Positions 1-40,161 of a stretch of 40,161 bases of DNA are shown in pieces (the first letter of the stretch is position 1; each line of letters opens with the position of its first letter). A program made the position numbers and the translations under genes. Source of the stretch: Nitrospirota bacterium. Its GTDB lineage: Bacteria; Nitrospirota; Nitrospiria; JBHHUU01. The notes under the pieces are model-generated. The model did no database searches, was not told the origin of the DNA, and saw nothing but the letters and a program-made list of their open reading frames with translations. Where the stretch lies: positions 1 through 40,161 of the forward strand of contig JBHHUU010000003.1 in the NCBI GenBank assembly GCA_046753905.1, written 5' to 3'.

Positions 1-67
1 GGACAAACCTGACCTAAATCTGAGCGCACAATGTAACACTTATTGTTTTACAGACACTAAGCTAAAA

Positions 68-451
68 TCACTCTCTTGTCACATCTGACTCAGTCTCTTT
101 ATTCTTTGAATCATTTATATATATAGTTAATTCCCTCTTTATCTCGTCGGCTACATTATCTTTATCTATCTTTTTTACCATAAGATCTTCTCTGAATCTT
201 TGCTTTATATTATCTCTAAGCCTTATAGCCTCTTCCTGAGCAATGACAGCCTCTTTTCCTGTCAGATATTTAATTTTATTCTCAATGACCTCTTCTATTG
301 CAACACTTGTCTCTTTTTCATGTTTGCTCTCTATCTCTGGTTTATCACCCTGAATTAATTTTCTTGCCCTCTGAGATGCAATGATAACCAACCTATACTT
401 ACTATCTATATTACTATCTTTTAATTCAACAGGCATTGTTATTATGTCCAT
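68..451 (-). CDS. rpoZ: DNA-directed RNA polymerase subunit omega with C-terminal extension
   Basis: IDSKYRLVIIASQRARKL and AIEEV omega motifs; directly downstream of gmk. Confidence 0.93.
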   Translation of the reverse strand: MDIITMPVELKDSNIDSKYRLVIIASQRARKLIQGDKPEIESKHEKETSVAIEEVIENKIKYLTGKEAVIAQEEAIRLRDNIKQRFREDLMVKKIDKDNVADEIKRELTIYINDSKNKETESDVTRE

Positions 452-467
452 AAATCAGATTACCTCC

Positions 468-1091
468 TTACTCTTTCATAAAATTATCTTGAATCCATGA
501 TGATATATCCTTTTTCCTTGCCTTCAGTCTTTCAGTAATAATTATTGCCTCTAATTCTCTGAGTGCCTTATTAAAGTCATCATTGACAATAAAATAATAA
601 TACTCTTTATAATTCATTATCTCAAGTTTTGCCCTTTTTAACCTTTTCTCTATCTCTTTATCTGATTCAGACTTCCTCTTCAGCAACCTTGTTCGTAATG
701 CATCAAATGAAGGAGGAAGGATGTAAATAAATATTCCCTCCTTATATTTCTTTTTTATCTGCATTGCACCCTGAGAGTCTATATCCAGAATGGTATCCAC
801 ACCATTATTTATCATACCCATGATATGATCTCTGTCAGTGCCGTATAGATTGCCATGCACCTCTGCCCATTCTAAAAAATTATCCTCTTTTACCATCCTT
901 GTAAATCTCTCTTTATCTACAAAAAAATAGTCTTTTCCATCTATTTCTCCTATACGAGGAGATCTGGTAGTATAAGATATAGAATGTTGAAGATGAGATA
1001 CAGATTTAGTAATCTCCTTACAGAGGCTGGTCTTACCTGCACCGGATGGCGCTGACACTACAAAGAGTATACCCTTTTTGTTGTTATCCAA
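468..1091 (-). CDS. gmk: Guanylate kinase
   Basis: P-loop SAPSGAGKTS, SYTTRSPR, GKDYFF, EWAEVHGNLYGT; TTG start. Confidence 0.97.
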   Translation of the reverse strand: MDNNKKGILFVVSAPSGAGKTSLCKEITKSVSHLQHSISYTTRSPRIGEIDGKDYFFVDKERFTRMVKEDNFLEWAEVHGNLYGTDRDHIMGMINNGVDTILDIDSQGAMQIKKKYKEGIFIYILPPSFDALRTRLLKRKSESDKEIEKRLKRAKLEIMNYKEYYYFIVNDDFNKALRELEAIIITERLKARKKDISSWIQDNFMKE

Positions 1092-1101
1092 TACTGTTAC
1101 C

Positions 1102-1356
1102 TCATAATTCCTTTTCTATAGATGTAAATCTCTGGGCTATGGTCTCGACCTGTATCCCTGACAGGATAACATGCCCGCTATCTGTAATAATTATTGCCCT
1201 TGTTCTTCTCCCATGCGAGACATCTACCAATTTCCCTGACTGCCTTGCCTCTTCTTTTAACTTCTTCATGGGTGATGATGAAGGAGATACAATTGCTACA
1301 ATCTTAGAAGCTGCTACTACATTACCAAAACCTATATTTACTATCTTAAAAGACAG
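1102..1356 (-). CDS. remA: RemA/DUF370 family regulator (84 aa), absent from the ORF track, apparent CTG start
   Basis: Manual translation: (M)[89 protein letters not shown] and GRRTRA are family motifs, and the position between yicC and gmk is canonical. Confidence 0.92.
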
Positions 1357-1381
1357 ATATATTCACCCCCCTTTAGTCTGA

Positions 1382-2257
1382 TTACTCGATATTCTGCACC
1401 TGTTCCCTTAATCTCTCAAGTTCATTCTTTACAGTGACCACCCCTTGTGACACTATGTCATCATTTGCCTTTGATCCGATTGTGTTTATCTCTCTATTCA
1501 TCTCCTGAAGTAAAAACTCAAGGCTCCTTCCCACGGCTTTATCCATCTCTATTATATTTTCAAACTGTATTATATGGCTCTCCAGCCTGACAATCTCTTC
1601 ACTTATGTCAGATCTATCTGTATAGATTACAATCTCCTGCAGGAGTCTGTTTTCATCTATCTCATTCCCTGTCAATTCCTCAATTCTCGCCTTAAGCCTA
1701 TTTCTATATCTCTTTACAACTTCAGGCGATCTCTTATCTATACTTTTTAATGATTCTTTTATAATTATTAATCTCTTCAGGATATCCCTATGGAGTATTT
1801 TCCCCTCTTCTACCCTCATCTTCTTAAGGTTATCTATTGCCTCTATAAGAAGCTCATCAAGTCCTCCTTCTATTGTTACAGGCATCTTATCTTCTTCTGC
1901 TATTGTTATAATATCATGGAATTGTGTAATGGTTCCTATCTCTATATCACACTTTAAACAAAACTCTCTCTTTAATTAATTCAATAAGGAACAATATTGT
2001 TTTGCTAACTCCTTATTTATCTGTAATCTCTTATTCTCTCCATTCAAACCATTTGCTGAAATAGTTACATCTATACGACCCCTGGAAAAACGGGACTGTA
2101 TCATCTTCTTTATCTTGTTTTCCAATGGGACAAAGACCTTTTGCAACCGTGTTGATATTTCACAGAACCTATGATTTACAGATCGAAGCTCTACAACATA
2201 ATAAATATTATTTTGCTCGCCCTCACTTCTGCCATAACCTGTCATGCTTTTAATCAT
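1382..2257 (-). pseudogene. yicC: YicC/YloC family endoribonuclease interrupted by an in-frame TAA at 1976-1978
   Basis: N-terminal MIKSMTGYGR/SVNHRF and C-terminal EMNREINTIGSKA...LREQVQNIE are in the same frame; 292 codons in total, with a single stop between the two track ORFs. Confidence 0.85.
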
Positions 2258-2279
2258 TTATCCCTCTTAATTTTTATCC

Positions 2280-2309
2280 ATTTTATACTATTTCTCTTCT
2301 ATTTGTCAA
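2280..2309 (-). promoter_or_regulatory. Putative sigma70 promoter of the yicC-remA-gmk-rpoZ operon
   Basis: TTGACA (2309-2304) followed by TATAAA (16-nt spacer) or TAAAAT (18-nt spacer), about 25 nt upstream of the yicC ATG. Confidence 0.5.
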
Positions 2310-2360
2310 TTTACGTCAACTTATAGATTAAGACTTATTTAAATATAATAGAGAAGCTAA

Positions 2361-2422
2361 AAAGAGTAAATTTTTGGAATAATATGGAAGATTTTTTCTT
2401 ATATTGGGAAAAGTTTTTCCCA
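2361..2422. promoter_or_regulatory. Putative upstream activator array (phased GAAAAnnTTTTC palindromes), copy 1
   Basis: TGGGAAAA-GT-TTTTCCCA at 2405-2422 and GAAGATTTTTTC at 2387-2398, 21 bp apart; 43/60 ungapped identity with 8211-8270. Confidence 0.6.
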
Positions 2423-2520
2423 CACCTTATAATCAATTATTTTCCCACACTTAAACAAAAAACATATTTTTCTTTTATTTTAAGGGATATTATAATTATT
2501 TTGTGGCAAACAAAGATGTT

Positions 2521-2536
2521 TGGCACAACAATTGCA
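2521..2536 (+). promoter_or_regulatory. sigma54 (-24/-12) promoter
   Basis: TGGCAC-AACAA-TTGCA matches the TGGCAC-N5-TTGCW consensus exactly and lies in an intergenic region. Confidence 0.85.
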
Positions 2537-2580
2537 TTACTACTTATAATAATTATGATATAGATAAAATTTGCCCCCAA

Positions 2581-2636
2581 CACAATCTCCTTTAGTTAAA
2601 GACCAGATGAATGGAATATAACTAAAGGGGATTGTG
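2581..2636 (+). repeat. 18-bp inverted repeat (leader hairpin)
   Basis: CACAATCTCCTTTAGTTA ... TAACTAAAGGGGATTGTG; 17 Watson-Crick pairs plus 1 G:U, 20-nt loop. Confidence 0.75.
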
Positions 2637-2783
2637 GAAACAAAAATTAAATATCTTTTTATATCTTTCAAGTAAGATGTTATCCCATTTAGAGATGGCA
2701 AAGAGACTATCTATCATATACCTTCCGAACTATATTTTTCTGAAGGCGCGGATAGCAGTGGGATAAACAGAGAGGGAGAAGAT

Positions 2784-3776
2784 ATGAGAGGATCTTATAA
2801 AAAGGTATTAAAAAAGGGGGATAAATATATTATAACAAGCTTCAAGGCAAGGGGTCTATTACTCAATAAAGATAAGAGAATGCCTTTCTCTGCCTTAATA
2901 TTTTTTCTCTTCTTATTTATTCTATTTATTCATTCTGTTTTTTATAATGGTCTCATTTTTGCGGCTGATACCTTTACTGTTAATAACTCTAATCAGATTG
3001 GTGCACAGGGCAGCGCGATAGTTAATGCCTATGTCCCATTTTTGAGTAGTGAATGCTCTGGAGGAAGCTGTGGGTCACATGGGGGAGAGGCATTATCTTC
3101 ATGGCTCAATAATACCTTTTTTGACAGTCCTAATAAATTTGTTCCTTCTTTTGATAGTACTCCTGCAAGTGGCTATAGTATGAATACCCTGTTTGGAGTG
3201 GGTCAGGGATTACCAAGTGCATGGTTAAATGTTCTTAATACTACACCATATGCCCCATTAACAGTACCTGATAATCCTAAAAGAACTGAATGGGTAGACC
3301 AGATAGTAATTAAATATACTTCATCGGGAAACTTTGCCCAGAACTTCCGTAGTCAATTGACATTTGGTGATTCTATAGACTTCTCTAATGGAAACATCTA
3401 TAGATCAAGTACATGTGCTGCTAATGTCGCACAGTGCAAGACAATTGTAGACCAGAGGATAGAGCAAGGTGATCAGGATATGGAGGGCACTGCTGGTAGT
3501 AAGGATATCAGGCAGGTGTTTCAGCAGGCATTTGCAGCTACAAGCGGTCCTAATACTACCTCAGATCCTTTAATAAATGAAGGCGCTGTTGTACGATTCG
3601 GGCAAAATATAGAGCAGAATGTAGAAGGATTCTTCTATTCATGCCTGAACTGTAATTTAAACAATGAGCATGCATTTTCAGTCCCTGAGAAACTGCTATT
3701 CCAGAACTGGCCTGTTGTTCCGACAATTACAAGTATAATCCATGGTAGTGCATCTACTCAGGCTAAATTGAATTAG
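2784..3776 (+). CDS. Hypothetical secreted or membrane-anchored protein with three Cys pairs
   Basis: 330-aa ORF with SD-like AGAGGGAG before the ATG; hydrophobic segment ending ..LIFAA (alternative start at 2880); Ser/Asn/Gln-rich mature part; no family recognised. Confidence 0.7.
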   Translation: MRGSYKKVLKKGDKYIITSFKARGLLLNKDKRMPFSALIFFLFLFILFIHSVFYNGLIFAADTFTVNNSNQIGAQGSAIVNAYVPFLSSECSGGSCGSHGGEALSSWLNNTFFDSPNKFVPSFDSTPASGYSMNTLFGVGQGLPSAWLNVLNTTPYAPLTVPDNPKRTEWVDQIVIKYTSSGNFAQNFRSQLTFGDSIDFSNGNIYRSSTCAANVAQCKTIVDQRIEQGDQDMEGTAGSKDIRQVFQQAFAATSGPNTTSDPLINEGAVVRFGQNIEQNVEGFFYSCLNCNLNNEHAFSVPEKLLFQNWPVVPTITSIIHGSASTQAKLN

Positions 3777-3780
3777 AGCA

Positions 3781-3819
3781 GTAGAGCAGCAGAAAAACAT
3801 TGTTTTTCTGCTGCTCTAC
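3781..3819. terminator. Perfect 19-bp-arm palindrome after the stop codon (terminator or processing hairpin)
   Basis: GTAGAGCAGCAGAAAAACA-T-TGTTTTTCTGCTGCTCTAC; no U-tract follows. Confidence 0.5.
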
Positions 3820-3881
3820 AATGGAAATTTCTATACTGTCTATACTGTTTAACTTTAGATACTTTGTACGGAGAGATGAAG

Positions 3882-4310
3882 ATGGCTATAAATATAATAA
3901 TTGCAGGTGACTATAAGATGAGAGATTGTATGCCTTCTATGCTGAGTAATGATAGTGAGATAGTAATAATAGGAGAGGCATCGACAGGGGAGGAGGCAGT
4001 TGTATTGACCTGTGAACTGAAGCCTGACATTATACTGATTGATCTGGATATGCCTGATATGAATGGAATTACTGCCGCACATATTATCAGGGACAGATTT
4101 CCATGTGTCAGGGTATTATTTTTAACAGAGTGCGGGGAGGATGAAGAGTTCTTTGCATCTATGGAAACAGGTGCTATGGGATATATTGTAAAGAAGGTCA
4201 ATATAAGTGAGCTTGTAAAGATAATAAAGTCTGTATATAGAGGGGATGTAATGGTGTCTCATTTTCTTGCCCGTCTTACTTTTAATTATAGAAAGGTAGT
4301 GGGGTTGTAA
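3882..4310 (+). CDS. Stand-alone NarL-type receiver domain protein without a LuxR HTH
   Basis: IIGEASTGEEAV, LIDLDMPDMNG (phosphoacceptor Asp), GAMGYIVK. GGAGAG SD favours ATG 3882. Stop overlaps the next ATG (TAATG). Confidence 0.8.
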   Translation: MAINIIIAGDYKMRDCMPSMLSNDSEIVIIGEASTGEEAVVLTCELKPDIILIDLDMPDMNGITAAHIIRDRFPCVRVLFLTECGEDEEFFASMETGAMGYIVKKVNISELVKIIKSVYRGDVMVSHFLARLTFNYRKVVGL

Positions 4311-5017
4311 TGAATCTAATTTTTATCATGGTAATGGGAATATTTCTGTTATTTAGACCGTATCCATTATTGGCTGCGGAGGATATAAGGGTAATAGACT
4401 CTGACCCCTATTCCATTACCATAGAACTTAATACATCAGATATGAAGATGGATAAGGAATCATATAATGACAGGATATATCATAAGATAAATATTAACAA
4501 TTATGGATATATGAGAGAGGTTGGCTTGCCTCAGCTCCCTGTTAAGGGTCAATTGATAGGCATTCCATCTACAGGAGGGATAGAGATAGATGTAATATAT
4601 TCTGACTATGACCTCCTGTCAGGATATAATATTTATCCTGCTCCTCAACGAATTATAGATAATGTTCAAGGGGTCAAACTTGATTTTACAATAGACGACA
4701 GGGCATATTCTACTGATGCCTTTTATCCAGATGAGATTGTATCCAGGGGATTTTCAGGCTTTATGAGAGATCAGAGGGTAATACAGTTGTTATTCTATCC
4801 TGTACAGTTCAATCCTGTCAGGCATGAGCTGAGATATTACAAGAGGATAGTTGTGAGGCTTACATTTGAGGGGTCTTTTTATAACAAGGAAGATACAAAC
4901 CGCCATAAACAAGGGGAACCCGTATCAGGGAACAGAATAATAGCTGATAGAAAATCTGATACATACGAGTTATTGCTCAGATCTTCAATTTTAAACTATA
5001 ACACTCTTGGAAGATAA
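4310..5017 (+). CDS. Stand-alone peptidase C25 (gingipain) propeptide domain protein
   Basis: Signal peptide; GLPQLPV, IYPAP, AFYP, FMRDQRV..L.FYPVQFNPV...LRYY.RI.VRL motifs typical of the C25 propeptide. Confidence 0.8.
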   Translation: MNLIFIMVMGIFLLFRPYPLLAAEDIRVIDSDPYSITIELNTSDMKMDKESYNDRIYHKININNYGYMREVGLPQLPVKGQLIGIPSTGGIEIDVIYSDYDLLSGYNIYPAPQRIIDNVQGVKLDFTIDDRAYSTDAFYPDEIVSRGFSGFMRDQRVIQLLFYPVQFNPVRHELRYYKRIVVRLTFEGSFYNKEDTNRHKQGEPVSGNRIIADRKSDTYELLLRSSILNYNTLGR

Positions 5018-5026
5018 GGTTAGTTT

Positions 5027-8005
5027 ATGATAGCTATATTATCCTGTGTATTAATAACTTTTATTTTCTCTTTCTTTCCTTTATCTGTTGTGCCTGCTTC
5101 AGCCAGCGTGCAAGTAAAACTATATGTGAATGGAACTGGCATCTATGCAGTCAGAGGCAGTGATTTAGAGGAGATTGGAGTAACTATTCCTGTTGATTCT
5201 GGAAAGATCAGCCTTACACATCAGGGCGAGGATGTACCTATAAATATCACTGATAATGATATCGAAGGCGACTTTGAATCCAATGATTATATAGAATTTT
5301 ATGCACCTGGTATTCCAAAGGATTCAAGACTATATGAATTTGTTAAGTCAGATATATACTGGCTTACAATAGGAGAAAAGGATGGGTTAAGGATGAATCA
5401 AAAGAATGCTAAACCCATCTTGAGACCCAGTCCTCCAACTTCTTTTAAGAAGACCATCCATGCAGAGGAGGATACCTCCTATCCGTATGAAATCCCTTTT
5501 GAAGATGGTAAAGACCACTGGTTCTGGGGAGAGAGGATAAATGCTGGTGATTCAAGGGATATCTCATTTATAGCAAATAACATTGCGGATGATAGAACAG
5601 ATTGCACAATAAGGGTATCTCTCAAAGGGAGGACATCTATGGCTGATGTAGACCCTGATCATCATACCCAGGTCTATCTAAATGGAGATCTGATAGATGA
5701 CAGTTATTGGGATGGGCAGACAGACTTCCTGCATGATAGGACTATATTATCAGAATGTAATCTAAAAGAGGGTGATAATCTGCTTCAGATCAGGTCAGCA
5801 GGAGATACAGGTGCAGGTGCAGATAGTATATATCTCAACTGGTTTGAGGTAGATTATTGGCATAAATATATCTCTGATAATAATATATTAGAGTTTAATA
5901 TAGAACCCCCTGATCTGGATACTCCATGGATGAGGATTGAGGGTGCTGGTTTTAAAGGAGAGGATCTCCATATCTTTGACATTACAGACCCTGAAATGCC
6001 TATAAGGCTAACAGAGGTCTTTACTGTTACCCGTTTTTCAAATCCGAAGACAACAACCTTTTCTTTTCTATATCTTATTGATACAACAAGGAGATATATT
6101 GCATTAACTGAATCATCGCATAAGACACCAGGTATGGTTATTGATACACCTTCAAGGCTCATGGATACAGCGAATGGAGCAGACTATATTATTATTGCCT
6201 ATGATGACTTCTATAACAGCATACTGCCGCTTGTTTCACACCGTGAAATTCAGGGGCTGCGGGTATTTGCTGCAAAGATTTCAGATGTATACGATGAATT
6301 CAGCTATGGACTCTCTGACCCCAAGGCTATAAAGGATTTCCTTTCCTATGCTTATAATAACTGGTCTCAGCCTGCCCCTCTCTATGTCCTCTTAGTGGGA
6401 GATGCCAATATAGACCATAAAGGTAATTTTGGTCCTGAAAGCAAAGATTACATACCTGCACATCTCTTTACTACCTATGATGATAAGAGGGCTCCTGATG
6501 ATAATTGGTTTGCTGCCATTGCCGGTGATGACCCTCTGCCTGATATGCTTATTGGCAGACTGCCTGCTAAGACAGATGCTGAGACAGATATTATGGTAAA
6601 GAAAATAATTGACTATGAGACCTTATCAAAGGGTGACTGGAGTACGAATATACAATTTGTGGCAGATAATGTGAAGACAGATATGACTATAGGGCTAAAA
6701 CCTGAATTGCCATCCACAGATATTATAATGGGCGGAAGTGATATCAGATTGGAGACTGCTGCTCTGCCTGAAGAGACATTTGAATCTCTATCTGAGGAAC
6801 TTATCTCACTGCTTCCGTCTGAATTTAATAGATTAAAGGTCTATATGAGCAGGTACAATAATGATGGTGAGTCAGCAAGGGAAGATATCATCGCGAATAT
6901 CAATAATGGCACTATCCTGACATCCTATGTAGGACATGGATCAATTGGTCTCTGGGCAGCCGAAAACATGTTTAGATTTTCAGATGTTAACCTCCTGAAC
7001 AATAGTGATAGACTTACATTTATCACTACATTCAATTGTCTGAATGGTTATTTTATCTCACCCTTTGAAGGAACAGAGCAGGATGTCCCCATAGCAGAGG
7101 CATTTTTAAAGGCAGAGAATGGCGGTGCTGTTGCCGCATGGAGTGCAACATACCTGGGGTTTACTTCAGAGCACGATATCCTTGCCAGGGAGTTATTTAA
7201 GACTATATTCCAAGAGGGAAATACGATTATAGGAGCTGCGACAACAAGTGCAAAGATAACTGCTGTTTCAGAGAAGATGGTGGCAGTTGATAATATCTAT
7301 AGTTTTGTGTTATTCGGGGATCCCGCCACTTCTCTGGCTATAGATCAGGTGATTATAGCAACATTGTCCCTTCCATCAGGCAAAGTAGGTGTGCCTTATT
7401 TTTCTTCCATTGAGGTATTGGGGGGTGATGCCCCATATAAATGGAAGGTGGCTGATGGTAAGATGCCTCCGGGTCTGTCATTAGAAGCAGCTACAGGGGT
7501 GATCTCTGGAACACCTGTTGAGTCAGGTGAGTTTGCAGTGGATATAATTGTGACAGATAATAGTTCTCCAATCTCAAGGGTTACTAAAAAAAAGATATCT
7601 TTAATGATTGCAGAAGAGGATAAAGCAGATTCAGGTGGAGGCGGAGGCGGCGGAGGATGTTTTATAGCAACGGCTGCGTATGGCTCATATATAGAGCCGC
7701 ATGTGATGATTCTGAGGGAGTTCAGGGACAGGTACCTGTTGACCAATAATATTGGAAGGAAATTTGTCTTTTTATATTATAAATATAGTCCTCCAATCGC
7801 AGATATTATTGCAGGAAGCCCTTTATTGAGGTTTGCAGTCAGGATATTTCTTTTGCCATTGATAGTAGTAAGCCTCTTTCTTACAAAGACAACCACTCTT
7901 ACAAAGATATCCCTGATGATTTTGTTTGTCTTCCTGTTTTTCTTTGCTGTTTTTCTCTGCAAAAAAGAAACAATCATGCCGACCAATCGGCACAAAATGG
8001 GATGA
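5027..8005 (+). CDS. C25 family (gingipain/PorU-like) cysteine peptidase with putative Ig domain and CFI-box-CTERM tail
   Basis: Signal peptide; [27 protein letters not shown]; catalytic YVGHGS and FNCLNGYF; LFGDPA; [17 protein letters not shown] Ig domain; poly-Gly then [25 protein letters not shown] and hydrophobic helices. Confidence 0.9.
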
Positions 8006-8012
8006 AAATTTA

Positions 8013-8091
8013 TCACCTTCCCCTTTATCTTTATCCCCTTATAGGAGAGGGTTAGGGAATTTTTACTTGACTCCTCAAATTCTTGAACCCT
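8013..8091. repeat. Degenerate C-rich/G-rich palindromic repeat plus short TTGA(C/A)(T/C)CCT units
   Basis: TCACCTTCCCCTTT...GGAGAGGGTTAGGGA followed by CTTGACTCCT..CTTGAACCCT; resembles dispersed REP-like intergenic repeats. Confidence 0.35.
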
Positions 8092-8210
8092 GCCATAGTT
8101 TTTTGAGGTATAATTGCAATTAAAGATGGTAGTGTCTGTGAAAAAAATAGTGATTTTTTAAGTTTTTAGATGTGTCTTTTCTATATGATTTTTATCTTTT
8201 ATTTATACAG

Positions 8211-8270
8211 AAAGGGAAATATTTTGGAATAAAAGAGAAAAATTTTTCCACTATAAAGAAAAACTTTTCC
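8211..8270. promoter_or_regulatory. Putative upstream activator array, copy 2
   Basis: GAAAAATTTTTC (8237-8248), GAAAAACTTTTC (8258-8269) and a weaker GAAATATTTTGG (8216), all at 21-bp spacing. Confidence 0.6.
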
Positions 8271-8388
8271 ATTAGAAAGATGAGTTGACATGGTATTTTT
8301 TAAAGTCTCTCTTTTTTACAGGGATAAAACTTCTATATTATCCAATTATTTTAATAGATTAGAAAAAATGATTGTTTTTGATCTTTAA

Positions 8389-8404
8389 TGGAATGGAAAT
8401 TGCA
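8389..8404 (+). promoter_or_regulatory. sigma54 (-24/-12) promoter of the giant gene
   Basis: TGGAAT-GGAAA-TTGCA: GG-N10-GC with an intact TTGCA, downstream of the same upstream array as the 2521 promoter. Confidence 0.65.
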
Positions 8405-8477
8405 AGTTTATATACTTAATAAACATCTAAAAACATTTAAAAACAAAAAGCCTTTTTTAATATTTCTTAATATTATT

Positions 8478-11400
8478 ATGTATTTATTTAACAGAATAAG
8501 CGTTAGGGGAATAATACTGTTAGGGATATTGTTTTATGGGCTTTTAGGTTTCAATATAACAGCAGGTGCGATTTATTATCATACTGAGCCTCCTGATACA
8601 AGACTTGATCTGGGATCTGCACAGGGGACAGAAAAATCTGAAAAACCTAAGGTCATATCTGATGGAGGGGGACATGTATATGTAGTATGGGAGGATAAAA
8701 GAGATGGGAAAAGTGATATCTATTTCAATTACTCTCAAGATAACGGAGCAACATGGCAGAACCCTGATATAAGGATAGACCTTGGTGACAACCCCGGCAA
8801 ATATAAGTCAAAGAATCCTGTTATAGCTATTACCAATAAAGAAGGGGAGTCTGTTACAGATAAAAGGTATGTATATATAGCGTGGGTGGAAAAGAGAGAG
8901 AAAAAGAAGGAAGGTATCTATCTTAACTATTCTCAAGATAACGGAGCAACATGGCAGAGTTCTGCAATAGAAATAAGCAGAGATAAGAAGCCTGCAAAAT
9001 ATTCTATCCCCTCGGTTTATGCCATTTCAGATGGTCATATCTATGTATTATGGCACTCCACAACAAAAGGAAAGTCTTATCTGTTCTTAAACTATTCAAC
9101 TGATTATGGCGCTACATGGCAGCCAAATGCCATCAAGATAAACAGGTCTGGTTTTACCCAGCCACATGAGAGTGATGAGGCATATAATACTCATGGCGGC
9201 ATACCGATAGCTGCATTTCCAAATGGCATGGTACATGTATTCTGGTCTCAGGATGTGAATGGCAAGGAACAGCTATTTTCAAACTATTCAATGGATTTTG
9301 GACTCACATGGCAGGGGACAGATATAAGGGTTGGGACAGGGACAGGTGATTCAAAACATGTTGCATTATATCACAGTCCTACAGATGGACATATATATGT
9401 AGTATATGAGGATAACAGGGATGGTGACTGGGGGGTATACCTCTCTCACTCTGATATGCATGGTATGCCGGGGACATGGAAACCTGATATCAGGATTGAT
9501 GTAGGATATGGTGTTCAGGGGTCTCATTCTGCAAAACATCCGGCAATAGGAGGGACCAATTCTCATATCTATGTATCATGGCTTGATCTTGATAAGACAG
9601 TGCCGTCTAATGATAACCGTGATATATACTTTAATGTCTCTACCAATCATGGAGAGACAGGTTCATGGCTTGCTGCCAGCCTGAGATTGAATACAAGCCA
9701 TCCAGCAGGCACATTTGATGCAGAGCCTTTACATTTAAGGGCAAATACAAGTGGAAGGGTATTTGTATGCTGGGAGGAGAAGCATGACAATAATGGGGTG
9801 GAGGGAGAAGAGATAAGGCTTAATTATTCTGATGATTATGGTTCTACATGGCTGTCTGCTGATATAAGGGTAAATAATCCCCCTCCTAATGCAACTAATA
9901 ATGAGGCAGAGCATCACTTTTCATACCTTGATGACAGCGGTCTATTATCTTTTGTATGGGAGGATAACAGGAATGGAAAGATGGATATCTATTATAACAG
10001 GGCGATGGGAGGTACAGCAGTTGATACTGAGTCTCCAGTCACAACTGCCGTTCCGATCGGAGATATATATGGCGCTCAGTTGACAGTAGACTTAACAGCA
10101 ACAGATAATAAAGATCCCATTCCAACTATATATTATACTACAGACGGGACAGACCCTACTGTTGGCGGTACTACCACTATATCAGGTCCAAGCCCTGTAA
10201 CAGGTATACCAATAACAGTAACAGGTCTTACAATATTGAAGTTTTTTGCTGTAGACAGTTCAGGTAATAGCGAGACAATTAATACAGAGCAATATACAAT
10301 AGACACAAGTTTTCCCACTACAACAGCCTCTCCACCAGGCAATAGGTATGGTTCAGCCCAGTCAGTGACACTCACGGCAAATGAACCAGCCACGATATAC
10401 TATACTACAGACGGTACTACCCCGGCTGTAGGAGGTCCTACTACTACATCAGGTCCAAGTCCTGTAACAGGTATACCGATATCAGCAGAAGGCATTACAC
10501 AATTAAAATTCTTTGCTATAGATATGGTAGGCAATAATGAGCCTATCAATACCGAGCAATATATAATAGATACGACTCCGCCTACTACTATAGCTGAACC
10601 TATTGGTACGAGAGTAGCGGATCCGACTGTGGGTGTCTTTGCTACGCCTATACATGTAAGGCTGATCCCTGATGAGGTGGCGACGACATATTATACCATT
10701 GACGGGAGTAATCCGACTACACAGTCCCCTGTCATGGGATTTGATATCCATATAACCGGTAACACACTATTAAAATTCTTTTCTGTGGATATTATTGGGA
10801 ATCAGGAAGCGATAAAATCAGAGAACTATGTTATAGATACTATCCCGCCCGTATCTTCTGCCTCTGTTACTACCGGAACATATCGAAACCCTCAGACAGT
10901 CACATTATCTGTGACAGACAACTATGACCCTACACCTCTGATATTTTATACGACAGACGGGTCAGAACCAACAATGGCTTCTATTCTTTATACAGCCCCA
11001 ATAACAATAAGCACAACTACTACCCTGAAGTTTTTTTCAATGGATATGGTGATGAACCATGAGACAACCAATACAGAGGTATATACCATATATCCTCTAA
11101 CTGCTGCATCTCCTGTTGGAGGTATATATAGTACCACGCAGTATATAACCCTGACATCAGATCCTCCGTCAACGATATATTATACTACTGATGGCACAAC
11201 TCCAGTGCCCGGCAACCCAAACACCACCTCAGGGATGAGCCCTGTTACCAATATTGCTATTGCATCGTCTCTGACCTTAAACTTTTTTGCGGTTGACAGT
11301 TATGGCAATACAGAGCCCCTGAAGAGTGAAACATATACCATTGACAATAATCCGCCCTATACTACTGCTTCGCCAGTAGGAGGTATATATACTGGTTCTC

Positions 11401-14400
11401 AGAGCGTGACACTTTCGGCAGTAGATGACACAGACCCTGCGCCAACTATATATTACAGCCTTGATGGGGTTGATCCTACAATAGGGGGTGCAAATACATA
11501 TTCAGGCGCTAGCCCTGTACAGGGAATTACCATATCGTCCAATACGGTTTTAAAATTCTTTGCAGTTGATAACCTTGGTAATACAGAGGGGATTAAGAGA
11601 GAAGACTATACTATCCAGGTTCCTCCAAGTGTAGGGCATAGCTGGATATGGGCTATTGATGACGGAGCAAGACCGACCCCCAGGACACAGAGTGATGGGA
11701 CACCTATAATTGTAAAGACAAATGGGACAGGTGCAAAGGATCCTATTCTTAGGCTGAGGATGGTAGAGTATGTGGATCAGGGTTTTACCAATGAGCCTAT
11801 TACCCTTGTATATACGACTGACCCTACATGGTCAAGTAATTTCTTTATTGTTGGTGAACCAGGGTCTGCTCCTTCTGCCACCAATAAGTTCAGGTTCAGG
11901 AATTCTCAGTGGATTATTCATGAAGGAACAGCAGCATTTCCATCAATATTTTTTGATCCCATGATGTCAAATCTTACGATCTCTGGCATTGAGATAGAGA
12001 ACTATCCTGCCCTCCATTCTGTAACAGGGGACAAGTATTATGAACACGATATCTCTTTAGAATATCTGGGGGATGAGACTGATACATACTATTTCAGAGG
12101 TGTGACAAGGGGGGAGTTGTGGTCATTCTCATCCATGCATGGTAACCAAGGACCTACTGTCTTTACAATTGCATCAGGTCAGTCTAAATATCTTACCTTT
12201 CCATTAGAATCGTTTGACACAGGATATATAGCAGATGGTTTAAGCCCTGATACCGGTTCGCCAGCAGCCAGTTATACATATAAGGTTGTATATACAGATG
12301 AAGGGGGAAGTGCTCCTGTAAATCCTAATGTATATATAAATAGTGTGAGCTATATTATGTCTGTAGATACAGGGGCAGCCGATCCTCTCCTTAGTGATGG
12401 TATCTATACAAATGGAGAACAATATACTTATACAATATCAGGCAGCACTCTTAATCTGGGATTAAATAATACATACTACTTTGATTTTGACGGCATAAAG
12501 CTTCCGCCTTCAGGGAACATAACAGGCCCTTCTATTGGTACAGACAGTGAACAGCATAACTGGATATGGGCGTATGATAATGCTGCTAATCCAAACCCGA
12601 GAACAAGTTATGAGAATGTCCCTATAACCGTTCAGAAGTTGGGAACAGGTATGGGTAGTCCAATCCTGAGGCTCAGAGTAATGGAGCATACTTTGAGTTC
12701 CCTTAATAATGTATCCTTATCTTTATATTATTCTACTGACCCGACGGGTCAAACAGGTCTTCGCGAGGTGGTAGACAGGACAGGGGTGCCACTGCCTGCT
12801 GATAAATTCCAGTTCATTGACTCAACCTTCCTCAGTCATGCCCAGTTATTAGATACAGCCTATCCTGCCGCAATGCCTGCGCTCCTTTTAGATCATATAG
12901 GTCAGTCTATTGCCGGGCTGCAGATAGAAGAGGGCGGTATGGTCTCAGGTTATAATGCGGGCGCAGATGAGTGGAGGGAGCATGACTTTGCTATCAAATA
13001 TATAGGAGATGAGACAGCCGCATACTATTTCTTTGGGTCAAGCGGGGGTAATGTATGGACACCAGTAGACATAGGCGGAGGTGCAAGACTTGATACCCTT
13101 CAGTCCAGTCTTCCGATAGATCCGACCAATCTTGTAGCTTCAGCCCTTTCTACGGTTGCAGAGATAGACCTGTCCTGGATAGATAATTCAAGCAATGAGG
13201 TCGGCTTTAAGATAGAGAGGAAGATAGGGGCAGGCGGCGCTTATACAGAGATAGCCACAGTTGGTGTAGGCGCTGTCGCATATAATGATACAGGTCTATT
13301 ACCAAATACAACATATTACTACAGAGTAAGGGCATACAATATCAATGGAAACTCCAATTATTCAAATGAGGTTTTTGCGATAACCCCTGAGGTTAATGCA
13401 CCTGGTAATCTTACAGCTACCCCTCTATCTACCAGTCAAATAGACCTTTTATGGTCGGATAATTCTGCAAATGAGACAGAGTTTGTAGTGCAGCGGGCAC
13501 TCACTCAGGGTGCATACAGCGATATAGCAATCCTTCCTGCAGGCAGTACCTCTTACAGCGATACGGGTCTTTCTGCAGACACAGAATATTTTTACAGGGT
13601 AATGGCACGTATTACTGGCGGGACTAATTCTGCATGGTCTAATGAGGTAAATGTAAGGACACTGCCACTTCCTCCTGCTGCACCGACATCTCTCTCTGTT
13701 ACAGTAGTATCAGAGTCAAGGATAGACCTTTCATGGATAGATAACGCTGCAAATGAGAGCGGTTTTAAGATAGAGAGAAAGATAGGGGCAGGTGGTACTT
13801 ATGCAGAGATAGACCTTATAGGAGGCAATTTTACTAATTATAATGATACAGGACTTGTTCCAAATACCACATATTATTATCGTATCAGGGCAACAAATGC
13901 AGGCGGAGACTCAGCATACTCAAATGAGGCGTCTGGCACTACAGTTATTATAACACCTCCTAACAGTCTATCAGCAACTGCTGTATCAAGCAGTCAGGTA
14001 GACCTAACATGGACAGACCTGTCAGCAAATGAGACAGGTTATAAGATTGAGAGAAAGACAGGCGCGGCAGGTACTTATGCACAGATTGCAACTGTTGGAC
14101 AGGATATAACTCAGTTTACAGATGCAGGACTCATAGATGGCATATCATACTATTACAGGGTAAGGGGGTATAATGCACAGGCCGATTCAGGATATTCAAA
14201 TGAGGCGAATGTAGTCACACCATTAAATCCACCTGATAATCTTACTGCATCAACCCTTTCTAATGACCAGATATACCTTATGTGGACAGATAATTCTTCA
14301 AGTGAGACAGGTTACGAGATAGAGAGAAAAACAGGAGTCGCCGGGACTTATGCACTTGTCGCAACTCTTGCTGCAAATGTTAACACATATACTGACAGCG

Positions 14401-17400
14401 GGCTTAATGAAATAACTGGATACTATTACAGGATAAAGGCGGTAAACAGTGTTACTGGGTCTCCTTATTCTAATGAAGTGAATGCCACTACCATGCTTAA
14501 TCCACCCACAGGCGTGACAGCCACTCCTGTATCAGGGAGTCAGATAGATATGACATGGATAGATAATTCCTCAAGTGAGACAGGCTATAAGATAGAAAGA
14601 AAGCAGGGTGTCTCAGGAACTTATACCCAGATTGCTACAACAGGGGCAGATACAGTCACATATAATGATACAGGATTGAGTGAGGCAGCAACTTATTATT
14701 ACAGGGTCAGAGCGTATGATTTAATCGGTGATTCTCCGTATTCAGGTGAAATATCCACTGTTACCCTGTTAAATGCTCCTGGTGGATTGGCTGCTGCAAC
14801 TGTCTCTGCAAGTGAAATAGACCTGACATGGACAGATAATTCAGGATTTGAAGATGGCTTTAAGATAGAGCGAAAACAGGGAGCAAATGGCACTTATGCC
14901 GAAATAGCATCACTCCCTGCAGGAACAATATCATATAATGACACAGGTCTTACTGACAGCACTACATACTATTATCGTGTATGGGCATACAGCAATACAT
15001 ATCCTGCATCACAAAGGTCAAATGAGGCATCAACTACAACATTAGCCCTGCCTCCAGCCGCACCTTCAGGACTATCCTCTACAGCAGTATCAAATAACCT
15101 GATAGACCTTGCATGGACAGATAATTCAGGCAATGAGAGCGGTTTTAAGATAGAGAGGAAGCAAGGCATCTCAGGGACATATACTCAGATAGCTCTGACA
15201 GCAGCAGATGTTACGACATTCAGTGATACTGGACTTAATGAGGATACAGACTATTATTACAGGATAAGGGCTACTAATCAGGCAGGTGATTCAGGGTATT
15301 CCAATGAATTATCTGCATTGACCCTGTTAAATCCTCCCGCCTCTCTGACAGGCTCTGCTCCATCTGATAGCCAGATCAGCCTGAGCTGGGTAGATAATTC
15401 TTTGAAAGAGACAGGATACAAGGTTGAGAGAAAGATTGGTATAGGAGGGACTTATGCAGAGATAGCAGATATACCTGCAGATTCCAGTAGTTACAATGAT
15501 ACCAGTCTGACAGAATTTACTACCTATTATTACAGGACAAAGGCATATAATGCCACACCAAATAGCTCCTCATATACTGAGACATCCATTACAACACTGT
15601 TGAAGTTTCCGACAGTATTAACTGCTGTTTCACAATCAGAAAGCCAGATAGACCTGACATGGATAGATAATTCAGCAAATGAGAGCAATTATCAGGTGGA
15701 AAGGAAAGAGGGAGTCTCAGGTCTATATGCCGCTATCGCCACCCTTCCACTTGGTACGGTATCATATAGTGATACAGGGTTGACAGACGGCACAAGATAT
15801 TATTATAGGGTAAGGGCTGTTAATGGGGCTGTTGTTTCTCTGTATTCCAATGAAGATTCAGCAGTAACTGTATTAAGCGCGCCGGGCAGTCTCTCATCTT
15901 CACCTGTATCACCCAGTCAGATTACCCTGACATGGGCAGACAATTCCTCTTCTGAGCAGGGTTTTAAGATAGAACGTAAAACAGGTATTAGCGGAACATA
16001 TTCTCAGGTCGCTACTGTTTCGGCAAATACAATCACATATACTGATACAGGTCTTATTGATGGTACTACCTACTATTATAAAATCAGGGCAGCAAATTCA
16101 GAGGGTGATTCTTTATATTCTAATGAGACATCTGCTATAACACCGCTTGGTCCTCCGACAGGGGCGTCTGCATCTGCTATATCAGGGAGTCAGATAGATA
16201 TAACATGGGTGGATAATTCAGCGACTGAGTCAGGTTACAGGATAGAGAGAAAAATCGGTGCAGGCGGGCAATATACAGAGATAGGAACAGTTGGTGCAGA
16301 TATTATATCGTATAGTGATACAGGACTAACCGATGGATTGGTATATTACTATCAGGTAAGGGCATATAGTGCTGCGGCAGGTTATTCAGCGTACTCAAAT
16401 GAGGCATCTGCTATAACCCCAATAGCACCCCCGACGAGTCTTAATGCCACTGTCATATCAACCAGCCAGATTGATCTGACATGGATAGATAATTCTGCAT
16501 CTGAGGATGGCTTTAAGATAGAGAGAAAGCAAGGTGTATCAGGGACATATATACAGCTTCCGTCAGTAATATTGGCAGATGCCACTGCATATAGCGATAC
16601 GGGTCTTACTGATGGGACAAACTATTATTATAGGATCAGGGCAACAAACAGCAACGGGGACTCAACATATTCCAATGAGGTATCAGTATGGACACCATTA
16701 AACCCTCCTACGGGATTGATAGCCACCACACAGTCAGAGAGTGCGATAAAGATTGACTGGAGCGATCAATCTGCTGCTGAGACAGGGTTTAAGATAGAGA
16801 GAAAAGTTGGAGTATCTGGCACATACACAGAGATAGCCACGGTTGGGGCAGGGATTACTACCTATACAAATTCTGGATTGAGTGAGTTTACGACATACTA
16901 TTACAGGGTAAGGGCGACTAATTCAGGCGGTGATTCTCTATATTCAAATGAGACATCCGCAGTAACAAAATTGAATCCTCCATCATCGTTAATCATTCAG
17001 GTGGCTTCAAGCAGTCGGCTTGACCTCTCCTGGACAGATAACTCACTGGCAGAGACAGGATTCAGCATAGAGAGGAAGACCGATCAGTCTGGGTATAGTG
17101 TAATTGCATCACCCGGACAGAACACAACTGTATATAATGATACAGGGGTAACTGATGGAGTGAGATATTATTACAGGGTAAAGGCTGTAGCCAGCGGTGA
17201 GGACTCTTTCTATTCAAATGAGGCATCCGCAATTACCCCATTGAATCCGCCAAGCGGATTGGCTGCATCTGCTGTATCAAACAATCAGATTGACCTTACA
17301 TGGACAGATAATTCATCAGGCGAAACAGGATATACTATAGAACAGAAAACAGGCTCATCCGGTTCATATAGTGTAATATCACAGGTTGGTGCAGGGGCTA

Positions 17401-20400
17401 CATCATATAATGTAACAGGTCTTGTTGACGGGATTATTTACTATTATCGTCTAAAGGCAGCTAATTCATTGACTGAGTCTCTTTATTCTAATGAGTCACT
17501 TGCAATGACGCCACTGATACCGCCGTCTAATCTTAGTGCATCATCTACATCAAATACGAGCATTACTCTTACATGGCTGGATAATACACCATCAGAGACA
17601 GGTTATAAGATAGAGAGAAAGACAGGCGCTGGTGGCACTTATGCAGAGATAGCGATAACTGGAGCTAATGCTGTAACATATTTAGATACAGGACTCACAG
17701 GCAATACTGCATATTATTACCGTATCAGGGCGACCAATGCAGGTGGAGACTCACAGTATTCAAACGAGGCATCAGCAACCACTTCACTGTTTGCACCATC
17801 TAACCTCACTGCTGCGACACTCTCTCCAAGCCAGATTCGTCTTGATTGGAGTGATAATTCTATTGATGAGACAGGATTCAGGATAGAGAGAAAAATAGGC
17901 TCAGGCGGTACATACACAGAGATAGCCACAGTAGGCACAAATATTACGATGTATGATGATAGTGGACTGACAGATAGCACCCAGTACTATTATCGGGTGA
18001 GGGCGTATGATATTAATGGAAACTCATCCTATTCAAACGAGGCAAATGCTGTCACATATCCCCTGCCCCCTGCTGGTCCGAGTGGTCTGAATACTCAGGT
18101 TATCTCTTCATCAGAGATCATGGTGACATGGACAGACAACTCTAACAATGAGGATGGATTCAGGATAGAGAGGAGTACTGATGGTGTTAATTATCAGCAG
18201 ATAGCCACAGTGGGAGTAGGAGCTACATCATATAACGATACAGGACTCTCTCCAAATACTACATATTACTACAGGGTGAGTGCATATAATACAGGAGGCG
18301 GTTCAGGATATTCAAACACGTCATCTAATTCCACCCTTATCCTTGATATACCATCCGGCCTTAGTGCAGCAACTATATCAGACAGCGAAATAGACCTGAC
18401 CTGGTCTGACAATTCATCAGGCGAGACAGGATTTATTATTGAAAGGAGTCTGGATGGAGTCAGCTTTGTCCAGATAGCCGCTGTAGGACAAAATATTACA
18501 TCCTATAATAATATTGGTCTGTCACCAAACACAACATACTATTATCGTGTAAAGGCATATAATGGGACAGGGGTATCTCCCTATTCTAATACAGCCTCTA
18601 ATACTACCTATATCGTAAATCCGCCTTCAGCCCTTTCAGCAGCAGCGATCTCAGGGAGTCAGATCGATCTTGTGTGGACAGATAACTCCAACAATGAGGA
18701 TGGGTTCAGGATAGAGAGGAAGACTGGAGTCTCTGGCATATATGCAGAGATAACTACTGTTGGACCGGGTCTTACATCATATAGTGATACTGGATTATCA
18801 GCAGGGACAACATACTATTATAGGGTGCGTGCCTATAACATCTCAGGCAATTCTATATATTCAAATGAGGCAAATGCTATGACTACGCCCCCTCCGCCAT
18901 CTGCACCGGGCGGACTAATAGCAGCAGGCATATCAAGCACACGTATAGGTCTAAACTGGACAGACAACTCAAATAATGAGACAGGATTCAGGATAGAGAG
19001 GAGGACTGGAGCTGCTCCATATCAGGAGATAGCCACAGTATCAGCAGATATTACATCATACAATGACACAGGATTGACAGCAAATACCGTATATTATTAT
19101 CAGATAAGGGCATATAACGCAGGAGGGAACTCGGGATACTCAAATGAGGCATCCACAGCAACACTTGTTGTAAATCCACCGAGCGGATTAACAGCTAATC
19201 CTGTATCTATAGATAGCATAGGTCTAAACTGGACAGATAATTCAAATAATGAAACAGGATTCAAAATAGAGAGAAAAACAGGCGTTGGCGGGACATACTC
19301 CCTAATCAACACAGTTGGACAGAATATAACAGCATATAATGATACAGGGCTTCTCCCTGATACCACCTATTATTATCGTGTAGCTGCGACCAATATAGTT
19401 GGTGATTCGCCATATTCAAATGAAGATAGTGCCCTTACAAAATTATCACTTCCGAGTGGATTGAGTGCGGTAACATTATCTACAAATGATATACAGCTTA
19501 CATGGACAGACAACTCACAGGAAGAGTTATTCTACATTGAACGTAGAGAAGGAAACGTAGGCAGTTTTACGCAGATAGACTCGGTTGGAGCAGGTACAAC
19601 AACATACCTTGACAGCGGATTAATAGATGGGAAGGATTATAACTATCGGGTAAGGGGATATAAGAGTGCGAACAATAATTACTCAGGATATTCTAATATA
19701 GCAGTTTCATCTACATTTTTAGAGACACCTGCAAACCTGAATGCAGCAGCGACAGGCAGCGCACAGCTAAGACTTACATGGATAGATAACTCTGTATCAG
19801 AGGATGGATACGAGATTATAAGAAAAGAGGGTATTGGAGGGACATATACACAGATAGCAGTGACAGGACCTAGTGCTGCCCTATATGATGATACAGGTTT
19901 ATTAGAGGACAGGGTCTACTATTATCAGGTAAGGGCGTATAATAGCACAGGAAACTCGCCATATTCAAATGAGGCGTCTGCACTGACACTGCTGATAAAA
20001 CCAACAAATCTGACCTCACAGGTCATTTCGGGCACAGAGGTTCGTATTGATTGGGTTGATAATTCCAACAGAGAGGATGGGTACAGGATTGAGAGACAGG
20101 ATGGTGCAGGCGGCACTTATGCAGAGATTGCAGTAGTTGGAGCAGGAGTTATAACCTATAATGATACAGGACTTACTGAGGATATGACCTATTACTACAG
20201 GGTAAGGGCATATAATAATACCAATAGCAATTATTCCCAGTATTCAGGTGGGACTATTGCCACTACACTTCCGCCGCCGCCATCAGCGCCGACATCGTTG
20301 AATATTACCTCAGTCTCCCATAACCAGATAGGATTGAACTGGACTGATAACTCTGCTAATGAAGATAAGTTCAAGATAGAGCGCAAGACAGGTATTGGCG

Positions 20401-23400
20401 GGACATATATAGAGATTGCTATAGTAGGAGCAGGTATGACATCATATACTGACGGTGGGCTTAATGAGCTTACGACCTATTACTACAGAGTGAGGGCAGC
20501 AAACACAGGGGGAGATTCGGGTTATTCTAATGAGGTAAATGCTACAACAGATATGAATTTACCCTCTAATCTGACTGCGTCTGTTCTCTCGGACAGCAGC
20601 ATCTCCTTGAACTGGACAGATACTAATTCAGAGATTAGCTACTATATAGAGAGGAGCACAGATGGGCAGAATTATACCCAGATAGCAACAGTCGGAGCAG
20701 ATATTACTGTTTATACTGATACAGGCTTGAATGAGTATACCACCTATTACTATAGGGTTAGGGGATATGACGGGTCAGTCTACTCTGCATATTCTAACTC
20801 TGCATCTGCTGCTACATTACTAAAAGCTCCTTCTGGACTTAATGCAGTTGCTCAATCTGATAGTATAATCCAACTTACATGGACTGATAATTCAGGGGTT
20901 GAGGATGGTTATAAGATTGAGAGAAGTTTAGATGGTGTTCAGTATACCCAGATAGCTACAGGGATAACTACAGGAGCCTATACAGATACAGGGTTGTCTG
21001 ATGGCACACAATACTATTATCGGGTAAGGGCATATAAGGGCACAGACAACTCAGGATATTCAAATGCAGCCAATGAAACCACACCGATGATTGCACCAAC
21101 AGGACTAAATGCCGTCGCATCCTCATCATATCAGATTGATCTCTCATGGACAGATAATTCAAATAATGAGACAGGATTCAAGATAGAGCGTAAGGTCGGG
21201 ACTGGCGGGACATATTCTCTGCTAACTACTGTTGGCACTGATATTACCTCATATAGTGATACTGGTCTTACACCTGAGACCACCTATTATTACAGGATAA
21301 GGGGGTATAATTCAAATCTTGGCATTCAATCCTTTAATTCAAATGATGCATCAGCAGTAACCTTTCTCACACCTCCTAGTGGATTGACAGCTACTGCGCA
21401 ATCAACCTCCCAGATAGTTCTGTCATGGACAGATAATACTGCACTTGAGGATGGCTTTAAGATAGAGAGAAGTCTCAGCAGTGGAGGTCCATATAGTGAG
21501 ATCGCCGCAGTAGGGGTCAATACCGCCTCATATAGTGATACTGGTCTTATTGATGGCACACAATATTACTACAGAGTAAGGGCATATAAAGGGGCAGAAA
21601 ATTCATCACCTTCAAATCCTGAGAATGCAGTAACAGCACTTGCAGCACCGACAGGACTTAGTGCCGCATCTGTATCAAACAGTCAGATAGACCTGATATG
21701 GACAGACACATCCTCGTCAGAGACAGGATTCAAGATAGAGAGAAAGACAGGGGCTACAGGAGTCTACATACAGATAGCACTTATAAGTAGTCCTGATATT
21801 ACATCTTATAGTGATACAGGACTTACTGATGGAACGAGATACTATTATAGGGTGAAGAGCACTAATGGTATAGCAGGAGACTCGGGCTATTCAAATGAGG
21901 CAAATGCAGTAACAGGATTGAATTCACCGACAGGACTTAGTGCCGCATCTGTATCAAGCAGTCAGATAGACCTGACATGGACAGACACATCCTCGTCAGA
22001 GATAGGATTCAAGATAGAGAGAAAGACAGGGGCAGGAGGCGCTTATGCACAAATCGCCCTCACAGCATCGGGGATTACCTCATATAGTGATACAGGACTG
22101 ACTGATGGGACAAGATACTATTACAGATTGAGGACGACTAATAGTATAGCAGGAGACTCGGGCTATTCAAATGAGGCAAATGCAGTAACAGGATTGAATT
22201 TACCGACAGGGCTTAATGCCGCATCAGTATCAAGCAGTCAGATAGACCTGACATGGACAGACACATCCTCGTCAGAGACAGGGTTTAAGATAGAGAGAAA
22301 GACAGGGGCAGGAGGCGCTTATGCACAGATTACATTAACAGGCGCTGATATTACATCTTATAGTGATACAGGTCTTACTCAGGGAACTCTATATTATTAC
22401 AGGGTCAGGGCGTCAAATAATGATGGCGACTCAGCTTATTCAAATGAGACATCTGCACAGACATATAGTGCCCCTGTACTATCATTCTCATCTGAATTTG
22501 GATATGAAACCCTTGATGGTATTCATCCGAATATAGGGGATATATCAACCTCGTTTACATATAAAATTATCTATACTGATGCTGATGGACAACAGCCGGG
22601 AGGACTTAAGGTATATATATTAAAGGATGGAGCCCTTTTAGATGCAAATGGATATCAGATGATAAAGGATGATCCAGGCACAAATTATCAGAATGGTGTG
22701 CAATATAAATATACCACAACACTCCCTGCTGGAGATGTGTATGCCTACTATTTTTATGCAAGTGATGGGATGGATACAGTCAGATATCCTGCGGCAGGGT
22801 CATTTAGTGGTCCTCAGGTAGCGCCTGTTCTTGCAGAATTAAGATTTTCTAATGAATCTGGATATAATAATGATCCAGATATTAACAATAAAGGCATTGA
22901 ACCAAATACAGGAAATACAGCAACAGCATTTGCATATAAGCTCGAATATGGAGACAGCCAGAACAGGGAACCGCTCTCATTAAGGATACACTTAGACGGT
23001 GATACAATAGGGAAACCTCTTGCCCTTGATACCTATGCAGCAACGGCATTAAAGAACGGAGTGTATACAGATTATGAACAATACTATTATATGTTGACAC
23101 TGGGAGAGGGCACTAACCATACCTATTATTTCAGCCTCTTTGACGGTCAGTATGAAGTTAGACTGCCGTCATCAGGTATATTAAACGGACCTGCTGTCAG
23201 CCCTGCTGCAAACTCTGCTCCTCTCCTGAATTATGCGCAGGAATCTCCATATAACGGGTCTGCCGGAGTCTCTCCCAATACAGGGTCAACAGCCACGCTA
23301 TTTACCTTTAAGGTTATATATAATGATTCGGACTTTAATAATCTTCCAACCTATGTAAAGGTGCATATAGATGGAGATGTAGAGGGTGTTAATATGACTC

Positions 23401-25217
23401 TTGATAATAGTGCATCATCAGCACTCAGGGATGGAAATCCATTTAATGGCGAGCAATATTATTTCCGTACCAGTCTTAACTTTGGATCGCATAACTTCTA
23501 CTTTTCTGCATCAGACGGACAGAATAGAGTTGAGATGCCGCTTAGTGGAACAATCAATGGACCAAATGTTACATCTGTAGCCTCTGCCACTACATTATCC
23601 CTCTCATATTCCCCTGACCCTGGTTATAATGGAGTAGATGGAGCAGATCCTAATATCGGTGATTCAACCTCATACTTTACCTATAAAGTTGTATATACGA
23701 GTAATACAAATAATCCTCCTGCTGTCTTAAAAGTCAATTTAGATGGGGATATGATTGGGGTTCCAATGAAACCTGATACCCTTGCCGGAGATCCAACACT
23801 TAAAGATGGCAATTATCAGAATGGCGAACAATATTATTATGTAACAAAACTGGCTCAGGGATCTCATACTTACTATTTTAGTGCATCTGATGGAATAGAA
23901 TCGGCTGATCTTCCTGCACAGGATGTAAGAAGCGGTCCGGAAGTGGGTAATACAATACAGGGTTCTGTTACTACAAATCCTGTTACTGACAGTACAGTTG
24001 CCACAAAACCCTCAAATGAGGTATCAGTGACATTTACACAGATCACATCGAGCGGTACAACCGCTGCATATCGTCAAACAGCTAACAAACCTCCTGCACC
24101 GACTGGTTATAAGATCAATAATAATGCCTACTATGATATAAGTACTACTGCAACCTTTTCTGGCAAGGCAGAGGTATGCATTAACTACTCACAGGATCAG
24201 CTTGCTGGTATAGGAGAATCCAGCCTGAGATTATTCCATTACAGCAGTGTTACAAATAAATGGGAGGATATAACTACATCCCTTGATACTGTTCATAACA
24301 TAATATGTGGTCTGACCACAGGTTTTTCTACCTATGGATTTGGCGGCAAGACTCCGACACTTGTTACATTGACCTCATTTGCTGCTGAAGTCGCAGATAA
24401 TAATATAATACTCAGATGGACAACTGCCTCAGAACATGATAATGAAGGTTTTAATATTTACAGGAAAACATCTGCTGATGGACCTTTAATGAGGCTTAAC
24501 AGTTCATTAATCCCTTCCAAAGGTGGATTGACAAGCAGCAGTGAATATTACTTTACGGATACAACAGCAGAGAGAGGAAAAACATACTATTATCGGATAG
24601 AAGATATAGACATACATGGAATAGCCACACTCCAGAGCATGATATCAGTCACTAATATTATAGATGATGCTGTAGAGATATTGCCAGTCAGGGATGACAT
24701 GAAAGAGGATCGCACTATTTCGGATATAGATGATACAGATATGGTTGTTCAAAATGAGGTTCAGATACCAGCAGCAGATAGAGAAGAAGATAGGATTGTC
24801 TACTATGATATATCGAGCGATGAGGAGACAGAAGGAGCAGATGCAGAAAAAGAAAAGAGAATAGATGATGATATCCTCAGGAGATATCTATTTGAGGTGG
24901 AGAGAGATAAGGAATCTATAAAATTAGTATGGAAATCCTCTGACAGAGATGAAATAGGGTTTAATATATTAAGAAGTAATAATGAGGATGGCACATACAT
25001 AAGAATCAACCCTTCGGTTATCTCTTTAGACACGGATATGATGATTGAGAAAGGGCAGATAATAGACTATACATATTCTGACACTGATATTCTACATGGA
25101 GACAGTTATTATTATAAACTGGAGATAATCGTTAATAATGGTGATACAATACATATTGGACCGATACCTGTAAAGGCGGCTGAGACAAAACGTAACTATT
25201 CAGCTAATACAGAGTGA
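8478..25217 (+). CDS. Giant (~5,579 aa) secreted multidomain surface protein or adhesin
   Basis: Uninterrupted ORF. Signal peptide from ATG 8478 (the track start at 8388 lies within the promoter). Asp-box SxDxGxTW propeller, 6 IYYTTDG chitobiase-C-like repeats, 34 FN3 repeats, 5 YTYKVxYxD repeats and 2 terminal FN3-like domains. Confidence 0.92.
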   Translation: MYLFNRISVRGIILLGILFYGLLGFNITAGAIYYHTEPPDTRLDLGSAQGTEKSEKPKVISDGGGHVYVVWEDKRDGKSDIYFNYSQDNGATWQNPDIRIDLGDNPGKYKSKNPVIAITNKEGESVTDKRYVYIAWVEKREKKKEGIYLNYSQDNGATWQSSAIEISRDKKPAKYSIPSVYAISDGHIYVLWHSTTKGKSYLFLNYSTDYGATWQPNAIKINRSGFTQPHESDEAYNTHGGIPIAAFPNGMVHVFWSQDVNGKEQLFSNYSMDFGLTWQGTDIRVGTGTGDSKHVALYHSPTDGHIYVVYEDNRDGDWGVYLSHSDMHGMPGTWKPDIRIDVGYGVQGSHSAKHPAIGGTNSHIYVSWLDLDKTVPSNDNRDIYFNVSTNHGETGSWLAASLRLNTSHPAGTFDAEPLHLRANTSGRVFVCWEEKHDNNGVEGEEIRLNYSDDYGSTWLSADIRVNNPPPNATNNEAEHHFSYLDDSGLLSFVWEDNRNGKMDIYYNRAMGGTAVDTESPVTTAVPIGDIYGAQLTVDLTATDNKDPIPTIYYTTDGTDPTVGGTTTISGPSPVTGIPITVTGLTILKFFAVDSSGNSETINTEQYTIDTSFPTTTASPPGNRYGSAQSVTLTANEPATIYYTTDGTTPAVGGPTTTSGPSPVTGIPISAEGITQLKFFAIDMVGNNEPINTEQYIIDTTPPTTIAEPIGTRVADPTVGVFATPIHVRLIPDEVATTYYTIDGSNPTTQSPVMGFDIHITGNTLLKFFSVDIIGNQEAIKSENYVIDTIPPVSSASVTTGTYRNPQTVTLSVTDNYDPTPLIFYTTDGSEPTMASILYTAPITISTTTTLKFFSMDMVMNHETTNTEVYTIYPLTAASPVGGIYSTTQYITLTSDPPSTIYYTTDGTTPVPGNPNTTSGMSPVTNIAIASSLTLNFFAVDSYGNTEPLKSETYTIDNNPPYTTASPVGGIYTGSQSVTLSAVDDTDPAPTIYYSLDGVDPTIGGANTYSGASPVQGITISSNTVLKFFAVDNLGNTEGIKREDYTIQVPPSVGHSWIWAIDDGARPTPRTQSDGTPIIVKTNGTGAKDPILRLRMVEYVDQGFTNEPITLVYTTDPTWSSNFFIVGEPGSAPSATNKFRFRNSQWIIHEGTAAFPSIFFDPMMSNLTISGIEIENYPALHSVTGDKYYEHDISLEYLGDETDTYYFRGVTRGELWSFSSMHGNQGPTVFTIASGQSKYLTFPLESFDTGYIADGLSPDTGSPAASYTYKVVYTDEGGSAPVNPNVYINSVSYIMSVDTGAADPLLSDGIYTNGEQYTYTISGSTLNLGLNNTYYFDFDGIKLPPSGNITGPSIGTDSEQHNWIWAYDNAANPNPRTSYENVPITVQKLGTGMGSPILRLRVMEHTLSSLNNVSLSLYYSTDPTGQTGLREVVDRTGVPLPADKFQFIDSTFLSHAQLLDTAYPAAMPALLLDHIGQSIAGLQIEEGGMVSGYNAGADEWREHDFAIKYIGDETAAYYFFGSSGGNVWTPVDIGGGARLDTLQSSLPIDPTNLVASALSTVAEIDLSWIDNSSNEVGFKIERKIGAGGAYTEIATVGVGAVAYNDTGLLPNTTYYYRVRAYNINGNSNYSNEVFAITPEVNAPGNLTATPLSTSQIDLLWSDNSANETEFVVQRALTQGAYSDIAILPAGSTSYSDTGLSADTEYFYRVMARITGGTNSAWSNEVNVRTLPLPPAAPTSLSVTVVSESRIDLSWIDNAANESGFKIERKIGAGGTYAEIDLIGGNFTNYNDTGLVPNTTYYYRIRATNAGGDSAYSNEASGTTVIITPPNSLSATAVSSSQVDLTWTDLSANETGYKIERKTGAAGTYAQIATVGQDITQFTDAGLIDGISYYYRVRGYNAQADSGYSNEANVVTPLNPPDNLTASTLSNDQIYLMWTDNSSSETGYEIERKTGVAGTYALVATLAANVNTYTDSGLNEITGYYYRIKAVNSVTGSPYSNEVNATTMLNPPTGVTATPVSGSQIDMTWIDNSSSETGYKIERKQGVSGTYTQIATTGADTVTYNDTGLSEAATYYYRVRAYDLIGDSPYSGEISTVTLLNAPGGLAAATVSASEIDLTWTDNSGFEDGFKIERKQGANGTYAEIASLPAGTISYNDTGLTDSTTYYYRVWAYSNTYPASQRSNEASTTTLALPPAAPSGLSSTAVSNNLIDLAWTDNSGNESGFKIERKQGISGTYTQIALTAADVTTFSDTGLNEDTDYYYRIRATNQAGDSGYSNELSALTLLNPPASLTGSAPSDSQISLSWVDNSLKETGYKVERKIGIGGTYAEIADIPADSSSYNDTSLTEFTTYYYRTKAYNATPNSSSYTETSITTLLKFPTVLTAVSQSESQIDLTWIDNSANESNYQVERKEGVSGLYAAIATLPLGTVSYSDTGLTDGTRYYYRVRAVNGAVVSLYSNEDSAVTVLSAPGSLSSSPVSPSQITLTWADNSSSEQGFKIERKTGISGTYSQVATVSANTITYTDTGLIDGTTYYYKIRAANSEGDSLYSNETSAITPLGPPTGASASAISGSQIDITWVDNSATESGYRIERKIGAGGQYTEIGTVGADIISYSDTGLTDGLVYYYQVRAYSAAAGYSAYSNEASAITPIAPPTSLNATVISTSQIDLTWIDNSASEDGFKIERKQGVSGTYIQLPSVILADATAYSDTGLTDGTNYYYRIRATNSNGDSTYSNEVSVWTPLNPPTGLIATTQSESAIKIDWSDQSAAETGFKIERKVGVSGTYTEIATVGAGITTYTNSGLSEFTTYYYRVRATNSGGDSLYSNETSAVTKLNPPSSLIIQVASSSRLDLSWTDNSLAETGFSIERKTDQSGYSVIASPGQNTTVYNDTGVTDGVRYYYRVKAVASGEDSFYSNEASAITPLNPPSGLAASAVSNNQIDLTWTDNSSGETGYTIEQKTGSSGSYSVISQVGAGATSYNVTGLVDGIIYYYRLKAANSLTESLYSNESLAMTPLIPPSNLSASSTSNTSITLTWLDNTPSETGYKIERKTGAGGTYAEIAITGANAVTYLDTGLTGNTAYYYRIRATNAGGDSQYSNEASATTSLFAPSNLTAATLSPSQIRLDWSDNSIDETGFRIERKIGSGGTYTEIATVGTNITMYDDSGLTDSTQYYYRVRAYDINGNSSYSNEANAVTYPLPPAGPSGLNTQVISSSEIMVTWTDNSNNEDGFRIERSTDGVNYQQIATVGVGATSYNDTGLSPNTTYYYRVSAYNTGGGSGYSNTSSNSTLILDIPSGLSAATISDSEIDLTWSDNSSGETGFIIERSLDGVSFVQIAAVGQNITSYNNIGLSPNTTYYYRVKAYNGTGVSPYSNTASNTTYIVNPPSALSAAAISGSQIDLVWTDNSNNEDGFRIERKTGVSGIYAEITTVGPGLTSYSDTGLSAGTTYYYRVRAYNISGNSIYSNEANAMTTPPPPSAPGGLIAAGISSTRIGLNWTDNSNNETGFRIERRTGAAPYQEIATVSADITSYNDTGLTANTVYYYQIRAYNAGGNSGYSNEASTATLVVNPPSGLTANPVSIDSIGLNWTDNSNNETGFKIERKTGVGGTYSLINTVGQNITAYNDTGLLPDTTYYYRVAATNIVGDSPYSNEDSALTKLSLPSGLSAVTLSTNDIQLTWTDNSQEELFYIERREGNVGSFTQIDSVGAGTTTYLDSGLIDGKDYNYRVRGYKSANNNYSGYSNIAVSSTFLETPANLNAAATGSAQLRLTWIDNSVSEDGYEIIRKEGIGGTYTQIAVTGPSAALYDDTGLLEDRVYYYQVRAYNSTGNSPYSNEASALTLLIKPTNLTSQVISGTEVRIDWVDNSNREDGYRIERQDGAGGTYAEIAVVGAGVITYNDTGLTEDMTYYYRVRAYNNTNSNYSQYSGGTIATTLPPPPSAPTSLNITSVSHNQIGLNWTDNSANEDKFKIERKTGIGGTYIEIAIVGAGMTSYTDGGLNELTTYYYRVRAANTGGDSGYSNEVNATTDMNLPSNLTASVLSDSSISLNWTDTNSEISYYIERSTDGQNYTQIATVGADITVYTDTGLNEYTTYYYRVRGYDGSVYSAYSNSASAATLLKAPSGLNAVAQSDSIIQLTWTDNSGVEDGYKIERSLDGVQYTQIATGITTGAYTDTGLSDGTQYYYRVRAYKGTDNSGYSNAANETTPMIAPTGLNAVASSSYQIDLSWTDNSNNETGFKIERKVGTGGTYSLLTTVGTDITSYSDTGLTPETTYYYRIRGYNSNLGIQSFNSNDASAVTFLTPPSGLTATAQSTSQIVLSWTDNTALEDGFKIERSLSSGGPYSEIAAVGVNTASYSDTGLIDGTQYYYRVRAYKGAENSSPSNPENAVTALAAPTGLSAASVSNSQIDLIWTDTSSSETGFKIERKTGATGVYIQIALISSPDITSYSDTGLTDGTRYYYRVKSTNGIAGDSGYSNEANAVTGLNSPTGLSAASVSSSQIDLTWTDTSSSEIGFKIERKTGAGGAYAQIALTASGITSYSDTGLTDGTRYYYRLRTTNSIAGDSGYSNEANAVTGLNLPTGLNAASVSSSQIDLTWTDTSSSETGFKIERKTGAGGAYAQITLTGADITSYSDTGLTQGTLYYYRVRASNNDGDSAYSNETSAQTYSAPVLSFSSEFGYETLDGIHPNIGDISTSFTYKIIYTDADGQQPGGLKVYILKDGALLDANGYQMIKDDPGTNYQNGVQYKYTTTLPAGDVYAYYFYASDGMDTVRYPAAGSFSGPQVAPVLAELRFSNESGYNNDPDINNKGIEPNTGNTATAFAYKLEYGDSQNREPLSLRIHLDGDTIGKPLALDTYAATALKNGVYTDYEQYYYMLTLGEGTNHTYYFSLFDGQYEVRLPSSGILNGPAVSPAANSAPLLNYAQESPYNGSAGVSPNTGSTATLFTFKVIYNDSDFNNLPTYVKVHIDGDVEGVNMTLDNSASSALRDGNPFNGEQYYFRTSLNFGSHNFYFSASDGQNRVEMPLSGTINGPNVTSVASATTLSLSYSPDPGYNGVDGADPNIGDSTSYFTYKVVYTSNTNNPPAVLKVNLDGDMIGVPMKPDTLAGDPTLKDGNYQNGEQYYYVTKLAQGSHTYYFSASDGIESADLPAQDVRSGPEVGNTIQGSVTTNPVTDSTVATKPSNEVSVTFTQITSSGTTAAYRQTANKPPAPTGYKINNNAYYDISTTATFSGKAEVCINYSQDQLAGIGESSLRLFHYSSVTNKWEDITTSLDTVHNIICGLTTGFSTYGFGGKTPTLVTLTSFAAEVADNNIILRWTTASEHDNEGFNIYRKTSADGPLMRLNSSLIPSKGGLTSSSEYYFTDTTAERGKTYYYRIEDIDIHGIATLQSMISVTNIIDDAVEILPVRDDMKEDRTISDIDDTDMVVQNEVQIPAADREEDRIVYYDISSDEETEGADAEKEKRIDDDILRRYLFEVERDKESIKLVWKSSDRDEIGFNILRSNNEDGTYIRINPSVISLDTDMMIEKGQIIDYTYSDTDILHGDSYYYKLEIIVNNGDTIHIGPIPVKAAETKRNYSANTE
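10023..11616 (+). repeat. Six tandem chitobiase/beta-hexosaminidase C-terminal-like (Fn3-associated) repeats
   Basis: Repeating DTxxPxTTAxP...TIYYTTDGxxP...LKFFAVD..GN.E units. Confidence 0.85.
13119..22465 (+). repeat. 34 tandem fibronectin type III repeats (~92 aa each)
   Basis: Counted from PxxL...IxLxWxDNS.xExGFxIER...YxDTGL...YYYRVRA...SxYSN units. Confidence 0.92.
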
Positions 25218-25376
25218 GGGGTGGAAAAGAATTTATAGCGTCACCTTAGTGTTTAGCTCTCACTACTCATAGAGACCTGTTCAGAAATGATGCTGTTGTA
25301 TCTGAATAAACCTATTATAATCATACGCATTATAAAGTCTTTGGAACCCCTTGCTCTGTATTAGCTGAATAGTTAC
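25192..25376. mobile_element. 185-bp non-autonomous IS66-like MITE
   Basis: 23-bp perfect terminal inverted repeats GTAACTATTCAGCTAATACAGAG; flanking 8-bp direct repeat GACAAAAC/GACAAAGC (7/8). GTAA ends and 8-bp target duplications are IS66 hallmarks. Second copy at 40086. Confidence 0.88.
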
Positions 25377-25434
25377 GACAAAGCATTTGGAATCGCACTA
25401 TATTGATGTTAGAAAAAGCCAACACTAATCATTG

Positions 25435-27228
25435 TTAATCGCCTATTCTTCTTGCCTCATACCCTGAATACGTTAATACCTCTTCTCCATCAGCCATAAT
25501 TATTCTAATAGTTTCGCCCTTATTGCTGCCTATTCCTGCGACTATTGCTTCACTGTCGGACAAAGTCAGGAGGGGTAAGCTCGTTTTTCCTCTTGAACCT
25601 ACTTCGTAATCCAGAAACAAAAGTCCATCCTTTTGTAAGAGAGTAACATCTCCTATAGGAAAAAGTTCATCCTGATTAGTGACCTTATAAGTTCCAAGAC
25701 GGGCAAGCCATGAATTAGGGATAGGGCGCATGTTGATTTTTTCTCCGAAGAGGTATCGCTTCCCCTTGATGTTTAATATTATAACTCTCCGACCTGAAAT
25801 CTCCTGAATGGAAACCTCCACATCTTTTATCTGACTCACAGGAAAAAGTCCGAAAAGAATCGGTTTTATCGTAAATCGCCCATCCCCAACAGGCAGCAAT
25901 TGGAAACTCTTATTGTTGAAAGATGCAAAAAGTTTTGATTTTTTCAAATAAACTGTAGCGAGCCCGGTTTCTGTACTGTAAGTCCCTTCGAATCCTCTCA
26001 GTTTTTTTATCGGCAGGATAACAACAGAGGGATAATCTCTTTCTGGTTCAGTCTTCTTTTTTATTCCTGTTTGTGTCTCAATAGCCACATTCAAGATATC
26101 TTCTGCAATTTCTTGCACTGCTGGAAAACCAGTTGACGAATTGGCAAGCACCGCCACACCAAGTTTATGCTCCGGCAGTATAGCAAGATAGCTTGTGAAA
26201 GTAAGGGTTTGTCCACCATGATAGGCTATCCTTGTACCGATATCGTCAAGGAACCATCCCAATCCGACCTTGAAATCAAAGTCAAGCGGGACATCGTTAT
26301 TCTGAGGGGTTAGCATATCTGTTATGGTTTCACTATTTAACACCCTCGTATCTTCAACCATACCCTCTGAGAGTATCACTTGCATGAAGCCTGCTAAATC
26401 TATTACATTAGAATAGAGTGAGCTTGCAGGAATATCCCTTAGTGGCGGTTCGTCATACTCTATACCCTTATTGTAACCCTTTGCTAATAGCTTTTCATTT
26501 CGTTTTTCTTCTGCAAAAGAGGAATGAACCATACCAAATGGTTGTAGCACAGACTCATCCATATAAGAGGTGAACTCGCGGTTGCTGACCTTTTCTACCA
26601 TCTGCCCAAGAAGTGTTACACCAATGTTGGAATATGAAAAGATAAGATCAGGCGGGAAAGAGGTATGTTCATCCTTGAGCATGCCTGCAATCCTTGTAAA
26701 AGCACGGGGGTCATTAGTCCATAACCCCTTATAAAGATTAGCGGGCAGACCAGAGTGGTGGGTCATGATATTTCTGGGGGTTATATGACCAGCATTTGAA
26801 AAACGTGTTTTAATGGAAAATTCGGGTAGATAATCTTTCAGAGGCTTATCTATATCTATTTTACCAGCTTCTGCAAGCTGCATGACAGCAACTGCTGTAA
26901 AAAGTTTGGAAATTGAACCTACACGGTATACTGTTTCAGGAGTTGCCTTTACTTTCTCCTTAATGTCTGCATAACCAAACCCCTCTGCAAAGATAAGATG
27001 ATTTTCGTCAACTAAGGCGATGCTCAAACCTGGCACATCATACTTTTTCATCTCTTTCTTAATCAGCCATGAGGCATAACGACGAGTATATTCATAACCG
27101 TCATTTTTTATAGCCAACGGTCTTACCGGCATAGTAGAACACCCGACAACTGCAAAAATCTGTATTGCTGCAATAATACAGATGATAACTGCTGTTTTGT
27201 TTTTTGCTATATTGCTTCTCAAAATCAT
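25435..27228 (-). CDS. Serine hydrolase, beta-lactamase/AmpC-like (peptidase S12) family lipoprotein
   Basis: SxxK (GSISK), YSN, HGG and MTHHSGL motifs; lipobox-like VVGC; GGAGGT SD before ATG 27228. Confidence 0.9.
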   Translation of the reverse strand: MILRSNIAKNKTAVIICIIAAIQIFAVVGCSTMPVRPLAIKNDGYEYTRRYASWLIKKEMKKYDVPGLSIALVDENHLIFAEGFGYADIKEKVKATPETVYRVGSISKLFTAVAVMQLAEAGKIDIDKPLKDYLPEFSIKTRFSNAGHITPRNIMTHHSGLPANLYKGLWTNDPRAFTRIAGMLKDEHTSFPPDLIFSYSNIGVTLLGQMVEKVSNREFTSYMDESVLQPFGMVHSSFAEEKRNEKLLAKGYNKGIEYDEPPLRDIPASSLYSNVIDLAGFMQVILSEGMVEDTRVLNSETITDMLTPQNNDVPLDFDFKVGLGWFLDDIGTRIAYHGGQTLTFTSYLAILPEHKLGVAVLANSSTGFPAVQEIAEDILNVAIETQTGIKKKTEPERDYPSVVILPIKKLRGFEGTYSTETGLATVYLKKSKLFASFNNKSFQLLPVGDGRFTIKPILFGLFPVSQIKDVEVSIQEISGRRVIILNIKGKRYLFGEKINMRPIPNSWLARLGTYKVTNQDELFPIGDVTLLQKDGLLFLDYEVGSRGKTSLPLLTLSDSEAIVAGIGSNKGETIRIIMADGEEVLTYSGYEARRIGD

Positions 27229-27628
27229 AACACCTCCCATTCATATATACTATCCACACACAATAAACCTTATAAATTAACTTAATTAGTAATTATTCGG
27301 CTATTACAGGGTGAGGGTTTCTTCTTACATTTGATCCTGTTTATGCTATTATATACGAAAAAATAATAAAAAGATTCAGGATTTTTCTGTTTGTCAGTGA
27401 AAATAATATTTAACAAGAATACTCGCCAATTACACCATGCACCATGACCAAGAATGGCAACAGCAAAATTAGATTTAACAGAGGATTTCGTGATGGCTGC
27501 ATCAGACAAAGATGGACTGAAGATGAGATGCAAAATGTGATAGTTATTTTTTTACAGATTTATTTGCCAAAATACAATCAGCACAACTTGATTATTGGTA
27601 AATTAGTAAATTAGGTGTTAAAAATAAT

Positions 27629-27657
27629 TTGACAATGAGAATATTATCTTGTACCAT
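27629..27657 (+). promoter_or_regulatory. Putative sigma70 promoter toward the fadL operon
   Basis: TTGACA-17 nt-TACCAT. Confidence 0.5.
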
Positions 27658-27730
27658 ATTATTTTATAATAATGATATTTTTAAACTCTGACTAATTTTT
27701 TGCTTGACTTAATCTGACTGAAAAAATCAA

Positions 27731-27840
27731 TAGACATCTGCAAAATAGCCGAAAATGTCATTCTGAGTGCAGCGAAGAATCTGTTTTTAAGCTAACATAT
27801 AATGACAAAATGGACATATTATCTATTTTGCAGATATCTA
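27731..27840. mobile_element. 110-bp MITE-like element with an internal REP-like palindrome
   Basis: 18-bp terminal inverted repeats TAGACATCTGCAAAATAG / CTATTTTGCAGATATCTA (17/18); internal GTCATTCTGAGTGCAGCGAAGAATCT. Confidence 0.6.
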
Positions 27841-28008
27841 AGAGATCAAATATAAGGAGGTGAACTTATTAAATTGATAATCAAGAGAGATGATTGACTT
27901 AGGCAAAGTCTGTATAACATAATGTTAAAGCTTTATTTAAGTAAGATAGTAAGATTCTATACTTTTTTATAAAAGTTGACGCATTTCATAACTTAAGAGG
28001 GAATAGTT

Positions 28009-29280
28009 TTGAAAAAAATAATTTTTATTCTCTTAAGTCTACTAGGATTAATCACAACTGATTTCTCTGTCTCCTTTGCTGCTGGTTTTGCTATTAATGT
28101 CCATGGTGCAAAGCCTTCTGGAATGAGTGAGGCATTTGCAGCGAGAGCTGATGATCCTTCTACTATATTTTATAATCCTGCAGGTATAAATCAATTAAAA
28201 GGAACAAATCTATCCTTAGAAACAACAGTTATTCTTCCTAATGTAGAGTTTAATTCAGATATAGGGAATAATTCTGAACAGGATAGACAGGCATTCTTTC
28301 CATCTACTCTCTATATCACTCACCAGATAGATAATAGATTCAGTGCAGGACTTGGTATCTTCAGTCCATTTGGTCTCGGGACAAAGTGGCCTAAAGACTG
28401 GGAGGGCAGGTTTATGCTAACTCTCTCAGAGATAAAGACGATATTTATCAATCCTGCCTTGTCATGGCAGATAACCCCTGATCTGTCTGTGGCAGGTGGA
28501 TTTGATTATGTATTTACAGATGTGAGAATAGAGAGACAGATAAACATGGAACTCTATGGAGGAGCTCCTTCCTCAGAGGGAGATATAAGCCTTAAAGGGA
28601 ATGACACAGGCTCAGGTTATAATCTGGGTCTGTTATATCGTATAGATCCAGATTTAAATGTAGGGCTGACATATAGAAGCCCTGTTAAATTAGAGGTCAA
28701 TGACGGAGATGCTGATTTTACTGTTCCTGCGGGTTTTGAATCAACTTTCTCTGACAGCAAAATAAAGACAGATATCACGCTTCCACCGACAATAATATTG
28801 GGGATGATATTCTCTTCTATGTTAAAGGATCTTGCACTTGAGTTTGATCTTACGTGGACAGGATGGTCAAAAATAGATAGACTGGCAGTAGAATTTTTAG
28901 ATAATAACTTGCCAACTGATATAACAGAATTAAACTGGGATGATGTCTTTTCTTATAGGTTTGGAGGGGAGTATAGATGGAGTGAATCTATTCTGTTGAG
29001 AGGCGGATATGCCTTTGAGAAATCTCCCATGCCGGAAGATAAATATACCCCGGCAATATTGCCTGATGGAGACAGGCATATTATCTCATTCGGAGGAGGT
29101 TATGACCATAATAATGGGTTCGGCATTGATCTCTTTTATCAGATTATTCTGATTAAGGGTGATAAGAATAATAATGTCGGCTCGGAATTGAAATCAACTA
29201 ATGTTGCAGATGCAAGGGCAAATGGAGAGTATAAAACAACAGTAAATTTGGCGGGGATAGGGGTTAAATATCATTTTTAA
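28009..29280 (+). CDS. fadL: OmpP1/FadL/TodX family outer-membrane channel for hydrophobic compounds
   Basis: Signal peptide, AGF N-terminus, ADDPSTIFYNPAG hatch motif, SPFGL, PDGDR, C-terminal Phe. Confidence 0.92.
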   Translation: MKKIIFILLSLLGLITTDFSVSFAAGFAINVHGAKPSGMSEAFAARADDPSTIFYNPAGINQLKGTNLSLETTVILPNVEFNSDIGNNSEQDRQAFFPSTLYITHQIDNRFSAGLGIFSPFGLGTKWPKDWEGRFMLTLSEIKTIFINPALSWQITPDLSVAGGFDYVFTDVRIERQINMELYGGAPSSEGDISLKGNDTGSGYNLGLLYRIDPDLNVGLTYRSPVKLEVNDGDADFTVPAGFESTFSDSKIKTDITLPPTIILGMIFSSMLKDLALEFDLTWTGWSKIDRLAVEFLDNNLPTDITELNWDDVFSYRFGGEYRWSESILLRGGYAFEKSPMPEDKYTPAILPDGDRHIISFGGGYDHNNGFGIDLFYQIILIKGDKNNNVGSELKSTNVADARANGEYKTTVNLAGIGVKYHF

Positions 29281-29309
29281 AGAAATTTAGAATAAAAGGG
29301 GGCAGAAAG

Positions 29310-31280
29310 ATGAATAATCAACAGTTATTTGTAGAGATATCTTTACCATATCCAAAAGGTACAAAAATTGTAAAGGAGATAGTTGAACTGAATGAAAATA
29401 TCCTGTCGTTTAAGATGAAGGAAGATGAGGGCTATTTGCTTCCAGGCACACCTTTGCGGAATCTTACAATTCAAAGAAATGGATATAAAAAACATATAGA
29501 TTCCGCTGTAGTAATTTATGCGGATAGGTTAGAAGAATATGGAGAGTATAATATCAGTACTCAATTTGAATCTCCCATGACTATCCCAGAATATCCTATT
29601 AAAGAGACTGACAATGGGGATAGACGAGAATATATCAGAATAATCAGAGAACTCCCCATTAAAATAAAACTTAGAGATCCCCTGAAAAAAAAGATGGTCT
29701 CTGTAGATGGTAATATTATTACATTATCTTATACTGGTATTTCTTTTTCTACTTACCAATCTCTTCCACACTCTATCTCACATATTAGAGTAGAGATTCC
29801 TCTCCCCCCTCCGTTTTTACCAGTAAGATCCAGAGCAAAAATTGTATGGAGAGATAAAGATAAACTATCTTATGGAGCAGAGTTTAAAAGAGAAGAACTG
29901 TCTCTACTGGAATTAGAAAGATTTTTATCTACCATTTCCAGAACTCAAAAAATAGATAGAAGGAATACCACTGATGAAAGGAGAAGTGTTATTGAAAAAA
30001 CAAAAGCAGCAGATAAAAGAGATACTGTTTTTTCAGTTAATGAAAAGAGAAAGATATACAGAAGGATTACTGATATATGGAGATTAGAATCAATAAACTC
30101 CTTTGATATCTCTGAAAAGATCCGCTTATTCAAGAGGCAGAAAGGATTGGGTTATAGTCATGAGGCTGTAAGACTTCAGAGAGAGTGGGTGGCTCAGGAG
30201 ACAGGTGTTGAATTAAAACATATTGGTGTGTTCTCTGAAGATACTGAAAAGATGCGTGGTAATATAGAGAATCTTATTGGGGTGGCTCAAGTACCTATTG
30301 GTATAGCAGGACCGTTAAAGATAAATGGCCAATATGCAAAAGGTGTCTTTTATGTCCCGATGGCAACTACTGAAGGCAGTCTGGTCTATACCTATACAAT
30401 TGGTATGCAGATACTCTCTATGTCAGGCGGCGCAAATACCATGATCCTGAAAGATGAGCTTCATATCTCACCTGTCTTCAGTTTTGAAAATCTTACAAAA
30501 TCAAAATGTTTTGTTGAGTGGTTAAACAATAATTTTAATAAAATTAAAGAACATGCCGAAAAGGTAACAAGACATGGCAGGCTTTTAAGAATAGAGCCTT
30601 ACATCTTTGACAGGAATGTCGTGGTCAAATTCTGCTATTCAACAGGCGATGCAATGGGGATGAATATGGTTACATTTGCTACTGATGCGGCATGTAAATA
30701 TATATCTCCTATAGTCAAACCAAAAAGATTTTATTTGCAGGCAAACTTTTCTTCTATTAAAAAGGTCACTGCTCATAATTTTGTGACAGGTTATGGAAAG
30801 AGTGTTGTTGGAGAGGCTGTTATCCCGCAAAGGCTTATCAAGAGGATATTTAATATTACTCCTAAAAGAATGGTGAAATTCTTTAATCTTGTGCTGCTTT
30901 CTACCACTCACGCAGGGATGATTGGAATGAATGCCCATGTTGCCAATCCATTGACTGCTATCTTTATTGCCTGTGGTCAGGATGCTGCAAATGTAGCTAA
31001 TTCTCATGTTGGGGTTATTAATTATGAGACAACAGAGAATGGAGACCTATATGTAAGTCTGAAACTCCCTAATCTACTTGTTGGGACAGTTGGCGGAGGA
31101 ACTGATATTGGAACACAGCATGAGTGCCTGAAATTATTAGGTTGTTACGGTTCAGGCAATGCCCTGAAATTTTCAGAGATTGTTACTGCGGCAGCATTGG
31201 CAGGGGAGATAAGTTTATGGTCAAGCGTTCTTAATGGATCATTTGCCGAAACCTTCAAAAAATATGCAAAAAAGCAATAA
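29310..31280 (+). CDS. PilZ-domain / class I HMG-CoA reductase-like fusion protein
   Basis: N-terminal RREYIR and LSYTG PilZ-type motifs; C-terminal ENLIG, PMATTEG, TGDAMGMNM, NAHVAN, GQDAA, GTVGGGT, GEISL. Confidence 0.88.
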   Translation: MNNQQLFVEISLPYPKGTKIVKEIVELNENILSFKMKEDEGYLLPGTPLRNLTIQRNGYKKHIDSAVVIYADRLEEYGEYNISTQFESPMTIPEYPIKETDNGDRREYIRIIRELPIKIKLRDPLKKKMVSVDGNIITLSYTGISFSTYQSLPHSISHIRVEIPLPPPFLPVRSRAKIVWRDKDKLSYGAEFKREELSLLELERFLSTISRTQKIDRRNTTDERRSVIEKTKAADKRDTVFSVNEKRKIYRRITDIWRLESINSFDISEKIRLFKRQKGLGYSHEAVRLQREWVAQETGVELKHIGVFSEDTEKMRGNIENLIGVAQVPIGIAGPLKINGQYAKGVFYVPMATTEGSLVYTYTIGMQILSMSGGANTMILKDELHISPVFSFENLTKSKCFVEWLNNNFNKIKEHAEKVTRHGRLLRIEPYIFDRNVVVKFCYSTGDAMGMNMVTFATDAACKYISPIVKPKRFYLQANFSSIKKVTAHNFVTGYGKSVVGEAVIPQRLIKRIFNITPKRMVKFFNLVLLSTTHAGMIGMNAHVANPLTAIFIACGQDAANVANSHVGVINYETTENGDLYVSLKLPNLLVGTVGGGTDIGTQHECLKLLGCYGSGNALKFSEIVTAAALAGEISLWSSVLNGSFAETFKKYAKKQ

Positions 31281-31296
31281 TGTGGAATAATTTATA

Positions 31297-34200
31297 ATGC
31301 TCGTAAAAGGGAAATCTTATAAAAGATTATATGATATCAATAACGTAATTAACAAAGGCGTGGTTTATGCAGGATTATTATGTATAGTAACAATTATAGT
31401 TTCCCTGTTTAAACTTATAGTTAACGAGAATAACCAGATAAACCCATACCTCTTTCCGCCATTAACTACCTCTATATTATTCTTTCTTTATGGTGTCTAT
31501 CTCTGTTCAAAAAATATCAAATCGTCTGTTAATAATACCTTTACGCTTTTTTTGATGTCTCTTGCAATATGGCTTTCAGGATATTCTGTTATCTACTCTA
31601 CTTCTAATTATAATGATGCCATTTTCTGGGGAAAATATCTTTATATCGGGGTGATATTTATACCAACTACCTTTTATCACTTCACCGTAGAACTCTTAAA
31701 GATAAAAGAACAGAAAAAAATAGTAGTCATTGCTTATTTAATAAGTTCTATATTTTTAATCTTCCTGTTTTCAACTGACTGGTTTGTGAAGGGACTGTAT
31801 AAATATTATTGGGGTTATTATGTTAAATCTGGTTTTATGCAGGGTATATTTCTTATATATTTCTTCGGAATATATTCTAAAGGACTTGTTAACTTATATA
31901 CAGGATATAAAAAGCAAAAAGCTCAGAAATCACCAGAGTACAAAAAGACACAATATGTATTCTGGGCATTTTTTGTCGCTGTTATAGGTGCAATTGATTA
32001 TCTTCCCAATTATGGGATTGAATATTATCCTCTTGGCTACCTATTAGTAGGAACACTCTTGTTTAGTATAAGTTATCTCATCATCCAATACAATCTGATG
32101 GATATCCAGACAGTAATGCATAAGACCCTCATCTGGGCAACCCTTTCCTCTATGGTTTTTGTCCCTGTATTTGGTATATTCTATATTGGCCATGACTGGC
32201 TTAACAATCTGGGGAATCTCTATATCTCTATCCTTGTCACAGGGATGTTTATGTTATTGCTCCTTTATACAAAGACCATCCAGCCCCGTATAGATCATCT
32301 CTTTCAGCGGCGGAAATATAATCTTCAGGATATCCTTGAGAATTTTATTCAGGAGATAGCTATACTTAAAGGTCTCGACAACCTTATAGATAAGATACTT
32401 CAAACAGTGATCTCTGCCTTCTACCTTGAGAATGCAAGTTTTGTGCTTTACAATAACAAAACAGGCGAGTATGAGCTTGCAAAAGAGATAGGTCTTAAAG
32501 TAAAAAAAGATTTTTCCACTAATGACAATAGATTTTTTAAGTGGGCAGAGGAATCCAACAGGGTAATTGAATTAACAGAGATAGATAATAATCCATCCTT
32601 AGTAAATATTAAAAGATCAGGGAGACGATATTTTAATAAAGTAAAAGCCATAATCGCCATACCTCTTATCCATAATCATAAGCTAATTGGTATGGTCAAC
32701 CTTGGACAAAAGAAAAATCTGAGGGGATTTGCAAGAATAGAGATAGATTTCCTTTCTCACCTGAAAGTTGAGACATCAATAGCCCTGAGCAACTCGCTCT
32801 TATTTGACGACATAACCAAGATGTCTGAAGAACTTCAGGAGTGGACTAATGAACTAGAACATAAGGTGGATGAGAGGACAAAAGAACTTGCAGATAGCAA
32901 TCAAGAGATTGAACAGGCTTACAACAAACTTAAAGAGCTCGATCATCTCAAATCAGAATTCTTTGCCAATATCAGCCATGAGTTGAGAACACCCCTTACA
33001 CTGATAATAGCGCCTATTGAGTCTATGCTGGCTGGAGAGCTGGGCAGGCACAAAAAGGAACGGATTGTGCATCTCAATATAATGTATGATAACTCGCTTC
33101 GTCTCCTGCGCCTTATAAACAATCTTTTGGACCTTGCCAAGATAGATGCAGGCAGGATGGAAATTTATTACACAAAGGCAAATATATCAGAATTTATAAA
33201 GGGTGTTCTATCATCAGTCTCTTCAGTAGCTGATAAGAAACGTATCAGATTGACCTATTCTTCTGAAGATAAATTTCCGGATATATACTTTGACAGGGAT
33301 AAGATGGAAAGGGTCATGTTAAATCTTATCTTTAATTCCCTGAAATTTACTGATGAGGGTGGAGAGATTATAATTAGCAATGGACAGGATAATGGAAATA
33401 TATGGGTAAAGATAAAAGATACAGGCATTGGGATACCGAGGGAGTATCTGTCAAAGATATTTCAGAGATTTTCTCAGGTAGATGGATCAGCAAGACGAAA
33501 ATATGGAGGGACAGGCATAGGTCTTGCGTTAACAAAGGAGATAGTAGAGCTGCATAATGGAAAGATATATGCAGAAAGTGAAAAAGGAAAGGGCACTACA
33601 ATTAAATTTACTGTACCTGCAATTACAGAGATGGGTGAGCTCTATCAGGAGGAAGAAAGGATTTATAAGAATGACGATGATTGGACACGCAATATTTATA
33701 AAATTGCTGAATATAGCACAGCAGATGCCATGGGGCATAAAAAGGATAGTGCAAGATTGAAAAAGGTTGAAAAAGATAAAGATATTGATCCAAAGAAAGA
33801 AAAGATACTCATTGTAGAGGATAATATAGATATGGTCAATTTTATATCACTTCAACTTGAGGATGAGTATGAGATAGAGAAGGCAGGGGATGGTGCAGAA
33901 GGGGTAGAAGAGGCAAAGAAGGGTTTGCCAGACCTTATTATCTCAGATGTAATGATGCCTTTAAAGGATGGGTATCAGCTTCTAAAGGAGATAAAGTCAG
34001 ATTTTAATACCAGACACATACCTGTAATTCTCCTCACTGCAAAGGCTGATCTGTCAGATAAGATAGATGGTCTTGAATATGGGGCAGACGATTATCTTAC
34101 CAAACCCTTTAATTCCCAAGAATTAAAAGCAAAGATAAGGTCATTAATAAATTTAAGAAAACTTGAAAAAGAGATACAGGAGAGAAACGAAGAGCTTGAA

Positions 34201-35004
34201 AAGACATTAAAAGAATTGAGAAATACCCAGGCACAGCTTATTCATTCAGAAAAGATGGCAGCATTGGGCGTATTAGTTGCAGGTGTTGCCCATGAGATAA
34301 GCAATCCTGTGAGCTTTACCAAAGGGAGTATTAACAATATCAGCAGGTGTTTTAACAATGTAAGAGATATCCTTAATAGAAATCCATTAATTAAAGATAA
34401 AGCAAGAGAGAGTATTGAAGATATGGAATCTTCTTTAAATATAGTCAAAACTGGACTTGAAAGAACAGAAGGTATTGTGATTGACCTGAAGACCTTTGTG
34501 CGAAAGGATCAATTTAATTTTAACATGATGGATATCCATAAAGGACTGGATTCTACTCTGCAGCTCTTACAGTATGAGATAAAACATAAAATTAATCTCC
34601 ATAAAGACTATGGAAATATCAGAAGGATAGAAGCTATTGCAGGTCATATCAATCAGGTGTTTATGAATATATTGCAGAATGCAATTCAGGCAATTAGTGG
34701 AAAGGGTGATATCTGGATAAAGACAGAGGAGCAGATTGATAATGATATGGTTATCATATCTATAAAGGATAATGGTATGGGAATAAAAGAAGAATACCTG
34801 TCAAGAATCTGTGAGCCATTTTTTACAACAAAGGATGTAGGAAAGGGAACAGGATTAGGGCTATCTGTCTCCTATAAGATCATTGAAACCCACGGAGGTA
34901 AGATTGAAGTGAAAAGCAGGGATGGAGAGGGAACAGAATTTATTATAGTATTACCGATTACACAATCAAAAAGGGATATATTGACACTGAGTGCTGTAGG
35001 ATAG
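31297..35004 (+). CDS. Multi-TM (HisKA_7TM-like) + GAF hybrid sensor kinase with two kinase modules (HisKA-HATPase-REC-HisKA-HATPase)
   Basis: About 330-aa hydrophobic N-terminus; GAF (AIPL...GMVNLG); H-boxes SHELRTPL and AHEISNPV; REC IISDVMMP; two G-boxes GTGIGL and GTGLGL. Confidence 0.92.
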   Translation: MLVKGKSYKRLYDINNVINKGVVYAGLLCIVTIIVSLFKLIVNENNQINPYLFPPLTTSILFFLYGVYLCSKNIKSSVNNTFTLFLMSLAIWLSGYSVIYSTSNYNDAIFWGKYLYIGVIFIPTTFYHFTVELLKIKEQKKIVVIAYLISSIFLIFLFSTDWFVKGLYKYYWGYYVKSGFMQGIFLIYFFGIYSKGLVNLYTGYKKQKAQKSPEYKKTQYVFWAFFVAVIGAIDYLPNYGIEYYPLGYLLVGTLLFSISYLIIQYNLMDIQTVMHKTLIWATLSSMVFVPVFGIFYIGHDWLNNLGNLYISILVTGMFMLLLLYTKTIQPRIDHLFQRRKYNLQDILENFIQEIAILKGLDNLIDKILQTVISAFYLENASFVLYNNKTGEYELAKEIGLKVKKDFSTNDNRFFKWAEESNRVIELTEIDNNPSLVNIKRSGRRYFNKVKAIIAIPLIHNHKLIGMVNLGQKKNLRGFARIEIDFLSHLKVETSIALSNSLLFDDITKMSEELQEWTNELEHKVDERTKELADSNQEIEQAYNKLKELDHLKSEFFANISHELRTPLTLIIAPIESMLAGELGRHKKERIVHLNIMYDNSLRLLRLINNLLDLAKIDAGRMEIYYTKANISEFIKGVLSSVSSVADKKRIRLTYSSEDKFPDIYFDRDKMERVMLNLIFNSLKFTDEGGEIIISNGQDNGNIWVKIKDTGIGIPREYLSKIFQRFSQVDGSARRKYGGTGIGLALTKEIVELHNGKIYAESEKGKGTTIKFTVPAITEMGELYQEEERIYKNDDDWTRNIYKIAEYSTADAMGHKKDSARLKKVEKDKDIDPKKEKILIVEDNIDMVNFISLQLEDEYEIEKAGDGAEGVEEAKKGLPDLIISDVMMPLKDGYQLLKEIKSDFNTRHIPVILLTAKADLSDKIDGLEYGADDYLTKPFNSQELKAKIRSLINLRKLEKEIQERNEELEKTLKELRNTQAQLIHSEKMAALGVLVAGVAHEISNPVSFTKGSINNISRCFNNVRDILNRNPLIKDKARESIEDMESSLNIVKTGLERTEGIVIDLKTFVRKDQFNFNMMDIHKGLDSTLQLLQYEIKHKINLHKDYGNIRRIEAIAGHINQVFMNILQNAIQAISGKGDIWIKTEEQIDNDMVIISIKDNGMGIKEEYLSRICEPFFTTKDVGKGTGLGLSVSYKIIETHGGKIEVKSRDGEGTEFIIVLPITQSKRDILTLSAVG

Positions 35005-35009
35005 GTATT

Positions 35010-36221
35010 ATGAGAAAATATGATATGGAGTCATGGAAAGGGATCAATTATAAAAGCTATCCCATCCTATTTGTTGATGATGAAAGGCTGGCATTAGAGA
35101 CCTTTAATATACAATTTAAGAATGAATTTGATATCCATACGGCAAATAATGTAAAAGAGGCAATCTCTATTCTTGACAGGGTAGATATAGCGGTTGTTAT
35201 TACTGACCAGCGCATGCCTGATATGGGTGGTATAGAGTTGTTAAAAATGATAAAGATAAAGAGCCCAGAAGTAGTAAGGATGTTAATAACCGCTTATACT
35301 GACATGGATGTTGTAATAGACGCCATTAATAAAGGGAATGTCTATCGCTATATTACAAAGCCATACAACGAAGATGAAGTCAGAATATCTATTACACAGG
35401 GGATTGAGAGATATTTTTTAACAAGAGAAAGAGACCGTCTCTATGCAGAAAAGATAGAGACATTAAAGAAGATATCCAGGGCAAATAGACTTACCTCTGT
35501 TGGGACATTGGCCGCAGGCATGGCTCATGAGATAAATAATCCCCTTGCTGCCATCAGCACTTTTCTGCAATTAGTTCCGCAGAAATATGAAGAAGAGAAA
35601 AGGGATGATGGATTTTGGGATAATTATTACCATGTTGTTCTCGAAGAATTAGAGAGGATACGAAATATAATTGTAAGGCTTCTACAGTATTCAAAATTTA
35701 TTCCGAAAGAAGAGTTAGAGTTAGAGGAAAAAGATATAAATACTATTCTGGAAAATATGATTATCTTTATTGAAAATGAGGCAAGGAGGAGAGAGATAAT
35801 TATAAAGAGAGACTATAAAAAAGATATATTGAAGATAATGGTAAATACAGAGAGTATAAAACAGGTCTTTTTAAATTTACTGCTCAATGCTATTCAGGCT
35901 ATGCCGAATGGAGGTGAAATAATTGCTAGAACAAGGAATAAAATAGGGAGTGATAATAGTAAACTTATTGAAGTGTCAATAATAGATACAGGGATAGGTA
36001 TATCAGAAGAAAACCTTAAAAAATTATTTGCTCCTTTTTTTACTACTAAAAATCAGGAGGGCAGTGGACTTGGATTGATCGCCTGCTATCAGATTGTAGA
36101 TAGCCACAGAGGGACAATAGATGTACAGTCTGAGCTTGGAAAAGGGGCTTCCTTTACAGTCACCCTTCCATTAAATCCTACTACCCATGACAGAAGAAAG
36201 GGAGAAAGAAGAGGGGAATAA
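35010..36221 (+). CDS. Cytoplasmic REC-HisKA-HATPase hybrid kinase
   Basis: FVDDE, ITDQRMP, AHEINNPL, NLLLNA, DTGIGI, GSGLGL. Confidence 0.92.
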   Translation: MRKYDMESWKGINYKSYPILFVDDERLALETFNIQFKNEFDIHTANNVKEAISILDRVDIAVVITDQRMPDMGGIELLKMIKIKSPEVVRMLITAYTDMDVVIDAINKGNVYRYITKPYNEDEVRISITQGIERYFLTRERDRLYAEKIETLKKISRANRLTSVGTLAAGMAHEINNPLAAISTFLQLVPQKYEEEKRDDGFWDNYYHVVLEELERIRNIIVRLLQYSKFIPKEELELEEKDINTILENMIIFIENEARRREIIIKRDYKKDILKIMVNTESIKQVFLNLLLNAIQAMPNGGEIIARTRNKIGSDNSKLIEVSIIDTGIGISEENLKKLFAPFFTTKNQEGSGLGLIACYQIVDSHRGTIDVQSELGKGASFTVTLPLNPTTHDRRKGERRGE

Positions 36222-36232
36222 TCCTTAACATT

Positions 36233-37633
36233 ATGAAGAGTATTTTAATTGTTGATGATGAATCGGGTGTAAGAGAGTCTATCAGGATGATACTGAAAAA
36301 GGAATATCTCACCCTGATGGCTGCTAATGGTGAAGATGCCATTAATCTTTTTAAGGAAGAACATCCCAATCTAGTGCTGTTAGATATAATTATGCCTGAT
36401 ATTGATGGAATAGAGGTGTTAAAAAAGCTAAGAGAGATTAATAAATCTATTCCTGTAATTATGGTCACAGCCGTACAGATGGTTAAAACAGCAGTGGAGG
36501 CAATGAAATCAGGTGCTGCAGATTATATTACAAAGCCATTTGATATTGATGAGCTGAAATTAGCTGTTAGCCGAACACTTGCCACTCAGGAACTTGAGAA
36601 GGATGTCAAATATCTGCTTTCAGAGTTAATAAAAAGGTATAATATTGTCGGAAAGAGTAAATTAATGATGGATGTCTATTCAAGGATCCATCAGATAGCT
36701 GATACAAAGACAACAGTATTGATCTTAGGTGAGAGTGGAACAGGGAAGGAATTGGCAGCAAGAGCTCTTCATTATAATAGTTCCCGCTGTCATAAGCCTT
36801 TTGTCCTTGTAAACTGTGCGGCAATCCCTGAGTCATTAATAGAGAGCGAGCTTTTTGGCCACGAAAAAGGGGCATTTACAGATGCTCATATCAGAAGAGA
36901 GGGACAGTTTGAAGCAGCCAATAATGGGAGTCTGTTTTTAGATGAGATAGGTGATCTAAGCCTTGCCACACAGGCTAAACTGTTAAGGGTAATTCAGGAA
37001 AGGGAATTTGCAAGGGTGGGAGGAACAAAGACAATAAAAGTTGATGTAAGACTTATTACAGCCACTAATAAAAACTTAGAGGAGGCAATGAGAGATGGAA
37101 GATTCAGAGAAGACCTCTATTATAGAATAAATGTAGTACCAATATATCTTCCATCACTTAGAGAAAGAACTGAGGATATCCCTCTATTAGTAAAATATTT
37201 TTTAAAAAAGAATGCTGAAGAAGAAGGTAAGATGCTAAAGGAAATATCTCAGAATGCAATGGATTTTCTGGTCAGATATCAATGGCCGGGAAATGTAAGG
37301 GAGCTTGAAAATATTATTGAACAGATAGTAGTGTTATCTTCCAATGACAAAATAATGACTGATGACCTTCCCATTCATATAAAGAGTCAGACAGTATCAA
37401 GGGCATTAAAAGAAAAGACTTTATCAGGAAGGATATCTTTTGAAAGGGCTGTAATGGAGTTTGAGAAAGAGATAATATTTGAGACATTGAAAAGAGCTAA
37501 TTACATTCAGACACATGCCGCCAACCTGTTATCCATCAGCAGAAGGATGTTAAAATATAAGATGGATAATCTTGGAATCACTTTAACAAGAGACGGTGTA
37601 TCCATAGCACGAAAAAGGCAAACAAAACTATAA
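36233..37633 (+). CDS. sigma54-dependent response regulator (NtrC/AtoC family enhancer-binding protein)
   Basis: REC domain, Walker A GESGTGKE, GAFTDA loop, FLDEIG, WPGNVRELEN, C-terminal Fis-type HTH. Confidence 0.95.
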   Translation: MKSILIVDDESGVRESIRMILKKEYLTLMAANGEDAINLFKEEHPNLVLLDIIMPDIDGIEVLKKLREINKSIPVIMVTAVQMVKTAVEAMKSGAADYITKPFDIDELKLAVSRTLATQELEKDVKYLLSELIKRYNIVGKSKLMMDVYSRIHQIADTKTTVLILGESGTGKELAARALHYNSSRCHKPFVLVNCAAIPESLIESELFGHEKGAFTDAHIRREGQFEAANNGSLFLDEIGDLSLATQAKLLRVIQEREFARVGGTKTIKVDVRLITATNKNLEEAMRDGRFREDLYYRINVVPIYLPSLRERTEDIPLLVKYFLKKNAEEEGKMLKEISQNAMDFLVRYQWPGNVRELENIIEQIVVLSSNDKIMTDDLPIHIKSQTVSRALKEKTLSGRISFERAVMEFEKEIIFETLKRANYIQTHAANLLSISRRMLKYKMDNLGITLTRDGVSIARKRQTKL

Positions 37634-37646
37634 TCAGGAGAGAAAG

Positions 37647-38792
37647 ATGAATGAAAGAGCACATATTTTAATTGTAGATGATGAGATTGGTCCAAGGGAA
37701 TCATTAAAGATGATTTTAAATTCTTCTTATGATGTCTTTATTGCTGAAAATGGTGAAAAGGCAATCAAATTATTGAGTGAACAGGATGTTGATATAGTTA
37801 CCTTAGACCTTAGAATGCCAGGGCTTCAAGGCACTGAAGTATTAAGAGAGATCAAAAGGCTAAAGAGTGAAATAGAGGTTGTTATTATAACAGGTTATGG
37901 GAGTTTAAACACTGCTGTTGATGGAATTAGATATGGCGCTGCAGATTATTTGATGAAACCATTTAATGTAACAGAGATACTCAGTGTAATAGCAGGGATA
38001 TTGGATAAAAAGAAATCGTATGACCAGTTAAAAGGATTTTTGACAGATATAGAAAAACAGATAGCGTCAGGAGCAGATTTAGATGAGATAAAGAAAAAGA
38101 TAATTGATAGTCATGATTTTTTTAACAAGATAAGAAATATCGTGCAGAGCAGATTTAATGATAATGTAAAGAAAAGAGATATTGACTGCCTTGAGGTTAC
38201 AAGAGTATTAGCAGATATCTTAGATGGTAAAGAACCTCATACCCGTGGACATTCAAGCAGAGTAAATTATTATTCCAATCTCATTGCCCAGAAACTTGAA
38301 TTATCACGGGATGACAGGCATGACCTTCAGATCGGCGCTTTTTTACATGATATAGGTAAAATTGGAGTAGATAATAAGATAATATTAAAAAGTGGAAGTC
38401 TTTCAAAGACTGAGAGAGAGATAATAAAAAATCATTGTGATATAGCTGTGCAACTCCTGACACCACTGGAATTATCGCCTCAAATACTCTCAATAATAAG
38501 ACATCATCATGAGTTTTATAATGGCAGAGGGTATCCTGATGGTCTGAAAGGAGATGATATCTCTGTTCTGGCAAGGATTGTCACATTAGCCGATTCATTT
38601 GACACAATGCTGACAGATCTTCCTTATAAAAAGGGAAGGTCAATAGATGAGGCATTAGCTGAAATAAAGAGATGTGAAGGAACACAGTTTGATCCCATGA
38701 TAGTGCAGATATTTTTAAGGATAATAGAGAATGACAGAGATAATATAATAATAAATTTTTCTACTAAGAAAAAGGAGCTATTTCAAAATTAG
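37647..38792 (+). CDS. REC-HD-GYP cyclic-dinucleotide phosphodiesterase (RpfG-like)
   Basis: REC (LDLRMP); HTRGHS, LHDIGK, HHE..GRGYPDGL, ADSFD, GTQFDP. Confidence 0.92.
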   Translation: MNERAHILIVDDEIGPRESLKMILNSSYDVFIAENGEKAIKLLSEQDVDIVTLDLRMPGLQGTEVLREIKRLKSEIEVVIITGYGSLNTAVDGIRYGAADYLMKPFNVTEILSVIAGILDKKKSYDQLKGFLTDIEKQIASGADLDEIKKKIIDSHDFFNKIRNIVQSRFNDNVKKRDIDCLEVTRVLADILDGKEPHTRGHSSRVNYYSNLIAQKLELSRDDRHDLQIGAFLHDIGKIGVDNKIILKSGSLSKTEREIIKNHCDIAVQLLTPLELSPQILSIIRHHHEFYNGRGYPDGLKGDDISVLARIVTLADSFDTMLTDLPYKKGRSIDEALAEIKRCEGTQFDPMIVQIFLRIIENDRDNIIINFSTKKKELFQN

Positions 38793-38795
38793 AGT

Positions 38796-39146
38796 TTAAC
38801 CTCTTCCCCCGCTCTCTATCTCATTTTTTAATATCGCCAACTGTTGAGTCAGTTCCTTAACCTGATCAGTTAAGTTGGATATCTTTATAGAGTAATGGAG
38901 ACTAATAAGCATCAGAAATATTAATCCTGATAAAAAAAGAGTTGATGTGGGGAGTATAGCTCCAATAAGTGCTGTAATCCATTTCAACAGGTTATACCAG
39001 AGAGATAAAATAATAATAATCGTTCCTGTCATTAACCATAACCAGGAATATTCCTCTCGCAGCTTTCTCTTTTTTACCAGCTCAATTATCATTATAAAGA
39101 TTGAAACAGCCATGGTTATTGCAACTGTTTTTTGACGAATAGTCAT
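38796..39146 (-). CDS. DUF2304 family small membrane protein
   Basis: LVKKRKLREEYSWLW, three hydrophobic helices and a coiled-coil tail; AAGGAGG SD before ATG 39146; usual partner of the adjacent GT2. Confidence 0.8.
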   Translation of the reverse strand: MTIRQKTVAITMAVSIFIMIIELVKKRKLREEYSWLWLMTGTIIIILSLWYNLLKWITALIGAILPTSTLFLSGLIFLMLISLHYSIKISNLTDQVKELTQQLAILKNEIESGGRG

Positions 39147-39174
39147 AATTTTCCCTCCTTTTTCATAACTTCTC

Positions 39175-39253
39175 AAATCACCCTAAATCCCCATTTACTA
39201 AAGGGGGACTTTCCTATATTTCCCCCTTTGGAAAAGGGGGGTAGGGGGGATTT
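39175..39253. repeat. Composite palindromic CCCC-TTT..AAAGGGGG intergenic repeat
   Basis: Two small hairpins (CCCCATTT-ACT-AAAGGGGG; CCCCCTTT-GG-AAAAGGGGG) arranged as an overall inverted repeat closed by AAATC...GATTT. Confidence 0.7.
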
Positions 39254-39293
39254 TCCTCAACTTATTGAGAAGTCACCCTTTTTTCCTCTAAGG

Positions 39294-40025
39294 TTATCTT
39301 TTATAAGGTATCTTTCTCAATAAAGTAACAGAGATTGATAACAACATCTTAAAGATATAATAAAGAGGCTTGATGCCGCTATGCATTGTCTTTTTATTAT
39401 AGACCTTTTCATGCATTACAACAGGCAGTTCTTTTATTCTAAAACCGGCTCTATGTAGCATAATGATTACATCTGCATCAGGATAATCAACAGGATAATA
39501 TTCACTCGCATAAAAACGGATAGATTCTTTATTTAATGCCTGAAACCCTGATGTAGGATCTGTAACCTTCTGTCTTATAATAAGAGAGGCAATTGTTCCA
39601 AAGATAAGAATACCTATCATTCGAGGTAAGGTAGATCTATAACCTCCTTTTAGATATCTGGAGCCGATCGCCACATCAGTATCCCCCGTTTCTACTGCAT
39701 TTAGAAGAGAGGGGATGAATTTTGGATCATGCTGCCCATCTCCATCAATCTGCACAGCATAGTCATAATCATTTTTAATAGCATATTTGAACCCTGTCTG
39801 AAGGGCAGCACCATATCCCATATTAAAGGGCAATCTTATAACTTCTGCCCCTGTACTTCTTGCCGCCTTGCAAGTATTATCATCTGATCCATCATCTACT
39901 ACAAGTATATCTATATCTTGCTGAATAGATATTATATCTCTTATTACATTTGATATATTATCTTCTTCATTATATGCCGGTATGATTATTATTTTAGATT
40001 TTCTGTTCATAGGTAAGATATACAC
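39294..40025 (-). CDS. Glycosyltransferase family 2 (polyprenol-phosphate hexosyltransferase-like)
   Basis: IIPAYNEE, VVDDGSDD, NMGYGAALQTG, DGDGQH, GSRY, DPTSGF; start may be ATG 40010. Confidence 0.92.
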   Translation of the reverse strand: MYILPMNRKSKIIIIPAYNEEDNISNVIRDIISIQQDIDILVVDDGSDDNTCKAARSTGAEVIRLPFNMGYGAALQTGFKYAIKNDYDYAVQIDGDGQHDPKFIPSLLNAVETGDTDVAIGSRYLKGGYRSTLPRMIGILIFGTIASLIIRQKVTDPTSGFQALNKESIRFYASEYYPVDYPDADVIIMLHRAGFRIKELPVVMHEKVYNKKTMHSGIKPLYYIFKMLLSISVTLLRKIPYKR

Positions 40026-40085
40026 CTATTCTATCATATCCTTCTTCTGATGTTAAACTTATTTTTGATAAATTCCTACCTGTCT

Positions 40086-40161
40086 GTAACTATTCAGCTA
40101 ATACAGAGCAAGGGGTTCCAAAGACTTTATAATGCGTATGATTATAACAAATTTATTCAGA
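40086..40161. mobile_element. Second copy of the IS66-like element end, truncated by the window edge
   Basis: 73/76 identical to the reverse complement of 25301-25376, starting GTAACTATTCAG. Confidence 0.88.

Follow-up and report, generated by a model that had tools for sequence, protein, structure and literature searches.

To our knowledge, PorU-type C25 peptidases are understood only within Bacteroidota's type IX secretion system (T9SS). The stretch of DNA analysed here, 40,161 nucleotides of a Nitrospirota bacterium (contig JBHHUU010000003.1, positions 1 to 40,161; hereafter the window), encodes a PorU-like C25 peptidase next to a giant secreted protein. An initial annotation had taken the two for a cleave-and-anchor pair working outside the T9SS, with an FN3-like module near the end of the giant protein as the sorting signal. 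The locus raises the question of whether this module is a partner of the peptidase and, if so, in which role. The underlying observation was partly confirmed, and the interpretation placed on it is partly supported.

A separate prodomain, a PorU-like peptidase and a giant adhesin

All genes of the locus lie on the forward strand. A single-domain response regulator (3864..4310; Pfam Response_reg, 9.9e-22) comes first, and its stop codon overlaps the ATG of the next gene as TAATG (sequence at 4295-4325), so the two genes are probably co-transcribed and coupled. The second gene (4310..5017; PF08126, 8.7e-31) encodes a stand-alone secreted Propeptide_C25 protein of 235 aa with its own signal peptide, recognised by its family match as the trans-encoded prodomain of the C25 peptidase. 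The initial annotation had treated this region as part of a single C25 protease with intact His/Cys; the dyad stands, but the span comprises two genes, the prodomain at 4310-5017 and the peptidase at 5027-8005. The prodomain ORF closes with TAA, an in-frame TAG comes next, and then the ATG of a 992-aa protein with its own signal peptide. Reading 4310-8005 as one gene, through sequencing error or readthrough, was rejected: two in-frame stops interrupt it, a further signal peptide follows them, and three more genomes show the gene split alike (L038 in G003, L113 in G061 and L114 in G069), which speaks against a sequencing error in the window. Our search for free-standing propeptide proteins yielded only 8 matches, too few to gauge the frequency of the split form.

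The PorU-like C25 cysteine peptidase (5027..8005; assigned from Pfam, NCBIfam NF033707 and NF041770, and PDB 6za2_A) comprises a signal peptide, a PorU-type N-terminal region (about residues 27-386), the C25 catalytic domain (387-770; PF01364, 4.5e-84), a He_PIG domain (777-847), a Gly8 run and a CFI-box-CTERM (878-946; NF041770, 103.7 bits against a cut-off of 40) with two hydrophobic stretches. The catalytic dyad (6935..7039), formed by His637 (codon 6935-6937, in GHGS) and Cys671 (codon 7037-7039, in FNCLNG), is invariant in 27/27 aligned relatives (alignment A2). The long PorU-like N-terminal region that had been proposed was found: the PorU model NF033707 aligns to residues 29-782, covering model positions 7-744 of 1095, with 260 bits against a family cut-off of 420. 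The nearest solved relative is PorU itself (6za2_A, 1.4e-12). A CFI-box-CTERM is likewise found on the C25 peptidase of another genome, G072. The peptidase appears to be tethered by the hydrophobic helices, whose place in a diderm cell would probably be the inner membrane.

The peptidase was compared with two known types of C25 enzyme. With PorU (PG0026; NF033707; PDB 6ZA2), the T9SS peptidase and sortase that cleaves off C-terminal domains and transfers its cargo to an anionic LPS, it shares a C25 His/Cys domain placed after an N-terminal region of the same kind, of about 360 residues, and a presumed partner that is a folded beta-sandwich at the C-terminal end of surface proteins. It differs from PorU in scoring under the family cut-off, in carrying no T9SS C-terminal domain (CTD) of its own, its C-terminus being He_PIG plus the CFI-box anchor, in having a Propeptide_C25 partner in trans, and in its presumed partner domain, which is modA (described below) instead of the T9SS CTD. 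With the gingipains RgpB and Kgp (MEROPS C25; PDB 4IEF, 1CVR) it shares the catalytic family and the Propeptide_C25 prodomain. In gingipains, the active site is covered by this beta-sandwich prodomain. In the window, by contrast, the prodomain is not fused to the catalytic domain but is a separate 235-aa ORF, the PorU-type region lies between the would-be prodomain site and the catalytic domain, and the adhesin is a separate giant rather than a set of C-terminal haemagglutinin domains.

This giant, a secreted repeat protein of 5609 aa (8388..25217; defined by its ORF, Pfam and NCBIfam), follows the C25 gene directly, as the initial annotation had stated. The 383 AT-rich bases between the C25 stop and the ATG of the giant suggest that the latter is probably transcribed on its own. 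The order is reversed with respect to most relatives: C25 comes first, then the giant, where the tail-bearing gene elsewhere lies upstream of C25. A second in-frame ATG at 8478, immediately before the signal peptide, may be the true start. The protein consists of BNR/sialidase-like repeats, six CHB_HEX_C_1/Fn3_assoc domains, about 35-45 FN3 domains, further repeats and a conserved tail. Its reported lack of a membrane anchor, LPxTG, PEP-CTERM or autotransporter barrel was borne out: the single hydrophobic stretch is at the N-terminus (about residues 37-60, the signal peptide), LPxTG and PEP motifs are absent, no autotransporter or other anchor family is matched by Pfam or NCBIfam, and no NCBIfam model for LPXTG, PEP-CTERM, MYXO-CTERM or YLP-box signals matches its end.

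The tail contains two FN3-fold domains, and not one as initially described. The first, here called modA (24354..24656, about 100 residues; alignments A1, A3 and A4 and structure model), opens with the reported PTLVTLTSF motif at giant residue 5323, window position 24354, and is predicted as a seven-strand FN3 sandwich (pLDDT about 95). Its conserved loops read W-T-x-S-E-x-D-N-x-G-F, L-I-P-x-x-G and E-D-I-D-x-x-G in the same three alignments, tail Thr30, Glu33, Gly38 and Gly95 being among these loop residues; the window copy is without the H-G-P motif that closes most modA domains. No Pfam or NCBIfam model matches modA, Pfam fn3 being without a match at E <= 0.1. The top PDB matches of the tail model are tandem FN3 domains (E about 2e-6), and the best solved match to modA by sequence profile is the Fn3-like protein 3MPC (E = 0.0017). 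The FN3 fold is common to modA, 3MPC and bacterial FN3 spacers, from which modA differs by its own loop motifs, its terminal position and its link with C25. A word-indexed homologue search with a 112-residue modA piece returned nothing, the domain being too divergent for a word index, and profile searches were therefore used.

Behind modA lies an acidic linker (24657..24887, about 75 residues), predicted to be disordered (pLDDT 41-59 over tail residues ~111-180) with a helix at its end (tail residues 170-183) and weakly conserved in alignment A1, which is a candidate processing region. The second FN3-fold domain, modB (24888..25214; pLDDT about 88), ends in a short charged segment without a hydrophobic anchor, and its HMM matches the tails of G003, G013 and the f24 family. 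A second giant of the same genome, a 4024-aa reading frame on contig C15, bears an identical-type tail of about 290 residues, which argues from sequence that the tail is not a chance feature.

Other neighbours were considered as parts of the locus and rejected. The FadL-family gene at 28009-29280 was tried as a PorV analogue; the PorV model NF033710 has no match in the genome, and no FadL-like gene recurs beside the other loci. Genes resembling HPr kinase, S24/S26 and NTP_transf_5 flank C25 in G003, Brocadia and others, and tblastn found no counterpart in the window's genome (G000), which places them outside its locus.

Linkage of modA with C25 peptidases

As the initial annotation had suggested, the module was profiled against C25 genes, here across 401 genomes of the phylum, a full C25 match being defined by E < 1e-50. 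At E <= 1e-5 the tail was found in 30 of the 33 genomes with full C25 and in 44 of the remaining 368, which becomes 20/33 against 2/368 at E <= 1e-15. The 33 positive genomes represent 11 families, so that kin among them are not independent. For 26 of the 30, the tail is found at most 4 kb upstream of C25, sharing its contig and strand. For 15 genomes the same open-frame length was reported for tail and C25, an apparent fusion, and all 8 of these that were fetched proved to be single ORFs composed of a passenger, modA, 100-230 aa, the N-terminal region and C25. Altogether, modA and the peptidase share one polypeptide, with modA ahead of the N-terminal region, in at least 10 fetched loci. Exceptions run in both directions: three C25-positive genomes have no tail (G069, G190 and G304), and G421 has a strong modA and no C25.

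Among the 41 genomes of the class, the window's own included, a tail match at E <= 1e-20 occurs in three (G000, G003 and G013), all with C25; in G013 the tail-ending giant gene stops 22 bases ahead of the C25 reading frame. Three further genomes (G006, G014 and G034) have modA-like internal repeats in proteins of 9,000-10,100 aa and no C25. In other phyla, modA occurs within 10 kb of C25 at 30 of 80 C25 loci, among them loci of Brocadia, Kuenenia, Electrothrix, Desulfobacterota, Chloroflexota, Acidobacteriota, KSB1 and Verrucomicrobia, and is not found within that distance at the other 50. In these loci it mostly closes a neighbouring protein encoded on the same strand, or else is situated inside the peptidase.

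The two partners were also counted in whole genomes. The window's genome has two tails and one C25, Brocadia and Kuenenia each have six modA and one C25 (five of the six on the C25 contig in Brocadia), and 13 of the 15 modA domains on one Acidobacteriota chromosome have a C25 domain 1.5-2.7 kb downstream. This few-to-one or one-to-one pairing is unlike the many-to-one pairing of a general sorting system. In T9SS-positive genomes, which have 7-8 C25 genes, most of the 12-23 modA proteins are encoded well away from these. Co-occurrence, adjacency and fusion link modA with PorU-like C25 peptidases across phyla.

Sorting signals behind modA and a model of its complex with C25

The window's genome (98.8% complete) and the 401 sampled genomes of the phylum are without the T9SS translocon SprA (TIGR04189, no match in either), which agrees with the earlier placement of the pair outside the T9SS and is a further difference from PorU. 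As a positive control, the same model scored above its cut-off in two (G423 and G424) of three genomes whose modA proteins carry a T9SS CTD. PorV (NF033710) and Por_Secre_tail (TIGR04183) also have no match in the window's genome, the latter having matched only one control genome, below cut-off; the GldM model TIGR03517 matched nothing anywhere, T9SS-positive genomes included, and is hence uninformative.

The domain resembles the T9SS type A CTD (TIGR04183, PF18962) in being a folded beta-sandwich of about 80-100 residues, at the C-terminal end and associated with C25. In T9SS cargo, this beta-sandwich is removed at its N-terminal edge. The identification of modA as such a CTD was nevertheless rejected. 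Neither model matches the last 305 or 1209 residues of the giant, and in two 'Cytophagia' MAGs and one KSB1 MAG (L125, L135 and L148) modA stands immediately ahead of a true type A CTD, with CTD models matching beyond modA in L135 and L148; two domains that occur in tandem within one protein are different modules. The same loci bear out the earlier remark that a similar module occurs near the C-terminus of T9SS cargo.

Elsewhere, other endings follow. A MYXO-CTERM lies directly after modA in G061 (TIGR03901, 20.1 bits against a cut-off of 20), and a YLP-box (NF053834/NF050076, 13.6 bits against 10) in one of six Chloroflexota tails tested, at a Caldilineaceae locus. Across lineages modA is thus followed by a T9SS CTD, a MYXO-CTERM, a YLP-box, a TM helix or nothing. 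Short signals such as MYXO-CTERM, YLP-box and PEP-CTERM share with modA their C-terminal placement on surface proteins; the window tail has none of them, and modA, folded and about 100 residues long, is placed ahead of such signals and is itself no short signal with a TM helix. Since real sorting signals follow modA elsewhere, modA is more likely the recognition domain of the peptidase than the anchor signal itself. The initial proposal that it is the sorting signal is, given also its fusion to the peptidase, probably wrong.

A structural co-prediction of peptidase and module, likewise proposed earlier, gave ipSAE values of 0.83, 0.75 and 0.76 (median 0.76), the best of three controls reaching 0.00. 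The runs had 42% or more of their contacts in common, with a partner pLDDT of 70 or higher. The pass mark, which is reached by 116/157 solved complexes and 2/215 mismatched pairs, is only roughly valid here because custom alignments were fed to the model. The predicted interface joins the most conserved parts of modA (residues 5-13, 31-38, 57-68 and 91-95) with C25 residues 154-267, 636-647, 669-686 and 710-716, and both His637 and Cys671 fall inside it, the conserved loops docking at the catalytic His/Cys face. On the modA side, it is the N-terminal pole that makes contact; the linker behind modA is not among the confident contacts, so that a cut after modA is not suggested by the model. The prediction supports binding of modA to the C25 peptidase.

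Possible roles of modA

We propose, with the balance of probability standing about even, that the response regulator, the trans prodomain, the PorU-like C25 peptidase and the giant adhesin form one T9SS-independent system in which the peptidase recognises modA and cuts nearby. The peptidase would be exported and held at the membrane through its CFI-box tail, and the separately encoded prodomain may keep it latent until needed. It would then recognise modA, at the base of the adhesin's C-terminal tail, whose loops would enter the groove lying between His637/Cys671 and the PorU-type N-terminal region. The docked peptidase would then cut the adhesin near modA, either just ahead of it or in the disordered linker with loss of modB. 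In this scheme, modA would serve as the enzyme's recognition handle and not as a membrane-anchor signal. We infer the passage from binding to cleavage, the location of the cut and the fate of the new end. Several findings run counter to this reading. The pairing has the exceptions given above, the modA of the window is without H-G-P, the order of the two genes is reversed there, and a cut after modA is not what the complex model suggests. No Propeptide_C25 is present in 16/16 fetched cases with modA directly before the peptidase, and this absence, together with the fused and one-to-one arrangements, fits a prodomain-like or docking role equally well.

Indeed, modA could be a docking or latency domain instead of a substrate tag, covering the active-site face like the gingipain prodomain. 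The peptidase would thereby be kept inactive, or else be parked on a small anchored modA protein or on the giant adhesin, which in that case would display the protease as a scaffold, as in gingipain-adhesin complexes. We regard this as possible, if somewhat unlikely. In the complex model, the conserved B-C loop of modA rests on His637/Cys671, and in 10/10 fetched fused proteins and 6/6 loci with a tail gene directly before C25 the peptidase lacks Propeptide_C25, modA occupying the place that the prodomain has in ordinary relatives. It is not a simple replacement, however, since at least 22 loci combine a C25 with a fused propeptide and modA-bearing neighbours, and no sequence likeness between modA and Propeptide_C25 is detectable. 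The one-to-one pairing in Acidobacteriota suits a docking or latency role; the numerous and mostly distant modA proteins of T9SS-positive genomes are hard to explain for an inhibitor. Many proteins end with modA itself save for only 2-25 further residues, which leaves nothing to cut off and again favours docking or latency.

A full sortase, in which C25 would cleave away the complete PTLVTLTSF-FN3 tail in the manner of a CTD and join the freed C-terminus by a covalent bond to an envelope molecule, appears quite unlikely. Where modA precedes a genuine CTD, MYXO-CTERM or YLP-box, it is not the terminal signal, and in the fused proteins a cut ahead of modA would leave it on the enzyme; moreover, neither an acceptor nor a glycan pathway nor a PorV/PorZ-like partner came to light, and the enzyme is apparently tethered, in a diderm cell probably to the inner membrane. 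The attraction of the sortase reading comes from the PorU-like N-terminal region, with PorU as closest solved relative, from the segment that leads into modA (tail residues 5-13, including the conserved P-T), which lies within the predicted interface, and from the likeness to a T9SS CTD, itself a beta-sandwich cut at its N-terminal edge; some peptidases also bear modA plus the tail type of their neighbours, as PorU bears a CTD (L131, L149, L165, L188 and L189). The two genes might finally be unrelated, C25 being a nutritional or defensive protease and modA an FN3 spacer of surface proteins. The tail profile does catch generic FN3 repeats (61,691 matches at E <= 1e-3, many with multiple stretches), yet in several phyla the two occur together, lie side by side and have fused more than once independently, and the complex-model controls scored null, which makes such a coincidence highly improbable.

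Full-length PorU-type C25 relatives occur in Nitrospirota, anammox Planctomycetota, cable bacteria, Chloroflexota, Acidobacteriota and others. Searches of literature outside subscription journals on CFI-box-CTERM, on PorU/C25 sortases outside Bacteroidetes, on PorU-like proteins or homologues and on C25 with sorting signals found no prior description of such a system. That modA and PorU-like C25 form a phylum-spanning, T9SS-independent route of C-terminal processing and attachment, with a folded FN3-type tag on which a fused enzyme acts once in cis and a split enzyme serves a few giants, is a tentative and unlikely generalisation. If true, the fused forms, made of passenger, modA and C25, would release themselves and pass the passenger's new end to an envelope acceptor, and in split forms such as that of the window the few giant adhesins of a genome would depend on a single enzyme anchored in the membrane.

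For the C25 family, modA is a defined partner domain and gives these enzymes a testable substrate or ligand. A model of the modA family, which Pfam and NCBIfam do not hold, would improve the annotation of many giant surface proteins. The succession of modA and other endings suggests that short tails, the YLP-box and others, and the element recognised by the enzyme may be two separate things.

The peptidase, the giant protein and its tail

The window is the entire contig C3 (40,161 bases) of the source genome G000 (2.45 Mb in 273 contigs, 98.8% complete). Its forward strand carries a single-domain response regulator (3864-4310), a 235-aa ORF consisting only of a signal peptide and Propeptide_C25 (4310-5017; PF08126, 8.7e-31), a 992-aa Peptidase_C25 (C25) enzyme (5027-8005) and, after an AT-rich gap of 383 bases, a giant ORF of 5609 aa (8388-25217). 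The ATG of the propeptide gene overlaps the stop of the response regulator (TAATG). The propeptide and peptidase ORFs lie in one frame, separated by TAA, a codon, TAG and a codon, and the ATG following TAG opens a new signal peptide on the peptidase ORF. The same two-gene form was found in G003, a genome of the same class, and in G061 and G069 of the same phylum, indicating that the split is genuine and does not stem from an error. The C25 protein adjoins the giant, as the initial annotation had proposed, but the span 4310-8005 comprises two genes.

Regarding the peptidase, an N-terminal region of ~360 residues precedes the C25 domain (residues 387-770), and the NCBIfam PorU model covers both (residues 29-782) with 260 bits, under its cut-off of 420. 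His637 and Cys671 are invariant in 27/27 relatives. Among solved structures, PorU 6za2_A is nearest in sequence (1.4e-12), with gingipain R next. C-terminal to the C25 domain come He_PIG, an eight-glycine run and a CFI-box-CTERM (103.7 bits against a cut-off of 40) that includes two hydrophobic stretches. A second protein resembling this end (36% identity over 222 residues) is encoded on contig C8 of G000 (17871-18509, reverse strand), so that the CFI-box may mark several envelope proteins in this genome.

The giant protein carries a signal peptide at its N-terminus and contains BNR-like repeats, six CHB_HEX_C_1/Fn3_assoc domains and several dozen FN3 domains. A hydrophobic stretch, LPxTG and a PEP motif were all looked for beyond the signal peptide and none was found, in agreement with the anchorless protein initially described. 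Neither Pfam nor NCBIfam models match its last 293 residues. About 620 terminal residues are shared, at 35% identity, with a second giant (4024-aa frame) on contig C15 of G000, and the tail recurs in G003 (a 1507-aa protein) and in another genome, G013 (a giant of >2800 aa). The second giant (9440-21511, reverse strand) bears the same tail order and no C25 gene adjoins it; just upstream (21666-22370, reverse strand), the end of an ORF resembles a PEP-CTERM signal by eye.

Four parts make up the tail: modA, a domain of ~100 residues beginning with PTLVTLTSF; an acidic and poorly conserved linker; a second domain, modB; and a short charged end. AlphaFold2, given 53 aligned tails, returned two confident FN3 sandwiches (pLDDT ~95 and ~88) with a disordered linker and a single helix between them. 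The module following PTLVTLTSF thus folds as FN3, as suggested, but there are two such domains and not one. Comparison of the tail model with PDB structures gave tandem FN3 domains as best matches, and no T9SS C-terminal domain (CTD) was among the matches listed. A sequence-profile search placed the Fn3-like protein 3MPC nearest to modA among solved chains, with an E-value of only 0.0017. Numbered along the tail, the residues invariant among 50 modA sequences are W28, T30 and Y71; E33, G38, F39, R43, D75, Y86, L88 and G95 are almost so.

Elsewhere in the window, an HMG-CoA reductase (29310-31280, forward strand; PF00368, 8.1e-111 at residues 287-648) carries a PilZ domain in its N-terminal part (residues 104-196, 6.9e-06), which would give an isoprenoid-pathway enzyme a c-di-GMP receptor domain. 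Downstream lies a signalling gene cluster (31297-38792, forward strand) encoding a 1235-aa hybrid histidine kinase with 7TM, GAF, HisKA, two HATPase domains and a receiver, together with a receiver-kinase, a sigma-54 activator and a receiver with an HD_5 (HD-GYP-like) domain.

Linkage of modA to C25 peptidases

The same 401 genomes of the phylum were searched with the tail profile and Pfam Peptidase_C25. A C25 match was obtained in 41/401 genomes, full-length (E < 1e-50) in 33 and weak, restricted to the last ~150 positions, in the remaining 8. The predicted co-occurrence was borne out: at E <= 1e-5, the tail profile matched 30/33 full-C25 genomes (all except G069, G190 and G304) versus 44/368 others, and at E <= 1e-15, 20/33 versus 2/368. 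These two are G421, in which modA closes a 536-aa protein, and G006, with internal repeats. Proteins of 9,000-10,100 aa with >25 tandem internal modA-like units occur in G006 (contig C1, locus L118), G014 (C27) and G034 (C7), three genomes that gave no C25 match. The 33 C25-positive genomes fall into 11 families, within which kin are not independent; with 11 families represented, the association is not due to one clade.

The tail match was located <4 kb upstream of C25, with both on one contig and strand, in 26/30 genomes; the exceptions are G000 (adjacent genes in reversed order) and G003, G110 and G403 (separate contigs). Open-frame length was identical for the tail and C25 matches in 15 genomes. 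Scanning the ORFs of 19 fetched regions with local profiles for modA and modB and with the window's own domains revealed three layouts: a gene ending in modA-linker-modB followed directly by a C25 gene lacking the propeptide (five genomes of family f24 and G013); a modA-ending gene, a propeptide gene and a C25 gene (G061); and a single ORF comprising passenger, modA, 100-230 residues, the N-terminal region and C25 (8/8 fetched). Pfam did not find Propeptide_C25 in the four fused proteins tested.

Using an alignment of 27 C25 relatives, 80 loci were fetched from named species genomes, including Anaerolineae, Caldilineaceae, Brocadia, Kuenenia, Electrothrix, Thiomargarita, Desulfobacterota, KSB1, Zixibacteria, Poribacteria, Acidobacteriota, Omnitrophota, Verrucomicrobia and 'Cytophagia'. 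In 30/80, modA lies <=10 kb from C25, nearly always on the same strand and as the terminal domain of a neighbouring protein. At some loci it is found inside the peptidase, either C-terminal to the catalytic domain (L131, L149, L165, L188, L189) or ahead of the N-terminal region (at L160 and L194). Among the 50 loci lacking modA are ~20 from Poribacteria, with C25 proteins of ~2100 aa. Brocadia and Kuenenia each have six modA and one C25, the C25 contig carrying five and three modA, respectively; both modA of Electrothrix have a C25 partner (two C25). Four modA and two C25 were counted in a Chloroflexia MAG, six and one in SEEP-SRB2, and 15 domains and 20 matches on an Acidobacteriota chromosome, where 13/15 modA precede a C25 domain by 1.5-2.7 kb. 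Three genomes bearing T9SS CTDs have 12, 14 and 23 modA for 8, 8 and 7 C25, largely dispersed. Linkage of modA to PorU-like C25 is well supported.

Contig C2 of the Acidobacteriota genome G430, reached via L160, carries ~13 paralogous modA/C25 pairs or fusions on the same strand and 1.5-2.7 kb apart, a large one-to-one family. Genes adjoining C25 encode HPr-kinase-like, S24/S26 signal-peptidase-like, NTP_transf_5 nucleotidyltransferase and radical SAM proteins, in clusters found at 11 to 26 loci (for instance L038 in G003, L126 in Brocadia, and L105-L107); tblastn of G000 returned no counterpart of these neighbours.

T9SS markers and the sequences after modA

SprA/Sov (TIGR04189) had no match in G000 or in any of the 401 genomes, nor in Brocadia or Electrothrix; of the three genomes in which modA proteins terminate in a T9SS CTD, two gave scores of ~690 bits with this model. 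The PorV and Por_Secre_tail models had no match in G000. The GldM model matched nowhere, T9SS-positive genomes included, and is uninformative as a marker. Absence of the T9SS, judged by SprA in all these genomes and by PorV and Por_Secre_tail in G000, is well supported. PorV is FadL-like, and a FadL/Toluene_X outer-membrane barrel is encoded 2.8 kb downstream of the giant (28009-29280, forward strand); a role as PorV counterpart is not supported, given the lack of a PorV model match in G000 and of any such gene recurring at other loci.

What stands after modA differs widely. Nothing or a few basic residues follow in Brocadia and Kuenenia, and a short [FY]LP tail in Chloroflexota, where 1/6 tested tails reached the NCBIfam YLP-box NF053834 (13.6 bits, cut-off 10). 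Some modA proteins continue with a hydrophobic helix and basic residues, that of G061 with MYXO-CTERM (20.1 bits, cut-off 20), and those of L125, L135 and L148 with a true T9SS type A CTD (TIGR04183, above cut-off). At L119, L131 and L150, an unnamed conserved domain of ~110 residues follows (L131:1559-2806, L131:9215-12883, L119:6932-8866, L150:1924-4509), in Desulfobacterota and Acidobacteriota proteins of which one is a C25 peptidase; the two scanned (L131:1559-2806 and L119:6932-8866) gave no Pfam or NCBIfam match for it. The linker and modB come next in the window's phylum, and the peptidase itself in fused forms. From this range, modA is the constant element and the terminal signal the variable one.

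Predicted complex and possible role of modA

The complex predictor was given residues 27-790 of the peptidase in a 27-row alignment and residues 1-140 of the tail in one of 53 rows. The scores were 0.83, 0.75 and 0.76 (median 0.76) versus 0.00 for the best of three controls, with partner pLDDT >= 70 and contact agreement between runs of at least 42%. The predictor's pass mark, reached by 116/157 solved complexes and 2/215 mismatched pairs, is only a rough guide here because our own alignments were supplied. The co-prediction envisaged for protease and module thus supports a putative binding of modA by the peptidase. On the tail side, the confidently predicted interface involves residues 5-13 (the chain entering modA), 31-38, 57-68 and 91-95, which in the model are conserved loops, all at the same pole of the FN3 sandwich. 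The peptidase contributes residues 154-267 from its N-terminal region and, from the catalytic domain, residues 636-647, 669-686 and 710-716, among them neighbours of His637 and Cys671. To our knowledge, no structure of a PorU-type enzyme bound to an FN3 domain has been solved; the closest analogue is the gingipain prodomain complex, 4IEF.

In the most economical mechanism, to which we give an even chance, modA would serve the peptidase as a recognition handle on client proteins, which would then be processed close to modA. Alternatively, modA could act like a prodomain or park the enzyme on the adhesin. Such a docking or latency role fits the modA-C25 fusions, the missing propeptide of fused forms and the predicted placement of a loop on the active site, and we consider it possible though distinctly less probable. 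The full scheme initially put forward, in which C25 cleaves and anchors its cargo with the FN3-like tail as sorting signal, appears unlikely, since it is left without any acceptor and is at odds with modA standing before true sorting signals elsewhere.

No Pfam or NCBIfam model covers modA, and C25 peptidases with such a partner outside the T9SS are not described in the titles and abstracts consulted. What we rate as new is a putative PorU-type processing that would operate without a T9SS and with a new recognition domain.

Follow-up and report, generated by a model that had tools for sequence, protein, structure and literature searches.

A PilZ-fused enzyme of the HMG-CoA reductase (HMGR) fold and the seven-helix (7TM) membrane domain of the sensor kinase encoded directly after it belong to a six-gene run in the window, the 40,161-nucleotide stretch of a Nitrospirota contig that was analysed. 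In two syntenic loci of congeneric genomes, the enzyme gene and the 7TM-coding start of the kinase have been exchanged as one block. This block replacement is the strongest evidence obtained and agrees with a synthase and a receptor that are matched to each other. The enzyme and the 7TM sensor are very probably functionally coupled, and the preferred reading, at a probability of about 0.5, is a cassette that pairs a c-di-GMP-gated synthase with the receptor of its hydrophobic signal. The joint exchange of enzyme and sensor points to a hitherto undescribed family of lipid-signal circuits. The features of the run are as follows.

28009..29280, + strand: FadL/TodX-family outer-membrane channel, 423 aa (PF03349 Toluene_X/FadL, 218.8 bits)
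29310..31280, + strand: PilZ-HMGR-like enzyme, 656 aa (Pfam PilZ and HMG-CoA_red)
30168..31253, + strand: HMGR-fold catalytic domain of this enzyme, residues 287-648 (class-I HMGR-fold/FcrA-like reductase)
31297..35004, + strand: hybrid sensor kinase, 1235 aa (HisKA_7TM, HisKA, HATPase_c in two stretches, receiver)
35010..36221, + strand: REC-HisKA-HATPase kinase, 403 aa (Pfam; H-box HEINNP at residue 173)
36233..37633, + strand: NtrC-type sigma54 activator, REC-Sigma54_activat-HTH_8 (Pfam; AAA+)
37647..38792, + strand: REC-HD-GYP response regulator, predicted c-di-GMP phosphodiesterase (HD_5, 126.3 bits)

The six-gene run and its HMGR-fold enzyme

Six open reading frames, all co-oriented on the + strand, occupy positions 28009-38792 with gaps of 29, 16, 5, 11 and 13 nt. 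The orientation and gap lengths given by an earlier sequence-only reading matched the ORF coordinates exactly. Its domain assignments were borne out by Pfam, apart from the GAF domain of the hybrid kinase (approximately residues 360-499), which scored 20.8 and 21.1 bits, below the Pfam cut-offs, and was backed by relatives and, in a profile comparison, by solved GAF structures. The HisKA_7TM membrane domain spans residues 57-270 of this kinase (48.3 bits, Pfam), and its sites are His571 (first core), Asp884 (receiver) and His999 (second core). Of the 151 genomes of the class, 75 carried homologues of the sensor part. Promoter and terminator scanning of the locus returned matches at chance level. 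No sigma54 promoter motif was found upstream of the 25 cassettes checked; rpoN and 10 GGDEF matches were present in the genome.

The enzyme matched HMG-CoA_red over residues 287-648 (371 bits, Pfam) and PilZ over residues 104-196 (26.8 bits; Pfam cut-off 22.5), the latter with the motifs RREYIR and TLSYTG. A second, degenerate PilZ-like domain lies at approximately residues 10-88. The strong Pfam match, together with an archaeal HMGR as the closest solved structure (6hr7, 311 bits), would suit an ordinary HMG-CoA reductase of isoprenoid synthesis or mevalonate use, placed beside signalling genes by chance. This explanation is close to refuted. The TIGR00533 score was 348.5 bits, less than the NCBIfam equivalog cut-off of 441.8, and the HMG-contact residues have been lost. 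HMG-CoA synthase C, mevalonate kinase and diphosphomevalonate decarboxylase each gave 0 matches in the genome (98.8% complete), IspH was found, and the only PF00368 match was the HMGR-like gene of the window. The absence of mevalonate-pathway genes noted earlier for the window was confirmed and extends to the genome.

The catalytic residues Glu320, Lys484, Asn546 and Asp558 are retained. The positions of human Arg590, Asp690 and His866 are occupied by Ile364, Ile483 and Phe649, that of Leu862 by Phe645, and that of Lys735 is a gap. Of 120 homologues, only 33 have Arg at the position of Arg590 and 16 have Asp at that of Asp690, and 116 have Phe or Tyr at that of Leu862. In HMGR, Arg590, Asp690 and Lys735 are HMG-contact residues. 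Roles of the remaining catalytic and pocket residues follow section 19 of PMC11948995. The window enzyme lacks the HMG-holding residues and is likely active on a non-HMG thioester. In line with the sequence-only reading, it is not an HMGR of the mevalonate pathway.

Alternatively, the enzyme-like proteins could be non-catalytic adaptors, with the HMGR-like domain binding acyl-CoA or NADPH, PilZ binding c-di-GMP and the whole docking on the kinase. Phe stands at the catalytic His position in the window protein and in 18/120 homologues, so that the thioester-cleaving step may be impaired or run differently. Similarly, a Phe of the PilZ-oxoamine synthase at L129 aligns with the PLP-contacting His of the 'ddahg' stretch of a solved relative. 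An adaptor role is nevertheless very unlikely: 120/120 homologues have Glu, Lys, Asn and Asp at the equivalent positions while substrate-contact positions vary, the KAS III partners retain Cys-His-Asn and the oxoamine synthase its PLP lysine, and the gene order ketosynthase-ACP-HMGR-like-7TM in 5 loci provides a dedicated ACP and ketosynthase 5' of the HMGR-like gene, which implies real chemistry. An ACP-PilZ-HMGR fusion protein (P0031) also exists.

The synthase role proposed earlier is weakened by the missing catalytic His of the window enzyme, its Glu, Lys, Asn and Asp being intact. The hydrophobic alcohol or aldehyde then suggested as product is plausible from the pocket changes, the ACP and ketosynthase neighbours and the FcrA precedent. 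From its domain content, the PilZ-enzyme is probably gated by c-di-GMP. The feedback on the synthase through PilZ that had been envisaged is weakened by the PilZ domain of the window, whose second c-di-GMP motif is degenerate, with Thr where the motif has Asp or Asn.

Linkage and block replacement of enzyme and 7TM domain

Of 83 genome loci, 12 have a HisKA_7TM protein encoded directly 3' of the HMGR-like gene, as do 15 of 43 metagenome loci. The gaps in the genome loci were -3 to 67 nt, with one of 1042 nt, and a HisKA_7TM neighbour was present in 0/71 of the other genome loci. All 31 linked enzymes fall within one 48-row clade of the 119-row enzyme tree. The linked loci are labelled Nitrospirota, Spirochaetota, Elusimicrobiota, Omnitrophota, Planctomycetota and Acidobacteriota, and one came from a Clostridia-labelled MAG. 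The neighbourhood check suggested earlier, for HMGR homologues beside HisKA_7TM kinases, was positive across several phyla within this single clade. Since the linkage is conserved, the genes are not accidental neighbours, which also counts against an ordinary HMG-CoA reductase.

Around the exchanged blocks the DNA is otherwise 77-96% identical. Between L124 and L130, flanking DNA is 92.5-96% identical, with no nucleotide match over the enzyme genes and ~225 codons at the start of the kinase gene that follows. Identity between orthologous kinases is 15-46% over the first ~300 residues and 78-100% over the remainder; the exception is HKb of L124 and L130, 67% identical in the first ~300 residues. 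At the second locus, which shows the same pattern, L123 and L132 carry two divergent PilZ-HMGR alleles (enzyme 44-66%, 7TM 28-46%, kinase remainder 91-99%). Comparison of L131 with L132 revealed that PilZ-oxoamine synthase replaces PilZ-HMGR there in a third genome, bringing its own 7TM. A PAS-GGDEF-EAL gene flanks the L124 cassettes, and its orthologues in L125 and L130 are 87-97% identical. Replacement of enzyme and 7TM as a block exceeds what the sequence-only reading had proposed.

The type of 7TM domain follows that of the enzyme. The 7TM domains linked to KAS III are 50-57% identical across families, compared with 26-42% to other types. Placing the enzyme labels on the sensor tree takes 14 changes versus 17.9 in shuffles (as low in 1/200), a statistic that overstates the support because related genomes are not independent samples. 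The correspondence is not one-to-one, since HMGR-linked sensors are spread over at least 4 separate clades. The first kinase of G091, a candidate orphan receptor, has a KAS III-type 7TM, yet this genome is without a close PilZ-KAS III gene; G105, the source of one orphan-receptor case, is only 86% complete. Adjacency and co-replacement point to matched specificity and are silent on the direction of information flow.

Enzymes in the slot and the proposed mechanism

The slot census drew on 20 loci of the class, which encode 23 related 7TM-GAF kinases. An enzyme gene lies directly upstream in 17 of the 23: PilZ-HMGR (4), PilZ-KAS III (5), PilZ-oxoamine synthase (2), aldehyde dehydrogenase (2), and one each of PilZ-methyltransferase, 2xPilZ-acyltransferase-methyltransferase, 2xPilZ-unknown and an ACP-PilZ-thioesterase with a PilZ-ketosynthase 5' of it. 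Acyl-CoA dehydrogenase is also among the PilZ-fused slot enzymes in relatives, and PilZ-methyltransferases occupy the slot at L138, L141 and L140, the L140 enzyme with REC-PAS-PilZ inputs. Other lipid enzymes, whose presence in the slot had been put forward as a check, do occur there. Several cassettes with unrelated enzymes coexist in single genomes. Five congeneric genomes contained 96 PilZ matches, and among open frames of >350 aa, 9 of 10 PilZ proteins were cassette enzymes. The L129 enzyme scored 285-290 bits against AONS/KBL and serine palmitoyltransferase, more than against CqsA (138 bits). REC-HMGR fusions adjoin 7TM-GAF kinases (L143), and a 7TM-GAF-HD-GYP fusion adjoins PilZ-HMGR (L002). 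Both kinds of fusion, like the PAS-GGDEF-EAL gene beside the L124 cassettes and the GGDEF and rpoN genes of the genome, favour a signal path from the sensor to the enzyme.

These arrangements bear on a second reading, in which the enzyme is a regulated lipid output. As DesK does, the 7TM-GAF kinase would sense a membrane property or an outside cue; it would then turn on a lipid enzyme gated by c-di-GMP or by phosphorylation. An FcrA-like reductase would supply fatty alcohol to wax-ester or ether-lipid synthesis or to remodelling of the envelope, and the product would affect the sensor only indirectly, through membrane state. The input domains on the enzymes (PilZ; REC in L143; REC-PAS-PilZ in L140) indicate that the enzyme receives signals and fit an output equally well; the L002 sensor is fused to HD-GYP, and every enzyme type in the slot is a lipid or acyl enzyme. 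According to PMC11948995, FcrA feeds wax-ester and possibly ether-lipid synthesis. Sensing of the general membrane is, however, hard to reconcile with a 7TM that alone swaps with the enzyme while the GAF and kinase cores are 78-100% identical. Relatives that carry the 7TM type of another cassette without the matching enzyme are better suited by ligand-specific receptors, single genomes hold several cassettes whose enzymes are unrelated, and no wax synthase or ether-lipid genes were seen among the window ORFs scanned. A lipid output is on this evidence rather unlikely.

Under the preferred synthase and receptor reading, the six genes would form one signalling cassette with gene 2 and the membrane domain of gene 3 as its conserved core. 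Gene 2 would encode a cytoplasmic NAD(P)H-dependent thioester reductase of the class-I HMGR fold, FcrA-like, which would most likely yield a hydrophobic aldehyde or alcohol from an ordinary acyl-CoA or acyl-ACP, under control of c-di-GMP via its PilZ domain. The product, or a close derivative, would enter the membrane, where the seven-helix domain of the hybrid kinase would detect it. Phosphate would travel within this kinase to the receiver and the second kinase core and on to the REC-kinase, presumably in that order. The end points would be the sigma54 activator (transcription) and REC-HD-GYP (c-di-GMP hydrolysis), whose output would loop back onto the enzyme via PilZ. FadL would serve as outer-membrane passage for the hydrophobic molecule. 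The odds that the product or a derivative is the ligand of the sensor are about even; that it acts as a true cell-to-cell signal is a tentative and somewhat doubtful extension of the sequence comparisons.

Accessory genes and nearest known systems

FadL, the sigma54 activator and HD-GYP are accessory, and the core is the enzyme and the 7TM domain. The sequence-only reading is in this respect supported in part: linkage and slot comparisons agreed with it, whereas the roles it gave these three components were weakened. FadL, whose N-terminus resembles a signal peptide (MKKIIFILLSLLGL...), had been assigned signal entry. It is immediately 5' of the enzyme gene also in L014, L064 and L146. Among linked loci whose upstream DNA was long enough, 2 of 23 had it in this place, with L146 and the window as further cases. 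This rarity, and its being the only FadL-family gene of its genome, place it outside the core. The REC-kinase, which is paralogous to the hybrid kinase in its C-terminal half, is next after the 7TM kinase in most related loci. The sigma54 activator has the Walker A motif GESGTGKE and GAFTDA in place of the GAFTGA loop; the REC-HD-GYP motifs are HD at 234, HHE at 287 and GYP at 295. Of the loci examined, only the window and L140 have these two genes after the kinases, which weakens the part given to them earlier.

FcrA is a class-I-HMGR-related fatty acyl-CoA reductase that reduces fatty acyl-CoA, not HMG-CoA (PMC11948995, ISME J 2025). It shares with the window enzyme the fold and catalytic residues, genomes without the mevalonate pathway, a bulky residue at Leu862 (Phe645 in the window), loss of the HMG salt-bridge Lys, and ACP-fused forms. 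The clade of the window enzyme differs at the position of HMGR Ser684, which is Glu in N. pharaonis FcrA and Gln, Arg, Lys or His in this clade, and in loss of the Arg590 and Asp690 equivalents, which are retained in FcrA-like table rows. The window protein has Phe for His866, and where FcrA has the 'Lad' domain it carries PilZ, replaced by REC in relatives; it adjoins a 7TM kinase and not wax-ester genes. The terms PilZ, response regulator and Nitrospir have 0 occurrences in the main text of PMC11948995.

PilZ is fused to or associated with BcsA cellulose synthase and Alg44, with c-di-GMP-dependent output (bioRxiv 10.1101/814665); these are polysaccharide synthases, in contrast to the acyl and lipid enzymes here. 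The literature search, within the portions of text it returned, gave no account of acyl or lipid enzymes with a fused PilZ domain. In Ralstonia, the methyltransferase PhcB yields a fatty-acid methyl ester that is detected by the sensor kinase PhcS (PMC10576176), and the PilZ-methyltransferases at L138, L141 and L140 resemble this arrangement. The window is without a methyltransferase. PhcB is not known to carry PilZ.

In CqsA/CqsS-LuxO of Vibrio and LqsA/LqsS of Legionella, an acyl-thioester enzyme likewise adjoins a multi-helix kinase, and CqsS and LqsS share with the window kinase the absence of a large periplasmic domain (PMC3285556, PMC3376566). A CqsA-family oxoamine synthase fills the exact slot of the HMGR-like enzyme in relatives. 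LuxO, the output of CqsA/CqsS, is a sigma54 activator, as is found in the window. The window differs in an enzyme of another fold, PilZ fusion of the synthase, a sensor of the HisKA_7TM-GAF family and three kinase cores in series.

The DSF system of Xanthomonas combines RpfF, a fatty-acid enzyme put to a new use, with the hybrid membrane kinase RpfC and the REC-HD-GYP protein RpfG, which lowers c-di-GMP. The window also has a fatty-acid-type enzyme slot, a hybrid membrane kinase and REC-HD-GYP; it is without a crotonase, its sensor is of another family, and c-di-GMP is predicted to act on the PilZ-fused synthase. The agrBDC and comQXP specificity-group ('pherotype') loci use peptide signals and diverge inside one gene family. 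As in the cassettes described here, signal gene and sensor membrane domain diverge jointly while the kinase core and flanks are conserved; in relatives of the window, by contrast, whole enzymes of unrelated folds are exchanged.

The cassette and its HMGR-like enzyme

ORF listing of the cassette (28009-38792, plus strand) returned six plus-strand ORFs where the sequence-only reading had placed them. Its gaps of 29, 16, 5, 11 and 13 nt were correct, and its domain assignments for all six proteins were borne out by Pfam and NCBIfam. In order, the genes encode:

Gene 1, plus strand: FadL/TodX channel (Pfam).
Gene 2, plus strand: 656-aa enzyme with a PilZ domain (residues 104-196) and a class-I HMG-CoA reductase domain (residues 287-648) (Pfam/NCBIfam).
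Gene 3, plus strand: 1235-aa hybrid kinase with HisKA_7TM, GAF region, kinase core, receiver and second kinase core (Pfam).
Gene 4, plus strand: REC-kinase (Pfam).
Gene 5, plus strand: NtrC-type sigma54 activator with REC, AAA+ and HTH_8, all above cut-offs (Pfam).
Gene 6, plus strand: REC-HD-GYP protein with an HD_5 domain and HD, HHE and GYP motifs.

The sixth protein thus has the features of an HD-GYP c-di-GMP phosphodiesterase. The fifth has those of a sigma54 response regulator, its GAFTGA loop reading GAFTDA (a one-residue variant), and rpoN is present in the genome. GAF matches in the kinase itself lay below the Pfam cut-offs and those of its relatives above them. When solved structures were searched by sequence, a profile of 32 sensor regions matched solved GAF domains and retrieved these only, with no solved relative of the 7TM part. 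A cassette was defined as an enzyme with N-terminal PilZ directly 5' of a co-oriented HisKA_7TM-GAF protein, an arrangement present in the window and its relatives. With its single cassette, the window's genome is a clean background from which to begin reconstitution. The cassette run is closed by a convergent gene at 38796. The flanking sequences, 38796-40025 (minus strand, 3', convergent; DUF2304 and a family-2 glycosyltransferase) and 25435-27240 (minus strand, 5', divergent; a 601-aa serine beta-lactamase/PBP-like protein), appear unrelated to the cassette.

The enzyme matched the HMGR family (PF00368, 371 bits against a cut-off of 27; 6hr7, 311 bits). An ordinary HMGR serving the mevalonate pathway was considered and rejected. 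Its score against the NADPH-type HMGR equivalog TIGR00533 (348.5 bits) fell under the cut-off of 441.8, and the cassette gene was the one PF00368 match in the genome (2.45 Mb, 273 contigs, 98.8% complete). HMG-CoA synthase C (PF08540), mevalonate kinase (TIGR00549) and diphosphomevalonate decarboxylase (TIGR01240) gave no match in this genome, and IspH of the MEP route is encoded. The earlier observation that the window contains no mevalonate-pathway gene therefore extends, for these three markers, to the whole genome.

The enzyme was aligned to archaeal class-I 6hr7 and Arabidopsis HMGR1, then to 83 genome homologues; residues were counted in the best 120 database homologues. Catalytic residues Glu559, Lys691, Asp767 and His866, together with positions Ser684 and Leu862, were taken as in the text of PMC11948995. 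In the alignment the window's enzyme retains Glu320, Lys484, Asn546 and Asp558, and the catalytic set is incomplete in that the His866 position holds Phe649. The numbering is that of human HMGR, in which Arg590, Asp690 and Lys735 are HMG-contact residues. The HMG-contact positions are replaced by Gln477 (Ser684), Ile364 (Arg590), Ile483 (Asp690) and a gap (Lys735). Among the best 120 homologues the Glu, Lys, Asn and Asp equivalents were invariant (120/120). Arg occupied the Arg590 position in 33 homologues. Asp was retained at the Asp690 position in 16, against 54 with Ile, 20 with Val, 15 with Asn and 10 with Glu. At the His866 position 98 homologues had His and 18 had Phe, and at the Leu862 position 116 had Phe or Tyr. 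This combination of a constant catalytic core with a variable, mostly hydrophobic substrate pocket points to active enzymes that use substrates other than HMG.

A large clade of 27 rows (loci L006, L008-L013, L016-L019, L021-L024 and others, with the labels Acidobacteriota, Planctomycetota and Verrucomicrobiota) keeps Arg590 and His866; its residues at Ser684, Asn686, Asp690 and Lys692 are Phe, Gly, Glu and Arg. Several members carry long N-terminal extensions (frames of 554-906 aa). At L041:3010-4259 the HMGR-like gene is in two overlapping ORFs; frameshift, decay or assembly error is possible.

Pairing of the enzyme with the 7TM sensor

Neighbourhoods were compared at 83 genome loci with class-I HMGR homologues, 80 of them from one-per-species genomes and three from relatives in the window's class. 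A HisKA_7TM protein lay immediately 3' and co-oriented at 12 of the 83 loci and at none of the other 71, with gaps of -3 to 67 nt and one of 1042 nt. Pfam confirmed HisKA_7TM and GAF in the linked partners, most of which have a kinase output; the output is HD-GYP at locus L002, and the partner at L064 is without an output domain. The same arrangement was found at 15 of 43 metagenome loci in a scan seeded with REC-fused variants. All 31 linked enzymes fell within one 48-row clade (local support 93) of a 119-row FastTree. The 17 unlinked rows of this clade were three at contig ends (L005, L149, L167), six actinobacterial, seven of a metagenome subclade, and L080. The neighbourhood linkage to HisKA_7TM on which the sequence-only reading depended was thus recovered, in a single clade. 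PilZ-less versions (L003, L004, L014, L020) are likewise 7TM-linked, so the conserved pair is the enzyme and the 7TM-GAF protein. The enzyme is rare in the window's phylum (12 of 401 sampled genomes at E <= 1e-60), and two new close matches from that sample lay directly 5' of 7TM matches.

Two HMGR-like genes of the 48-row clade, within the regions L148:563-11944 and L160:3145-9307, are without a 7TM neighbour. Their surroundings look like a small-molecule gene cluster: an SDR, a protein of about 620 aa without assigned family, a GNAT and an NAD epimerase/3-beta-HSD-like protein. L148 adds a MacB/FtsX permease and a 926-aa MmgE/PrpD protein that includes a hotdog domain of the AfsA (A-factor synthesis) family. 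The actinobacterial subclade (L029, L074-L077 and L079, labelled Solirubrobacterales) has Tyr or Ala at Arg590 and no 7TM neighbour.

The sensor module is much commoner than the enzyme: within the class, 75 of 151 genomes contain it, whereas the enzyme was found in 5 of 41 (G000, and four relatives whose match was full-length). Twenty further loci, holding 23 related 7TM-GAF kinases, were examined for the content of the slot, the gene position directly 5' of the kinase. An enzyme gene was directly 5' and co-oriented for 17 of the 23.

Enzymes in the slot directly 5' of 7TM-GAF kinases
PilZ-HMGR-like: 4 of 17
PilZ-KAS III: 5 of 17
PilZ-oxoamine synthase (AONS/KBL/SPT/CqsA family): 2 of 17
Aldehyde dehydrogenase: 2 of 17
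PilZ-methyltransferase: 1 of 17
2xPilZ-acyltransferase-methyltransferase: 1 of 17
ACP-PilZ-thioesterase, with a 2xPilZ-ketosynthase before it: 1 of 17
2xPilZ and a domain without assigned family: 1 of 17

Other acyl and lipid enzymes, which the sequence-only reading had proposed to look for, thus do occupy this slot. Six kinases have no 5' enzyme. Three of these open a kinase - enzyme(s) - kinase arrangement, with the enzymes directly 3'; the remaining three are preceded by a REC-kinase, a beta-propeller protein or a transposase. At locus L124 the genes between the two kinases encode PilZ-haem-oxygenase-like, PilZ-acyl-CoA dehydrogenase and aldehyde dehydrogenase proteins. In alignments the KAS III partner retains Cys-His-Asn and the oxoamine synthase its PLP lysine. 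The 2xPilZ enzyme at L125 matched no Pfam family besides PilZ and no PDB relative. In a reciprocal test, 96 PilZ matches from five congeneric genomes included 10 proteins in frames longer than 350 aa, and 9 of these 10 were cassette enzymes.

Several smaller observations concern these loci. The transposase at L135:3991-5175 (minus strand) is a DDE transposase (ISAZ013 family, 422.6 bits) exactly in the slot. The PilZ-oxoamine synthase at L129:9412-11208 (minus strand) has Phe opposite the His of 'ddahg' in a solved relative, a His that contacts PLP; the difference echoes the His-to-Phe change of the window's enzyme. Among the large PilZ proteins of the five congeneric genomes, a single one, in an 833-aa open frame of G079 (C1:3357302-3357859), is not near a listed 7TM match; over the PilZ region it shares 48% identity with PilZ-KAS III. 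In two cassettes of a single family a RelA/SpoT gene comes right after the REC-kinase; the enzyme is an oxoamine synthase in one (L129:2436-4628) and KAS III in the other (L137:2429-4582).

Block replacement provides the strongest evidence for a matched enzyme and 7TM domain. At a first syntenic locus the congeneric genomes G091, G105 and G071 share flanking PAS-GGDEF-EAL and receiver genes with 86-99% protein identity, and the enzymes between the two kinases are wholly different. The first ~300 residues of the orthologous kinases are 15-46% identical (67% once, for HKb of L124 and L130) and the remainder 78-100%. DNA of L124 and L130 is 92.5-96% identical with two exceptions: about 1 kb encoding the 7TM domain of the first kinase, and a single block comprising the enzyme gene(s) and the second kinase as far as codon ~225. 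At a second syntenic locus, the PilZ-HMGR alleles of G091 and G079 have enzymes 44-66% identical and 7TM domains 28-46% identical, against 91-99% for the rest of the kinase, 91-98% for the REC-kinase and 90-100% for a flanking 1100-aa gene. In genome G095 the second locus holds a PilZ-oxoamine synthase with its own 7TM domain, and the non-homologous block ends ~270 codons into the kinase. Enzyme and 7TM domain therefore move together and the GAF and kinase cores do not, so the 7TM domain is the part of the kinase with specificity matched to the enzyme. The HMGR-like enzyme is interchangeable with an oxoamine synthase of the CqsA/LqsA family; CqsA and LqsA are described as autoinducer synthases (PMC3285556, PMC3376566).

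The 1100-aa gene is divergent to the cassette at L123:12137-15433, L131:158-3466 and L132:11790-15098. Pfam searches of the L123 and L131 copies gave an MFS-like region, a spermidine-synthase-like domain and TPR repeats; per 100 columns, identity between the L132 and L123 copies is 90-100%. At L127:5827-9592 (G105) the HMGR-linked kinase is split between ORFs of 379 and 887 aa, possibly by frameshift, decay or assembly error.

7TM domains were also compared by type. Those linked to KAS III, from three genomes of two families, are 50-57% identical to one another and 26-42% identical to other types. On a 35-row sensor tree, partner labels required 14 changes where shuffled labels averaged 17.9 (1 of 200 shuffles was as low) and the HMGR label 4 against 11.8, figures that overstate independence because kin share labels. 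Sensors of the same genome fell in different clades of this tree, beside sensors that are paired with the same enzyme in other genomes. In G091 the 7TM domain of the first kinase is of the KAS III type (52-57% identical to the KAS III-linked ones), although PilZ-KAS III is absent from G091, where the best catalytic-domain matches are 30-31% identical in frames of 326-467 aa. The 7TM domain of the first kinase of G105 is 77% identical to that linked with the 2xPilZ enzyme without assigned family in G071, and this enzyme is missing from G105 (genome 86% complete). A receptor without resident synthase would suit signals from other cells, although these two cases are suggestive only.

Probable control of the enzyme, and cassette context

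PilZ motifs for c-di-GMP are defined as RxxxR and [D/N]hSxxG in the text of 10.1101/814665. The PilZ domain of the window's enzyme scored 26.8 bits against a cut-off of 22.5 and contains RREYIR; its second motif reads TLSYTG, with Thr replacing Asp/Asn. Residues 10-88 form an extra PilZ-like domain, which is degenerate and shares 41% identity with a canonical PilZ domain at L128, and canonical RxxxR and [D/N]xSxxG motifs are present in most non-HMGR cassette enzymes. Besides rpoN, the window's genome contains 10 GGDEF and 8 PilZ matches, of which only the cassette PilZ is in a large protein. Input domains of the enzyme are PilZ, REC (L143, a REC-HMGR followed by the 7TM gene) or REC-PAS-PilZ (L140). 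The L002 sensor is fused to HD-GYP, a REC-HD-GYP protein and a sigma54 activator lie 3' of the kinases in the window and at L140, and a PAS-GGDEF-EAL gene flanks the L124 cassettes, with orthologues 87-97% identical flanking those of L125 and L130. Together these features make action of the sensor on the enzyme, by phosphorylation or via c-di-GMP, very probable. Given also the matching of 7TM domain and enzyme, the simplest circuit would be a loop in which the product is sensed and the sensor sets enzyme activity.

In the sequence-only reading the signal enters through FadL. A core role for FadL was rejected, and it was classed as accessory. FadL is directly 5' of the enzyme in the window and at L014, L064 and L146; of the 23 linked loci with 1300 nt or more of sequence upstream, only 2 have it there. 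The cassette FadL is the sole FadL-family gene of its genome and may help a hydrophobic molecule across the outer membrane; in rhizobia, FadL is linked to the levels of extracellular long-chain AHLs (PMC9938287).

Autoinduction of the cassette through sigma54 was also rejected. No TGGCAC-N5-TTGC-type site with up to two mismatches was present within 27534-28008, and a relaxed pattern detected no sigma54 promoter motif upstream of any of 25 cassettes (the window and 24 related). A scan of 27200-39400 gave 6 terminator-like sites against 6.3 expected, which is chance level, and 69 sigma70 promoter-like sites against 52.2 (sd 6.7), a modest excess only. The only perfect sigma54 -24/-12 site of the window, TGGCAC-N5-TTGCA at 2521-2536 (plus strand; 0.02 expected by chance), is 25 kb upstream and ~250 nt 5' of plus-strand ORFs at 2784-25217. 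These encode a 330-aa protein without assigned family, a lone receiver domain, a C25 propeptide, a C25 peptidase of the gingipain type and a surface protein of 5609 aa that carries BNR, CHB_HEX_C and fn3 repeats. Speculatively, the sigma54 activator of the cassette could act at this site.

Enzyme chemistry and the signalling reading

A precedent for the chemistry is FcrA, a class-I-HMGR-related fatty acyl-CoA reductase described from bacteria without the mevalonate pathway; its Leu862 position holds a bulky residue, the Lys that binds HMG is lost, and some forms are fused to ACP (PMC11948995). By the criteria in the text of that paper the window's enzyme bears both residue marks (Phe645 at Leu862, a gap at Lys735), and the bulky residue and lost Lys are common to FcrA and the window's clade. 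At Ser684, N. pharaonis FcrA has Glu, whereas the window's enzyme has Gln and the best 120 homologues Arg, Gln, Lys or His in 120/120. Unlike FcrA, the window's enzyme does not have all four catalytic residues (His to Phe), and its clade has additionally lost the Arg590 and Asp690 equivalents, unlike the FcrA-like rows. In the unrooted 119-row tree this clade stands apart from rows with Glu/Trp FcrA-like motifs. The published FcrA chemistry gives the hydrophobic alcohol or aldehyde proposed in the sequence-only reading experimental backing at the family level; for the window's enzyme itself the product is one we infer. The enzyme alone is not the new element. The terms PilZ, response regulator and Nitrospir do not occur in the main text of PMC11948995, and its figures or supplements may list more fusions.

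The cassette logic resembles that of the Cqs, Rpf and Phc systems. It differs from DSF (Rpf) signalling, where RpfF is a crotonase-family synthase, as the six window proteins contain no crotonase domain. It also differs from Cqs/Lqs, where a CqsA-family PLP synthase lies beside the sensor; such a synthase is absent from the window and present in the allelic cassettes L129 and L131. The lipid-signal interpretation is partly supported, and on one point strengthened, in that enzyme and 7TM domain are a matched, exchangeable unit; product identity, c-di-GMP gating, ligand recognition and any cell-to-cell role are what we infer beyond this. We give roughly one chance in three to the reading that these cassettes make up a large family, not yet described, of lipid signalling systems that act between cells, with a gated synthase, a matched 7TM receptor, strain dialects and orphan receptors. 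The synthase, gated by c-di-GMP and exchangeable in fold (HMGR/FcrA-like reductase, KAS III, CqsA-type oxoamine synthase, ketosynthase with ACP, thioesterase, methyltransferase and others), would make a hydrophobic autoinducer, for which the matched HisKA_7TM domain would be the receptor. Strains of one genus would carry different synthase-receptor 'dialects' at one chromosomal site, and orphan receptors would listen to the dialects of other strains. In the literature searched, which covered few subscription journals and no supplements, nothing was found that describes a pairing of PilZ-fused acyl enzymes and HisKA_7TM kinases, and the literature found naming HisKA_7TM gave no ligand for it.

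If this reading is true, signal output would be set by the producer's own c-di-GMP state, and c-di-GMP would directly control small-molecule synthases as well as targets concerned with polysaccharides, motility and transcription. The widespread sensor domain HisKA_7TM would gain a ligand class as a lipid-signal receptor, and the recently recognised HMGR-like acyl reductases a signalling role beyond wax esters. Chemical communication with strain-level dialects would extend to slow-growing, mostly uncultured Nitrospirota (here including relatives named Candidatus Manganitrophus in sources), Omnitrophota and Elusimicrobiota. The block-replacement pattern would offer a simple genomic rule for matched enzyme-receptor pairs.

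Elsewhere the HMGR-like fold is found with carrier proteins. A ketosynthase - ACP - HMGR-like gene order occurs at five metagenome loci (L153, L161, L166, L169, L170), with ACPs of 85-90 aa bearing an Asp-Ser pantetheine-attachment motif and a PilZ-fused ketosynthase at L166 and L169. A HisKA_7TM gene is 3' of the HMGR-like gene at the first four; the contig of L170 stops inside the HMGR-like gene. One database homologue, P0031, is an ACP-PilZ-HMGR fusion, and a separate clade combines adenylation, carrier and HMGR-like domains in single proteins of 1035-1113 aa. The fold thus recurs as a reductase beside phosphopantetheine carriers. The window contains no ketosynthase and no ACP, so the substrate of its enzyme would be drawn from general acyl-CoA or acyl-ACP pools. 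The tri-domain AMP-binding/PP-binding/HMGR-like proteins (L171:6102-9209, L172:6087-9242, L175:5817-9158 and L178:6012-9164) have the domain order of carboxylic acid reductase, with the HMGR fold replacing the usual reductase, and an Atlas cluster of 112 members has the identical architecture.

Follow-up and report, generated by a model that had tools for sequence, protein, structure and literature searches.

A PilZ-linked HMG-CoA reductase-like protein from Nitrospirota, a candidate acyl thioester reductase encoded next to a 7TM sensor kinase

Introduction

Does a protein with the fold of HMG-CoA reductase (HMGR) still act on HMG-CoA when it is fused to a PilZ domain and encoded next to a sensor kinase? 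The question is raised by a gene in a 40,161-nucleotide stretch of DNA from a Nitrospirota bacterium (contig JBHHUU010000003.1), hereafter referred to as the window, the product of which, P0001, ends in a class I HMGR-like domain. HMG-CoA reductase is among the most studied enzymes, and to our knowledge no member of its fold acts on another substrate. A clade in which the chemistry is retained while the HMG pocket has been given up would provide this fold with a second specificity.

An earlier note on the window suggested that the domain has retained the hydride-transfer motifs, has lost the HMG-binding residues and the catalytic histidine, and acts as a reductase on apolar acyl-CoA or acyl-ACP. 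That note lacked the features that best define the gene, namely its fusion to PilZ, its place in a signaling operon and its obligate association with a gene for a 7TM receptor. In the literature, we found neither an HMGR-fold enzyme with a fatty-acyl substrate nor a description of a PilZ-HMGR-like protein, and HisKA_7TM, the sensor domain of the adjacent kinase, appeared in the literature found only as a listed sensor domain. The terms HMG, reductase, ketoacyl, thioesterase and 7TM do not occur in a preprint that surveys PilZ proteins (10.1101/2020.02.11.943704).

Materials and Methods

Residues are numbered as in human HMGR, and the positions in P0001 were placed by HMMER alignment to an archaeal (6hr7) and a plant (8ecg) enzyme. 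The plant-to-human numbering offset of 294 and the roles of residues, including the catalytic Glu559, Lys691, Asn755 and Asp767, were taken from one study (PMC9500038), and further residue roles from another (PMC3875450). We compared 66 canonical class I sequences from bacteria and archaea to the 122 sequences of the divergent clade that holds P0001. The tree (FastTree, 222 sequences, midpoint root) has a biased sampling, because its sequences were the best matches to P0001 and the 80 top-ranking genome loci.

A scan of genome contigs with the full-length family alignment yielded at least 599 stretches, mostly canonical HMGRs; members of the divergent clade among the matches listed were only L005, L006 and L013. 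Since the full-length alignment was swamped by canonical HMGRs, a clade-specific sub-alignment of 76 residues was used for a scan of metagenomes, which yielded at least 592 stretches, of which 29 were confirmed.

Results

Protein architecture and operon

The P0001 gene is the second of a tight six-gene signaling operon on the forward strand (28009-38792; Table 1), and the Shine-Dalgarno-like AAAGGGGG is located 7 nt ahead of its ATG. The N-terminal residues, for which no fold was recognized, are possibly a degenerate first PilZ domain; relatives of 677-748 amino acids (P0033, P0034, P0050 and P0099) have two PilZ stretches. The PilZ domain itself scored 26.8 bits, a margin of only 4 bits over the cut-off of 22.5, and residues 116-192 are predicted to form a strand-rich beta-barrel (pLDDT 82-93). 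PilZ receptors of c-di-GMP carry two motifs, RxxxR (RRxxxR) and (D/N)xSxxG. The first is present in P0001 as DRREYIR (residues 104-110), and DRRxxxR is kept by most of the aligned relatives. The second reads TLSYTG, with the serine and the glycine kept and threonine in place of D/N, where the relatives have DISPTG, DIGLTG or NISPAG. The domain is presumed to be a c-di-GMP input. A precomputed PilZ match was found in 55 of the 100 best homologs.

Table 1. Features of the operon and of the P0001 gene in the window.
Feature	Position	Strand	Basis
FadL/TodX-family outer-membrane channel for hydrophobic compounds, first gene	28009..29280	+	Pfam Toluene_X PF03349, 218.8 bits
PilZ-HMGR-like gene (P0001)	29310..31280	+	ORF, 656 aa
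P0001 N-terminal ~100 residues, fold not recognized	29310..29618	+	pLDDT 41-59; no Pfam match
PilZ domain of P0001, residues 104-196	29619..29897	+	Pfam PF07238
Class I HMGR-like catalytic domain, residues 283-656	30156..31277	+	PF00368; 6hr7
Codon of I386, position of R590 (HMG-moiety contact)	30465..30467	+	alignment
Codons of I483 (D690 position) and K484 (catalytic K691, kept)	30756..30761	+	alignment
Codon of F649, position of catalytic H866	31254..31256	+	alignment
Hybrid histidine kinase, conserved partner	31297..35004	+	Pfam
Receiver-histidine kinase	35010..36221	+	Pfam Response_reg, HisKA, HATPase_c
NtrC-type sigma-54 activator with receiver	36233..37633	+	Pfam Sigma54_activat, 244.9 bits; NCBIfam AtoC/NtrC-like
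Receiver-HD-GYP protein, last gene	37647..38792	+	Pfam HD_5, 126.3 bits, and Response_reg

The channel gene at the head of the operon ends 29 nt ahead of the P0001 gene, and its product scored 115.5 bits with the FadL model of NCBIfam, which is under the cut-off of that model. This neighbor is not conserved: a FadL gene adjoins the HMGR-like gene in none of the other 19 assessable loci. The hybrid kinase gene starts 16 nt past the stop codon of the P0001 gene on the same strand, and its product contains HisKA_7TM, GAF, HisKA, HATPase and receiver domains and a second kinase-like module. The receiver-HD-GYP protein is presumably a c-di-GMP phosphodiesterase; it scored 217 bits with the NCBIfam model for the NosR-family c-di-GMP phosphodiesterase, under the cut-off of 400. 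The operon contains neither a KS nor an ACP gene, and no beta-oxidation genes were identified in it with Pfam. A sigma-54 promoter was not found ahead of the operon, the sole perfect match being located at 2521-2536, and terminator-like sites were no more common in the sequence than in shuffles. A complex prediction for residues 1-505 of the kinase and residues 283-656 of P0001 scored 0.00 against a mark of 0.32; it was run without controls and counts neither way.

Active site of the HMGR-like domain

The segment assigned to an HMGR-like domain by the earlier note (30160-31280) corresponds to a match to PF00368, which covers residues 287-648 with 371 bits against a cut-off of 27. P0001 aligned to the archaeal class I enzyme 6hr7 with an E-value of 1.3e-91 and to the plant enzyme 8ecg with 2.6e-60 (HMMER), and its model matched 6hr7_A with an E-value of 2e-35 and a TM-score of 0.74 by target (Foldseek), at 42-43% identity over the domain in the Foldseek alignment. 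The score of P0001 with the equivalog model TIGR00533 (NCBIfam) was 348.5, under the cut-off of 441.8, as were those of the clade members L104 (329.6) and L108 (318).

All of the motifs that had been read by eye are present in P0001: PMATTEG (350-356), DELHISP (382-388), DAMGMN (447-452), LQANFSSIKK (476-485), NLVLLST (526-532), MNAHVAN (540-546), GQDAA (556-560), GTVGGGT (592-598) and GSFAETF (643-649). The alignment shows that the catalytic set is retained (E559 as E355, K691 as K484, N755 as N546 and D767 as D558), with the K691/K692 pair at K484/K485, and so are the two NADPH motifs, DAMGMN and GTVGGGT. It also bears out three of the proposed losses by placing I386 at R590, I483 at D690 and F649 at H866. 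The catalytic histidine of HMGR protonates the leaving thiolate, and histidine is absent throughout the C-terminal tail of P0001. Two more arginines have been lost, R568 to I364 and R702 to Y495.

Two further positions had been listed among the losses, and both were rejected as diagnostic since they vary among canonical prokaryotic sequences. The glutamine at S684 (Q477) is there as described, but among the 66 canonical sequences glutamate occupies this position in 40 and serine in 22. The segment around K735 is gapped and variable, with K or R within a window of seven columns in 40 of the 66 canonical and 43 of the 122 divergent sequences. Differences at S684 and K735 thus appear as losses only from the viewpoint of the human enzyme.

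The divergent clade

P0001 is placed inside a group of 122 leaves, the last common ancestor of which also spans a group of seven actinobacterial leaves; the support of 0.985 belongs to this node of 129 leaves, and the 122 leaves alone have no support value of their own. R590, D690 and H866 are each present in 66 of the 66 canonical sequences, and given this conservation the pattern of pocket residues in P0001 is more than chance. Arginine is found at R590 in none of the 122 clade members, which have mostly isoleucine there (I 94, L 9, V 9, F 3). The D690 position is more mixed (I 56, V 26, D 25, E 6). R568, invariant in the canonical sequences, is retained in 37 of 122, and R702, present in 65 of the 66, is mostly replaced by an aromatic residue (Y 75, F 25), arginine being absent from the four most common residues of the clade at this position. 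The histidine behaves differently. It is kept by 95 of the 122 members (F 19, D 5, L 2), and its loss, proposed from P0001, is not a trait of the family but of a sub-clade; P0001 and the nearest branches have F, L or I at this position.

The residues of hydride transfer are almost without variation. K691, N755 and D767 are each found in 122 of 122 members and E559 in 115, with Q in the other seven. In DAxGxN, the D is kept by 120 and the G and the N by all 122, and the three glycines of GTVGGGT are present in 122, 122 and 120. This conservation suggests that catalysis is probably retained across the clade.

The clade comprises 122 sequences in this study and, with clustering at 50% identity, about 40 or more of the representatives among the best 150. 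The nearest named entries (WP_168062092.1, MCG3113872.1 and MCK5306388.1) are 53% identical over 86% of P0001 and share its PilZ and HMGR architecture and the pocket with two isoleucines. The first of these, P0006, is a “PilZ domain-containing protein” from Candidatus Manganitrophus noduliformans, which differs from P0001 in that it keeps the catalytic histidine and lacks the extra ~90 N-terminal residues. The names of these entries are all automatic, and relatives are publicly annotated as “hydroxymethylglutaryl-CoA reductase (NADPH)”.

Isoprenoid pathway genes

The genome, which is 98.8% complete, contains genes of the MEP pathway, Dxr (501 bits) and IspH (278 bits). Genes for the rest of the mevalonate pathway were not found in it, as searched for with HMG-CoA synthase C (PF08540), mevalonate kinase (TIGR00549) and diphosphomevalonate decarboxylase (TIGR01240). 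Five further genomes of the phylum have a homolog, of which four have clade members and one (G185) a form fused to a kinase; HMG-CoA synthase was found in none of the five and Dxr in all. The gene is sporadic, being present in six of the 201 sampled genomes of the phylum.

Gene neighborhoods and fusions of the relatives

A HisKA_7TM gene is located directly downstream of the HMGR-like gene in all of the 20 assessable loci of the clade (19 distinct loci and this window). In the other three HMGR clades, such a gene follows at none of 83 assessable loci; both counts were made among the matches listed. The distance between the two genes ranges from -8 to +243 nt, and overlaps of 4-8 nt are frequent. 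The labeled loci belong to Nitrospirota, Planctomycetia and Omnitrophota.

Several relatives have genes for fatty-acyl metabolism next to the pair. A PilZ-FabF, an ACP, the HMGR-like and the 7TM gene follow one another in L108, and an ACP, the HMGR-like and the 7TM gene in L104, where a PagL-type lipid A deacylase gene adjoins the cassette. The order in L117 is a START-like protein, an acyl-ACP-reductase-like protein (below the cut-off), FabF, the HMGR-like protein and 7TM. A receiver-FabF is encoded upstream in L107, and a LuxD-like acyltransferase-methyltransferase in L100. The FabF assignments near the clade genes are all above the cut-off (520-580 bits against 493.75). Fusions were also found: L122 and P0262 are thioesterase-like fusions, and P0031 combines PP-binding, PilZ and HMGR-like domains in one chain, with a pocket of isoleucine and valine like that of P0001.

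Fusions to domains for signal input are common: among 36 representatives scanned, 12 have a PilZ and two a receiver domain in addition to the HMGR-like domain. A further nine have an AMP-binding domain, some of them also PP-binding. In eight of these nine adenylation-carrier-HMGR fusions the pocket is of the canonical polar kind, so they demonstrate the use of carriers by the fold but not an apolar specificity. Among fusions of more than 1148 amino acids, only eukaryotic HMGRs with a sterol-sensing domain were recovered, at 38% identity or less, and no clade member fused to a kinase or KS, which is a weak negative.

Discussion

It is well supported that P0001 is not an enzyme of HMG-CoA and mevalonate metabolism, since the pocket residues have been lost, the equivalog score is below the cut-off, the MEP pathway is present and the mevalonate genes were not found. 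This part of the inference in the earlier note holds, whereas the other part, the reduction of apolar acyl-CoA or acyl-ACP, is supported indirectly, through the gene context of the relatives. If P0001 were an ordinary HMG-CoA reductase of biosynthesis that compensates for the lost residues elsewhere, this would agree with the strong match to PF00368 and the public annotations of the relatives, and the arginine at the S684 position in 58 of the 122 clade members could in principle replace R590. P0001, however, has glutamine at 684 and no arginine at 568, 590 or 702, and together with the sub-cut-off score and a nearly complete genome with Dxr and IspH but no detected HMG-CoA synthase, mevalonate kinase or decarboxylase, this makes such an enzyme extremely improbable.

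The reading that we prefer, at a probability of roughly 45%, is that P0001 reduces an apolar acyl thioester with NAD(P)H, gated by c-di-GMP, and that the adjacent 7TM kinase senses the lipid product. The product of P0001 is probably a fatty signal and not mevalonate, because the residues that hold the substrate are lost, a domain of the c-di-GMP type is present and a 7TM sensor gene comes next in every relative examined. The protein would be a three-part soluble enzyme, with a degenerate N-terminal module that is followed by a PilZ domain and then by a catalytic domain of the class I HMGR fold. In the catalytic domain, the machinery for hydride transfer (the NAD(P)H motifs, K691, N755, D767 and E559) serves a pocket where polar HMG-holding residues have been swapped for apolar ones (R590, D690 and R568 for isoleucine, R702 for tyrosine). 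It would most likely convert an apolar acyl thioester borne on phosphopantetheine to a fatty aldehyde or alcohol, with acyl-ACP a likelier substrate than acyl-CoA, and the PilZ domain would put this activity under the control of c-di-GMP. The 7TM-GAF hybrid kinase would take the lipophilic product as its ligand, and from this kinase a phosphorelay would lead to the sigma-54 activator and the receiver-HD-GYP phosphodiesterase; the loop would close onto the PilZ input if the latter enzyme lowers c-di-GMP. Of this scheme, the domain architecture, the residue pattern, the failure to detect a mevalonate pathway and the conserved gene pair are observations, and the class of substrate, the direction of the reaction, the binding of c-di-GMP and the role of the product as a ligand are inferred.

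The proposed substrate is backed by the ACP genes of the relatives (L104 and L108), their FabF-type synthases (L107, L108 and L117) and the P0031 fusion, as well as by the LuxD-like, thioesterase-like and acyl-ACP-reductase-like partners. As the operon in the window has neither a KS nor an ACP gene, the idea of a carrier-bound substrate depends on these relatives, the identity of which is 37-50% in the region of 76 residues used for the scan. Gene adjacency does not establish the product as the ligand of the kinase, and since the catalytic histidine has been lost, thioester reduction may be slow or absent in P0001 itself.

The last point bears on another explanation, namely that P0001 is a regulatory pseudoenzyme without turnover, which binds NAD(P)H, an acyl thioester or both and, with its PilZ domain and c-di-GMP, acts as an accessory sensor subunit that modulates the 7TM kinase. 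The histidine is missing from 27 of the 122 clade members and E559 is replaced by glutamine in seven, a stoichiometric partner would suit the pairing and the frequent gene overlaps, and fusions to PilZ or receiver domains are typical of signaling adaptors. Yet the near-invariance of K691, N755, D767 and the nucleotide motifs over 122 diverse sequences would be unusual for a dead enzyme, most members have the histidine, and the adjoining FabF and ACP genes imply a flux of substrate; we therefore consider a pseudoenzyme unlikely, but by no means negligible.

Two other explanations accept catalysis and place it elsewhere in metabolism, and both appear rather improbable to us. HMGR chemistry is reversible, and the class II enzyme of Pseudomonas mevalonii oxidizes mevalonate, so a hydrophobic alcohol or aldehyde imported by the FadL-type channel might be oxidized to an acyl thioester, with the 7TM kinase sensing the same substrate and inducing the operon. 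The channel gene at the head of the operon fits this catabolic direction, but it is not seen beside the gene in the other loci, the FabF and ACP genes of the relatives are biosynthetic, and beta-oxidation genes are lacking from the operon. Alternatively, the fatty alcohol or aldehyde could be destined for bulk lipid such as ether lipid or wax, and the kinase could monitor the state of the membrane, as 7TM sensors are able to do, instead of a discrete ligand. The genes for a PlsC-type acyltransferase and a HAD hydrolase, which are located between two PilZ-enzyme/7TM modules in L111, and the PagL-type deacylase in L104 are in line with such lipid remodeling; the sporadic occurrence of the gene suits an accessory signaling module better than core lipid synthesis, and the strict one-to-one pairing with a receptor favors signaling.

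The signal synthase that we favor resembles known systems in different respects. It shares the fold, the E/K/N/D set and the NADPH motifs with class I HMGRs (EC 1.1.1.34; Methanothermococcus thermolithotrophicus, 6hr7/6hr8, and human, 1dq8-1dqa), but differs from them in the missing arginines at R590, R568 and R702, the missing aspartate at D690 and the missing catalytic histidine, and in its PilZ fusion, signaling operon and a genome without a detected mevalonate pathway. Thioesters on carrier proteins are reduced by the SDR-type R domains of carboxylic acid reductases and of NRPS and PKS systems, by the cyanobacterial acyl-ACP reductase and by LuxC. The chemistry proposed for P0001 is like theirs, namely NAD(P)H-dependent reduction of a thioester on phosphopantetheine to yield an aldehyde or alcohol, in an unrelated fold, and the A-T-R layout is mirrored by the adenylation-carrier-HMGR proteins. 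The genes for a lipid-signal synthase and its receptor are paired in the RpfF-RpfC-RpfG (DSF) and CqsA-CqsS (CAI-1) systems, where, as in the P0001 locus, the gene for a thioester-handling enzyme is found beside that for a hybrid kinase with several membrane spans. The P0001 cluster also encodes a receiver-HD-GYP protein, the counterpart in layout of RpfG in Rpf. The likeness is one of layout alone, as P0001 has no homology to RpfF (a crotonase) or CqsA (an aminotransferase) and only the HMG-CoA_red fold was detected in it. Unlike these systems, the sensor is a HisKA_7TM protein, and the PilZ or receiver input is located directly on the enzyme.

The consequences are partly practical. The label “hydroxymethylglutaryl-CoA reductase (NADPH)” can falsely imply a capacity for mevalonate synthesis when pathways are reconstructed for uncultured groups such as Nitrospirota and Omnitrophota. 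The strict pairing offers a concrete route to the ligand of the uncharacterized HisKA_7TM sensor, and the module an opportunity to test a direct action of c-di-GMP on an enzyme of lipid metabolism. More tentatively, and with considerable doubt, the loci may represent an undescribed module of bacterial lipid signaling with a spread over Nitrospirota, Omnitrophota, Planctomycetota and metagenome lineages, in which an HMGR-fold acyl-carrier reductase, gated by a PilZ or receiver domain and sometimes provided with a FabF and an ACP of its own, would make a fatty aldehyde or alcohol autoinducer that is read by a dedicated HisKA_7TM protein, and in which the kinase/HD-GYP output would feed back on c-di-GMP. 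At L111, an HD-GYP domain takes the place of the kinase as the output of the receptor, and the locus also has a PilZ-thioesterase that is paired with a second 7TM-HD-GYP protein.

Sequence and structure of P0001

The C-terminal 374 residues of P0001 make up its HMGR-like part (371 bits in Pfam), and a PilZ domain was identified upstream of it (26.8 bits, cut-off 22.5). The score against the NCBIfam equivalog for NADPH-dependent HMG-CoA reductase, TIGR00533, was 348.5, under the cut-off of 441.8. Among solved structures, the top relative in HMMER searches was 6hr7, a class I enzyme from an archaeon (E = 1.3e-91), with plant and human HMGRs next (about 1e-60). An AlphaFold model from a 36-row alignment (mean pLDDT 73) was confident for the PilZ barrel (pLDDT 82-93) and most of the reductase domain, and weak over the first approximately 105 residues and the loop 481-492, which bears I483-K484-K485; Foldseek recovered 6hr7 with this model (E = 2e-35, TM 0.74 by target), and also human structures. 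The nearest homologs are labelled Nitrospirota or Manganitrophus, and relatives are named either "PilZ domain-containing protein" or "hydroxymethylglutaryl-CoA reductase (NADPH)" in public records.

Features of the window and of P0001
Feature	Position	Strand	Description
Sigma-54 site	2521-2536	+	TGGCACAACAATTGCA; perfect -24/-12 consensus, 0 mismatches
ORF	2784-3776	+	330 aa, unassigned
C25 propeptide protein	4310-5017	+	separate ORF
C25 peptidase	5027-8005	+	gingipain-type
Giant ORF	8388-25217	+	5609 aa
PF00144 protein	25435-27240	-	beta-lactamase family, 601 aa, hydrophobic N-terminus
Operon gene 1		+	FadL/TodX-type outer-membrane channel
Operon gene 2	29310-31280	+	P0001, PilZ-HMGR-like, 656 aa; Shine-Dalgarno-like AAAGGGGG 7 nt 5' of ATG
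PilZ	P0001 residues 104-196
HMG-CoA_red	P0001 residues 287-648
Operon gene 3	31297-35004	+	hybrid kinase, 1235 aa: HisKA_7TM, GAF, HisKA, HATPase, receiver, second kinase module
Operon gene 4		+	receiver-kinase
Operon gene 5	36233-37633	+	NtrC-type sigma-54 activator
Operon gene 6		+	receiver-HD-GYP protein

Phylogeny and the substrate pocket

We aligned 222 distinct HMGR domains, from the 120 best homologs, ORFs of 80 genome loci and ORFs of metagenome and relatives' loci; the FastTree phylogeny, midpoint-rooted, represents a biased sample. The loci came from scans of genome and metagenome collections, with genes called by longest-ORF heuristics and taxa taken from record titles, and locus figures refer to the matches listed. 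The tree separates a canonical group (66 sequences, archaeal ones included), an acidobacterial-type clade (27 sequences, support 0.999), an actinobacterial clade (7 sequences) and a divergent clade of 122 sequences that holds P0001; the latter two are jointly supported at 0.985. Residue equivalences were obtained from HMMER alignments and the plant-to-human numbering offset in excerpts of PMC9500038, which describes the HMG moiety of statins as held by polar contacts from R590, S684, D690, K691, K692 and N755 and its carboxylate by a salt bridge from K735, and names E559, K691, N755 and D767 as catalytic.

Pocket residues in P0001 and in two HMGR groups
Human position	P0001	Canonical (n=66)	Divergent (n=122)
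E559	E355, kept	E 66	E 115, Q 7
R568	I364, lost	R 66	R 37
R590	I386, lost	R 66	R 0 (I 94, L 9, V 9, F 3)
S684	Q477, changed	E 40, S 22	
N686	N479, kept		
D690	I483, lost	D 66	I 56, V 26, D 25, E 6
K691	K484, kept	K 66	K 122
K692	K485, kept		
R702		R 65	Y 75, F 25
H752	H543, kept		
N755	N546, kept	N 66	N 122
D767	D558, kept	D 66	D 122
H866	F649, lost	H 66	H 95, F 19, D 5, L 2

The alignment and phylogeny bear out the residues that the earlier note had read by eye: R590 and D690 are replaced by Ile and the C-terminal His by Phe, while the catalytic Glu, Lys pair and Asp are retained. The proposed change at S684 is real but, like that at K735, uninformative, since the former position is mixed E/S in the canonical group and the segment around the latter is variable in prokaryotes. 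The loss of R590 and R702 is the signature common to the whole divergent family, to which the sub-clade of P0001 adds the loss of D690 and its nearest branches that of the His. Nucleotide motifs are retained across the clade.

The acidobacterial-type clade (including loci L007-L019 and proteins P0102-P0120; from Acidobacteriota, Thermoanaerobaculia and Pirellulaceae) has the Arg displaced by one position (DENRVAPV), carries F, G, E and R at the positions of S684, N686, D690 and K692, respectively, and is without a 7TM neighbor; it too may act on a substrate other than HMG-CoA. On a Solirubrobacterales contig (L018), a canonical HMGR and an actinobacterial-clade paralog in which R590 is I and S684 is R lie about 5 kb apart (1793-3076 and 7899-9116).

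Genomic context

P0001 is encoded by gene 2 of a closely packed set of six on one strand (gaps of 29, 16, 5, 11 and 13 nt). The sole constant neighbor across related loci is a protein with the membrane sensor domain HisKA_7TM, encoded immediately downstream; Pfam identified it in all of the first six loci (the window, G083, G132, G123, L005, which is from Nitrospirota, and L006, from Planctomycetia) and, among the matches listed, also in the metagenome loci. For the pairing count, a locally built HMM for the 7TM region was run over all ORFs of all loci, with groups set by the tree independently of the neighbor. Among the matches listed, the 7TM gene was present in 19 of 19 assessable distinct divergent loci (20 of 20 with the window) at a gap of -8 to +243 nt, three more loci ending too early for assessment; the corresponding counts were 0/64 for canonical, 0/14 for acidobacterial and 0/5 for actinobacterial genes, and the HMM matched nowhere in all 85 loci of these clades.

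At locus L111, the receptor output is HD-GYP in place of a kinase, and a PilZ-thioesterase on the same contig is paired with a second 7TM-HD-GYP. The full run of signalling-lipid modules (437-12662, one strand) reads 7TM-GAF-kinase, receiver, PilZ-thioesterase, 7TM-HD-GYP, receiver, PlsC-type acyltransferase, HAD hydrolase, 7TM protein, receiver, PilZ-HMGR-like, 7TM-HD-GYP. The PF00144 protein encoded divergently upstream of the window operon was not seen adjoining the gene in related loci.

In the main texts of the literature searched, we found no description of a PilZ-HMGR-like architecture, nor is it mentioned in a PilZ-superfamily survey; HisKA_7TM is only named among sensor domains in the literature found. 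The HMGR fold and its chemistry are established, and such a pocket, signal inputs and receptor pairing are not known to have been described.

Substrate clues from relatives

Several divergent loci encode fatty acid synthesis proteins beside the HMGR-like gene: PilZ-FabF (555 aa), ACP (85 aa), HMGR-like (389 aa) and 7TM in L108; receiver-FabF upstream in L107; PagL, ACP, HMGR-like and 7TM in L104; and START/polyketide-cyclase-like, acyl-ACP-reductase-like (60 bits to long-chain acyl-ACP reductase, a weak likeness under the cut-off), FabF, HMGR-like and 7TM in L117. Upstream of the gene in L100 lies a fusion of a LuxD-like acyltransferase with a methyltransferase. At 520-580 bits, the synthases pass the curated FabF cut-off of 493.75. 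Protein P0031 is built of a PP-binding domain (29.5 bits against a cut-off of 20.8), a PilZ domain and an HMGR-like domain in one chain, in which I replaces R590 and V replaces D690.

Searching 1.84 billion proteins gave 3439 matches (E <= 0.001), of which 36 representatives were Pfam-scanned. The HMGR domain was joined to PilZ in 12, a receiver in two, AMP-binding (some with PP-binding) in nine, two of which also have an EcKL kinase domain, an APH/EcKL kinase in three, and PP-binding, AfsA-hotdog, thioesterase-like and acyl-CoA-binding protein domains in one each; the other six showed HMG-CoA_red only, with or without the N-terminal domain that belongs to it. The adenylation-(carrier)-HMGR proteins (736-1498 aa; P0273, P0276, P0279, P0307, P0311, P0322, P0326, P0313, P0382) resemble carboxylic acid reductase in layout, with the HMGR fold where the latter has an SDR reductase domain. 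The canonical polar pocket is retained in eight of these nine. They show use of carrier-bound thioesters to be within reach of the HMGR fold, but do not speak for an apolar acyl group.

Among the other fusions, P0255 (628 aa) joins an AfsA-type hotdog (29.9 bits, cut-off 24) to a clade-type HMGR-like domain, and P0296 (667 aa) has a canonical pocket and a C-terminal acyl-CoA-binding protein domain. The APH/EcKL fusions (780-1100 aa, kinase C-terminal) are a separate class I clade with a canonical pocket, seen in L121, L123, L125, genome G185 (L095, L096), P0291, P0312 and P0320. The gene lies between UbiA prenyltransferase-like and PPDK/PEP-utilising-like genes in L121 and L123, and L125 has a PPDK-like gene; in G185, Dxr is present and an HMG-CoA synthase search gave no match.

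Proposed function

The conserved chemistry, apolar pocket, carrier/FabF context, PilZ/receiver inputs and obligate 7TM partner are best fitted by a signal-gated reductase of an acyl-phosphopantetheine thioester, with a lipophilic product read by the 7TM receptor; we give this reading a probability of roughly 45%. A PilZ or receiver input would gate reduction by the HMGR-fold domain, the receptor would sense the product, and the relay in the window would run to the sigma-54 activator and the HD-GYP protein. Since the relay ends in these two proteins, c-di-GMP might gate the enzyme while its own level is lowered by downstream signaling, closing a loop. The operon layout is similar to Rpf/DSF and CqsA/CqsS, although their synthases are not homologous to P0001.

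Counting against the gated reductase in P0001 are the missing catalytic His and the lack of a KS or ACP gene nearby. An accessory sensor pseudoenzyme seems unlikely to us; slightly less probable still are a reverse or catabolic use linked to the FadL channel and a role in bulk-lipid remodelling. A true HMG-CoA reductase is very improbable. No mevalonate pathway was found: the 98.8% complete genome of the window (2.45 Mb) has a single PF00368 gene, no match to the HMG-CoA synthase C-domain, mevalonate kinase or diphosphomevalonate decarboxylase, and both Dxr and IspH above cut-offs. The gene is sporadic in the phylum (6 of 201 sampled genomes), and five other homolog-bearing genomes of the phylum gave Dxr in 5/5 and HMG-CoA synthase in 0/5. 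On gene content, P0001 is thus predicted not to be a mevalonate enzyme.

Other features of the window

No other perfect match to the sigma-54 consensus occurs in the window, and the site precedes the 330-aa ORF by about 250 nt. This ORF heads a same-strand run that continues with a receiver protein, the C25 propeptide protein, the C25 peptidase and the 5609-aa protein; the NtrC-type activator of the operon is a candidate regulator. The first 1204 residues of the 5609-aa protein contain BNR, chitobiase-C and Fn3-associated repeats.
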